A DNA stretch of 64,000 nucleotides from Haliotis rubra (GCF_003918875.1 NW_025765481.1:1178001-1242000), one strand, 5' to 3'; positions 1-64,000 are shown, numbered from the stretch's first letter. The notes: a model not told the origin generated them from the sequence alone. A program made the numbers and translations.

Positions 1-110
1 TCGACAATAATACAGAATGAATACAGTGATGAAAATAATTTGTAAACACTATATTACACAATAAGTCGACAATAATACAGAATGACTACAGTGATGAAAA
101 TTATATGTAC
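1..110. repeat. ~66-bp tandem duplication at the 3' flank of the pogo element (possible subterminal repeat)
   Basis: tcgacaataatacagaatga(a/c)tacagtgatgaaaa occurs at 1 and at 66. Confidence 0.6.
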
Positions 111-140
111 ATTCATTAAACATTCACATCTACCGGTAAT

Positions 141-1475
141 TTATATATCGTCCGCTGTGAATCCATCGAACTCGGTGTCGCTGTCTTCTCCAGCCAGTGC
201 CTGCCATGCCAATTCATCTGTGTTGTCGTCATAATAGTCATCTAAGTTTTCACATCCAAGGACGTCATCTTCATCAGCTCTAGGATCATTGGTGATAAAA
301 TCTTCAAATAGGGCCTCGTCCTGTGATCCATCAATTGCATTCGAGATGCCACACTTTAGGAATGATTTTTGAACCATGTCCTTTGGGATCTCATCCCAGG
401 ATTCCTTCACCCATTTCGCAACTTCAGGGAGAGGCGCTCTCCTCATAGCATTTGATTTTGTGAAGGTATGATCCCCATCCACCATCCATTCAGCCCACTT
501 CTTGCGCATGTTCATCTTAAAGGGTTTGTTGAGTGAGACGTCTAGTGGCTGTAAGAGAGACGTGCAGCCGCCAGGTATAACGGCCTGGTGTGTTTTATTG
601 TCTACCAATCTCTTTTTAACAGACGCGCACAAATGGGCCCGGAACATGTCCCATACCAGGAGCGACTTGCATCCTCTGAGGCTACCTGGTCTTGCACACC
701 ACACATCCTCGATCCATCTGTTAACCAACGCCTCATCCATCCATCCCTTGGGATGTACGGCCACAATAACCCCGGTCGGGAATCTGTCCTTTGGCATTGT
801 TTTCTTTTTGAATACTATCATTGGTTTAAGTTTGGTGCCATCCGCCATACATATCAGCACTACCAAGATGTTGCTTTTCATTTCCAGTCGTTTTCACAGA
901 AATTGTCTTTGATCCTTTCTCATCCAAGGTCTTAGAGCCTGGCATATCAAAGTTCAGCGGCGTTTCGTTCATGTTTCCAATTTGTGATGGATCGTAGTTG
1001 ATCGCCTTCCGTTCTTTAATCACGAATGCGTGGAATAAATCCACCTTAGTATCCACCTGATCCGGAAGTTTCTGGGCAATATGTGTCCTCTGCCTTAGTA
1101 CCAGATTTCTCCTGTTCATGAAACGTGAACACCATGTTGAAGACGCTTTAAATGACGAAGGCAAACTGAATTCTTCTTTCTTGGCCTTGTACACGGTCAA
1201 TGCGCGATGGCGAATCATATTTCTCGTGAAGATTAAGCCAAGTTGTCTTTTCTCCAAAACCCACTCAGCCAGGATATCTTCAAGCAATGAAGGGGGATAC
1301 AGTATATCTCCTTGATTTCTTGTTCTTAGGCATCTCATTTAATAGTGCCTTTTCTTTTCTCCAGTTCCTCACTTGCTTCTCATTAATGTCAAATTCTCGA
1401 GCAGCAGCACTGTTGTTGGTTGTCTCGGCAAACCAACAGGTTATAAATTTAATGTTATCATGGTAACTGGACAGT
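141..1475 (-). mobile_element. Decayed pogo-superfamily (POGK/Passer-like, DD35D) transposase
   Basis: Three frameshifted pieces. A Brinker-type DNA-binding region read manually from ~1340-1475 (AETTNNSAAAREFDINEKQVRNWRK). A CENP-B HTH in ORF 826-1338 (LEDILAEWV...FKASSTWCSRFMNRR). A DDE_1 domain in ORF 141-881 (KGWMD, LLVWDMFRAH, 35 aa to QPLDV). The first catalytic D is N (IGNMNETP). Acidic C-terminus. Confidence 0.9.
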
Positions 1476-3043
1476 CTGGTAATGTTCTGAACAACATGAT
1501 AAAAGACACAGATTGACTAGTAGTACTGTATCTACATTTCTTTACTTCACATGTTCAATACAAAAGATACTTGCCATTCTGATAAGTTTAGTGCATTCAA
1601 TCATTAAGTATAAAAATAAAAACTGGTTGATTAAAAGTTGCAACAATCACCAAATTCATGGCAATACTTATTTTTAATTGACAAGAAACATCACTTCATC
1701 ATTATGGCAAAATCTGATTTAAAATAGTGCAACACTGCAATGATTTTGTCAATATCACAATAGCCGGCAACTCCGCAATATCTGTGATAGCTCACATGAA
1801 TTTTGATGACTATGATCTATCGCAAACATCAACCAGAGTAGTGGTAGTGGGGTAGTGGGATAGCATATACGTTAAAATGTTCACATATTGCAGGCAAAAG
1901 TAAGAATAAAAAAAAACAATCACTTGGTACATGAGCACTATCCCAGATTGTACCCAATGTTTGATCGTAAAGCAGGAGGCTTATTAGATTAACTCATTAG
2001 CTTAGCTTCTAAAACTGGCAATGCTAGTTTGATCCTTTGCATGCCACTAATCCCTAAATGTTATTCCAGTAAAGTGAAATACTCCCCAAACTGAATTACC
2101 TGATGCTGGTCTGGCCCAGGGTGGGTTCTTAGCTCCCCCGAACTGAGATGCCATTTCCTGGAATACAAAAATTAGCATGTGATGCTCTTGCTCTAAAGGG
2201 TGTGTACTGTGCTTTTATATGCAAAATAGTAAGCCTGAACTATGGAAAAACTTGGTTTGCATTCGACATAGTATTTGGTGACAGTTACCTCCCTTTGGTT
2301 GTTCATTTGTTTTTGTATGCAGGCTACTTATCAGTTGACAACAAACTGCAGTGCCCTACATTTGTCTAACATCTGTCTTTTCGATTGCATTACTGCAAAT
2401 CACAGTCACACTCAAGTAAACAATGTCCGCTAATCGCATAATTTTGATATTATGCGGCGTCTGATAGCAACTTGCAGGTTGGGGAAAGGCAACATTCTCA
2501 CACTGGGCCCGGGGCTTCAACAGATCCCCATTTCATCGATTTCTTCCATCATAGAACACATATGCGGAATAATGGGAAATGTTTTCTTAAATATGAACGA
2601 TCAGATTTTATTTAGTTAAATGCATTCGTGATACGTCATACATACGAGGGTATATTCCTGTGAAACGTCTATAAGTCGTGTTTTCCAGCTCACAATGGCG
2701 TTCGGAGGATTGATAGTATTTGTAAGAAAACTGTTTACATATTAAGGCCACCACATTAACGAACTAAACAAATTGCGCTTAGCTACTCTTTTGTAATATC
2801 ACATCCCCACAATATATATATACATACATGTTTACAACATTTAAGTATTGAAAGGCCTTAATCCCCAAGACTTAACTTACAACGAATGATGAACTATTCT
2901 ACATGTAATAGCAATTAGTAGTCCGGTAATAGTACTTATTGTTCAGATGAATTTTACCGTATTAGATATACGAGCGGTTTAGCGGTATGTTGAATTTTCT
3001 AAACATTTTGTTATCCACATGACGGAACACTATCACCAAAAAC

Positions 3044-3390
3044 TAGGGCTGTGTATTGCCCCAAATTTCGTATTGCGATATATTGCGATACACTCTTCTG
3101 TATTGCGATACGTATTGCAATGTATTGTGAAAGAACAGTTATTGAGATCTGTCCACTTGGTAGTATTCTTTTACCTTCAAATTGAATCACAGTATATAAT
3201 TTATGTGAGTAACCATTGTGCATTGTATAGCTTCTTTCAAAGTGAAAAAATGGAAAATCCAGAACATTCTTCTGTTTATATTTTTATTTTAAAACAGCGG
3301 GGATCGACACTCACAAAAAATGTTAACTGGCCCTCCGGGCTAGTGGATTTTGTATGTCACTAGTCCTCTCCAAAAAGTACTAGCCCTACG
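3044..3390. mobile_element. hAT-like MITE relic (TAGGG terminus, attgcgata subrepeats)
   Basis: Begins tagggctgtgtattg and has repeated tattgcgata motifs shared with 7195-7535 and 43447-43855. Right boundary approximate (tagcccta ~3381-3388). Confidence 0.5.
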
Positions 3391-4614
3391 CTTTACTATA
3401 TAAAAGACTTTCAACAAGTCTTTCTTTTAATTTTAACTGCTGTCCAAAGGAAAGTTAACGCAGATAAATGTATGATTAATCATTTCATATATATGACAAA
3501 TTCAACTGAAACTAGCTTACACCATGTCCTCCATCGACCCACCCATACTATTTATACACTTTAACTTCTTTAAACAGCAAAGGATGTTGAATTTCAAATA
3601 ATTTAAAGAGTTATAGAATTTACTGTACACATCTGTATTACTCAAGAAAAATTTAATTGAAGTCACAATCATGTGACATGATCTTGAAGTGCACATTCTA
3701 ATCAAAACGATGATTTATGCACCTTTGTCTTTGAATAAAAGTATTATTAACATTACCTATTTCATGAATGACGTTTGGTACACATTCACATTAAGAAATG
3801 ATTTAACAAAGCACTCATGATGGGCAAAAGTCACTCTGTATCAGGTAAAGTACACTTTCTTTAGGCTAAATAGAATAATGAAAAAAATGAAACATGAGAA
3901 ACATAACCTTATAATAAGATAGAAGCCTACGTTTATCAAGGAAAATATCAGCTCGTGAAACATTATTGCTATGGCATACACCATTTAAATTTTTTAGGCC
4001 TAATCCAACTGCTGATAAATACCAAAAGTATGTTTATCATATTATTCAAATAATACAACTTCAACTTAAATAAATTATAGTATAAGTACCCAGGACAGTA
4101 TGGGTGCAACCTATCATCCGATGTGTGAATAAGCGAGCACATAGAGTTCTGACCACGTGATATTGCGCGAAACGAGTTAATTTGGAATTGATAATGATCA
4201 TAATATATGGATTTATAATCATGATTTTCGTAGAGATTAGACTCAGCTACATTTTTGAGTCTATAACAACACATCCATTCTATTCACTGGAAATCAAAAC
4301 CGGATTCAGTCATATAACACCTTTCACTACGATATTACAGCGCATGCCGGATTCAAAATTTGAACGTAATTTTATTTGTTTTTACGCAATAAAGCAACGA
4401 ATAAATGATAACTTTGTTTTGCGAAATCACCTGATGGCTTTGAAAAAATAAATTGGTTTTAGTTCCGCACTCAGCAATGTCCCAGCTTTATGACGGCGGT
4501 TTGAAAAAGACATACGCAACTTTTGACCGCGTTGAATTATATCAATGGTGAGCTCTCATTTTACTGGAAGTACGGTAAGAGTTGTCTTCCCTTCTGGACA
4601 GCGGCGCCACTGTA

Positions 4615-4651
4615 CTTCCTTTCTACTGGAATCCATAGCTGCTTCTGCTAG
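4615..4651 (+). promoter_or_regulatory. Probable RPL38 TCT/5'TOP transcription start and non-coding exon 1
   Basis: Polypyrimidine CTTCCTTTCT at 4615 after a GC-rich patch. Donor ctgctag|gtgtgt at 4652. Lies upstream of the first intronic snoRNA. Confidence 0.7.
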
Positions 4652-5073
4652 GTGTGTTTACATGCTGATAAAATCCACCTTCATCTTTTGTCCACGATTA
4701 CGATGTTATATTTTGCCAACCTTATTTGGATATAACATTGATAATGAAGTTATTGAGCGATGCTATATTTTTGCTATAACGCTTCAGTAACTTAGTATTT
4801 GCGTGTCAATGCAGACGTGTTATGATGATTGCCTTCGGGGGAATAAGAAAATGTGGTTGAGATTTGTTTATGGAAAATCCTATGAAATAATTGTTCTCTT
4901 TTACCACATACACAAAGTGGTATGGCTGTTTCTCTTATATGGCCATATTTTCAATTAAAAAGCCCGAATTTAAACTTCGGGAGGCAGGGGATGATTCAAT
5001 GGGCCCCAGTCTTCCGTTTGTGCGAATTCCCGGAGATGCACTTGTATTTTGACTATGTTACCTTTTTACTTGT

Positions 5074-5158
5074 TGATGTTTGTGCATGATGAAAACTTGA
5101 CACCTCTTATCTGAAATATAGTGAGAGATTGTTATCTTTTAAACTGATGCAAACATCA
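5074..5158 (+). ncRNA. Intronic box C/D snoRNA copy 1 (SNORD60/snR48-like 28S guide)
   Basis: Box C ATGATGA 5086. Guide TTGACACCTCTTAT, then D' CTGA 5111. C' GTGAGAG 5121. D CTGA 5144. Terminal stem tgatgtttg/caaacatca. In RPL38 intron 1. Confidence 0.85.
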
Positions 5159-5542
5159 TATTTTGGTTATTGACAACATTGTGCCAGAGGAGAGCCGTGT
5201 AGTGTCTCTAGACCACCAGTGAAACCGTTACAATTTGATGGCATCGTAAAACATGCTAGAGCTTCAGTTATTCAGCTAGAATAATTCATTGTAACCTTGA
5301 GCATGAAGAAAGAAAGGGTAAAATCACAGTCCACAGCAATGATTGCATTTGATCATACAATCTGTATACATTGATAGCATGTTATTGTACCCAAATAAAG
5401 TGTTGATCATTTTGCCTCAGGAAACCTGTCAGACATTATTTAATTTAAATCAAGCATCAGGTGACTGCAAAGCACTGAAAAAAACATTCAGCTTTCCTGT
5501 GTATAGTGTAATGTGAATAAATCTTGAAATTGAATATGAAGG

Positions 5543-5716
5543 CAGGGATTGGGAAAGGCAGGGACCATGGGCCATTTTGCACATTAGAATAAAAATTGAA
5601 CCACTAAAATTTTGAAGTTCACTTTTGATACAAGGGCAGTGGCCCATTCTAAATTCAGAAAATGGCTAATGATCCTGAAAATGACCCATTGTCAAAGTTC
5701 TCTATCCCAATCCCTG
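5543..5716. mobile_element. MITE (hAT-like CAGGG termini)
   Basis: TIR cagggattggga ... tcccaatccctg, with gaagg on both flanks. Confidence 0.7.
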
Positions 5717-6401
5717 GAAGGTAATTCATAAACATCAAACTCTCAAGTTAATGCATCAGGCCACATTTTCAACAAACCTGTATGTAGTATACTATGAAAG
5801 AGTGTACTATTGATATAACAGTTTATTGAGGTTCATTTTTTTCCCATGATACATACCACAAAATATTTTTTTGTGATATTTATGTGTTTAATGTTATACA
5901 TATGCAAATCATCTTACAAATGTTACTGTATTTCCATCTTTATTTAAATCTTTAAATATAAGAAGTTAATTCTTAATTCCCTCCCTAAAGTGCTCTGAAG
6001 TGCATGCACATTCCGACACTTCTGTAAACAAGATCTGGGTCTGAAAGATGGCGGCATGGTTAGTCAGTATCACCAACATCTTGTTTTGTTCTATTTATGA
6101 ATTTCAGTTCATGAAATAAATTGGAATTATCCATCTTGTCTTAATATGTTAGCAATTCAGCTTCGTTTTTTTTTCAAGATATTGATACTTTGACCATCTA
6201 TACCGATCCTTTGTTTTAAACAAGGTAACTAATACAATTCTGCAGTTGGTGTATTGAAACAATAAAATACCCATTCTTTGGCATGTCCTGACCATGTTGA
6301 CATGAATCTAGGCAGTGACAGCATTACTGTCAAATATCATGTATAAGAATGTTGATTATTATCCTGCCTGGCTTGGATATATCATGCTTAGCTTGGATAT
6401 A

Positions 6402-6777
6402 CAGAGATGCCAACCACTCCGATTTTGGAGGAGTTACTCCGATTTACAATTACAAAATCCACTTTCCGATTTGTCTATAAAAATCTGATATTTTTAGAAA
6501 ATACAAATATGTTTATAAATTTAGAATATTTGGAAGAATTTTAGTAAATAGCCATTTAGATATGTTCTTTTGAGTTAAGTATTATCTGGTTAAGTATGCC
6601 CAGAAATTTCATATTTCCAGGCTACATCTAAAGATTTTTCATAGGGGAGGCGCCCCAGATCCCCACCATCAAAAGGGGCCCCTCTCATGCTCACCCCAAC
6701 TCGCACCTTCAGGGCTCGGGAATTGCTTTTAGCAAGGCATGACTCCGCTTTCATTTGATTCAGGGTTGGCATCTCTG
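6402..6777. mobile_element. MITE (hAT-like)
   Basis: TIR cagagatgccaacc ... ggttggcatctctg, with a ggatata flank duplication. Confidence 0.75.
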
Positions 6778-7001
6778 GATATATTCCATTTTGCATGTCT
6801 TTTTTTGACAAACAACAACCAAATTCTAGTAAAAATTCCTGAATATTTGATTTTAGTGATTGTGAATATAAAATTCAACTATTGGAGGCATATGGTTCGA
6901 TTATCCACTTAGCTGTAATTGCTGTCAAACTTGCCATGTGTGTGTATTCCTGTATTCATTTCTGTGTATATTCTTGCATTACAGATCCAGAGGCAAGCAA
7001 G

Positions 7002-11106
<4,105 letters not shown>

Positions 11107-11116
11107 AAATGCTGTA

Positions 11117-11122
11117 AATAAA
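11117..11122 (+). terminator. RPL38 polyadenylation signal
   Basis: AATAAA 11 nt after the stop, followed by a GT/T-rich tract. Confidence 0.8.
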
Positions 11123-11775
11123 ACAAGAAAAATCTCAGGCTGTTTTATGTATTTTTTGCTATTTGTCGTTGAAATACATTTCCGACCTTACAGCTGTGTA
11201 TTCAGCTGAATTCTCTGGACCAGATCTGTGGGGTATGACTTCAGATTCAAAGCTGATTGAAGTATTTCAGTCAGTACAGGCACAGTGGGGTAGGTTAGTG
11301 ATTCACTCATACCGAAGGCCTGGGTTCCTTTCCCTACATGGGTACAGAGTGTAGAGGTGTCTGGTGTCCCCTGCTGTGAGATTGCTGGAATATTGCTAAA
11401 AGCAATGTAATATCCAACTCACTCAATGGACCTTTGAAGATAGGGGTAGAATTGGTCTTCAGCATCTTGAGCTTGTCTGAAGAGGTGACTAATGTGAGCA
11501 GTTGCATGTCATCCTATGCCAACTGTTAAGATCAATGCTACCACAATAGAAACCACAGGATTGTCTGGTTCGGACTTGATTAATTACAGTCCACAGTCAT
11601 ATAGCTGGAAAAGTGCTGAGTGCCCCTATAAACAGGAAACAAACATGATTTCAGTGATCTTTGATATATTGGGTCCCCATACAATCAGGTGGCTTAAAAG
11701 AACCGATCCACCATGCAGTGTTGAGCAGTCGTGCTTGCCTGGTCCGGTTTATTCTTCCACCTAAAAATTTTGTGG

Positions 11776-11935
11776 AGGGCGGTGGCGTTGCCTTGTGGTT
11801 CAAGTGTTCGCTCGTCACTCCAAAGGCCTGGGTTCGATTCCCCACATGGGTATAATGGGTGAAGCCTATTTCTGGTGTCTCCCGCCGTGATGTTGCGGGA
11901 ATATGGCTGAAAGCGGCGTAGAACCCAACTCACTA
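11776..11935 (+). mobile_element. SINE family A
   Basis: A box and B box (ggttcgattcc) plus family consensus body and tail. Confidence 0.85.
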
Positions 11936-12247
11936 AGAATTTCGTGGAATGGGGCAACTGAAATGGATTGAGTTGTCATCGAGTCGTCATCGAATGAACT
12001 GAACACTGGTTTGTCTTGTCCATCTATAATTATTCGAAGGTCAAAGTGATACACTGATATAATTCTGACCGGCATGGAGTTAAATTCACTTCATCGCTGC
12101 ATTTCAGAATGTTTCCAGGCCACACCATGTATGTATGCTTACAGCGTATTGTATCGTAAACACGAAATGGATACCGTGTCCTAAACGCTCAATGGTTAGT
12201 TTATTTACAGATTCCACTGATACACATGTATTTTACCAATTCCCAGG

Positions 12248-12751
12248 ACACACAATACCATTTAGAAAGTGATCAAATGTAACATCTTATATTTGGGATG
12301 ACACTTTCTCAGTAAATTCATATGTATTCGACCCGTGAAAATCCTGGTTCGAATTGGTCTTCAGTAACCCATGCTTGTAATAGGCAACTAACGGGATCAG
12401 GCTCGCTGATTTGGTTGAGCGACACATCGTATCCCAGTTGCGGTCCCTGATCGACTACTGGAATGTTGCTGAGCGCGGCGTAAAACTTGATTCGCTCGGT
12501 CACGTTTATTCATAACTTTCGGCCGGGGGAGTCGTGCCAATGTACAATTTAGGGCTACACAAAGTACGTGATCCAGACTACAAGTTATCCTACTTCCATT
12601 CTCTGGAAGCCGCGGGGGGTTAGATGGCCGACTTTGTGTGTGTGCGATTAAGTGCCTGACAGAGTGGGGTTCGAATCCCGGACCAGACTCCAGTAACCAA
12701 AGTACTACAATGTTTACTGAGAAAGTGTTATCCCAAATATAAGACCTGTTG
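12248..12751 (+). mobile_element. tRNA-bearing element with inverted termini (copy 1), with nested SINE B at 12330-12503
   Basis: Left arm 12278-12316 is the reverse complement of right arm ~12713-12750. Internal tRNA-like segment with ggttcgaatccc. Degenerate TSD aattcccagg/aattctcatgg. Confidence 0.7.
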
Positions 12752-14085
12752 AATTCTCATGGCGATTCCCTAAAGAGCAAATGTAGCTGGTGTCTGTTGA
12801 GTAGACAGGTTGGTCATAGATTGGAGCACATCGAATACCCATGCTCGATTCCTTGTGTGAAGTGTATTTAAGCACGCACGGACGTACACACTCAGTCACA
12901 GTGTCAGCAAAAAACGACGAAGTATTAAAACTGGGTATTAAAGCTGGATACGGATGCGAACCGGCAACTGAGGAACACAAACACCTCGACCACCAGTAAA
13001 CTGCTCGCAGAACCATGTAACATTAGATTCGATAAGACAAGTAATCACTGACAAACAAAAGTTCGTGCAAAACGATTTATTTTGTTAGGTGTACAAAATA
13101 TGAAAAGAGGTTACAATTTACAGTCTCAAGATTGTAAAACGCTTCGAAAACTATGACAGTTCGAAGTAAAAGGTTTTGTATAAAGCACCATGCAGTCCCC
13201 ACTCAAAAGGAATCCATTTTCTGAAAACAAGTCAAAAGGAGAACCATTAGTTCTGGAACAGCTCGCATTATTAGTGAACAACCTATTGCAACACAACACT
13301 TCTCAATGGGGTAACCTTACACAATATTCAAATAATGTTAACAGTGGAAGGAATGCATACTAAATCTAATCAGATTCACTGTTCAAACTGAATGGTTAAA
13401 ATTACGAAGGATAATGCATGTCTACAATTGTGAATATGCCATCAATCATAGCATGCTGATTGTTTTGTCAAGAAAAGCCGTCTTTTGTTGACTACAAAGG
13501 ACCTTGTTCATCCAGTCAGCACAATTACTATCAATTATTACCAAGATAACTGATGAAAATTAGGAACAGTTTTCAGCATAAACCACATGTTACCGCCAAA
13601 CCTGATAATCACATGGAATGGCCACGTTTATCAGTGTAAAAATATCCCCATGGCCACTTTCACGGTCTCCATATACTAATATTTAGCGGCGGTGTACCAC
13701 AATGTATAACATACAAGATATGAATATACCAATACTCTGTGGCGAAGTACCACAATGTATAACATACCCAATGCCCCTGCATTATCAAATAGTGACCAGT
13801 CTGCATATAATGTGCACCACACTAACCGAATTCACTTCAATAGTCAAAACTTCACCATCTGTGACGTATTAAACCGTCGCTCTTTAATTCAGCCTGAAGT
13901 TTATTTGTAATGTCCTTATACTAACTCATTGGCAATATTTTACCAGTTTTCCTGTTGGAGCATAACACCGATTCTAAGCTATTGCCACAAAGTGTCTTAA
14001 AGTACCTGTACCAACCTAGTGGCTACGTTTGACAGTCTTTCTTTTGACGTATAAACCCGACTCGCATTTATTCAACAAGGAGTGA

Positions 14086-14251
14086 GGGGCGGTGGGGTAG
14101 CCTAGTGGTTAAAGCGTTCGCTCGTCACGCTGAAGACCCTGGTTCCATTCCCCACGTGGGTACTATGTGTGAAGCCCATTTCTGGTGTCCCCCGCCGTGA
14201 TATTGCTGAATATTGCTAAAAGCGGCGTAAACTAACCTCACTCACTCACAC
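14086..14251 (+). mobile_element. SINE family A, full length
   Basis: Full consensus, (actc)n tail, perfect 14-bp TSD tcaacaaggagtga. Confidence 0.95.
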
Positions 14252-14678
14252 TCAACAAGGAGTGAATAAAGTTCCTGCACTCACCTAGTGGCCACGTGTT
14301 AAAGTCCTCCTGCTCCTCAGTCTGTTGGCGATGTTGGATGTGTCGCGGGAGGCGCCAGATCCGTTGTGGATGAGGAAGGTGCCGCTGTCTGCAATAGAGA
14401 GAAGTTCAATTCAAGCCATCAGATCGTTGGCTGTTCACACAAATGGCAAATAACATTATATAATTAATATTGCCCATTATGTGAAAGGATGCCTTTCAAA
14501 CCTCAAGGGAATGCATGAATTGACAAATAATCGTCAGTGAATTCCGTTTTGCATCACCGTGACTGATCCTGAAACCCTGGTACCATGTCAGTGTCAATAA
14601 GTCCGATTCTTAAATATGTATGGCTGAAGGAATACAAGTGAATACAATGAATGTACAATACACTCGGTCTATGTAATA

Positions 14679-16201
14679 TACTCTCCCAAAAGAAACGCAT
14701 CATGAAAATAGCAATTTCATGTAGCAATGAATTAAAACGTGATTCATTTTACAAAAGGTTTTGCTCTGTTTATGAGTCCTATGGTGTTTATGTTTTGAAA
14801 CATCACAACAAAACGCACCATCCGTAAAATACCCGTATTTAACAGCATGATTTTCAATTTCGGCGTGTAGTGTCACAGAATACACAATTCACATGCAATG
14901 CACGTGAAAGTTGGGGATCAGATAGTCTCAATGATGGGTATAAAAGGTTGATCGCTGTCTGTCGATTATTCACTGTATTTGGAATATTGTTGACGAACGC
15001 AAAATGCCACGTCTAAGTGAAGCCAACCGTCATATCGCCATTGGTTTGTTTGAAGCTGGCCAGTCTCAACGTGCAGTTGCCCGACGCATGAATGTTCACC
15101 AAAGCACCATTTCACGGCTCTGGGAGAGATATCGCCGGCAGAATTCGGTAGCAGATGCCCCTCGTAGTGGGCGACCTCGAGCGACCACTGCGGCGCAGGA
15201 TCGCTACATCCGGGTACATCACCTGCGTCATCGAACAGCTACGGCGACCAGTACCGCTCGACAAATACCCGGATTGAGGAGGCTTTCTGCACAGACCGTC
15301 AGGAACAGGTTGAGAGAGGCTGGTTTACGTGCCAGAAGACCTTATTTTGGCCCTGTGCTTCGACAACAACATCGTCGACATCGAGTTCAATGGTGCACCA
15401 ACGTTCAGGCCTGAACCTACCGAATTGGCGTAGAATCTGGTTCAGTGATGAATCACGATTTCTATTGGAACGACGCGATGGAAGAATGCGGGTGTACAGA
15501 CGTCGACGTGAACGTTTCGCCGACGCTTGCGTTCCCCAGGTGGCCAGATTCGGCCGGGGACAGTGTTATGATGTGGGGAGCGATCACCTGCCGTAGGAGA
15601 AGTGATTTGGTGATGATCCAGGGCAACCTGACAGCTCAACGGTACTGTGACGAAATCCTACGCCCACACCTCCTTCCAATCATTGATCGCCAGAGGGAGT
15701 TGTTTCAACAGGACAATGCCAGGCCCCACACAGCACGTCACACTAGAGACTTCCTCCAGAACCACAACATCAATGTGCTCCCCTGGCCCTCAAGATCACC
15801 GGACTTAAACCCGATCGAACATCTGTGGATGCCCTGACAGACGGGTGCGACGCCGTAACCCTCAGCCCCAGACACTTCAGCAACTCGCACAGGCACTACA
15901 GGCAGAGTGGGCTGCGATTGGGCAACACGAGATTCTGAGACTTATTCGTTCGATGCCGAGGCGATGCCGTGCAGTTCTGGATGCCCACGGTGGTCACACG
16001 AGGTATTGACTTCAGCGCCACCACACGTCTCCATGTGACACTCAAACTGACTTTCCTCGAGTTGGTGCCAAAGACGGATAAGTCTGCATTCCCAGTGTGC
16101 AATTTCGCTATATTTCATTGACTCATAAAGCCTACAAGATGTTTTCAAAATAAACATAAAAATACAGTTGAAATTCCTATATGCGTTTCTTTGGGAGAGT
16201 A
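14679..16201 (+). mobile_element. Tc1 (DD34E) DNA transposon, near full length, frameshifted transposase ~15004-16009
   Basis: TIR tactctcccaaa(a)gaaacgcat at both ends, TA flanks. Paired-like HTH (MPRLSE...PRSGRPRATT). FSDESRF, QQDNARPH, 34 aa to SPDLNPIE, C-terminal GGHTRY. Confidence 0.95.
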
Positions 16202-16708
16202 TAAGGGTTGAACTAAATCAGAAAAAGACGAATACTGTTTGAATTGATCGGTTATATATAGTTGCTAAGTGGTAGTTTGAAGTCGTACCCTTTCTGACAT
16301 TGTCAAGTTGTCTTTCCATCCAGATAATGGCGGCATCCACGGGACAAGCGCACGTTTCAGGAACGCTGAGATCGGAATGAATGGACGTGAGATGGAGGTC
16401 GGAGCGGAAAGCCATCCTTCCAGCAAACAGGAGCATGTCCGTGCCGGCCATGTTGTATACTCAGGGCCAGTCTGTCTCTGGGTACAGGAAACAGTTGCCT
16501 CCTGGAAGACGAATATTCCTCACGATAGGAGATATCAGCAGAAATCGACGTTTAATATGACCTAGCATTCCTGGTTTCGATGAATGAAAAAAATGAAGCT
16601 TTATCGATTCAGATTTATTGTCTCAAGACACCAAAATGGTCGATATTTATATTTTCCGCAATGTGCATATACTTAACTTTATATTATGTTTTTATTAGTA
16701 CCGATATA

Positions 16709-18227
16709 TACTGAGTCAAAAAGAAACTTCACATTCTTTCTTCAGGGCACTATAAAGAACAAGAGATGGTAAGATGGTTAAATTGTTATTATTTCATTGC
16801 TGAGATCTGTGTGATGTACTCGATACACTGACAGTGCCATAATCAGTTCCATTAGGCTACACCGCCGTTCCAAAACATGGGTATACAGAATGTCAAGTCA
16901 CAAGAATAAAAATGCAGAAATTTCTCAGTTCAATATCGTGTATGGCCGCCCCGCGCATTCACCACTGCCAAACACCGTCTCCTCATCGACTGCCTGATGC
17001 TTGTGAACACGTGGTTGGGGATTCTGCGCCATTGCTCTTGCAAGGCAGCGCCAAGTTCCTGCAAATTCTGAGGTTGGTTCCTAAGACCACGAAGCCTTCT
17101 CCCAAGTGCATCCCAAACGTGCTCTATTGGATTAAGGTCAGGGGACCTCGATGGCCAGTCCATGACGTTGATTCCAGCGTTTTGAAGGAAATTTCGTGTC
17201 AACATCGCGGTATGCGGCCGAGCATTATCATGCTGGAACTGTAGACCTGGGCCATGAGCCGCCATGAAGGAACGAGTTCAGGGGTGAGCACCTGGTCGCG
17301 GTAAGCAGCAGCTGTGAGGTTTCCACGGATGACCAGAAGTCGGGAACGGTTGTTCCCACAGAAACCACCCCACACCATGCAACTTCCGCCCCCGAATCTG
17401 TCGACTTCCTGTACACAACATTGGGCATACCGTTCACGACGTCGTCTCCAGACTCTATGCCTGCCGTCCGCGAATCTGAGGGTAAACCTGGATTCATCGC
17501 TAAAGACGACTCGATTCCAGTCTCTCTGGGTCCATCGGAGGTGACGTTGGGCCCACAGCAGACGTTGACGTTGATGAAACGGCGTCAATATTGGCCCACG
17601 ATATGGACGTCGAGAATGGAGATTGGCAGCCCGCAACCGATTTCGAATGGTCTGTGAGGACAGTCGACCTCTAAACTTATCTCAGCCCTGGTTCGTGTAG
17701 CCGGCAGAAATCTGTCACGTAGGTGACGTAGGACGATTGACGGTCTTCGTGTGACGACGTGGACGACCCTTGGGCGATCGGAAGTGGTGCCAGTTTGTTG
17801 TAGACGACTTCGCAAGTCAAACACAGTACGACGGCTGCATCCCATTGCTCTTGCGACGTCAATAACTGATCTTCCCGCTTGCAACATGCCAACGGCACGT
17901 TCACGTTGCACATTTGACAATTGTGGCATTTCAAGTACCGTTAGAACTGTGGTTTAAAAGTGTTTTTAAATTCTTGAGGCCAATGCAAACACGTGCATAT
18001 GAAGAAAACTTCGATGCGAAGATCACGTGATCGACTGCACGTGCAAAACCTGATTTGGCACTAACGTCATTTGCACGACGATTGGATGGGTTTGAGTGGG
18101 TTTTGCTAACGTTTTTCTAGAGTCGAAAGGTAGGGATCCCATTTCGGATACATAGATGTATCATCAGAGAAACATTATTCATTATTTTTCAAATTACATT
18201 TTGTGAAGTTTCTTTTTGACTCCAGTA
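16709..18227 (-). mobile_element. Tc1 (DD34E) DNA transposon, different subfamily, frameshifted transposase 17929-16930
   Basis: TIR tactg(g)agtcaaaaagaaacttcaca, TA TSD. ORF pieces MPQLSNVQRERAVGML..., VFSDESRF, QHDNARPH...SPDLNPIEHVW...GGHTRY. Confidence 0.95.
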
Positions 18228-18621
18228 TAGTTTGGATTGAAGTAATAGGGGCCATTGGAATATATATATTCCAGTATACTGAAGGAACCCTGTGATAAAA
18301 CAGCAATGTACATACTTCAAAATATTTAAGGTTTAAATGTTTAAGATGAGCAAGTTTAAAAGTAGTTAGAATTTATCATTACTCTATGTGGTCTGAGATA
18401 AAGTATCATAACCGCGATCGATGATGTTTTTTCATTCTCAAAGGCCACTTCAAGTGCCAGTGGTCTGAAAATAGAGTCACGTCATTAGCTGCTGCGAGAC
18501 TCGAGCCGCTAGTAATTTGCGGAGATGGAACGCCCTTCGCATACAAACCCTATCCATGTATTGAAATTGTCTGCTATTATTCTAGAGTCTCAAATATATT
18601 TGTACTTGTTTATAAACAATA

Positions 18622-18782
18622 GGGGCGGTGGGTAGCCTAGTGGTTAAAGCGTTTGCTCATCACGCCGAAGGCCCGGGTTCGATTCCCCACATGGGTACAA
18701 TGTGTGAAGCCCATTTCTTGTGTCCCCCGCAAGGGTAATGCTGGAATAATGCTAAAAGCGGCGTAAAACCCAACTCGCTCAC
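18622..18782 (+). mobile_element. SINE family A, full length
   Basis: Consensus match with TSD tataaacaata. Confidence 0.92.
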
Positions 18783-19551
18783 TATAAACAATATAATCAG
18801 ATAGTGCCTTAATCATCTCGACAAAACACAACCGGTCACTCACAGCTGGCTCAAGACACATTAACACAACATAATATAATACTACTTTGGTGACTTTACT
18901 GATGAATCACAGTAATTTTACAATGTGAGTGACTGAGTTACGTTTTCCGCCGCTTTTAGCAATATTCCAGCAATTTCACGTCGGAGGACACCAGAAATGG
19001 GCCTCACACATTGTATCCAGTAATATGACAATGACGCAATATTTTCCTTACCTTTATTTCGTTGGGAATCCATTCGAAAGTTGGCCTGTCACTCAACCAA
19101 ATCAATAAAGCTGGATAAGATCTATTCAAACAACCAGTTACGCAGTGGATGTGGTAATTTGGCAGAGCGTGGCAAGCGATCGACTTCTTGTTCTGAGGAA
19201 TGACGATTGTCTATGACGTCACAATTGTCGTAGCCATGTCATCCTTCTTCAAAGCTAACCGAAGTTTTGAAGTTTCGTAACTTACATGTCCACATCAACA
19301 CTCAAGGTTAAAAAAAATACGTTCTTGGTGCAGTATCATATTGTCCTGAAATTTACATTGTACACCCAGCAACCTTTCAGCCCTCAAAGCTGGGGCAAAG
19401 TGTCAGATTCACGATGATTTCCGAACACACAATGACGTCATTTTCGTTCTGACGTCACAATCTATCCTACAAGAGAGTCCCTGGCATAACTTGATTTGGA
19501 CTGGGACAGTGGCCGTTCCGCACCTGTTATACGCCGCTTTCAGAAATAATA

Positions 19552-20660
19552 AACTCTGTCAAAAAAAGAAACGCAACCCCTGTCCTCAGATATGAAAAAT
19601 TCGTTTGAATGAAGTTATTGCTTCCAAACTAAATGTTATTCGAATGTATTGAAATTATACACGTAATTAATGAAGATTACCATCCAAACAACTGCATTTG
19701 TACGCATAAGTGTATTTTTATTGCTTATTCCGTCACAACGCATGAAATGACCCTCATGGTGACTTCGCAAAAAAACACATGCAAATCATGAAAATGGCAG
19801 TTAATGTAGGGTGTATATAAAGCCCATGTGCTTTCGTATTATATTCATTCATTTGTCGCATGAAAGCTGTGTGAAAAATGCCACAATTGAGTGCTGCCGA
19901 CCGAAATATCGCCATTGTCGTCGTGTTCAAGCCGGAGAAAGTTTTCGGAACTGTTGCACGGCACCTAAATGTTCACAAAACAACGATATCCCGACTTTGG
20001 AGCCGCTACAACAACTTCAATTTGACCAACGATCGCCCGAGAAGTGGAAGGCCAAGAATCACGACCCCCCTTCAAGATCGGTACATCCGGGTCCATCACC
20101 TGCGTAATCGGCATGCCCTACCAACCGTGACTGCCACACAAATACCAGGTTTGAGGAGAGTGTCAGCTCAAACGATTAGGAACCGTCTGAAAGAAGCGGG
20201 TTTACGTGCCTGTAGACCAGTTGTTGGACCTGTACTACGCCCCCTATCATCCGCCGACGACTCAGGTGGTGCAACAACGTAAGGATATGGACTTTACAAA
20301 ACTGGAGGCGCATCTGGTTTTCTGATGAATCCCGTTTTCTTTTGCAACATCACGACGGAAGAAAACGTGTGTATAGGAGACGTCATGAACGTTTTGCGCC
20401 CATCTGCGTCCGACAGGGGGGACAGATTTGGCGGAGAAAGCGTTATGGTTTGGGGATCCATCTCATACAACCAGAAATCAGACTTGGTGATCGTTGAAGG
20501 GAACCTGACAGCCCAACGTTACATCAACCACGTATTACAGCCTCACCTTCTCCCCGATTATTGACCAACAGACACAGATTTTTCAACCAGACAACGCCCG
20601 GCCTCATACTGATCCGGCGTCTTATCCGTTCTTGTCAAGGAGATGCCGTGCAGTATTGCA
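19552..20660 (+). mobile_element. Tc1 transposon, 3'-truncated and internally deleted, inserted in a minus-strand SINE A
   Basis: Left TIR ta|aactctgtcaaaaaaagaaacgca. ORFs 19878-20282 and 20325-20564 are homologous to the other Tc1 copies. SINE A fragments on both sides (19528-19549 and 20661-20780). Confidence 0.88.
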
Positions 20661-21569
20661 GCCAGCAATATCACGGCGGCGGACAACAGACATAGTCTTG
20701 TAAATAATTGCGGGGAATCGAGCGAACGCTTTTTTTAGTTTTTTCCCCGCGGCCCAACTTCCCTCCCAACTTATCCCCGCCCCAAAAAACTTTCTTTGCT
20801 GTATCTAATATATAGACAGTTTGCTATAATTTCATTAGTCTTATCATGAAAATCCTAAGATGTAAAATTGTATTACTCCTCACCAGTACTCTACTCTGGG
20901 TGCTGTGGTAGTTACGATGAACATGTCATGATCTTTCACAAGTTTACCGTCGTTTTCTTTTAATTTCTTAATTTGTTTCAGTGAATTATTCTCTCTTCTC
21001 CCAAGTCAGAATGAACAATACACAAATATTAACTGGACTTATGTTTTAATATTTGAACGAGTATCCCTATTTCACATAAAAATAATTCATGACATCTGAA
21101 CGTAAGATTACAACTCTTTCGATTGCCATTTTTGACCGTTTTCTGTAGTCGTTGTTGACGTCGTCACATCTGCCGGACTCCGAAGACTGTCGTGTAGAAC
21201 GAAAAGATTATGGGTCTGTTAATTACACGTTTCATCCATGGAGCTTGATAAATTTCAACAATACCCATTCGTCACCACCGGTACATGTCGTTAACCGTCT
21301 AGCACCCGTTCCATGACGCGATCGTAGCGCTAAGGATATCGTAAGTCCTACTCTGTCGTAGCTGTATGGAACGGAATCCTGGTCCCGGAAAACAGAAGTG
21401 GTCACGGATGTCAGAAGTGTCATCTGAAAAGACCCATCGACTTTTTCCTGGTGAAAATGGACCCTTTAGCAGTTACGGAAAGCAGGCTGGAAGCAAAAGT
21501 GCTAGTTCTGTCTATGGCGTCATGACGAAGGTGACGTCATGATTTGTTTGATTTCCAACGTCAGTGTGA

Positions 21570-22360
21570 TAGACATTGACATAGACAATACTTTATTACC
21601 TTAAAATTTGGATCACAGAGCTTGACAAAAATACAAATGAATAAAACATAAAATATGAAATTGCTAAGAACATAAAAGGAGATAAATATGTGCTTAAATA
21701 TAATTAAATGAATAAAATGATAACTGGACATTCACCATTTTGTAAAAATGACAATACTTTGAGGTACAAAAGACGTTCGAGCTTGTTCAGTCTTCGTGAT
21801 TGGCACTGTATAGCGGCGGCCCAAAGGTAAAAGCTTATACTCTAGATTTAAAAAAATGTGTTGTGTCATTAATGATTTGTTCAGACGTTGAAAGTACTTG
21901 CCGCTCATAGAGAAGTGAAAGATTATCGAAAGTAACCCCGGCTGTTTTACTAGCTGTATTTACAATTTTGTTAAGTTTTGATTTGTTTTTGACTGAAAGA
22001 GACTCGAACCCGCACTGAGAAGAAAAAGTGAGTATACTCTGAATAAAAGTGGTATAAAACAACATCATAACAGAATTCTGACACCTTAAAATATCGCAGT
22101 TTGCGCATTAGATAGAGGCGTTGTTGACATTTACTATACACTGGCTGACTGAGCATGGTTTTACGCCGCTTTTAGCAATATTCCAGCAACATCACGGCGG
22201 GGGACACAAGAAATGGGCTTCACACATTGTACCCATGTGGGGATTCGAACCCGGGTCTTCAGCGTGACGAGCCAACGCTTTAACCACTAGGCTACCCCAC
22301 CGCCCCTTTTACTGTACAGGGCTTCTGTGTTGGTATTCCACGTTAACCTGCTATCAATAA
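21570..22360 (-). mobile_element. 3' fragment of a non-LTR retrotransposon (L2/Rex-like RT C-terminus)
   Basis: YSKCQQRLYLMRKLRYFKVS / FYTTFIQSILTF...KLNKIVNTASK. 3' end has AATAAA followed by a short-repeat tail (21570-21598). Interrupted by SINE A. Confidence 0.8.
22141..22306 (-). mobile_element. SINE family A nested in the LINE fragment
   Basis: Full consensus on the minus strand. TSD tttact(a/g)taca. Confidence 0.9.
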
Positions 22361-22670
22361 AATACTTTGACCCTAAACACCCGGAGCACTACTTCACAGT
22401 GTTTCTCGACTTAACTTCATATTAAGCTACGAAAGAAAAAAATATTATGTGGATAAAAATGCTAACGGAACGCTTCTCAATTTTGGTTAGCTCAGTAGGA
22501 TGTCGTCATGGCGCTCACTACATTGTGACGTCATAGACAATCGTCATTCAGCAGACAAGTCGATCTCCTGCCACGCTCCCCCAAATCACTATTTCCACCG
22601 AGTGATTGGTTGTTTGAAAGGGTGTTAACCTACTGAAGCTGTTTTGGTTGGCTGACTGATTAACTTTTGA

Positions 22671-25251
22671 ATGGATTCTAAAAGAATTAACGGTAAGAAC
22701 TTGCAAGATTTACGTGTAATTTTGTGTTGTTATCGTTCTGTATTACCAGTACAAAGTAAATGTACTTAATGATTTCACTGTAACGTCAACAAATGAAACG
22801 TAGCATACGATAATGTATCAGATTATCTTTTCATATTGTTCTGAGGACATTTTAGCACTGTGTGATAAATTTTCATTGATTTCTGAATCTTTCGCCAAGT
22901 GACCACTGGCACCTGAACACGCCTCTAAGAATAAAGAATGTTTATTTCTAATCACGGATGTATTGAGTTACTCAACAGAAAGATCCCCATTTCAATGTTA
23001 AAAGATTTCTTTTTACAAAAGTAAATGTTTTGTAATAAGTTAATGTTTTCCATTGAGTACTCACTGTGCTCACCGTCACGATAAGCACCGTCAGATAAGA
23101 TCTGAAAGAATTCAGAATATTGAATTGCCGCTGTTAGATCAAATACCAAGTAACATTTATGGGTATTTAGATACATTGAGTGGCAAAGAAACTCCATGTA
23201 AACCTCGCGGTTGATTTATCATATATCTATTTTCAATTGGAAAGCGAGCTACATTGTAACCTCCTGCCCCTCAAGTAAACACAAAAAGGAAAAGGAAACT
23301 TTAGGCTCTTGATTAACATTCCAAGAATTTTCATTAGTTTTAAATATATATATTCTTTTCCACATATTACGAAAATATTACGAACTAGTTTAATGGTACA
23401 TTTATCATTTCACCTTTGAACATCAATGTATTTCTCTTTTTTCGTCCAAAATATTCAAAACTTACAATATAGTACATGGTTCATGCGGTAGCAAATGCAT
23501 ATTTACCCCTATCTTTTTAAACCTATTTACAGTTTACACAAACTATGAACGATGACTTATCTTATGTCAGTTCTCACATTTTTCAATTGCATAGCAAATC
23601 CTCGTCATTCAGTTTAGTACAACTGGTTTGTACAATACTGAAATATATACAAAAACGTACTGTGTGAACTAAGAGTTATACACAACGTCTTTAAGCATGA
23701 ATAGATACTAAAAGATTCAGTTCATGATACATTCTGATTTTAGTTGATGTTAAAACGAATCTTCTGACTTGATCTTTAGGAATTTAGAATATTGAAACAA
23801 CGGTGTTATGGAGAGATATGTCATACATATAGGATTCAAATGATGAGACCGAGTTTCTGATAAGTTGCGGAATATTTGTCTTCCAGGCGGCAACTGTTTC
23901 CTGTACCCAGAGACAGACTGGCCTCAAGTATACAACATGGCCGGCACGGACATGCTCCTGTTTGCTGGAAGGATGGCTTTCCGCTCCGACCTCCATCTCG
24001 CGTCCATTCATTCCGATCTCAGCGTTCCTGAAACGTGCGCTTGTCCCGTGGATGCCGCCATTATCTGGATGGAAAGACAACTTGACAATGTCAGAAAGGG
24101 TACGACTTCAAACTACCACTTAGCAATTATATATAACCGATCAATTCAAACAGTATTGTTTTTTTCTGATTTAGTTCAACCCTTTGATAAGGATATTTGA
24201 ATATAAATTGTTCTTTCCAGACCTAGAAATAATAAAGAAGACCAGTATGACGTCATCCACCCGTCCGTACCTCCCACCCTGCCTACCCGCATGAGGGGGC
24301 GTGTCGGGGTCATTGAGTACGAACTGCAGGAAGCAGAGAGACTGAGGCAGATCAGAGAGAGAAAACAGCAACGAGAGAAGCTTTGACCCAGGAGAGAGTA
24401 GTCATGAGGGAGGAGAGAGACAGGAGAGACGCTATGTCGGTTGTGGGGGTCAGGAAGAGAAAACTGGAGGAGGGGACATCATCGATGAACGTGGCGGAAA
24501 CCAGACCGAAGAGATCTCGCAAACAAAATTCCAAATATGGTATATACTTTAGTCTTTAACCGTAGTCTTTCAAGAAAGTGGTTGACTGTTCGTTGATGGT
24601 TCAGGCAGGGTATATTTTCAATCGCCGCCTTCAAAACATATATAAAACAATAAAGCAAAGATTATCCTAATGGTGCTGGAAATGGAAATAACTGTGTTCA
24701 TAGTAATATTCCGTTTAGTTCGATACATATATAGACCCAATTGCGTAGATCGATGCTCATGCTGTTGATTACCAGATTGTCTGGTCCAGACTCGATTATT
24801 TACAGACCGCCGCCATATTGCTTAGTGCGGCGTAAAGTTAAACTCACACTCACACACACACTCGATACATAGGCCGAGTGTATTGTACATTAATTGTATT
24901 CACTTGTATTCCTTCAGCCATACATATATTTAGGAATCGGACTTATTGACACTGACATGGTACCAGGGTTTCAGGATCAGTCACGGTGATGCAAAACGGA
25001 ATTCACTGACGAATATTTGCCAATTCCCCTTGTGGTTTGAAAGGCATCCTTTCACATAATGGGCAATATTAATTATATAATGTTATTTGCCATTTGTGTG
25101 AACAGCCAACGATCTGATGGCTTCAACTGAACTTCTCTCTATTGCAGACAGCGGCACCTTCCTCATCCACAACGGATCTGGCGCCTCCCGCGACACATCC
25201 AACATCGCCAACAGACTGAGGAGCAGGAGGACTTTAAAACGTGGCCACTAG
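22671..25251 (+). CDS. Orphan gene copy B (exons 22671-22692, 23887-24099, 24221-24539, 25148-25251; 3'UTR exon ~25585-25760); unknown protein with coiled-coil-like and NLS-like segments; two apparent frameshifts in exon 3
   Basis: All introns are phase 1 and GT-AG. MDSKRING-GNCFLYPETDWPQ...WMERQLDNVRK-DLEIIKKTS...PPCLP[fs]RMRGRVGVIEYELQEAERLRQIRERKQQR[fs]EALTQER...GVRKRKLEEG...RPKRSRKQNSKY-DSGTFLIHNG...RLRSRRTLKRGH*. AATAAA at 25742. Confidence 0.55.
24735..24861 (+). mobile_element. SINE family B, 5'-truncated
   Basis: 3' half of the family B consensus. TSD tcgatacata. Confidence 0.85.
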
Positions 25252-27677
25252 GTGAGTATGGACACATTACACACTTTTTGCTGAATAAATGAGAGTCAGT
25301 TTTATAAGACGAAAAGACATGTGAAATGTTGCTACTTCGTTCGTGTAGGAACATGTATTTATATACGCATATATCGTGCTGACTAAATGAAAGTCAGTTT
25401 TATACCACAAAAAGACTGAACTGTCGATGTTCGGTTAGTACAGGAGAATATGCACTTCGTGATGTATAAATGAAAGTCGGTTTCAAGTTTAGTTTTATTT
25501 CTAATCCATTTGATCATATTTACGAACATCATTCTGTACTGTGTAAGTCGCTGATACTTCATAGTTCTTTTCTTTTGTTTTCAGAAACTGGCAGCTTGAT
25601 TTGACATTCAAGATATAGTTTTAAATTTCGTCACTCTATTTTCATCGATCTGTGATTGCTCGGAAAGCCCTGTACAACTTTCTGACTTTAAAAGTCAAAT
25701 TCGTTATATATTGATAACAGTTTTACATTGGAATTGTTTTTAATAAAGAAAATGTATGAAGTTTGCCCTTAAATGTGTGTTGTTACTGTCAATACCCGAT
25801 ATAACGCAACACTTGCAGGGAGTCAGTATAAAACCTTGACTCACCGATGGTCTTATAAATCTCAACATGAGTTACATTTGTGAAGAATGTTTGGTATACT
25901 AGTATCTCGTGGGGTGTGACGATAGACAGGCGGATGAAGTAGACACTATTGCAGAGGAAACAGAGACAGACGGGCGTGCAATGAGACTTATTAAGATATG
26001 TTACGTAAAACTTTCCATTTAGCAGTAATGATAAATGGAATTTGTCTGTGAATGTTGGTATTTGGTATCGCAGTCTGAGTATCGTTTAAATGTCAGTGAC
26101 AGTGCCCAACCCGTTGTATTTACAGGCTGGAATATTTAAGTCTGCTGCTTTAATGAACTTTCACTTACTCCTAGTTCCTAAATGTACGAGTAAGACAAAA
26201 CAACGGTAAACATTTTCAAGCTATATATCTTTGGGCCTGGCTACTCTGTTTCATTTGTGACATCTTCGGACAGAGATGTATTTGTACCAGAATATTTCAA
26301 ATCAATAAATGGAAAGATATTAGATGTTTTGAAACTGATCAGGGGAGATGTTAGGGGTTCATTCCAAAACACGCACAAAAAACCCAACAACAACGGTAAG
26401 CGATGATACGTGTTCTTAACGTGATTATCGGCCAACCTAAGGCAGAAAGCAAGAAGTGTAGATCTAAAGTCGGCTTGAAATCCAGGATATCGTGTCTGAG
26501 CGGGACATCTATAGGGTATTAACTGTGGCATATCTCAGTGGACTAGCACGATATAACCGGCATCAGTTCGGACATGTAGAAAAGACACACGCACGCGCAA
26601 AAGTAACAAACCACACACAGAGACACACACACACGCACAAATGAATGCACGTCGCAATAGAGTGCATTATTCTAGAACGCGCCCAAATTATAACACATTA
26701 TGGCGAATCCCCCTAGAAACAGTAAAATATAATTCATAAATTTATCCAGCGCAGACACACCAAGATTAACCAATTCTGAGAATTATCACCAGCTTATGAA
26801 ATGACAATTTATGGTGATGGAACTTTGCTGATTATCAACAAAAGTTATTTACTTACATATATTAAACACCACATAGTAAACCGGTATTAAGCTGCAATGA
26901 TATCAAATATTGGCAACCCTGCCGTTAATGGAAAAAGAAACCACATACCAAAATATGAAAGCTACAGTATCAAAAGTAGTTTTTTATTTACCATTCTGAA
27001 AGTCGATGAGTACGTTAGAAAACGTTCAACTTCATGCAAAGCAACTTCTGGTAATTGCCATACAGCGACTTTTTTGAATCTTACACCGTTATCAACCGCT
27101 AACACCATATTAAGACTATATATACACCTCTCGTTGTGTTGACTCTCCAGCTTGTTACCTGTGTAAGCATCTACATCAATAAGCCAGAAGTTGGTATCCA
27201 AGAAGCAGTATATTTTCTTTCGTTATCAAGAGCAATAGATGTTGCATCTCTACAGCGACATCCCGTCACGGTGTTGCTGACGCCACGCTCAGCGTAAACT
27301 GCTGTCTTGTAACTCAGCCAACAGCTTGCCAGCAACCTTAACGTAGATATATAATTGAACATGGGAACTCGTTACATGGTCTACTAAAGGAATAACCCTA
27401 ATGTATGATATCCCAGTGATCCTTCAGACCAGTGTGTCTTGTGTCTTGTTGCCCAGGGGTTCGTGGACAGATCGGAGCAACGATGCTGAAAGATAACGGA
27501 TTACTTCATCGTGATATGCCGATTGTCGGGGTACCGGCGCCTCGGGAGGATACAACGAGGGAGGTGATAATGATGAAGGGACGATTAGACCCCGAATTCA
27601 GGGTCCAGTATATTACATATCATAACCGTAGTCATTTTGGTTGTAGTAGCGGTATTCGTTCTTCGAAAAACACAAAA

Positions 27678-28491
27678 ATTTCCCCTAGCAACCAAGCTGC
27701 TATGTCCACCCTAGACCAGTATCCTCCCACGTGGTATGGGGAAGTGAGACCAGCGAAGATTTAAAAGTTATTGTACATCATCAAAATCCCATGAGGATTT
27801 TACTCGCGTTAAATGAGAAAAAATAAATAACATTCACTTACTTCAAACGAACATAAAAACCGTTAAAGTAATTTCCCCTAGCAACCAAGCCGCTATGTCC
27901 ACCCTAAACCAGTATCCGCCCACGTGGTATGGGGAAGTGAGACCGATAGAGCAAACACTGTAAACTCCTGCAGTCAGGAGTGAGTGAGTGAGTGAGTGAG
28001 TGAGTTTAGTTTTAAGCCGCTTTTAGCAATATTCCAGCAATATCACGGCGGGGGACACCAGAAATGGGCTTCACACATTGTACCCATGTGGGGAATCGAA
28101 CCCGGATCTTCGGCGTGAGGAGCGAACGCTTTAACCACTAGGTTACCCCACCGCCTCTGCAGTCAGGAAATACTGTAGAGAAAAGGAGTATTGGGGTGGG
28201 AGTTTGGCCACCCAGAATTTGTGTAAAATTAGATGCTCTTAAACGCTATTTCTTTCATCTTGGAACCGTTTTGGTTTTGTTTTTATTTGTAACAAATGTT
28301 GGTAATTTGTTTATCATAATTTTAATAGTGATATGTACGTGTTCCACAAACACATATTAAAAGGATACAATTACTTAAACGGTTTTATGTTCGTTTGAAG
28401 TAAGTGAATGTTATTTATTTTTTCTCTTTTAACGCGAGTAAAATCCTCATGGGATGTGATTTGATGATGTACAATAACTTTTAAATCTTCG
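27678..28491. repeat. Local rearrangement: ~75-bp direct repeat (27678-27752 / 27871-27943) and ~120-bp inverted repeat (27754-27872 / 28369-28491)
   Basis: Near-identical sequences read directly on both strands. Confidence 0.85.
27980..28156 (-). mobile_element. SINE family A, full length
   Basis: (gagt)n tail, consensus body, perfect 12-bp TSD ctgcagtcagga. Confidence 0.95.
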
Positions 28492-29586
28492 TTGACGGTC
28501 TATATCAATAAAGTGTGTCGTGTCAACAAAGGGACATCTCTCTCTTGATGTCCAACTTGATAAACCATCTACCACTAAAATCTTAATTGCATAAAGATTC
28601 CGATTTTCATATTAGACAATAACTAAGATCTTCGACTGTGCAAAGCTTGAATTAATAATTTACTGCACAGATGGTTACTTATTGAAGATCACTTATTCTA
28701 AAAAATGAGCTTTTTTTATGTGTAAAAAAGAAACGCTGTGCCTATATTAGGCGCTAGCAATTTCTTTACTGCTACAATGGTAGTTTCACCCCTGGAGAGA
28801 ACGCAAACATCAAATGGCTGACCTAATTTTACTTCGGCTTTCTGTGTTTGAAAGTCGTGGTTTCTGCGAAGATCCAGGATAGTATTCATCTTGGTTAGGC
28901 GCGACTAACAGACTCGCATACTTCTTTGAGGCTTTCACGAGAGTTTCTACGGTCAAATAGTAAACTTTCAGGACCACACCCCCCACTACCCCCCTCTCTG
29001 GATCCGCCTATATACAGCCGACACCGAATGCCGACTTGTCTAGATTTAGCCTATATATTGCCACATCTGGCAACTTGATCTTCTAAGACATGTTATTTAC
29101 ATTTGTGCGAGAATCAACCGTTATACCTTTATAGTGATGACGATCTTTGTTATCAGTTATACGTCATTACCTCCCAGGTAAGGCTTATGAAGTTAACAAC
29201 CGATATCTCGCCTTGTTACGTCATCTCATATCAGCGTTACCTAACGCCATAGGCTACTTACGGTGGGTGGTTTAAAACGTTGGCCCTGACTTTGTAACTG
29301 CACAAATCGCACTGGGACACGGCAGGTGAGACCTTGTATTGTGTTGGTTTATTTTTGTCAATTAAATAGTAATTTTAAAAATATTATAAAACATGTGATA
29401 AACTGCGGTTAACTGTGGTCCTATGAAACACTCGGCTGTTCATTAACTTCTTTCAGTAGTATTTTAAAATGACGGATAAATTTGTTCTACGTTATGTGAA
29501 CTCTATTCCCTAAACGTGTAGAGATTTAAATTTGAGGGGTCTCACTTGTTGGTATATGCATTGGTTTGACTTTTTTTCGCGCACGC

Positions 29587-30022
29587 GGGGCGATGGGGTT
29601 TCCTAGTGGTAAAAGTGAGTGAGTGAGTGAGATGGGTTTTACGCCGCTTTTAGCAATATTCCAGCAATATCACGGCCGGGAACACCAGAAATGGGCTTCA
29701 CACATTGTGCCCATGTGGGGATTCGAACCCGGGTTTTCGGCGTGACGAGCGAACGCCTTAACCACTAGGCTTCCCCACCGCCCCTAAAGCGTTGAGTTGT
29801 AACATCGAAGACCATGCGTAAAAACCATACTCACTCACTCTTTGGCGCACGCAGTTCCTCTTCTGATAGTTAATCATTTTCTTCAGTGAGTGAGTGAGTA
29901 TAGTTTTACGACGCTTTCAGCAATATTCAACGCCGGGGGACACTAGAAATGGGCTTCATACATTGTACCCATGTGGGAAATCGAACCCGGGTCTTCGGCG
30001 TGAAGGGCAAACGCTTTAACCA
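29587..30022. mobile_element. Cluster of three SINE A copies (minus copy 29615-29785 nested in a plus copy; another minus copy 29886-30022)
   Basis: Consensus matches. The plus copy is split around the minus copy. Confidence 0.85.
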
Positions 30023-30410
30023 TAAAGTATATTCAAGCATCGAACAGTTTGATCGGTCACCGTTGAGATTTCCAGCGGTCTTGTTATACCTATCGCTAAA
30101 AACGTTATGTTGGCAATGAACAGTCAACCTGCAATAAACATGACTTTTAACGAGTTAAGGTATAGCATTTCCGATATATGTATAGTTTCTCTGTTAAACT
30201 AACGTTCGTCCCAAGGCGTCAATAACTGTTATCTTATCATGGTATATAAATAACGGTGAGTTCGTCAATAACGCCCACAATTTGTATACGGGTATGCAAA
30301 ATGTTTTAACATAAAATATATGTTTGTATTTAACGGTTGAAGTAACTATGCACGTTGTCTTCTTGAGTTCAGCAATAAAACACCATCAGCAACAAGTCGA
30401 CGTCACCGCC

Positions 30411-33400
30411 ATGGTTCCGTCAGTCAAGGTCATCGTGACGGCGCTGGTCCTCCTGTGTGTGATGATAGACGGAGTAAACACCATGTGTGAGTAAGCTATG
30501 TTCACAGAGAAGAGTCACTGGGTGTGTTTGTATGTACATGTACATTTACTTGGGCGTGTACCTTTAAGGTCATCTGTATGGTCCCGGTACACGAACCCGA
30601 GAAGATCCGGGTTAGAATTGATTATCAGTAGCCTATGCTTGTCGTTAGAGGCGACTAACGGGATCGGGTGGTCAGGCTCGCTGACTTGGTCGACACATGA
30701 CACTGTCTCCCAATTACGTAGAACGATGCTCATGATATTGATCAGTGGATTGCCTGGTCCAGACTCGATTACATAAACACCGCCGCCATATAGCTGGAAC
30801 ATTGCTGAGTGCGGCTTAAAACTAAACTCACTCACACACTCACCCAGTACCCGATCAGCTTATGGACGGTCGGTAGACGTATTAGTAACAAGCTAGCAAA
30901 AACAACAATAACAACAACCACAGTAACAATAACAACGATTAGAGAGAACAGCAATAACAACTAGAAAAACAACAACAATACTAACTATATGTATAACACA
31001 GCAACAACAGCGATAATAATGATAATAATATCATAAATAAACTATAAAGAGGATATTAGTATTTACTTGTCAATGTTACGTTTATCTCCCAGAGTGTCCT
31101 AAAATGTTACAGTAACTATTCCCATGTGGTTTTGTCAATACGCCTTCTGTTGCTGGAATTCGAATTTCGTTTTCAGCTAAACTGACTGTACACTGACTCA
31201 CAACCAACTCTTTTGTTCTCTCAGACTGTGACGTGGCCGTCAACACCGACATCGTCATCGCCATCCATGACAGTGCCTCAACAATGCAGTCGTTTTGGGG
31301 AGGGATTGCTATCTCCCCTGGTTTAGCCAACTTCCTGCGTTCTTTCGTCACCCTATTCGACTTATCCAGGGTCCGGATCTCTTTGGTGGCATACGGGACA
31401 ACGGTACGTGAGCTCTGCGCCTTCACCAACGTGTCGTCAACGCTGCAGACGGCGTTACGGTGGAGACCGGAGTTCGGAACAGCGAGAACTTACGACGCCG
31501 TACGCTTCATCAGCAACCTCTTCAGAGCACATGCCCGCCCCAACACGGCCAAACTCGCCATATTCCTCACCAACGTAGCATCTGGGAACTATGTAGCTAC
31601 AGTGTCCGAGAGCATCCAGTTGAGGGCGGAGGAAGTTGCTATCGTCGGCGTGGCCTTCGGACAGAGTCCTGCCAGAGAGCTGGTGATGATGGCGGGAGGC
31701 AATTCCCTACAACTTATCTCCACAACATCGGACTTCCTTCTGATGCAGGAAAGCCCAAGGATCAAGAGGCTCATATGTTATCGTGAGTAGGACGTGGGGG
31801 CTGGACATAGTTTGTTGACCGTTGAGTACGAATCTAGGCGATGAAAACCAGCACGGTGGCGATGTTTACTGTCAGCAGCTTCTTTCAGTGCTTCGGGGGG
31901 CGGTGGGGGTAGCCTAATGGTTAAGGCGTCCGCTCGTCACTCTGAAGACCCGGGTTCGATTCCCCACATGAGCACAATGTGTGAAGCCCATTTCTGGTGT
32001 CCCCCGCCTTGCTATTGCTGGAATATTGCAAAAGCGGCGTAAAACTATACTCACTCACTCACTCAGAGCTTCGTCCTTTATGAATGCCAGAAAGTGTGGT
32101 CGTTGGTCCAAGTCCCAGGTCATTCCTTAATCTGTTTCCTCCTTTGTAAGCACCACCGCTGTGGTCGTGGTATTCACCAAAGGGGTAATTATCTGGGACC
32201 TGCATCAGCAAAGGCTTTTAACCTACGGGAAACTAAGATGCCCTTATTCATCTGGATTGATGTTCAATGCGGCGATAAACCCCTCACTCACTCGACATAG
32301 TCATATTAATCCGAAGCACTTATCAAAGCAATGAAATTTTATGCCTGTTTACTATCAGTAATATACATACATAACTGTCATGGCTTTCCACATATGCAAA
32401 TGGGTTCTGTGTGCCGTCTCCTCGTACATAGCCAATGTAGTGTATCCGTGAAGATTCGGGTTAGAATACTTGTCGTAAGAGGCGACTAAAATGGGATTGG
32501 GTGGTCAGGTTCGTTGACTTTTTTGACACGTGTCATCGTATCACAATTGATGTTGATCGCTGGATAGTCTGTTCCGGACTCGATTATTTACAGACCGCCA
32601 CCATATAGCTGGAATATTGCAGAGTTCCAACAACAAACCAACAGAACCTATGTAGTGAGTGCTAAACGTCTAGTGCAGGTTATGTGTATCTACAGTTATA
32701 AGCTTCATTTTACAGTGGCTCATGTGTACCGGCAAATACTGGCGAGACGACCTACAACCACTCTCCCTACCACAATCATAACCACTACCACCGCAACTAC
32801 CACTACCACTACTGCCACTACCACTACGAGAAGCCTACAATTCATTAACCTGTGCTGCTCCACTACAATGGCTGCTCCACTCAGTAAGTATTTTGTGGAT
32901 CGCTCAGGACAGCATTAACACCGACTAGTTCGGTTGTAGATCAGTTGTTTTACGCCAAACGGACTATAGTAAAGAAACGGTCAAAGAACGGTCAAGAGGA
33001 AACGAAACCAGGATCCTCTGATTTCCAGATTCATCCAGTCACGATATGGCTGAAATATTGCCGATGTGACGTCAACTTTTAACTCACTCACTTCAGATTC
33101 ATCCATGATCCTGGCCTTTAGGCGGTAAGGTAGCCCAGTGGATAAAGCGACACAAAAGACCCGGGTTCGATATCTAATGTGGAGAATGTATTAGTACCCG
33201 ACGTGATGTTGTTGCAATGTTGCTAAAAGTGGCGTTGAACCAGACTCACTCACGTTGGGATGTCCACTCACAGGAATTTTATGCGCCTAGAAAGCTGAAA
33301 TAATGTTTAAATCTACGTTACACTTTACTAACTTACTCATGGATAAGGCTCTGCGCTCTACGGAAAGCTTTTAGGGCCATTTGTTTCTTGCTATTTTAAG

Positions 33401-34648
33401 GAATGTAAGTTGAAAATGCAAGATATAAAATTGAAATTTCAGGTTATTTTCTTGGTAATGTCAACTTGTTATGTATCTGGAAATTTCCACCTAGATTTCA
33501 TCATCGTATCTTGAACTTTCAGTAGAAATAATTATAAAGTTAAACGGCCCTAAAAGGCTTTAGTTTAGCTAGACGACCTGGGTAGAGTAATTCGGTGCTT
33601 GTCAACAGCGATTGACACAATGTCAGTGCACAGATATATTTAAGCACTGGTCCGACTGTGGCTTCGTTGTATGAGGTTCTGCAATTTAGTTAGTGGAGTG
33701 TGTCCTCGACCAGTGGAAGGATCCTGTGAGGGCGGATTCATATGTCAAATTCGGTATGATTGAATTGTCTACATTTGTACCAATTCTCGCTCAGCACGAC
33801 TTTAACCTGGACGGAGTGGTGGGGTAGCCTAGAGGTTAAAGCTTTCGCTCGTCACGCCGAAGACCCGGGTTCGATTCCCCACATGGGTACGATGTGTGAA
33901 GCCCATTTCTGGTGTCCCCGCCGTGATATTGCTGGAATGTTGCAAAACGCGGCGTAAAACTAAACACACTCAAACTGGACCCACGTTGGATCGCTTTGGC
34001 ATTATTTATTAAATAAATATTAATTTAATCCATTGTACCTTTACAGTTGCAGCTGTCGTGTCGGACATCATGTTGGTGTTGGACCACTCGGACAGTACCA
34101 GACGTTTCTCGGGGCTGACAGCCAGCTGGGCGTCCGCCCTTTCCATTTTTGCCACTGCATTTGTGAATCGCCTCGTCACCGCTGACGGAACCTGCACCGT
34201 CGGTCTCACAACGTTTTCCGATACGGCGACAACACGTCAACAACTAACAACTAACAAGACCATCTTCACAGACACCGTCGACATGGTCGCAGCCAACAAC
34301 ACCATCCCCTTCGGCGGATCCAACATCGCTGCCGCCATCACCCTGGCAACCAATGAACTTATCAACAACGGCAATGCAGGAGCTCAGAAAGTGATTTACA
34401 TCGTTGTGGACGGGTCTCCGAATGATGCTGCTACCCTGGAAACTGCTGCCCAAACGACCGCCGCTGCTGGCGTCACCGTGTACGCGGTCTCTTTGCGGAC
34501 GCTCAGTGGCCTGGCGGTGACACAGGCGACTCTCAACACCATCGCTCAGGATCCTGTTCGGACATTCGCTAATCGGTTGGACTCGGATCTTGTAGACTTG
34601 ACAACAAATCTTCCTTCCGGAATCTGTCCCAATGCATTCACTCCTTAG
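30411..34648 (+). CDS. Secreted double-vWA protein with Thr-rich linker, gene 1 (exons 30411-30486, 31225-31782, 32716-32883, 34047/34053-34648)
   Basis: Signal peptide MVPSVKVIVTALVLLCVMIDGVNT. vWA1 (TDIVIAIHDSAS...AKLAIFLTN). Thr-rich exon. vWA2 with MIDAS DHSDS...VVDG. All introns phase 1. Likely 5'UTR exon ending 29324 and AATAAA at 35611. Confidence 0.88.
30594..30843 (+). mobile_element. SINE family B (tRNA-less, structured 5' end)
   Basis: (g/a)acccg.gaagatccgggttagaat...gcttgtcgt.agaggcgactaacgggatc...gctggaa.attgctgagtgcggc.taaaactaaactcactc. Confidence 0.9.
30900..31040. repeat. Degenerate (AAC/AAT)n microsatellite
   Basis: Runs of aacaacaataacaac and gataataat. Confidence 0.75.
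31896..32064 (+). mobile_element. SINE family A
   Basis: Full consensus. TSD approximately tcag(t/a)gcttcg. Confidence 0.9.
33813..33971 (+). mobile_element. SINE family A
   Basis: Full consensus. Flanks aacctggac/aaactggac. Confidence 0.88.
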
Positions 34649-34840
34649 TAATGAAACAGGGAACGGTGTGCTTGTTATTAAGACCATCGGAGAAAAACGG
34701 TGTAGGGTTTATTTATTTCCCATAGAATTCCTCTACCCACTTCCCCACCAACGGATATTGATAGGTCAACAGTTTAAGATCATGTTGGTCCACATTTGTT
34801 GAAAAAACGATACGGATTACGTTTCTTGGATTACGATATA

Positions 34841-35225
34841 GTATTGATCATGATTACAGTATTGATCATGATTACAGTATTGATCAGGATTACAGTATTG
34901 ATCAGGATTACAGTATTGATCAGGATTACAGTATTGATCACGATTACAGTATTGATCATGATTACAGTATTGATCATGATTACAGTATTGATCATGATAA
35001 CAGTATTGATCATGATTACAGTATTGATCATGATAACAGTATTGAGCAGGATTAGAGTATTGATCAGGATTACAGTATTGATCATGATAACAGTATTGAT
35101 CATGATTACAGTGTTGATCATGGTTATTGTTGATCATGATTAAAGTATTGATCATGATTAAAGTATTGATCATGATTACAGTATTTACAGTATTGATCAT
35201 GATAACAGTATTGATCATGATTACA
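34841..35225. repeat. 18-bp minisatellite (gtattgatcatgattaca)n, about 21 units
   Basis: Directly visible. Produces the spurious MINTVI/HDQYCN repeat ORFs. Confidence 0.97.
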
Positions 35226-36548
35226 TTTCATAACCTTCACGGCACATAATGCCTAATATGGCCAGTTTGTAGACTCCATAATGAACATATATTTATCGGT
35301 AGTCTATCAGCTATGGCTTATGTTATTTATATATTTTTGTTTCAGTGTTTTGATGTATTCTTATTTGCTCATGGCTAATTGTAAGACATCATGTTTGAGC
35401 CTGGAAGGCAATGGTCTAATTTATTTTCATACTTGTGTTGATATGAATATTTATTTTCAATTAATCATCAGTGAAAACATGAACTTTTATTTATAGAAGG
35501 TGCATGCATTGTCTGTCATCAAGAAATGAGCTCTTGTCTGGAATACTGTTTATCGCATTCAATGTAATTGACTCAATGACTCCATATTTTTACATAATAC
35601 CATGATAACAAATAAATGCTTGATGATAGGTAAACATTATGCTTCTTTTTAAAGAGATGTTTACGGCAGCTTTGAACGAAGGAAGAGCATGAGTTCAGAT
35701 TACCAAAATGAACGTATCATCATTGAAATGTTTGTCTATACAAAATTTGTTGGTGATGTCGTCCACAGCGTGGTGAAAGCTTTGGTGAGTCAAGTCATGT
35801 CGAGTGAGTCGGTCGTGTTATTCAAAGAATGCTTGATGACAGGTTGAGTGCAACGGGTGTGTTGCTACATTCAAACGGGGAGGTGGGGCGGCCTTGTGTT
35901 AATAGCGTCCGCTCGTCACACCGTCAAGACCCGGTCTCGAATCACCACATGGGTGCAATCTGTGAAGCCATTTCTGGTGACTCCCGCCGTAATATTGCTG
36001 GAATAATGCAAAAAGCGGCGTTAAACAATGCTCATTCACTTCATTCAAACGGTACAGAAATGCCCAATAACGTTAAACATTAAAACGATAAAATTATAGA
36101 TATTCGAGCTCAGAAGGGCCATTGGTATTAGTTCATCAAAACCGTTCATCATAATGCGCATTTCGCCTATATGCACCAGGACAAAACCAAACCAAACCAA
36201 ACAGTTCGTTACATGCATGTTCGTTATAAACGTAGTCTACAGTAATATAGTCTTTTACGAAGTTGGGGATGCTCAAAAATATCTTTTATTGTAAACCAAA
36301 AGTCACCGTGTTCTTTAATCTGATTATTTGAAAAACATGATCGAATGGTATTCGATTCCCGGAAATTGCAAGACTATTCACTGCGTATTGACACGTACAA
36401 TTATCTTACTTTCATGTAAAATACTTTAATTTCATTGGTCAATGACGCTTTAACAAGTTTCCGTGTCACCCCTCCCAGGAGGGTGACAACTGGAAAATAT
36501 ATTACCCGCTGCCACGGTAACCGCCAAGCTCTCCGCCGAGAAGCTGAA

Positions 36549-36765
36549 GCGCTAACAATCGTATGACGTCATAATATGACGCATGCCGTGCCCGGAGTTC
36601 GAAAACCGTTCGATCAGCTGTTTTTGTGTTCACTTTGTACAGATTTATTTTACTGACTTTCACTGTTTTATTTAAGCTATTACTCGCCTACCGGCTCGGG
36701 TGACACTGCTACAAAGAGGCGTATATCAGACCGTGTTACCCTCGAGATAGGCATACAACTTATAT
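36549..36765. repeat. Dispersed unclassified repeat, second copy at ~55004-55398
   Basis: cgctaacaatcgtatgacgtcat...gaaaaccgttcgat.agctgttttt and ccggctcgggt.acactgctacaaaga...ttaccctcgaga are shared by both loci. Confidence 0.75.
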
Positions 36766-37166
36766 TATTGTAGTTATAGTGGTATGGGAATAGGGAACAC
36801 ATTGCAAACGGTAGTGGAGATGCTGTGATCGCCGAAGATCTTGCATGACAAGATGGGAAATAGCAGCTCAGCGTAAAACAACTTAGATTTGTCAAACAAA
36901 AATTCACTCGACGGGGTACAACACTGCGTACGAGTCTCATAATGCCGATGTGATGTCGTCTGCCCCACAAGGCTTGGCCAAGTCAGCCGACGTGGATGGC
37001 TGCCTATGGCGTTGACGCACACGTGTCCCTGTCCTGCCCCAGACGGATACGGTGGGGACAGGGTGTTATGGCATTCTGTAAATGTTGTGCTCCTTGGGGT
37101 GAGCAATTTACGGTTCATGCATGAATAAATGCAGACATAACACTGTTCGTTTTATCAACAAATAGA

Positions 37167-37620
37167 GACCGCCTCCGAGGTCTACTGGATAATGCGTTTG
37201 CCAGAGAACGGAAAATCGGTGGTTCGATCCGTGGCCGCTTCATACCCAAACAAACGTTAAAAGATGGTTCAGGTTCTTACCCTGGCTGCTTTAATGGGTC
37301 AAAACAACGACTGATCAGCACGGAATCGTCATACAGTGTGTGAGCGGGGTATCCATATTCAACCGCGACAAGGTATCCTAGGCTAGCACTATAAAACTAG
37401 CATTNNNNNNNNNNNNNNNNNNNNNNNNNNNNNNNNNNNNNNNNNNNNNNNNNNNNNNNNNNNNNNNNNNNNNNNNNNNNNNNNNNNNNNNNNNNNNNNN
37501 NNNNNNNNNNNNNNNNNNNNNNNNNNNNNNNNNNNNNNNNNNNNNNNNNNNNNNNNNNNNNNNNNNNNNNNNNNNNNNNNNNNNNNNNNNNNNNNNNNNN
37601 TGTAAACTCCATCTCACCTC
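37167..37620 (+). mobile_element. Diverged SINE family C spanning the assembly gap
   Basis: gaccgcctccg head, ggttcgatcc, gctagcactataaa. catctcacctc tail after the gap. Confidence 0.7.
37405..37600. other. Assembly gap (196 N)
   Basis: Run of N. Confidence 1.
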
Positions 37621-38324
37621 ATTTCCTCAAACAAGAAAACATGTTGAGTCTAACACGATCACTTTGTAAATGCAGTCGCCTACAAAATTAACCTCATAGC
37701 TATGTCATAAGGTAAAAGGTCATCTGGACGTATTGGGAGGCTCATCATTATTCTGCATGGCTGAAGTTACTAGTTCACGAGTTCATGACTAGCACTACGT
37801 ATATTCTACCCCATAAAGATTTGCTGATAAGGGTGATGTGCAGGATTATCAGTGATACGCACAAGTCACATCAGTAACATATTTCGTACATGAATAAGAT
37901 TAAAAAAGGAGATATTCTCTTTATATTATAGGATTACATATTGGATTATATTTCTTTATTCACAGTAAGCAACAAAATGTTTTTCCTAAATAGAAAATAA
38001 CCATACAAGTAGTCTATATTTACTAAACGACAATGCAGTGTTCTAGTAAAGAGAAAGAAAATTGAAGAAATATTTGACTATCAGCTTTTTCTAGACGGAT
38101 AGTGGACTTAAATAACTACATTCAAAGAGATGAGATGTTTTCATAATTTAAAATTTTGGCGTCTTCGTTGCAAGATTCAAACTATCTACTTATACAAACG
38201 CTTATGAAATATTTCAAAGCGTCATCACTACACCAACATCAGCGTGCATATTATGTAGAGGTCACGCCTCTAGACTGTGATTGCCAATGTAATCATATTA
38301 ATCTCTTCTAATCAACATGAAACG

Positions 38325-38493
38325 ATTCTGTTCATGTTTACGCTCGATTTGCAATACTGGGGCAGCGCTGGATGCTTGACCGCAACGCTGTCTGATCTTG
38401 ACCCTTGGCTGTAGTCACTTGGCTATATTAGAAGGGACAGTGGACGTGTTGTCATTCCCGTCTATCTTCCTCTGAGTCAGCCGAGTGAAAAGT
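38325..38493 (+). promoter_or_regulatory. Conserved vWA-family promoter plus non-coding exon 1 (gene 2)
   Basis: tgtttacgctcgatttgca, gcgctggatg.ttgacc, gatcttgaccc and TATA-like ggctatattaga (38421). Homologous blocks precede genes 3, 4 and 5. Confidence 0.75.
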
Positions 38494-38763
38494 GTGTGTA
38501 TTTCATTCGTTTCGAGAACATAGTGCCTTTAAAGAATTTTAACACATTCAGTTTGTGTCTTTTTGTAAAACTACGCTATTTTCAACATGGTCGGTCTCGA
38601 TGTGATTACCGCCAAACGTTAACAATATTAGTTACATTTGAGTGTCATTAACATGTTGTTTACCAATTACGGACAGATCCTTCAATTTGGTGCCTGTTTC
38701 TTTGAAGATGTTTTACTTTTTTACCTTGCAGACATTCAACTATTGTTACCATCTTCAGGAAAT

Positions 38764-41700
38764 ATGGAGTTCCTGATGTCGTCTGCTCGCCTGTATCTCG
38801 TCTGCCTGGCCGTCTGTTTCTTGTTAGGAAGATACGCCTCAGCTTCACGTGAGTAAATCCATTGAAATGTTTCTCTGAAAAAGAATAATAACATGAAATT
38901 ACATGAAAAGGATAAACGTTGTATTATATGAACCCAGAGAATGAATTCAGAATGTATAATTGCACGAGACATATAAATTGAATGCAGAATATTTAATATG
39001 TCTTCGATCTATTATAGTTCAATTCTATATAAACTCGAGTGGGAAAAGATAATAATTATGTTTGTTCAGACCTAATTTTACATTTATATATATTTACACA
39101 AATGGTTGTATTACTCGGCTATCGGATAAAAGAAGTCTTGGCGCATTCAGATATGTGATCTACTATCTATATTCTGCATTGGTGGTTCACGTGTCCCTGT
39201 TTCATGTTGTATGTACTGATTACAAAACCGAACTACATGTATGTAATCTACACAAACCTCTGATCAACAAATTCAGTTAGATACAAACTAAGATTCCCAG
39301 ATGTACAACGTGCGATACTTTTCTGATTAACGAATGACCAGTCTCGAACAGAAGACAAAATGGCTGGGGAAATCTATAAATGGGCGAGTGAACATGAACA
39401 AGGTGTCTGTGTGGACATGTTAGATGCAGAGGATGCCGTTTTGTATGATAACATCCTGAAGACGAAGTACCCTAACGTACTTATGTATTATCACATATAT
39501 TGAACTGAGTGTAATTACACAGTGTGTTTTCGATTTCAGCGTGTTCAGTGCCAGTCAACACCGACATCGTGGTCGCCGTTGCTGACTCCAAAGCGACCAT
39601 GTATCACAGCTGGGGAGGAATAGTTCTCTCACCGGGGCTTGTCCATTTTCTCAAATCTTTCGTCACCCAGTGTGACTACAGCAAAGTCCGAATGTCCATC
39701 GTTTCAGTCAGCACCACTGTGAGACTCCTTGCACCTTTCACCAGCAACCCAAACGACCTTCAGCTAGCTATTCAGACTTGGAGACCACAATTTAAGGGAG
39801 CAAAAACCTTTCTGGCTCTGAGGTCCATCAGGTCCTACTTCAAGACAGACGCTCGTCCAAACGCCGCTCGTATTGCCATTGTCGTCACCCCACAGCAATC
39901 AGACAACTATTTCTCCACAGTGTCTGAGAGCCTTCTGCTGAGGGCGGATCACGTCGCCGTCATTGGTGTCGGCTTCGGCCGCTTCGCCCCGTCTCAAGAG
40001 CTGGCCGCAATGGCAGGAAGTCGTGATCGAATCTTGATAACGCCCAACGATTACTTTCTTATTTACTTTGTCAAACCAATCAAGCAACTTATTTGCAAAC
40101 GTGAGTACAACGATTATCAGATTGAAACATTAACAATAACGACACAAATCGAAGTACTTGTAAAGACATATAGCCGATAAAGACACGTCCATTTATTAAT
40201 TTATGTACATATTTTCTTTGACAGTGAGCCAGGTAATTCAGAAGAAGCTGACCACAGGTGTGTTTTTTACCCTATCAATTTTAAAGTTAATTAGGGAAAC
40301 CTTTGTTTCATGTATTGTTCGCGTTGTCGTTATGACATTTGTCATAGATAATAAGATGAGAAAAGACTGATCTCCAACCCTGATGTATGTGGTGTCAAGG
40401 TTTGGTTGGTTTTGTCTGTTGTTTTACGCCGAAATCAGCAATATTCCAGCTAAATGGAGGCGGTCTGTAGCCACGTGTGTAAATACGTGAGTCTAGACCA
40501 GACAATACAGTGACAAACAGCATGAGCATCGATATACACAACTGTGATACGAAGACATGTTTCAACCAAGTCAGAGAGCCTGACCACCTGATCCCGTGTG
40601 TCGCCTCTTACGGCAAGCATGGGTTACTGAAGACCAGTTTTAATCCGGATCTTCAGGGATCTGTGGCATCATGACTGAACTAACTATCTAATATGTCTGC
40701 AGCGTATGATATATTTTCATTTATGTATTTGTTTAAGAGATGAAACAACCTGTATTTATTCCTCAATTATTCCAATAATTTGCAGTTTCATTAACTACGT
40801 CTACCACGACAACAACTACTACTACTGCTACGACAACAACTACAACGCAAACAACTACGACACCAACAACTACAACGCAAACAACAACTACACCGACGAC
40901 AACAACTACAACGCCAATGACAACGGTGGTCAACGACGCAACGACTATGGGTGGTACGTATTAATTGATGGTGTCTTCCCGCGCGATGTTGTTGAAACAT
41001 AAAAAAAATCAATGTCATGTCAGTTTTAATAAGAATATTTCACTAATATATTAGGTATTATAGGGTAATGTTTCAACTATGTATCGTGACCTCTGATAGT
41101 CTAGACATTTCTAGCTTATACAGTCAGAAATGCTTTCCTTAACATGCATTTGGAGCACTTCGACTTAGTGAATAGGTTTAACATCAATGTACCAGATGTA
41201 TTTTCCAGTCAAATAGTTGATCATTGTTTCTTGCCATCAGATCGACAAGCAAGTAGATTCTGTGATTACACAATGTCATTTAGGAAGTGGTCAAATGTAG
41301 CATATGTTATATTTGGGATTACACATTCTCAGTGTAGTACTTTTAGTACAGATTCTAGAACTTTTGTTGGGTCGAGTCCCATCTGGAAGCAGTGGCGGCT
41401 GAGCAGGTTAGACGGCTGACTTTGTGTGCTTACGATCAGGTGCCTGACTCTGAGGGTGTGGGCTCGAATCCCGGATGGGATTCAACCCAACAAAAGGACT
41501 AGAATCTCTACTTTACTGAGGAAGTGTAATCCCAAATAAAACCTATGTTACAAGTAGATTCTGATCCATAACCACCCAGAAGGCGGGGGAGGTCTTTACG
41601 TCACACTACATTTGGATTTTGTTTCTTATTTTTAGCTATTATGGTGGACATTATGGTGTTATTGGACCACTCCGCCAGTACAACCCGTTTCCAAGGTCTA

Positions 41701-42210
41701 AATGCCTTCTATAACCCCGCCATCATTGACTGGTCCAACACGTTCGTCGACAATCTCCCTCTCGCCAGATGCCCCGTCGGCTTCACCGTCTTCGAGAACA
41801 ATGTTCAGACACTGCAGACCATCACCAGCGATAACGCAGTGTTAAACGGCGTCATCAACGCCCTAGCCACCGACAACACCATCCCGTTTGCTAGCTCCGC
41901 TGTCGACCTAGGCATTACAGAGGCAACCAACCAGCTGATCAACAACGGCAATGCTGGAGCGAATAAGGTGTTGGTGGTCCTTCTTGATGGATCGTCTAAC
42001 AATGATGCGGCTACGGAAGCTGCTGCTGTTGCTGCAGAGAATGTGGGGGTGGAGACATGGGTAGTGACCTTTCCGACCCTCATGGGTGTGGCTATCACAC
42101 AGACCCAGCTGCTGGCCATTTCTCGGAACCCAAGTCGTATTATCAGCGTTAACAATGACCAGGAACTACCGCCGGTTGCAGCCAATCTGGTTCTTAGTGT
42201 CTGCCCGTAG
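38764..42210 (+). CDS. Secreted double-vWA protein with Thr-rich linker, gene 2 (exons 38764-38848, 39540-40100, 40225-40257, 40786-40953, 41636-42210)
   Basis: Signal peptide MEFLMSSARLYLVCLAVCFLLGRYASA. 561-nt vWA1 exon. 33-nt microexon LSQVIQKKLTT. 168-nt Thr exon. vWA2 with DHSAS...LLDG. Phase-1 GT-AG junctions. Confidence 0.9.
40405..40661 (-). mobile_element. SINE family B, diverged
   Basis: Reverse complement of the family B consensus. Confidence 0.8.
41263..41550 (+). mobile_element. tRNA-bearing element with inverted termini (copy 2)
   Basis: Perfect 13-bp TSD caagtagattctg (41250-41262 / 41551-41563). ~85-bp inverted arms 41296-41382 and 41472-41550. tRNA-like middle with A box ggctgagcagg and B box ggctcgaatccc. 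33-bp unique tail at left. Confidence 0.8.
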
Positions 42211-43376
42211 CCCTGGGATGACAGCGTCAACTGTTCATAGTGGACAATTGACCAGGATGCTTGTGGAATGTTTGACAGCTTCGATGCCAAAAATAATTGT
42301 CTTAACATTAACTCTTTATCGCTGCCAAGGATGGCATCTATTTTATGATGCGACACCCTAGTGGCTTTAGGGTGATTTGTATCATACACAAGTAAAGTGA
42401 CGTGCGAAAGAAATGTACACGCTGGTTGGTGGTGGCTAAAACTAAAACAAAGAAGGAATGGTTATTCGATGTGGATGTGTTACGGGTATCACACTTCCTA
42501 CGTTCGCAGTGTTCAGGTAACTGTTTTCAGATTGGTAACGGTTTTATAAGGTTTATACGTTTTTGTACGAATCCAGTTTCCAAAAGTATAATTTCTAATG
42601 CCCTACAATTTACAACTTAGGTGCGGGTGTTTAAAAAGATTGTAATAAAATATTTATTTTCGAAATCGAATAGAACTGCTTTCTCATATGTGCTGTTTTA
42701 CTTTTTTTATACCTCCGGCCTAAAAAGGTCGGGAATGGAAAACTATACCAAGGAAGTCCATCCCTCCGAAGACACTTTTGTTCAGCCAGTAACTTGAAAA
42801 CACTGGTTGAATTGTTTTCAAATTTTAGAGGTGCCGAGCACATTTTCACAATAATATTTTAGATTTTTCAAAAATTACATCAATTTAAGAATTTGAACTT
42901 AGCCTAGTTCGTTCAACTAATAACATGAAAAGAATTGGTAAAAATGTTTTCAAAGTTGGAAAATAGCTACTCTGTCTAAAGGAGAGGCGCAGTCCCTTTT
43001 TATACATTTTTGAAAGAGTCAGTATACATATTCTGAACTTAAGAAACCCAAGGGAAGGTTTGTTCACCAAATAACTTCATAGTTCATCGTCTTTCATAGC
43101 TACAAGAAAAGTATAGAGCAAAGTTTATGGAGAATTATCACAAATTCCATCTCTTGAACTCGTCACACATCAAATGTGTTCAACCAATAGGTTTACAAAA
43201 ATTTAATGGATGTCCTTTAGATGAGGGATATGACACCTTTGATGAAAGGAATGGTGCACTGCAAAGTTTGATTCAAATCTCGTATTTTTGTCAAGAATAT
43301 TTTTTGATCAATTATTGTTCAGCAGAAGTGGGTAGTCCCAGTTGGGGTATTAGTGAGACTTGCTCTCATGTTTATA

Positions 43377-44256
43377 CAGTGCACCCTGGTTATAATGCCA
43401 TGTTTTTGCCAGCACGGATTTCCTGCCTATATAATACCCTGGTTATTAGGGGTGGGTATTGCAGAGAATTTTCATATTGCGATATATTGCGATGCGGAAG
43501 CATATATTGCGATATGTATTGCAATATATTGCAAGGATTATTTTTTTAACAAAAACTACTTATAATCGAGTTAATGCTTGATTATAAAGCAAAAACACAA
43601 CAAAGTCACTATGATTGATTAACCTTTTATAAAAACTTTTAATCATGATAAAATAAAAATGTAAGTAACATTTGGCACTAATGAAACAGGGAAAAGAACA
43701 ATTAAAAAAACGGAAATATCCGAAGATTTCCGAGTGTTACGAAGTTTTCCGAATGCATGTCAAAATACCGGTTTTCGATCAGCGTATCGCAATACGTATC
43801 GTTTTCATGTCTGAACCGGTAAATACCGGTAAACCGGTTATATTGCGCAGCCCTAGCTACTGGTTATAATGCCATATGTCAATGGTTTTTGGAACAAAAA
43901 AGTCATTTTCCCTTGGTTATAACACCAATTACACTGGCTGCATGTTGTATACATACCGTAATTGGTTAATTGACATGACTCAAATTAATTGCCTAAACTC
44001 ATTAATGCTTTAAGCAGTCATGTAATCCCAGATAGGATAGCACATGTGACAATACACCTCCTGCCACCTACAACAAGAAGTCACCTGCAGTCACAAGATT
44101 ATCCAGTCATTCAAGGCTCATTACAGGATACATAAGCTGAACCATCTTGCTGATTACATAGGACCGCTAACTGTCCTACCTGGTTATAATGCCACCTTGG
44201 ATATAATACCATATTTTCTCCTGGACAAACGGTGGCATTATAACCAGGGTATACTG
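43377..44256. mobile_element. Tigger/pogo-type MITE with nested hAT-like MITE (43447-43855)
   Basis: TA|cagtgcaccctggttataatgcca ... tggcattataaccagggtatactg|TA. Inner taggggtgggtattgc ... tattgcgcagcccta. Confidence 0.8.
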
Positions 44257-44469
44257 TATATTTAATGTTTGGCGGAGTAGCCTCTTGATTAAAGCTTTCG
44301 CTCGTTTGGTCTAAGACCAGGGTTCGATTCTCCCCACAATGTGTGAAGGCCAGTGACTGCGGCTAGAGGAGTATACAAAGTACGTGATCTAGGCTACCAG
44401 TTGTCCGACCGCGGTGGTCCCAAATATAACATATACATGTATTGATCTGTTACAAACTTAAAGAAACAG

Positions 44470-44650
44470 TACGACACAGTACGACACATGTCAGAATGAA
44501 CGGAAGGAAGCAGTACCCTTCTCAGTGCATAAGTCACTTTGGTGTAATACAAGGCTGCCTATTATCACCTACTTTATTTGACATTTACATAAATGAACTG
44601 ACGGTGGAAATTAAAGAACAGTAACCTTTGTACCCAGACTGATGATGTCT
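44470..44650 (+). mobile_element. LINE reverse-transcriptase relic
   Basis: GVIQGCLLSPTLFDIYINEL matches the conserved non-LTR RT motif GVxQGxxLSPxLF. Confidence 0.75.
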
Positions 44651-44706
44651 GTGTCGCAGTGCACATGCACGCTTATGATGCATAATGCTACACCTGTGCA
44701 TTAGTA

Positions 44707-44954
44707 GTGAGTGAGTGAGTTTAGTTTTACGCCGCACTTAGCAATATTCCAGCTATATGGCGGCGGTCTGTAAATAATCGAGTCTGAACCAGGCAACCCA
44801 GTGATCAACAGCATGAGCATCGATCTACGCAATTGGGAACCGATGACGTGTGTCAACCAAGTCAGCGAGCCTGACCACCCGATCCCGCTCGTCACCTCTT
44901 ACGACAAGCATGGGTTACTGAAGATCAATATTCTAACCCGGATCTTCACGGGTC
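44707..44954 (-). mobile_element. SINE family B, full length
   Basis: Full consensus, (gagt)n tail, 11-bp TSD gtgcattagta. Confidence 0.95.
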
Positions 44955-47148
44955 AGTGCATTAGTAAATGAAGCTTGTGTATAAATGGCAAAGAAACCAA
45001 TGTTAACCATTTCCAACAGAGGAATATATCTCAGGGTGAGAACCTGTATCTAGATGTGGTAACTTGTTGATATATTATGCTGATCGTTAAAGACACCTAG
45101 ATCTCTGGGTGAATGCATTTTGTCATGTGCGTGTGCATGGGTCTAATCTCGAGCTCTGGGCATTTCTATTGCAACAGTATCATTCATATAGAGATATGCC
45201 TCGCAATGATTTCACTTGTTTCTTTTAAAACCTGTAATTACATACTGTTCCAATATTTTGGGTGTAATTCCCCGAAATGTATACGATACAACTTAGAGCA
45301 TATGGAGCTTTCCTTGGTTTTTATATAAATACGCCTAACCTCGCTTTCGGGGATGGAATGGGTTGGTAAGAACCCTAGCACATTACTTTTATTTATGATG
45401 CAAGACTTTAAAGTGCCGACTACACTTGAAAGGGCATCTGATTCCAGACGTATTGAAAAAGCCATTCCTGGTCTAAAACTAACGGTAAATGCGGAGAAGT
45501 CAAAGTTATAAAGTTTTTTAACAGTGTTTCACTGAACTCTATTCTTAACTCTCTCGATAAGCCCCATTAATGGATTTTAATTGAAGAAACAACACAAGTG
45601 AAAGGGTCATATGACAACTGGTTTCAGCGTCAGTCAAAGCTCAGCACATACGACCTCGTATTAGCTTTTTAAATAGTCTTTTTCGAAGGAATTTTAAGTG
45701 GAACTCCACGTCACCAGTGTAGCGTTTTAACTTCTCTCTGTTGTGGTTCTCTTCATGTAGAAATAGGGACTGGCAGATACACCTCCCCACACCTCCAAGA
45801 GAAAGTGGGTACAATATGTGAAGCCCATTTCTTGTGTCCCCCGCCGTGATATTGCTGGAACAGCGGCGTAAAACCCAATTCACTCACTCACACTCCAAGA
45901 GAAAGATTTGTAAAATCTGTACCAATTGTGCTGAAAACGAAAAGCATTTTTACAACATTGTCCATTTTATAATGATATCAATGCATTATCCAATATGTTT
46001 AGTAATCCTGCTTTTGTCAATAATACACAAGATGCAAATCGTATAAAAATGATGCAAAATGCCACAGCTATCGCCGAATTAGGTAAAATGCGTTTTAAAA
46101 TGTATGTAAGCGACAATGCTTATAATATAGGGGTCCCTGACTGTATTGATACATGTTGAACCCCAGGTGTTGAGTGAGTTTAGTTTTATTGATACCACTT
46201 CTTGTTGAACCTGTGCAAGATAAATGCATTCTCATTCTGTGGGTTGAGTGAGTTTAGTCCAAACTTAAAACCCAGCCGTTCTTCCGCAACGGATTTTAGC
46301 AATATTCCGTCAATATCTCAGCAGGGGACACCAGAAATGGGCTTCACACATTGTACACATGTGGGGATGAGCCCGGGTCTTCCGTGTGACACTCAAACGC
46401 TTTAACCGCTAGGTTACCCGACCGTCCCCATAGGTAACAAGAACCCGCCTCTGTCAATTTTCAAAGCATCCAGGGGACCAATATCACTACAAATACGATA
46501 AGAAGTGACCTTATACCATTCCCAGTATACCACCTTGTCAAATATGCTGACAATACAATCAGGGAGCCTTATATTCTATAGACACTCGCACCCCATTTAT
46601 TGATTTTGAATACTCATAATACGTTTGTTTTTGTGTTGAGTTGCTTTTAATGTAAGTAACTCCAGATCTTTTATATCCTGCTGTGTTGTTATTGCGTCAG
46701 CCACATATTACCTTATTATGACAGCAGTCTGAGAACTTGTACTCAGTATCTGAAATTTAATATTCTTTAAAATTATGTAAACACTTAAGTATCAAAGGTA
46801 AACTTAGTCAGATGTCCTGTCAAGCAGTATACATGTGTTAACTTGTTATTATTGATACGCCTCAAACACAGTATCAATACTTCTCTTGTTCATTCATATA
46901 TAATAAAAGTTTAACCAAGCAATTATTACCAAAGCTCTACATTTACACATACTGTACATTTTATAATTATGTTATAATATATATCATATATAATATATTC
47001 TTAAATTAAGAAGAAATGACCCTGGGAGCTACCAAAGCACCGTAAATAGCACTGCCTCATCTGCGTTCCATTAAATATGGAATTTTTGTCTCGAGTATGT
47101 ACCGAAAAAGATTCCGCTGGGCATTAAAGACAAAATAGAGGTCTTATC

Positions 47149-47367
47149 AGAGGGGTACACAAAGTCCGCAGTCTAGACTACCAGTTGTCCGACTTCCATT
47201 TTGGTGGAAGCTGCGATGGCTGAGCGGGTTAGACGGCTGGATTTGTGTGCTGGCGATTAGGTGCCTGACTCTGAGGGTGTGGGTCGGAATCCCTGATGGG
47301 ACTCAGCCCAACAAAAGTACTAGAATCTGTACTAAGGAAGTGTAATCCCAAATATAACACATGTTAC
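47149..47367 (+). mobile_element. tRNA-bearing element copy 3 (one arm only); deleted copy at ~44364-44432
   Basis: agaggggtacacaaagt...gactaccagttgtccgacttccatt, tRNA-like tggctgagcgg...gggtcggaatccc, and the same right arm ending cccaaatataacacatgttac. Confidence 0.75.
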
Positions 47368-48200
47368 GCTTTCAAGATGGGCAATAATTCATGCAAACCC
47401 CAGGCGTTTCAGTTGCTTCCAACGTGTACAGAGAACTCGTCATCTTATGGTTACTTTCCAAATCAGACATGACTTTCCTTTGCACATGAACTGTTACAAA
47501 TATAACCCTTCACTCCCAATACAATTGACACGATTGATACAAAGAGTTTTACTGTGTTGACCTTCCAATCTAACGTCACTGTACCAAATGTACTAATACC
47601 AAAATAATTCATCTATGTAAAAGAAAAATTAATATTTTGTCACAAGATAGGAGCATAATAATTATGATTGTCGTACTGTAAAAGCAGTTGTATTTTGAAT
47701 TAATTTACGCGACACCCAATTATTTTCTTGTGGATCTTCAAATGAATGAAAAAGCTTTCACTATTTCTAAGCTTGTGTTGATAATTATTCCTTCCGACAG
47801 CATGTATTAAATAAAGATTTACAAGAAGGAAACTCAACTACATTTAGAAACATTATGACAGAGTAAAATACATCTCAGTTTTGATTGTTGTTTACCTAAG
47901 TTTCAAGCAGTTTATGAATATATGACAAAATCCGATAGATTTTAATGTCAATATCTGACATGATTTGTAAATAACAGGTTATCATATATTAAACTTTACG
48001 CTGAGTATAATTACACACATATTTGTGCCTATTTAATTGTTATATCTGTATGTACATTACAGATGCATGACATTTGATTAAATCGTGTACATTTAGAATC
48101 TTGATTATAATATAATTGCTCATACAGAAAAGTGAAAAGTTGTATCTAACTAATAAAATGCCCATCAAAGAAATCTAACTAATAGTTTAAAAATACATCA

Positions 48201-48383
48201 AACTCACAGTTCCCACTCTCCTGACCCAGTGCTGTCTGTGGATAGACAGGAATGACAATGCGTCCACGGTTCCCTTTAATATAGGAAGGCGGCCACTGCC
48301 CAGGGTCAAGATCAGAGTGGACACATGTCAAACATCCAGCGCTTCCCTAACAGTGCAAATCAAGCGTAAACCAGAACGGTATC
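48201..48383 (-). promoter_or_regulatory. Orphan inverted copy of the vWA promoter plus exon 1
   Basis: Reverse complement of 49098-49278, including the TATA-like motif and the aact|gtgag donor. No signal-peptide or vWA exon found downstream. Confidence 0.75.
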
Positions 48384-49583
48384 ACTTCCCTCTTCCTACA
48401 AACATACAATACATATGGTTGTATTGAAACAGAGTACCATTTCTGCTTAATATGTCCGTTTTGTCAGATTTGAGGAAATTGTTACCTGAATATTATATTC
48501 TCAATCCAGATAATATTGTAATATCAGCTAATATCATTCAAAGACCCAGATTTGCTCTCTATGTCATAGAAACTCTTTCAATGTCCAGTTTAAGTTAGTA
48601 AGTCAGTACAGCTGCAATACGTTTTACGGGAGTTCTACTGCAATAAGCTTCTGGTAGAGAAGACAATAAATATAACACATATAAATGTCAGTTGTGCATC
48701 AAACGTCAAAGAACGAAAATCATAGTCAAATATTTATACTCTAATCGTAGAAACTCTTTCATATTTGAAAATAGTACAAGTGAAAATGGAGCCTGTATAT
48801 CATTAAAATACACACTTTTTATTTAGAACGTCAAAGAACAATCCGTCAAATTCATTCCTATACACATATTCCAACGTATGAAAAATATGAAGTGAAAATG
48901 GACCTGTATGATCATTAGTACTGTTATTTAGATCCGCTAATTCATTCCATATATTCCAAAGTATGAAACAATTTGAAAGTGACAAAGATACCTTATCTCC
49001 CATATTACGACAACGTACCACCTGCATGCCACGCAGAAGCCATGCCTCTAGTCAGTGTTTAACATCTTAATTTTATTAATCTGTTCTAATCAACAAGATA
49101 CCGTTCTTGTTTACGCTCGATTTGCACTGTTAGGGAAGCGCTGGATGTTTGACCTGTGTCCACACTGATCTTGACCCTGGGCAGTGGGCACTGGGCTATA
49201 TTAGAGGGAGCTGTGGAAGCATTGTCATTCCTGTCTATCCACAACCTGCACTGGGACAACAGAGTGAGAACTGTAAGTTTCATGAATTTTGAACATGTTT
49301 AATTTACGTATTTTCAGTGAATACAGATCAGCAGTGACAGTCTCGACAACTTGCCGACATCGTTACAGGGCATAAAAGGAGTGAAGGAAATTGTATGAAG
49401 ATTGGTCATAAATCTCCAAAATGAAAAGAATTTTTTTTCATTATTTACAGAAGGATCTGGTTGTACTTTATGCTGTTAACTCCGACCAATTATCTGATTG
49501 AACTTTGCAAGTGTGTTTTCTTCTTAATATTCAAATATTGGAAGAAGCTTCATGAAAGCTCATTCTTGTGGTTTAATATTCAG

Positions 49584-51376
49584 ATGGACTTCCTGATGTC
49601 GTCTGCTCGTCTGCGTCTCGTCTGCCTTGGCGTCATTTTAGTATTTGGTGGATATGCCTCAGCTTCTCGTGAGTAATATCTACTGAAACATGTCTTTTCG
49701 TCAAAAACTTTGATAATGTCTAGGTACGTATGGTATATGTTACTAAAAGTAACACCATGCTGATGTGTTCTTTTATATGCGGACTCCGTATATAATTATG
49801 TACATGACAAGTCTGTGTTGATGCTCAGCAAACAGATTCCATCTTAGGAGTAGAGATCACCAAGAAATTGTGTGTTTAAGTATATATCTCATCATGACCT
49901 TGAATCTAGAATGTTATTTTGATCATATACAAACATTGTTCTGAGGTTTTTCTGCACAATGGCTTCAGGCAGTACATCTGACAAGTATGTCATTAAATGA
50001 ACTGGTCGTTTTCAGAATGTTCAGTGCCAATCGATACCGACATCGTAATTGCTGTCGTCGACTCCAAAGCGACCATGTATCACAGCTGGGGAGGAATCGT
50101 GCTCTCACCGGGGCTTGTCCACTTTCTCAAGACCTTCGTCTCTCATTGCGATTACAGCAAAGTCCGACTGTCCATCGTCGCAGTCAGCAACACCGTCAGA
50201 CTCCTTGCACCTTTCACCAGCAACCCAAACGACCTTCAGTTAGCTATTCAGACATGGAGACCACAATTTAAGGGAGCAAGAACCTTTCTGGCTCTCAGGT
50301 CCATCAGGTCCTACTTCAAGACAGACGGTCGTCCAAACGCCGCTCGTATCGTCATTGTCGTCACCCCACAGCAATCAGACAACTATTTCTCCACAGTGTC
50401 CGAGAGCCTGCTGCTGAGGGCGGATCACGTCTCCATCATTGGCGTCGGTTACGGTCACTACGCCCCTTCTCAAGAATTGTTGGCCATGACAGGAAATCGT
50501 TATCGAGTCTTTCTAACGGGCAATAGTTACTACCTTGTGTATTCTGTGAATCCAGTCAAGCAACTTATTTGTACATGTAAGTAGAACAGAAGAATATATC
50601 TTCCATTGTTCACTTAAGTAGTACTACGTAGTAGTATTTTCAATCTCTATTTGTCCTTGAGAAATGTGCTCTTGTTAATTATCACATGTTTATGCCTGCT
50701 ATTTGTATTGACAGTGAGCCAGGCCTTCAAGGATGCTTTGACGACAGGTAAGACTTTTGAGGATACAACTCTCTAATTTCAGTATTTGTAAGGTTGCTTC
50801 TCAAGTCGCACTCAGCAATTTTCTATCTATACTTGTCTGTAAATTTTCAAGTTTGGACCAGATAATTCAGTGATTGGCATCATCAGGATCGATGTTTGCA
50901 CGTACGATACAATGACCTGCATGAACCAAGTGAGCCTCACGACTCAACTCTACCCATTAGTCTCATGGGTTACTGAAGATCAATTCCAACCAGGATCTTC
51001 ACGGGTTACCACTATACCTGAACCTTTTTCATCACGTAACACGGAACCGAAATGTTATTAAGTTGAGGTTTCAAGTTAAGTATGCTATATAAAATGTTCA
51101 TGGTGTCAAATATCTTTATAAACACTAAGCTGGACCCCTGGTGTTAATGGCCCAGGGACAAGCTTTCTCAAACAAAGACCGTTTATGTCCAACACCTGAA
51201 ACAGATGTATACACTGTAATGGAATATATTTATTGAAAAGGAATACACAAGCTGTCTTCCTTTGTACTTAAGTTCCTACCTGTGTTTCAGCTGCTACGAC
51301 GACAACGACATCAACAACAACTACGACTACAGTTTCGACTACGGATCTCGGCCTTATGACAACGATGAATAATTAG
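49584..51376 (+). CDS. Secreted single-vWA protein with short Thr tail, gene 3 (exons 49584-49668, 50016-50576, 50715-50747, 51291-51376)
   Basis: Signal peptide MDFLMSSARLRLVCLGVILVFGGYASA. 561-nt vWA exon. 33-nt microexon LSQAFKDALTT. Last exon AATTTTTSTTTTTTVSTTDLGLMTTMNN*. Promoter and exon 1 at ~49098-49272. Confidence 0.9.
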
Positions 51377-52337
51377 ATAAATACCCTGGGTGTATTATTG
51401 ATACACGGATCATTTTACCCTTTGCAAAGTATAGTTTATTCATTGTATATTACGATGTGTCTTTTATTAGTTATCCCAGATGTTCTCTCACCCATGTACG
51501 AAAGGTTTGACATTCTAATGGTTTCCTCCATCTTGGTACACAAATGTTATATTCTATAACTTGTTTAGCCATGATGCCTACCTGTGAGTGTCCAATCTTG
51601 CACTATATAAAATTGCTTGTTTGATAAATCATCCAACTGACTCCTTGTTTTTGTCTTCTGAATTTATATATTTTACTGCACCAACACATTTCTCAGAGAC
51701 ATCTGACTGCATCACACTGTGCACATTATGGTCACAATAACCATGTTCACTATTTACTACCCATTTTGACAATATTCCAACAATACACAGCTTTTAGCAA
51801 CATTCCAGCACGACAGGGGACACAAAGATATGAACTTCCTAAATTGTACCTATGTTGGGAATCGAACCCGGGCTAACCGAGAGACGAGAGAATCTTTTAA
51901 CCACTAGATCTACCAACCGCCACTATGTAATAGTGATGCATATACACTATTTTACTGCATAAGATGTACTCGAGAACAACAGTGGCCAATGAATGGGCTT
52001 TCAGAGGTTAGTAGTCTGGATTATCAGGGTTGGGGAGAGGGTTCATAATTCCGATATTATTCACTAGAAGACAAATGTACAGAATAATGTTGTTCAGAAA
52101 AATATCTTTCCAGGACAGGCGCGCAAACAGACCAATTTCTCTTGTCCGAAGCATTTACACATCTAATTTAGATGTTATATCCAAAGGTTTTTGTTTAGCC
52201 TTGTCTATTTATTAACACGAGATATACTACTCAAAGTTTGACAAGAATCACCCCCTTTTTATATTAATCTTATCTTACATGGCAATGCAGGTCTCTCAAT
52301 CACTGAAAACCAGAATGTTTAAAAAATGTACATATCT

Positions 52338-53170
52338 ATATCTCTCAAACAAAACGCTTTCTCAGTTAACATCTGTTGTACATACCCTAGCCTATGTCTG
52401 TCACTTGTGTACTTTGTTGTAAGATGAATCGTGTAATTATCTGGAGAGGGCTTTTCTAAGTTGGATAACTTGTGCCCAGTCCTTTTCTTGAATGAATAAA
52501 ATATGTTTAAAATAAAACATCACCCCCTTTAAAGGGTCATACGTCGATTGTGTACATATGTTGAAAAAGACAAAGACAGTATTTCGCAAAAACATGTTTT
52601 ATGAACAAAAGTGCGTTGCCATGACATTGTGCCACACAATGACAACAAACAGCATTTGACCAGTCAGATCAAAATGAAAGTATCTCACCAAAACCGATTC
52701 AGATCTCATCTGGTCACAACCAGTCACCATCGTCTCATACTCGTCGTCAATGGAAGATTGTTCCACTCTTCAGTAAGAGCGCAGTTCCCGTAAAGTTGCC
52801 GGAAGGACAGAGCGCCGGATGACGTCGATCTGCACCTCGTTCCACATGTATAAGATATGGTACATTTCTTGTGACCGGGATGGCCAGTCCATGCGGCCAA
52901 TGGTGTTCTGGTCTGCTCTAAGTTAGCAACAACAACTCTGGTACGATAACAGCGTGCGTTAGCGTCCATGAGGATGAAGTCCGGTTTCATTGCACCAGCA
53001 TTCGATCGCCCACATCCAGAATGTTAGCCTGTAGTGCCCCACTGCAGGACATGGAGATCGGTACACTCAGCTCTTCTGATCCAACCATGACTGAGCCCTC
53101 TCAAAAGCGGTCATGTTCGACATCTTTAGGAATCCGGAAATCCGTATTCTTGTCTTCGCCATATTCATTT
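52338..53170 (-). mobile_element. Highly decayed Tc1/mariner relic
   Basis: ORF 52724-52990 PDFILMDANARCYRTRVV...LTEEWNNLP resembles the Tc1 catalytic C-terminus. TIR-like tatatctctcaaacaaaacgc at ~52338. Confidence 0.65.
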
Positions 53171-53225
53171 CATAAGGCGCAAAATGATCCTTATTGTGAG
53201 TTGGATACATATTGTTATGAATGTG

Positions 53226-53442
53226 GACCCGTGAAGATCCGGATTAGAATTGGTCGTCAGTAACCCATGCTTGTTAGAGGCGACTAGCGGGATCGGGTGG
53301 TCAGGCTCGCTGACTTGGTTGGGCAGATAAATGCTCATGCTGTTGATCAGTGGATTGTCTGGTCTAGACTCGATTATTTACAGACCGCCTCCATATAGCT
53401 TGAATGCTGCTGAGTGCGGCGTAAAACTACACTCACTCACTC
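53226..53442 (+). mobile_element. SINE family B
   Basis: Starts gacccgtgaagatcc, internal deletion, tail actcactcactc. Confidence 0.88.
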
Positions 53443-53949
53443 ATTATGAAGGGAAAGTCGTTTTCAATCGCGAACATCTAAGGAATGTGAAACAAAACGA
53501 TTGTCTTGCAATTACACACCCTGAGACGCGATCCCTATGTATTCATTACCTATGCTTGTTGGGAAATTTGACCAAAAGGGAACAGGCAATGAAACAATAT
53601 GGTTACCTTAACCAAACAAAGTAAACAGTTGATCATTAATGGATTAAGCTCCAGTAATTGATCCAGAAACGTAATTAAAACCGAAAATCACGTTCTTCCT
53701 TTGTGTCTAAAAAAGTCGTCTGCTCTAACATTAAGGAAATTTAACAACGTAATAACACCTGTGAAGACCACAAAAATATTGGCGGAAATTGTTACCTCAA
53801 ATCGGGTGTTTATTCAATATGATTTATAGGAGGGTGAAACTTGGTTAACGTTGCATGTCCTTTTGTAAATGTCAATACTGATTAACCTGTCACAAGAAAC
53901 GTAAGTCCACGAATGGAGGCCCCTGATCAGTGCTTGGTGTGACCGCCGT

Positions 53950-54113
53950 GGTAAGACTACAGAATACCGGATACATTCCGCCATCTTTGAAAGCATGCGA
54001 GTTTACTTAGGATCAGGGTCAGGGTAAGGTTTAGGGTTAGGGTTAGGGTTAGGGTTAGGGTGAAGTGACTAAACAATATGGCTGCTATTTATCCGGTATT
54101 CTATAGGTGTACC
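53950..54113. mobile_element. 164-bp MITE carrying telomeric (TTAGGG)n
   Basis: 24-bp imperfect TIR ggtaagactacagaataccggata / tatccggtattctataggtgtacc. Perfect 8-bp TSD accgccgt. Five perfect ttaggg plus variants at 54008-54061. Confidence 0.88.
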
Positions 54114-54124
54114 ACCGCCGTGTG

Positions 54125-54480
54125 ATGCTGTAACTGCTCTGCACATCCTGGGTACAGACAGAACAGGTCTAAAGATTGTGTTGTGGGGAATGGTTCTCCA
54201 TTTCTCTTGCAACGCGTTAGCCCTTTGCACGAGTTTTGGCGTACGTTGACGTTGACGTACATGTCCATCGAGCCCAATTCATAGACGCTTTACAGGGTTT
54301 CAAATCCAGAGACCTAGAAGGCCATTTCAAAACATCGATGTTTGTATTATGAAGACTTTCAACATTGCGAAGTTGCAATTGTCCTTGTCCTTACAATGTT
54401 GTCGTCGATGCATAAGTGTCAATTCACGGACAAATACTTGTCTCCCGGGACTGTTTGGTCCGACACCCTTCTGAAACCAG
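54125..54480 (-). mobile_element. Decayed Tc1 catalytic-region relic
   Basis: Minus-strand reading gives QGQGQLQL...NTNIDVLKWPSRSLDLKP, similar to INVLPWPSRSPDLNP. Confidence 0.55.
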
Positions 54481-54734
54481 GCATATATGTCCTACAGTCT
54501 CGGTGTAAGTAACAGCTCCATGAAGTAGACGAAAGACCCGGATGTAGGCATCTTGTGCAAGGGAGGTGACTCTTGGTTTACTACTCCTCGGACGACTTGG
54601 GTGAAGCGAGGCGGGTACACAGATACTATATGCTCTGGTAAAATGACACGATGTTTCGATTGGCAGTATTCAGTCTCGGCATTTTCCCAAGTCGCTAACG
54701 TATGGCAGAGTGTTGACTGATTGACCATTAAGTA

Positions 54735-54990
54735 CCATTCTACAAGTATGTCCAGTTTATACATTTTCTAATACAATAATGGGTAACCAAACCATCCTTC
54801 TACAAGTATGACCAGACACCAGAGAGTTTATATCTTGTCTGATACAAAAGCGGGTAACAAAAGCACCCTTCCACAAGCATTGTCCACTTACCAGACAGTT
54901 TGTACGATGTCTGCTACAATACTGGTGACCAACCCATTGTTCCATTTGTCTGGACATACCAGTGGAACTATGGGTTGGTTACCCACTACC
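54735..54990. repeat. Degenerate copies of the 72-bp satellite
   Basis: ggtaaccaaaccatccttctacaagtatgaccagacaccagagagtttatatcttgtctgataca matches the 60420-61180 array unit. Confidence 0.75.
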
Positions 54991-56086
54991 GCCAAACTGT
55001 ATCGCTAACAATCGTATGACGTCATGATATTATGCATGCAGTTCACGGAGTTGGAAAACCGTTCGATTAGCTGTTTTTGAGTTCACTATGTATACAATTA
55101 TTTTACCGACGTTCACTGCCTTCTTTAAACTATTGTATACATTGCAGTGTTTGCACACTCAACCTTAACATAATTAGCCATTTATATAGCAGTTATAAGC
55201 TTGTAGGAATATGTTTCAGTGATTTTAAAACTCCAGTCGAGAGGCAGACGCCATTTTGTTTACATGTCATATAATCAGTAGCGAGCTTATCGATCTAAAG
55301 ATTTAATAAAAAGAAAATTTGTACTCCGGCTCGGGTAACACTGCTACAAAGACGCGTACAAAAGACCGTATTACCCTCGAGAGAAGCATACAACTTTATC
55401 CTGTTTATGGGATTGGTATCCCAACCTGATATTCAACCTAGGAAATGGAAAACCAAGAGTCACCACCCTGCACAAGATCACTTCATACGGATCTTTCATC
55501 TACATCATATCATGCCACCAGGACCAATACTGCAGGTCATGCCTCTATTTTCAAGGGTCTATCGGACCATACATTCAGGAATCGGGCGGGGATTCGACCT
55601 AACTGGTATTTGTTCCTGGATTGAGATGTTTGCATAAACGACAACTTTAAGATTTAGCCAAATGGATAAACTGGAATATTATCCAACGTAATTATGTGTT
55701 ATGTGTTTTGCTTGGTTCCAGCTATTGTAACCCCCATAATGTGCATAAGATAATGTCCAATGTTTCAAAGGTAGTTGTTGGTGTAGAAATAAATAGATTC
55801 ACAAGGCGACAACAATGAGTTAGCTTCAAGTTTTATTTAACAATCAGTTTTACACAATGTAGGAGTAAACACTCACAGGTATAAATCATGCCTCAGTCAT
55901 ATAATACACTATTTGAATATGTACAAAGAAACATCACAGTCTCACACATTAGGGTTCATCAGTCAAAGAAAGTCTGACATTGCTTGAAGTTATTAAGAAA
56001 GGAATTTTTGTAACACTCGTTTAGTAAACTATAATATGGAAATGGTAAAATGATCCATGTATGATCAATATATCCATGGTCGTTGC

Positions 56087-57594
56087 CTAGTTATCCATTG
56101 TTGTCATAACGTCGATCCTCGTGGTCGAAGCTGTAGTCGTAGTTGTTGTTGAAGTCGTTGTCTTAGCAGATGCAGCTGAAGAATAAGTAGGAACGTATGA
56201 ACACAAGAAATAGCTTTTGTATTCCTTTTTCAACAGATATATTCCATCACATGGTATGCATCAATCTCATGCGTTATAGAAACGGACTTTGTTTGAGAAA
56301 ACTAGTCAATACCTGAGATTAAACTTCGTTTTCACAGGGATATCTGAAAAACTCAAAATAACAGTAGTTCCAGACATTTTAAAGGGAAAGAAAAATGCAA
56401 GTTAACAAGGAAGCAATTCTTTAGGATAACAAGAGATCGAATGCAACAAGTTCCATTGCTAACTTTAAAGCCTGTAGTAATCACGAAATTCATAAATGTA
56501 AAGATTCATTCCTCTGTTATACTTACTTATGCAAATAAGATGCTTGACTGGATTCACAGAATACACAAGGTAGTAATCATTGCCCGTTAGAAAAACTCGA
56601 TAACGATTTCCTGTCATGGCCAACAACTCTTGAGAAGGGGCGTAGTGACCGTAACCGACGCCAATGATGGAGACGTGATCCGCCCTCAGCAGCAGGCTCT
56701 CGGACACTGTGGAGAAATAGTTGTCTGATTGCTGTGGGGTGACGACAATGACGATACGAGCGGCGTTTGGACGACCGTCTGTCTTGAAGTAGGACCTGAT
56801 GGACCTGAGAGCCAGAAAGGTTCTTGCTCCCAGGAATTCCGGTCTCCATGTCTGAATAGCTAACTGAAGGTCGTTTGGGTTGCTGGTGAAAGGTGCAAGG
56901 ACTCTGACGGTGTTGCTGACTGCGACGATGGACAGTCGGACTTTGCTGTAGTCGCACTGGGAGACGAAGGTCTTGAGAAAGTGGACAAGCCCCGGGGACA
57001 GAACAACTCCTCCCCAACTGTGATACATGGTCGCTTTGGAGTCAACGACAGCAATTACAATGTCGGTGTCGACTGGCACTGAACATTCTGAAAACATATA
57101 TAAAGAAAGGATATAACAACATTTTTTGGTACCTTTTTCTTCAGTGAACTTAATCGCTGTATAGTACTTTTAACAAATGTTTAAGCGTACAACTTAGTAG
57201 AGGGCATGTGTGATTGCACTTTGCACATTAAATGCCAAAATCTGAACTACAACCATCCTCCTATATGCTTGTACATGATCCAAATACTATTATGCCCTTT
57301 CCAGGTACAACTGCATTATGAGACAGGTAAAACTGTAAGATAGACTGGCATCTGTATGTATAAGAACTCACATTATCTACGTCCATTTGTCGTACGTTGA
57401 ACATGTGTCGTAGGCTTAACTTGTATAAGACATTTATCCTTTCACAAAGACACTTTATATTGTTAACCCTTTGCTTCAAGAAGGTAGAGTTGTAATCGAC
57501 GTTACTCACGTGAAGCTGAGGCGTATCCTGCCAACACGAAACAGACGGCCAGGCAAACGAGGTGCAGACGAACAGACGACATCAGAAACTCCAT
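56087..57594 (-). CDS. Secreted single-vWA protein, gene 4 (exons 57594-57510, 57087-56527, 56175-56087)
   Basis: Signal exon MEFLMSSVRLHLVCLAVCFVLAGYASA. 561-nt vWA exon. Last exon TASAKTTTSTTTTTTASTTRIDVMTTMDN*. Promoter at ~58180-58370. Confidence 0.9.
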
Positions 57595-57685
57595 CTAAAT
57601 GTTAAACCAAATGACTAAACGTTTATGAATAATGGATATGAAGAGATGACAACGAAACATATATCTAAAATTCAAACCGATAATA

Positions 57686-57934
57686 GACCCATGAATTTAA
57701 GGGTTGGAATATTGGCCGTCAGTAACCCTGCTTGTCGTAAGAGGCGACTAACGGGTTCGGGTGGTCAGGCTCACTGATTTGGTTGACAAATGTCATCGGT
57801 TCCCAATTGCGCAGATCGATGCTCATGCTGTTGATCACCGGTTTGTCTGGTCCAGGATCGATTATTTACAGACCGCCGCCATATAGCTGGAATATTGCTG
57901 AGTGCGGCGAAAAACTTAACTCACTCACTCACTC
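57686..57934 (+). mobile_element. SINE family B in intron 1 of gene 4
   Basis: Full consensus. TSD aaccga(t/c)aata. Absent from the homologous intron of gene 5. Confidence 0.9.
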
Positions 57935-59164
57935 CAACCGACAATAGTCCGTGTAAAACAATTCTTGTCCAGACTAATATTCGTAGCAAAGGTAAATTCA
58001 TCGGAGTGATAATAACAATGAACTCAACTTTCTGATTTGCAGGTTATGACTTTTCATACAATTTTCATCACCACTTTTATCGAGCCTGACCCGGCAGATA
58101 TTCGACACGGCCCTGATATTTTCAATTCACTGAAAATACACTAACTAAGAAACATCATACAAAAGTAATAATAGTCATGAAACTCACAGTTTTCAATCTG
58201 TTGACCCAGCGCAGACTCAAGGTAGACAGGAATGACAATGCTTCCACTGCTCCCTCTAATATAGCCAAGTGGCTGCTGCTCAGGGTTAATATCTGACTGG
58301 ACTCAGGTCAAACATCCAGCGCTTCCCCAATATTGCAAATCGAGCGTAAGTAAGAATGGTATCACTTCACGTTGATTAACCCAGATTAATTTCATTAAGA
58401 TGATAACCACTGCCGTGAGGCATGGCTCCTACGTAACATGCAGGTGGGGTGTACGCTGTTGTGTGAGAGATGCTTTTGACAGGGAGTCACAAATGTTCCA
58501 CGCTTATAAATGAAAAAGGGAACAGTTTTCCATCTTTTGATTTACTTTGTGTTCTTTTTGTTTGATCATTGTTTACTATATGTAAGTGTAAGTGTATAAA
58601 TATTGCCTGAGGGAGTGTAGTCTGCATAACATGCAGGTGGGTTTACCTTGTTGAAGCAGATATGTACAGAGTTGAAGGCTTTGATCACCAATTTAGTTTT
58701 CCACCACGATTAGTTTACGTTTACGATTGACGTTTGTTTTAGACTTGTATAATAAATAGAGGATATTGTATGAGGGCCCATGTCATACTATGTTTATGAC
58801 ACGAGTGCCTAAAGGTTGTGCCGTCGTCAAAGTGAGAAAATATAGACCCAAATCTACATCTATAGGCTGGCTACCCGCCGTCGCCGCATGTAGAACGCAA
58901 CGTCATAGAAGAAACGTGTCGCCATTGCATTGTTCATGACGTCACGTCACTATGACAAAGTGATATTTTGCCCGAGGACACCGTATGAAAAATATGAGCC
59001 CCGATATTTTCGCCCTCGTAGGTAATAATATTTTATATTGGACGAGCCATGTTGGACACACTTAATTGCAAACAACCACATTCTCTCATATGAGAAAGTC
59101 GTAGTCACATACAGTACTGATTGTTGGAATGACACATTTAGTAGAGAAATGAGTTGTCAGGCAG

Positions 59165-59650
59165 CATTGTATCAGACTGTTAGGCGGGACATCCATGTAG
59201 AAGGATGGGTTGGTTATCCATAGAGAAATAGTAGAGAAATGGATGTGTTGGTTACCCACTATTGTATCAGACAAGATATAAGCTCTCTGGTGTCTGGACA
59301 ATACTAGTGGAAGGATGGATTGGTTACTCACTATTGTATCAGACAAGATATAAACTGTCTGGTGTCTGGACAATACTAGTGGAAGGATGGATTGGTTACT
59401 CACTATTGTATCAGACAAGATATAAGCTGTCTGGTGTCTGGACAATACTAGTGGAAGGATGGATTGGTTACTCACTATTGTATCAGACAAGATATAAGCT
59501 GTCTGGTGTCTGGACAATACTAGTGGAAGGATGGATTGGTTACTTACTATTGTATCAAACAAGATATAAGCTCTCTGGTCTTTGAGTGAGTGGGTAACCG
59601 ACCCATCTTGTCTGATACAATAGAGGGTAACTAATACATCCTTCCACTAA
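59165..59650 (+). repeat. 72-bp tandem satellite array
   Basis: Unit tatcagacaagatataagctgtctggtgtctggacaatactagtggaaggatggattggttactcactattg. About 5 near-perfect units give the 24-aa repeat ORFs. Confidence 0.95.
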
Positions 59651-60419
59651 CCCATTTATGCATAGGGTCTAAGATTTTCACAATTTTTTTGTGAGTTTGT
59701 TTCATTTGGCAAGCAATGAAAGGAATGAGGTGTCATTTCACCAGTAAATGAATTTGTCCATACTTTTTTTTACACTGCAAAAGTTCGTCCCATAACAATA
59801 TGCAGATGAGTGAACTTAAATTAGGTAATTTATTAGGCTTAGGTGGGGGAGATCAACCTATGAATGCACCTATCTAACACTGCAAAATAACCCTGTGTCC
59901 ATGGTTTTCATATGTGAGGAACAGCAGAGGACTTAGGGACACATTCATCAACTGTTATGTTTGGTTCATCAGAAAACATTTTATGGGACCAAGAATGCCC
60001 ATGAAATGTTCAGGTTTCAATTTGGTAATACGCATAGTTTCATATAAAAGCCAGTTTAGTTTTATTTCATAAAAACTTTCAAATGGAAAACGGAAGATTT
60101 GAGTCAAGCCTAATATTTAAGATCACCTATCTGCATATTGTCCCATTTATGGGACGGTACTTTGGCGGAAAATTGAGTATGGAAAAATGCAAACCATATT
60201 CATTTTATTTTTCTGTTTGAACAACGAAAGTTTAAAACACATTTTAATGAACTTACATAGTTAAAATAGGGACCAATAAAAATCATCTTACCTCACACTT
60301 CACCGAACTGGCAGGTAAGGTCTACAAGTAATGTAAATATTTCAACCACTAAACAATTTACTCAGCTTCATTCACGTCTTCACTGCAATTTTCAACAATA
60401 GGAGAGGAATGCTTTTTTG

Positions 60420-61182
60420 ACACATCCTTCCACTGGTATGTACACGTCAGACAGTTTATATATTGTCTGATACAATAGTGGGTAACCAACCCATCCTTCT
60501 ACTAGTATGTCCAGACACCAGACAGCTTTTATCTTGTGTGATACAATAGCGAATAACCAACCCATTCTAACACTAGAATTGTCCAGACACCAGGCAGTTT
60601 ATATCTTGTGTGATACAATAGCGAGTAACCAACCCATTCTAACACTAGAATTGTCCAGACACTAGGCAGTTTATATTGTCTAACCAGACTAGACACCAGG
60701 CAGTTTATATCTTGTGTGATACAATAGTGAGTAACCAACCCATTCTAACACTAGAATTGTCCAGACACCAGGCAGTTTATATCTTGTGTGATACAATAGT
60801 GAGTAACCAACCCATTGTAACACTAGAATTGTCCAGACACCAGGCAGTTTCTTATCTTGTCTGAACCCATTTACACTAGTATTGTCTAGACACCAGACAG
60901 TCTTGTGTGATACAATAGTAGGTAACCAACCCATCCTTTCACTTGTATGTCCAGACACCAGACAGCTTATATCATGTGTGATACAATAGCGAGTAACCAA
61001 CCCATCTTTCCATTAGTATGCCAGACACCAGACAGTCTTGTCTGATACAATAGCGAGTAACCAACCCATCCTTCCACTTGTATGTCCAGACACCAGACAG
61101 CTTATATCTTGTCTGATACAATAGCGAGTAACCAACCCATCTTTCCATTAGTATGCCAGACACCAGCTCATATATTGTCTGA
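60420..61182 (-). repeat. 72-bp satellite array in opposite orientation (~11 units with length variants)
   Basis: Reverse complement of the 59165-59650 unit. Confidence 0.95.
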
Positions 61183-62315
61183 AACATTGAGCATGAAATA
61201 TTCTCCTATCAAAATATTATATCAATTTAGTCTGATGATAAACCCACCAACTCACCCTTCAACAGGCAGAATTAGCTTTACAACAGTGTATATCATGTAT
61301 CATATATCACATTAACTCTTTAATATGGTAAAAGAAATCTTTTCATTTTTATGTAATAATACAATAACAGTTTCCTTTCATCACTCAGTACTGTTGCATT
61401 TCGTTTGTGACTACCGATTTCTCATGGGCGAGAATGTGGTTGTTGACAATAAACCTAGAGTCGTCCAACGTGTACACGTCTCAGTGAACATCAATCTAAA
61501 ACAAACGTCAAGTGTAACGTCGTATATTACTCTTGGTGGTTTATATACAAAAAACATACTTGACGTACAACACAGTTTGGAGATCAAAGCCTTTAACTAT
61601 GTACACATATGTGAAACATTTCTATGCCTCATAGCCGTGCTACAACAACGTACACCTGCATGTTATGTAGACTAAATTCCCCCAGACAGAATGTATACAT
61701 ATACACTTACACACATTAAACAATAATCAAAGATCTCTCCCTGTTTCATTACGAGTGTGAAACATTTGTGAATCGTATCTCTCACAACACAACAGTGTAC
61801 ACCCCACCTGCATGTTATGTAGGATTTATACCTCACGGCAGTGTTTCTCATGTTAATTATATTATTCTACACTAATCAACATGAAATGACACCGTTCATG
61901 TTTACGCTCGATTTACAATATTGAGGAAGCGCTTGATATTTGACCCAGGTCCTGACCCTGAGCACTGGCGACTTGGCTATATTAGACGGAGAAGTGGAAG
62001 CATTGTCATTCCTGAGTCTGCATTGAGTCAACAGAGTGAAAACTGTGAGTTTCATGACTGTTATTACTATTTTATGACGTTTCTTAGTTAATGTATTTTC
62101 AGTAAATTGAAAATGTCAGTGACGTCTCGAATATCTGCCGGGTCAGGCTCGATAAAATTTGTGATGAAAATTGTATAACGTGATAAACTACAAATTGAAA
62201 AGTTGAGTTCATTTTTAGTTTCATTTAGATCGGTTTGAATTTTAGATATATGTTTCGTTTTCATATCTGCATATCCATTATTCATAAACGTCTAGTCATT
62301 TGGTTTACCATTTAG

Positions 62316-63816
62316 ATGGAGTTTCTGATGTCGTCTGTTCGTCTGCACCTCGTTTGCCTGGCCGTCTGTTTCGTGTTGGCAGGATACGCCTCAGCTTCAC
62401 GTGAGTAACGTCGATTACAACTCTACCTTCTTGAAGCAAAGGGTTAACAATAAATAGTGTTTTGTGAAAGGATAAATGTCATCTTATACAAGTTAAGCCT
62501 ACGACACATATTAAACCTATTATAAATGGACATAGACAATGTGAGTTCTTATACATACAGATGCCAGTCTATCTTACAGTTTTACCAGTCTACTAATGAG
62601 GTTGTCCCTGGAAAAGGCATAATAGTATTTGGATCATATGCAAGCATATAGGAGGATGGTTGTAGTTCCGATTTTGGCATTTAGACGTGTGTTCAAATAT
62701 CACACGTCTAATGTAGGTGTAATCCTACATGCCGTCTACTAAGATGTACGTTTATACATTTGTTAAAAGTACTATACAACGATTAAGTTCATTTAACAAA
62801 ATTGTACATGGAAATGTTGCTATATTCGTTGATGTTTTCAGAATGTTCAGTGCCAGTGGACACCGACATCGTGATTGCCGTCGTTGACTCCAAGGCGACA
62901 AGGTATCACAGTTGGGGAGGAGTCGTTTTGTCACCGGGGCTTGTCCACTTTCTCAAAACCTTCGTATCTCAGTGCGACTACAGCAAAGTCCGACTGTCCA
63001 TCGTCGCAGTCAGCAACACCGTCAGAGTCCTTGCACCTTTCACCAGCAACCCAAACGACCTTCAGTTAGCTATTCAGACATGGAGACCGGAATTCCTGGG
63101 AGCAAGAACCTTTCTGGCTCTCAGGTCCATCAGGTCCTCCTTCAAGACAGACGGTCGTCCAAATGCCGCTCGTATCGTCATTGTCGTCACCCCACAGCAA
63201 TCAGACAACTATTTCTCCACAGTGTCTGAGAGCCTGCTGCTGGGGGCGGATCACGTCTCCATCATTGGCGTCGGTTACGGTCACTACGCCCCTTCTCAAG
63301 AATTGTTGGCCATGACAGGAAATCGTTATCGAGTTTTTCTAACGGGCAATGATTACTACCTTGTTTACTCTGTGAATCCAGTCAAACATCTTATTTGCAT
63401 AAGTAAGTATAACAGAGGAATGAATCTTTGTGCTTATGAATTTCGTGATTACTACAGGCTTTAAAGGTATCAGTGGAACTATTTTCCTAAATAAATGCGT
63501 CCTTGTTAACTTGCGTTTTTCTTTACCTAAAACTGTATCGGAAAAATGTTATTTTTAGTTTTTCAGATATCTCTATGAAACGAAGTTTAATCTTAGATAT
63601 TAACTAGTTGTCTCCGACTACGTCTATAACGCATGGCATTGATGCATCCAATGTAATGGAATATATTTGTTGAAAAGGAATACAAAAGCTATGCTCCTGT
63701 TTTCATACGTTCCTACTTATTCTTCAGCTGTGTCTGCTAAGACAACGACTTCAACAACAACTACGACTACAGCTTCGACTACGGGGATCGACGTTATGAC
63801 AACGATGGATAACTAG
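62316..63816 (+). CDS. Secreted single-vWA protein, gene 5 (exons 62316-62400, 62842-63402, 63728-63816)
   Basis: Inverted near-duplicate of gene 4: same signal exon, 561-nt vWA exon, last exon TVSAKTTTSTTTTTTASTTGIDVMTTMDN*. Promoter at ~61885-62044. Confidence 0.9.
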
Positions 63817-64000
63817 GCAACGACCATTGGAGATATTGATTATACACTGATCATTTTACAACTTACATATTATAGTTTACTAAAAAATTGTTACAATTCC
63901 TTTCTAAATAACATCAGGCAATGTCAAGCTTTCTTTCACTGATGAACCCTAATGTGTGAGAATGTGAAGTTTTCTGCCATCTTCGTACATTTTCAATTAG

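Follow-up and report, generated by a model that had tools for sequence, protein, structure and literature searches.

Tandem genes for small, putatively secreted vWA proteins in the abalone Haliotis rubra: two long forms and six short forms

How many genes are formed by a run of vWA exons on one contig of the abalone Haliotis rubra, how their long and short forms are related, and what their proteins might do are the questions raised by this locus. The window, a stretch of 64,000 nucleotides (GCF_003918875.1 NW_025765481.1:1178001-1242000), had been predicted from its sequence to hold an expanding cluster of five genes for secreted vWA proteins between positions 29270 and 63816. Database searches were run with single exons or database proteins as queries. 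Separate tandem genes are present as proposed, but the count is eight, and the cluster is cut by the end of the window: genes 6-8, all of the short type, sit directly beyond it. Eight small vWA genes stand in tandem on the contig (C591), one of them inverted relative to the seven on the plus strand; two are long forms (genes 1 and 2) and six are short one-domain forms (genes 3-8). Genome-wide, eight vWA1-type exons, in one row, and only two vWA2-type exons were detected, all on this contig. None of the eight copies is broken, and each is complete from a start codon and signal-like peptide exon to a stop, in agreement with the original prediction of separate genes, of a long and a short type, for vWA proteins with signal-like N-termini. 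The further proposal that every vWA domain occupies a single exon with phase-1 introns was borne out as well: every intron in the models has GT-AG borders and phase 1, and all seven vWA exons in the window match the PF00092 profile (E 1e-9 to 2.5e-17), scoring 37.9-64.1 bits against a gathering cut-off of 23.8 and covering ∼130-166 of the 174 profile positions. The Pfam scan, which covered the vWA exons, returned no further domain. The models of genes 1-5 translate into 467, 462, 243, 244 and 244 amino acids with zero internal stops.

Genes 1 and 2, both on the plus strand, agree with the predicted order of a putative signal peptide, vWA1, a Thr-rich linker exon of 168 nt in both, and vWA2. 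The cluster had been said to start at 29270, where we find neither an ATG nor a hydrophobic stretch nor a candidate donor; coding in gene 1 begins at 30411. Upstream of vWA1, only this ATG is accompanied by a hydrophobic stretch and a GT donor of phase 1. This first exon (30411-30486) encodes a signal-like peptide that agrees with the N-termini of the orthologues in H. rufescens (P0003) and H. cracherodii (P0152). It is followed by the MIDAS-deficient vWA1 exon (31225-31782; PF00092 E 1.4e-10; 84% identity to H. rufescens P0003), by the exon for a helix extension and the Thr-rich linker (32716-32883, 168 nt, AG/GT, phase 1 to phase 1), and by the vWA2 exon with a DxSxS motif and the stop (34047-34648; E 2.5e-17; 76% identity to P0003). 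An assembly gap (N run, 37405-37600) is intergenic, 2.76 kb past the gene 1 stop (34648) and 1.16 kb ahead of the gene 2 ATG (38764), and is positioned upstream of the conserved upstream block of gene 2 (38245-38506); since no exon or reading frame crosses it, no gene model needs continuity there. The signal-like exon of gene 2 (38764-38848, phase-1 donor) was identified by TBLASTN with the gene 5 peptide (83% identity). Its MIDAS-deficient vWA1 exon (39540-40100; E 3.2e-11) shows 83% identity to H. rufescens P0002, its Thr-rich linker exon (40786-40953, 168 nt) contains short tandem repeats and reaches 64% Thr in the open frame, and its vWA2 exon with DxSxS and the stop (41636-42210; E 1.9e-11) has 41% identity to the vWA2 of gene 1. 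A candidate cassette exon of 33 nt, in-frame and flanked by AG and GT, lies at 40225-40257 and is homologous to one in gene 3.

Genes 3-5 likewise conform to the simpler plan anticipated for them (putative signal peptide, vWA1, short Thr tail), the Thr-rich exon ending in a stop in each. Gene 3 (plus strand) consists of a signal-like peptide exon with AG immediately 5′ of its ATG (49584-49668), a vWA1 exon (50016-50576; PF00092 E 2.1e-10) that is 100% identical to RefSeq LOC124270586 of Haliotis rubra, a cassette exon of 33 nt (50715-50747; AG/GTAAGA, phase 1 to phase 1) that is in the RefSeq model, and a final exon for the short Thr tail and stop (51291-51376), whose homologue in gene 2 is the 5′ portion of the linker exon. 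The cassette encodes 11 additional residues present in P0001. Genes 2, 3 and 8 share a conserved in-frame 33-nt exon of this kind, which follows vWA1 and precedes the Thr exon and is absent from the gene structures first proposed. Gene 4 occupies the minus strand (56087-57594; exons 57594-57510, 57087-56527 for vWA, and 56175-56087) and gene 5 the plus strand (62316-63816; exons 62316-62400, 62842-63402 for vWA, and 63728-63816), the gene 5 stop at 63814-63816 coinciding with the predicted cluster end of 63816. The two genes are inverted duplicates of each other, 88% identical over 1.8 kb. Between them lie minisatellite arrays with a 70-72-bp unit (59241-61186), which reappear between later genes as part of a duplication unit of ∼8 kb. 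The Thr tails of the short forms span 27-245 amino acids, the longest being the 245-aa mucin-like tail of gene 8, which contains 25-aa repeats.

The two vWA domains differ at the MIDAS positions, which we compared with the start of the Pfam profile. In alignments, the first MIDAS Asp of vWA1 is His in gene 1 and Ala or Val in genes 2-8; the last MIDAS Ser is replaced by Ala in genes 2-8, and the later Asp by Asn or Pro, with Asn in gene 1. As judged from these residues vWA1 is MIDAS-deficient, which is compatible with superfamily membership since many genuine vWA domains likewise lack a complete MIDAS. The vWA2 domain retains DxSxS and Asp-Gly, with Ser at the usual Thr position. An AlphaFold model of the H. 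rufescens orthologue P0003 (pLDDT 77) has two alternating beta/alpha, Rossmann-like domains, whose single-domain fold matches (vWF A3, integrin I domains and collagen VI N5) reach target-normalised TM scores of 0.73-0.82. The linker falls below pLDDT 50 in this model; in H. rubra it is Thr-rich and 56 amino acids long. In the peptides encoded by the N-terminal exons, an Ala-x-Ala-type site comes after a hydrophobic core, and the proteins are probably secreted, with Thr runs that are likely to be heavily O-glycosylated. The vWA1 of genes 2-8 also has an unusual, clade-specific cysteine.

The long form had been regarded as lineage-specific, and this proved wrong: the same architecture is found in other abalones, two limpets and a vent snail. 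H. rufescens LOC124152278 and H. cracherodii XP_071106879 (429 aa) have the same two vWA domains, and Patella vulgata LOC126810474, Gigantopelta aegis LOC121380093 and Lottia LOTGIDRAFT_156327 are proteins of 414-426 amino acids with two vWA stretches each. An exhaustive protein search returned the gastropod two-vWA relatives at E 1e-49 to 1e-27. Aligned with genes 1 and 2, the proteins of the five species all begin with a signal-like N-terminus and a MIDAS-deficient vWA1, which is closed by a Cys pair, N-terminal and C-terminal; an S/T/P-rich linker then leads to a vWA2 that has DxSxS and Asp-Gly, and a Cys-Pro stands at the C-terminus. Genes 1 and 2 fit this full pattern (∼415-470 aa), whereas genes 3-8 fit its first half only. 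In the other gastropods, compared by their protein records, only single long-form proteins were seen, and truncated and mucin-tailed copies were seen only in H. rubra. By these comparisons the long form is an old gastropod protein. A literature search for the locus names and the Lottia identifier returned no paper that names any locus of the family.

In a phylogenetic tree, the gene 1 type is sister to the gene 2 type and genes 3-8 are monophyletic (support 100/99). With dS of only 0.10-0.21 between copies, this tandem clade upholds the view of a recent expansion. Birth-and-death evolution had also been invoked: birth is evident from the tandem copies, but all eight copies are intact and the death half is without support. 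In every short form the splice donor of the linker exon is missing, and a stop occurs 2-9 codons past a conserved Thr-Thr-Met motif. No vWA2 relics were found beside the short forms in a search extended to E ≤20. The short forms arose once from a gene of the gene 2 type through loss of the linker exon donor and of the vWA2 exon; the truncated unit of ∼8 kb, including the upstream block and the 70-bp minisatellite, was afterwards copied six times, and the Thr exon of gene 8 regrew into its 245-aa mucin-like domain.

Such young copies could be silent partial duplicates, pseudogenes not yet disabled, with only the long forms of any consequence, a reading to which we give a small but real chance. 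Of the eight genes, gene 3 alone has an H. rubra protein model in the searched databases, one that is N-terminally truncated, and no database protein of 102-325 amino acids matches genes 4-7. A search of RNA runs with gene 3 (48900-51900) yielded no evidence for or against expression; it returned three runs, all from one sample, which behave as whole-genome DNA (contigs totalling ∼1.1-1.5 Gb, SINE depth to 1e5) and include no splice joints at the gene 3 exon borders. Against silence, the ATG, signal exon, splice sites and stop are intact in all six short genes, and a block of ∼600 bp upstream was duplicated along with each of them. The RefSeq model of gene 3 contains the 33-nt cassette exon, which is unpredictable from homology alone. 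Furthermore, dN/dS between short forms is 0.05-0.35, whereas neutral decay would bring the ratio to ∼1 and introduce frameshifts and stops; by this measure the short-form vWA1 exons are evolving under purifying selection.

In the whole-genome contigs of the same sample, the vWA1 exon is 5-20 times deeper than its flanks, as expected for a multi-copy exon. We considered whether this depth reveals extra unassembled vWA1 copies and dropped the idea, as the depth fits roughly 6-9 shared copies and depth does not equal copy number. Two contigs on the vWA1 exon are ∼3 times deeper than the rest.

Among solved structures, the best relative is the mussel byssal matrix protein PTMP1 (PDB 4cn8/4cn9/4cnb), so the earlier mention of byssus proved a useful pointer, though the relationship is distant. 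PTMP1 is the top PDB sequence match for vWA1 (E 2.6e-8) and for the vWA2 of gene 1 (E 3.6e-5), the matches being partial (83-100 residues, E 2.6e-8 to 1e-3), and we found no clear sequence orthology to it. It is also the top Foldseek match, spanning both domains of the modelled orthologue (E 1.8e-21), a rank that may partly reflect how few solved chains have two tandem vWA domains. Over both domains the structural alignment has 16% identity, TM 0.40-0.45 and an rmsd of ∼10 Å, so the domain orientation is not reproduced. The likeness applies to the long forms only, which like PTMP1 are small molluscan proteins of ∼45-50 kDa consisting essentially of two tandem vWA domains. As Suhre et al. reportedly described in 2014, the PTMP1 domains are joined by a short two-strand linker; the abalone proteins have no short structured linker, and their 56-aa Thr-rich linker is predicted to be disordered. 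PTMP1 is not known to have a series of one-domain paralogues, and abalone make no byssus.

Two other systems invite comparison. Matrilins and collagen VI also have extracellular vWA domains, the nearest protein clusters are automatically named "matrilin-2-like" and "collagen alpha(VI)-like", and collagen VI domains are among the fold matches of the orthologue model; the abalone proteins, however, are far smaller and lack EGF repeats, a coiled coil and a collagen triple helix. Mucin-type PTS domains resemble the Thr runs (up to 64%, in the gene 2 linker frame) and the 25-aa tandem repeats of gene 8, but the abalone tails are short (27-245 aa). Gel-forming mucins polymerise via vWD, C8 and cystine-knot domains, not vWA.

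Taken together, we somewhat favour the reading that the eight genes encode secreted vWA proteins, the short forms deriving from the gene 2 type, which act as modules for binding and cross-linking matrix or mucus. PTMP1, with its two vWA domains, has collagens of both mussels and mammals as ligands, and a role in cross-linking matrix has been proposed for it (PMC4754843). The long forms would be bivalent and bridge two ligands, as the two-vWA PTMP1 bridges collagens, with vWA1 binding without metal, as in vWF A1 and A3, and vWA2 binding via a metal ion. The short forms would be monovalent and could coat or occupy the vWA1 ligand without bridging, and the clade-specific cysteine in the vWA1 of genes 2-8 could permit disulfide linking. 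That short forms act as partners or modulators of long forms, as originally proposed, and that the proteins have an adhesive or mucus role is speculation. No vWA type-A entry appears in one supplement of the Patella adhesive-mucus paper.

Another reading is a role in the shell matrix, the proteins being secreted by the mantle for biomineralisation like the vWA-bearing Pif and BMSP. Although the shell matrices of molluscs repeatedly contain vWA domains (PMC3374290, PMC6003135, PMC11291548), the Lottia homologue (ID 156327) is missing from the 17 supplementary files that accompany the in-depth shell proteome of Lottia. Those vWA proteins that the Haliotis laevigata shell-proteome paper names in its text, and those of the Pif and BMSP types, also carry chitin-binding domains, whereas the abalone cluster proteins have none (in the vWA exons scanned) and no acidic mineral-binding region, and we consider a shell function unlikely. 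Recent tandem expansion of a secreted binding domain could be driven by host-pathogen conflict, mucus being a first barrier to infection; however, the vWA1 copies are 91-98% identical in amino-acid sequence, their dN/dS is well below 1 and gives no hint of diversifying selection, and they are not accompanied by a lectin, C1q or other recognition domain, leaving an immune or pathogen-binding role just as doubtful. That the exons belong to one or two far larger genes with many vWA domains, comparable to collagen VI or BMSP, is highly improbable: many matches in the large protein search were indeed multi-vWA proteins of 1000-6000 amino acids, but every unit has an ATG, a signal exon and an in-frame stop, gene 4 is inverted, and three other annotations, of abalone or limpet, give orthologues that have the same ends and a length of 414-429 amino acids.

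Returning to the favoured reading of matrix- or mucus-binding modules, one bolder and quite improbable extension is that the cluster tunes valency in the adhesive or protective mucus of abalone. Bivalent long forms, with a metal-independent vWA1 and a metal-dependent vWA2, would cross-link matrix polymers and be opposed by the amplified monovalent, MIDAS-less vWA1-mucin forms, which would compete for the shared ligand or cap it by disulfide via their unusual cysteine; if true, the long-to-short ratio would switch the secretion between glue and lubricant. The cluster is a genuine but rather unremarkable expansion within a family of gastropod matrix proteins, the two-vWA family, that has received no study. 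In terms of annotation, protein models are apparently missing from the searched databases for all of the eight genes but one. PTMP1, the closest relative of the family to have been characterised, serves as a model for biomaterials that bind collagen. If unexpressed, the cluster would be merely a curiosity annotated by homology. It also illustrates how a bivalent matrix protein can give rise to a monovalent, mucin-tailed family by a single splice-donor loss and subsequent tandem copying, and, if expressed in the foot, its proteins would be candidate components of the attachment mucus of abalone.

Seven long open exons between 29 and 64 kb of the window matched PF00092 above its gathering score. 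To set exon borders we combined GT/AG rules with the reading frames and the conservation among paralogues, and every resulting model has GT-AG, phase 1 introns and no internal stop. The gene cluster of the original prediction is real, but its count of five genes was too low, since eight copies of the first vWA domain (vWA1) occur genome-wide, all in a row on this contig, and the window end cuts the cluster. We examined the next 29 kb past that end for the remaining genes (g6-g8); these lie on three pieces, L019, L020 and L021, each numbered separately. Exons for the second domain (vWA2) numbered only two in a whole-genome search of H. rubra. The long forms, with both domains, are g1 (30411-30486, 31225-31782, 32716-32883 and 34047-34648, + strand, 467 aa) and g2 (38764-38848, 39540-40100, 40786-40953 and 41636-42210, + strand, 462 aa), and the Thr-linker exon predicted at 168 nt has exactly that length in both. 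The short forms, with one vWA domain, are g3 (49584-49668, 50016-50576 and 51291-51376, + strand, 243 aa), g4 (57594-57510, 57087-56527 and 56175-56087, - strand, 244 aa), g5 (62316-62400, 62842-63402 and 63728-63816, + strand, 244 aa), g6 (L019:7135-8652, 244 aa), g7 (L020:5319-6849, 248 aa) and the short-type g8 (L021:982-1063, 1521-2081 and 3153-3889, 459 aa). The inverted g4 forms an inverted duplicate pair with g5. The joined exon models served local computation, and searches and folding used single exons or database proteins.

A start of g1 at 29270, as first proposed, was unsupported: 30411 is the sole ATG 5' of vWA1 to combine a hydrophobic stretch with a phase 1 donor, and the peptide it opens agrees with the N-terminal end of the orthologues from H. 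rufescens and H. cracherodii. A run of N (37405-37600) lies between the g1 stop (34648) and the g2 ATG (38764), upstream of the g2 copy (38245-38506) of an upstream block conserved in g2-g5. The exons, introns and frames of all models are clear of this run; continuity across it was not assumed, and the g1-g2 spacing alone depends on it. An 18-bp tandem repeat of ∼22 copies (34840-35225) starts 200 bp past the g1 stop codon, possibly within the 3' UTR. The only other genomic locus with a clearly related vWA exon (G000:C2170:536291-536848) shows 26-27% identity to vWA1 and to vWA2 (E 4.7e-17) and may represent a remoter paralogue within the family.

All first exons code for a hydrophobic core, from which we infer that the products are secreted, and in g2-g5 this exon ends with a small-residue, Ala-x-Ala-type site directly 5' of the first Cys of vWA1. 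In g3-g8 an AG following a pyrimidine-rich stretch stands directly 5' of the ATG (window 49581-49586, 57597-57592 on the - strand and 62313-62318; L019:7132-7137), and in g2 an AG lies 6 nt upstream, which suggests that an untranslated leader exon is spliced onto the start codon. The conserved upstream block (38245-38506, 49018-49411, 58447-58044 and 61804-62055) contains candidate leader and promoter sequence. The introns and spacers of the cluster also carry a SINE-like family of ∼250 bp (30595-30840, 40417-40665, 44705-44958, 53226-53443 and 57686-57934); word depth at the copy in 53100-53500 reaches 1e5 in whole-genome contigs, implying that the genome contains tens of thousands of copies. 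A second repeat family, of ∼165 bp, is found at 27987-28158, 29616-29785, 31897-32062, 33818-33972 and 35877-36040.

For relatives we ran HMMER exhaustively against 1.84 billion representative proteins with g2 vWA1 as query, which returned only 310 matches at E<=1e-3, five of them below 1e-30. The homologues are 429 aa long in H. rufescens (LOC124152278) and H. cracherodii and 414-426 aa, with two vWA stretches each, in Patella vulgata, Gigantopelta aegis and Lottia gigantea; remoter two-vWA proteins of ∼400-430 aa come from other gastropods, cephalopods and one pearl oyster. The g1 protein is 84% identical to its H. rufescens counterpart in vWA1 and 76% in vWA2. A second H. rufescens protein, LOC124152266, is g2-like (83% identity), its model ending by read-through into the intron after vWA1. 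Alignments reveal a common plan of vWA1, an S/T/P-rich linker, vWA2 with DxSxS and Asp-Gly, and a terminal Cys-Pro. In these alignments a Cys at either end closes vWA1, which is without the residues of the metal site (MIDAS): Gly, His, Ala or Val stands in place of the first Asp and, except in Lottia, Asn or Pro in place of the later one. Since the plan is shared by other abalones, Patella, Lottia and Gigantopelta, the description "lineage-specific" fails for the long form, which by sequence comparison is an old gastropod family. A literature search on the locus names of the two-vWA gastropod proteins found none named in any paper of the library searched, and among g1 and g3-g7 only g3 has an H. 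rubra database protein model, its exon 2 being 100% identical to "uncharacterized protein LOC124270586 [Haliotis rubra]" of RefSeq. The two-vWA gastropod family is unstudied but widespread.

In a maximum-likelihood vWA1 tree the g1 type is sister to the g2 type, within which g2, the H. rufescens protein and a g3-g8 clade (support 100/99) form a trichotomy. Short-form Thr tails share homology with the g2 linker exon, along with a Thr-Thr-Met motif near the exon end; a splice donor follows this motif in g2, whereas in g3-g8 the donor is gone and a stop follows 2-9 codons on. Relics of the vWA2 exon were sought near all short forms, up to E<=20, and none was found. The copied unit spans ∼8 kb. 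It takes in roughly 600 bp 5' of the ATG, together with 70-72-bp minisatellite arrays that separate successive short-form genes (window 59241-61186 and 54753-54919; L019:4314-6360; L020:2168-2720). The longest array is ∼2 kb, with copies 96-98% alike, and such arrays may promote unequal crossing-over. Among the short-form copies dS is 0.10-0.21 and dN/dS 0.05-0.35 (Nei-Gojobori calculation, 186 codons of vWA1). A single truncation, then tandem copying under purifying selection, fits best: loss of the linker-exon donor and of the vWA2 exon would have given the one-domain form, and the ∼8-kb unit would then have been copied in tandem. Of the birth-and-death evolution first proposed, the tandem copies bear out birth; no death is visible, since none of the eight copies is broken.

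In RefSeq, the g3 model inserts 11 additional residues after vWA1 and before the Thr tail; their source is a 33-nt exon at 50715-50747, bordered by AG and GTAAGA and running from phase 1 to phase 1. Corresponding cassettes in g2 (40225-40257) and g8 keep splice sites and frame; in g4-g7, where intron 2 measures only 325-352 bp, the cassette is deleted. A comparable helix-extension segment opens the linker exon of g1 and its orthologues, and in the AlphaFold model of the H. rufescens g1 orthologue it prolongs the last vWA1 helix. From this helix extension and the retention of the cassette in g2, g3 and g8, we infer that the cassette is genuinely coding. The g8 gene shares its signal and vWA1 exons with the other short forms, and its 737-nt Thr exon, with 4.2 copies of a 75-nt repeat, encodes a 245-aa mucin-like tail. 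The g1 linker (32716-32883) is 56 aa in H. rubra but only ∼23 aa in the models from H. rufescens and H. cracherodii, reflecting either fast expansion and contraction of Thr runs between species or an alternative donor in those models. A third vWA1 Cys (model residue 73) is present in g2-g8 (39540-40100 and paralogues) and in H. rufescens LOC124152266, and absent from g1 and the limpet homologues; the Cys count of the mature short forms is therefore odd, and one Cys is possibly free for intermolecular disulfide bonds.

The best solved chain by sequence was that of PTMP1, a proximal thread matrix protein from mussel byssus (E 2.6e-8 with g3 vWA1; E 3.6e-5 with g1 vWA2). It was also the top Foldseek match of the AlphaFold model of the H. 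rufescens orthologue (pLDDT 77, linker disordered), with both domains aligned (E 1.8e-21), but with TM 0.40-0.45, rmsd ∼10 Å and 16% identity. Among the single-domain fold matches were integrin I domains and the collagen-binding vWF A3. Two vWA domains make up PTMP1, which binds collagens of mussels and of mammals (PMC4754843). The long forms resemble it in this two-domain architecture, although orthology is not demonstrable, and by analogy they probably do a similar kind of job.

That the cluster encodes shell-matrix proteins, a setting raised in the original prediction, is disfavoured, since the Lottia homologue was not found in the Lottia shell proteome files and chitin-binding domains accompany vWA in those proteins of this type that are mentioned in the text of the shell-proteome paper on Haliotis laevigata. 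For an adhesive-mucus role, likewise, no direct support was found in a supplement of the Patella adhesive-mucus paper. A search of sequencing runs with g3 gave three runs from one sample only, none recorded as RNA, which is weak negative evidence on expression; aligned to the sequence, they behave as whole-genome contigs. The role that we favour is a bridging one, in which secreted proteins, O-glycosylated on their Thr runs, would act in an extracellular matrix or mucus by binding its components and bridging them, the long forms as bivalent and the short forms as monovalent binders. Overall, the vWA cluster is larger than first described, belongs to a gastropod family of PTMP1-like architecture, and has clearly been shaped locally by truncation and amplification.
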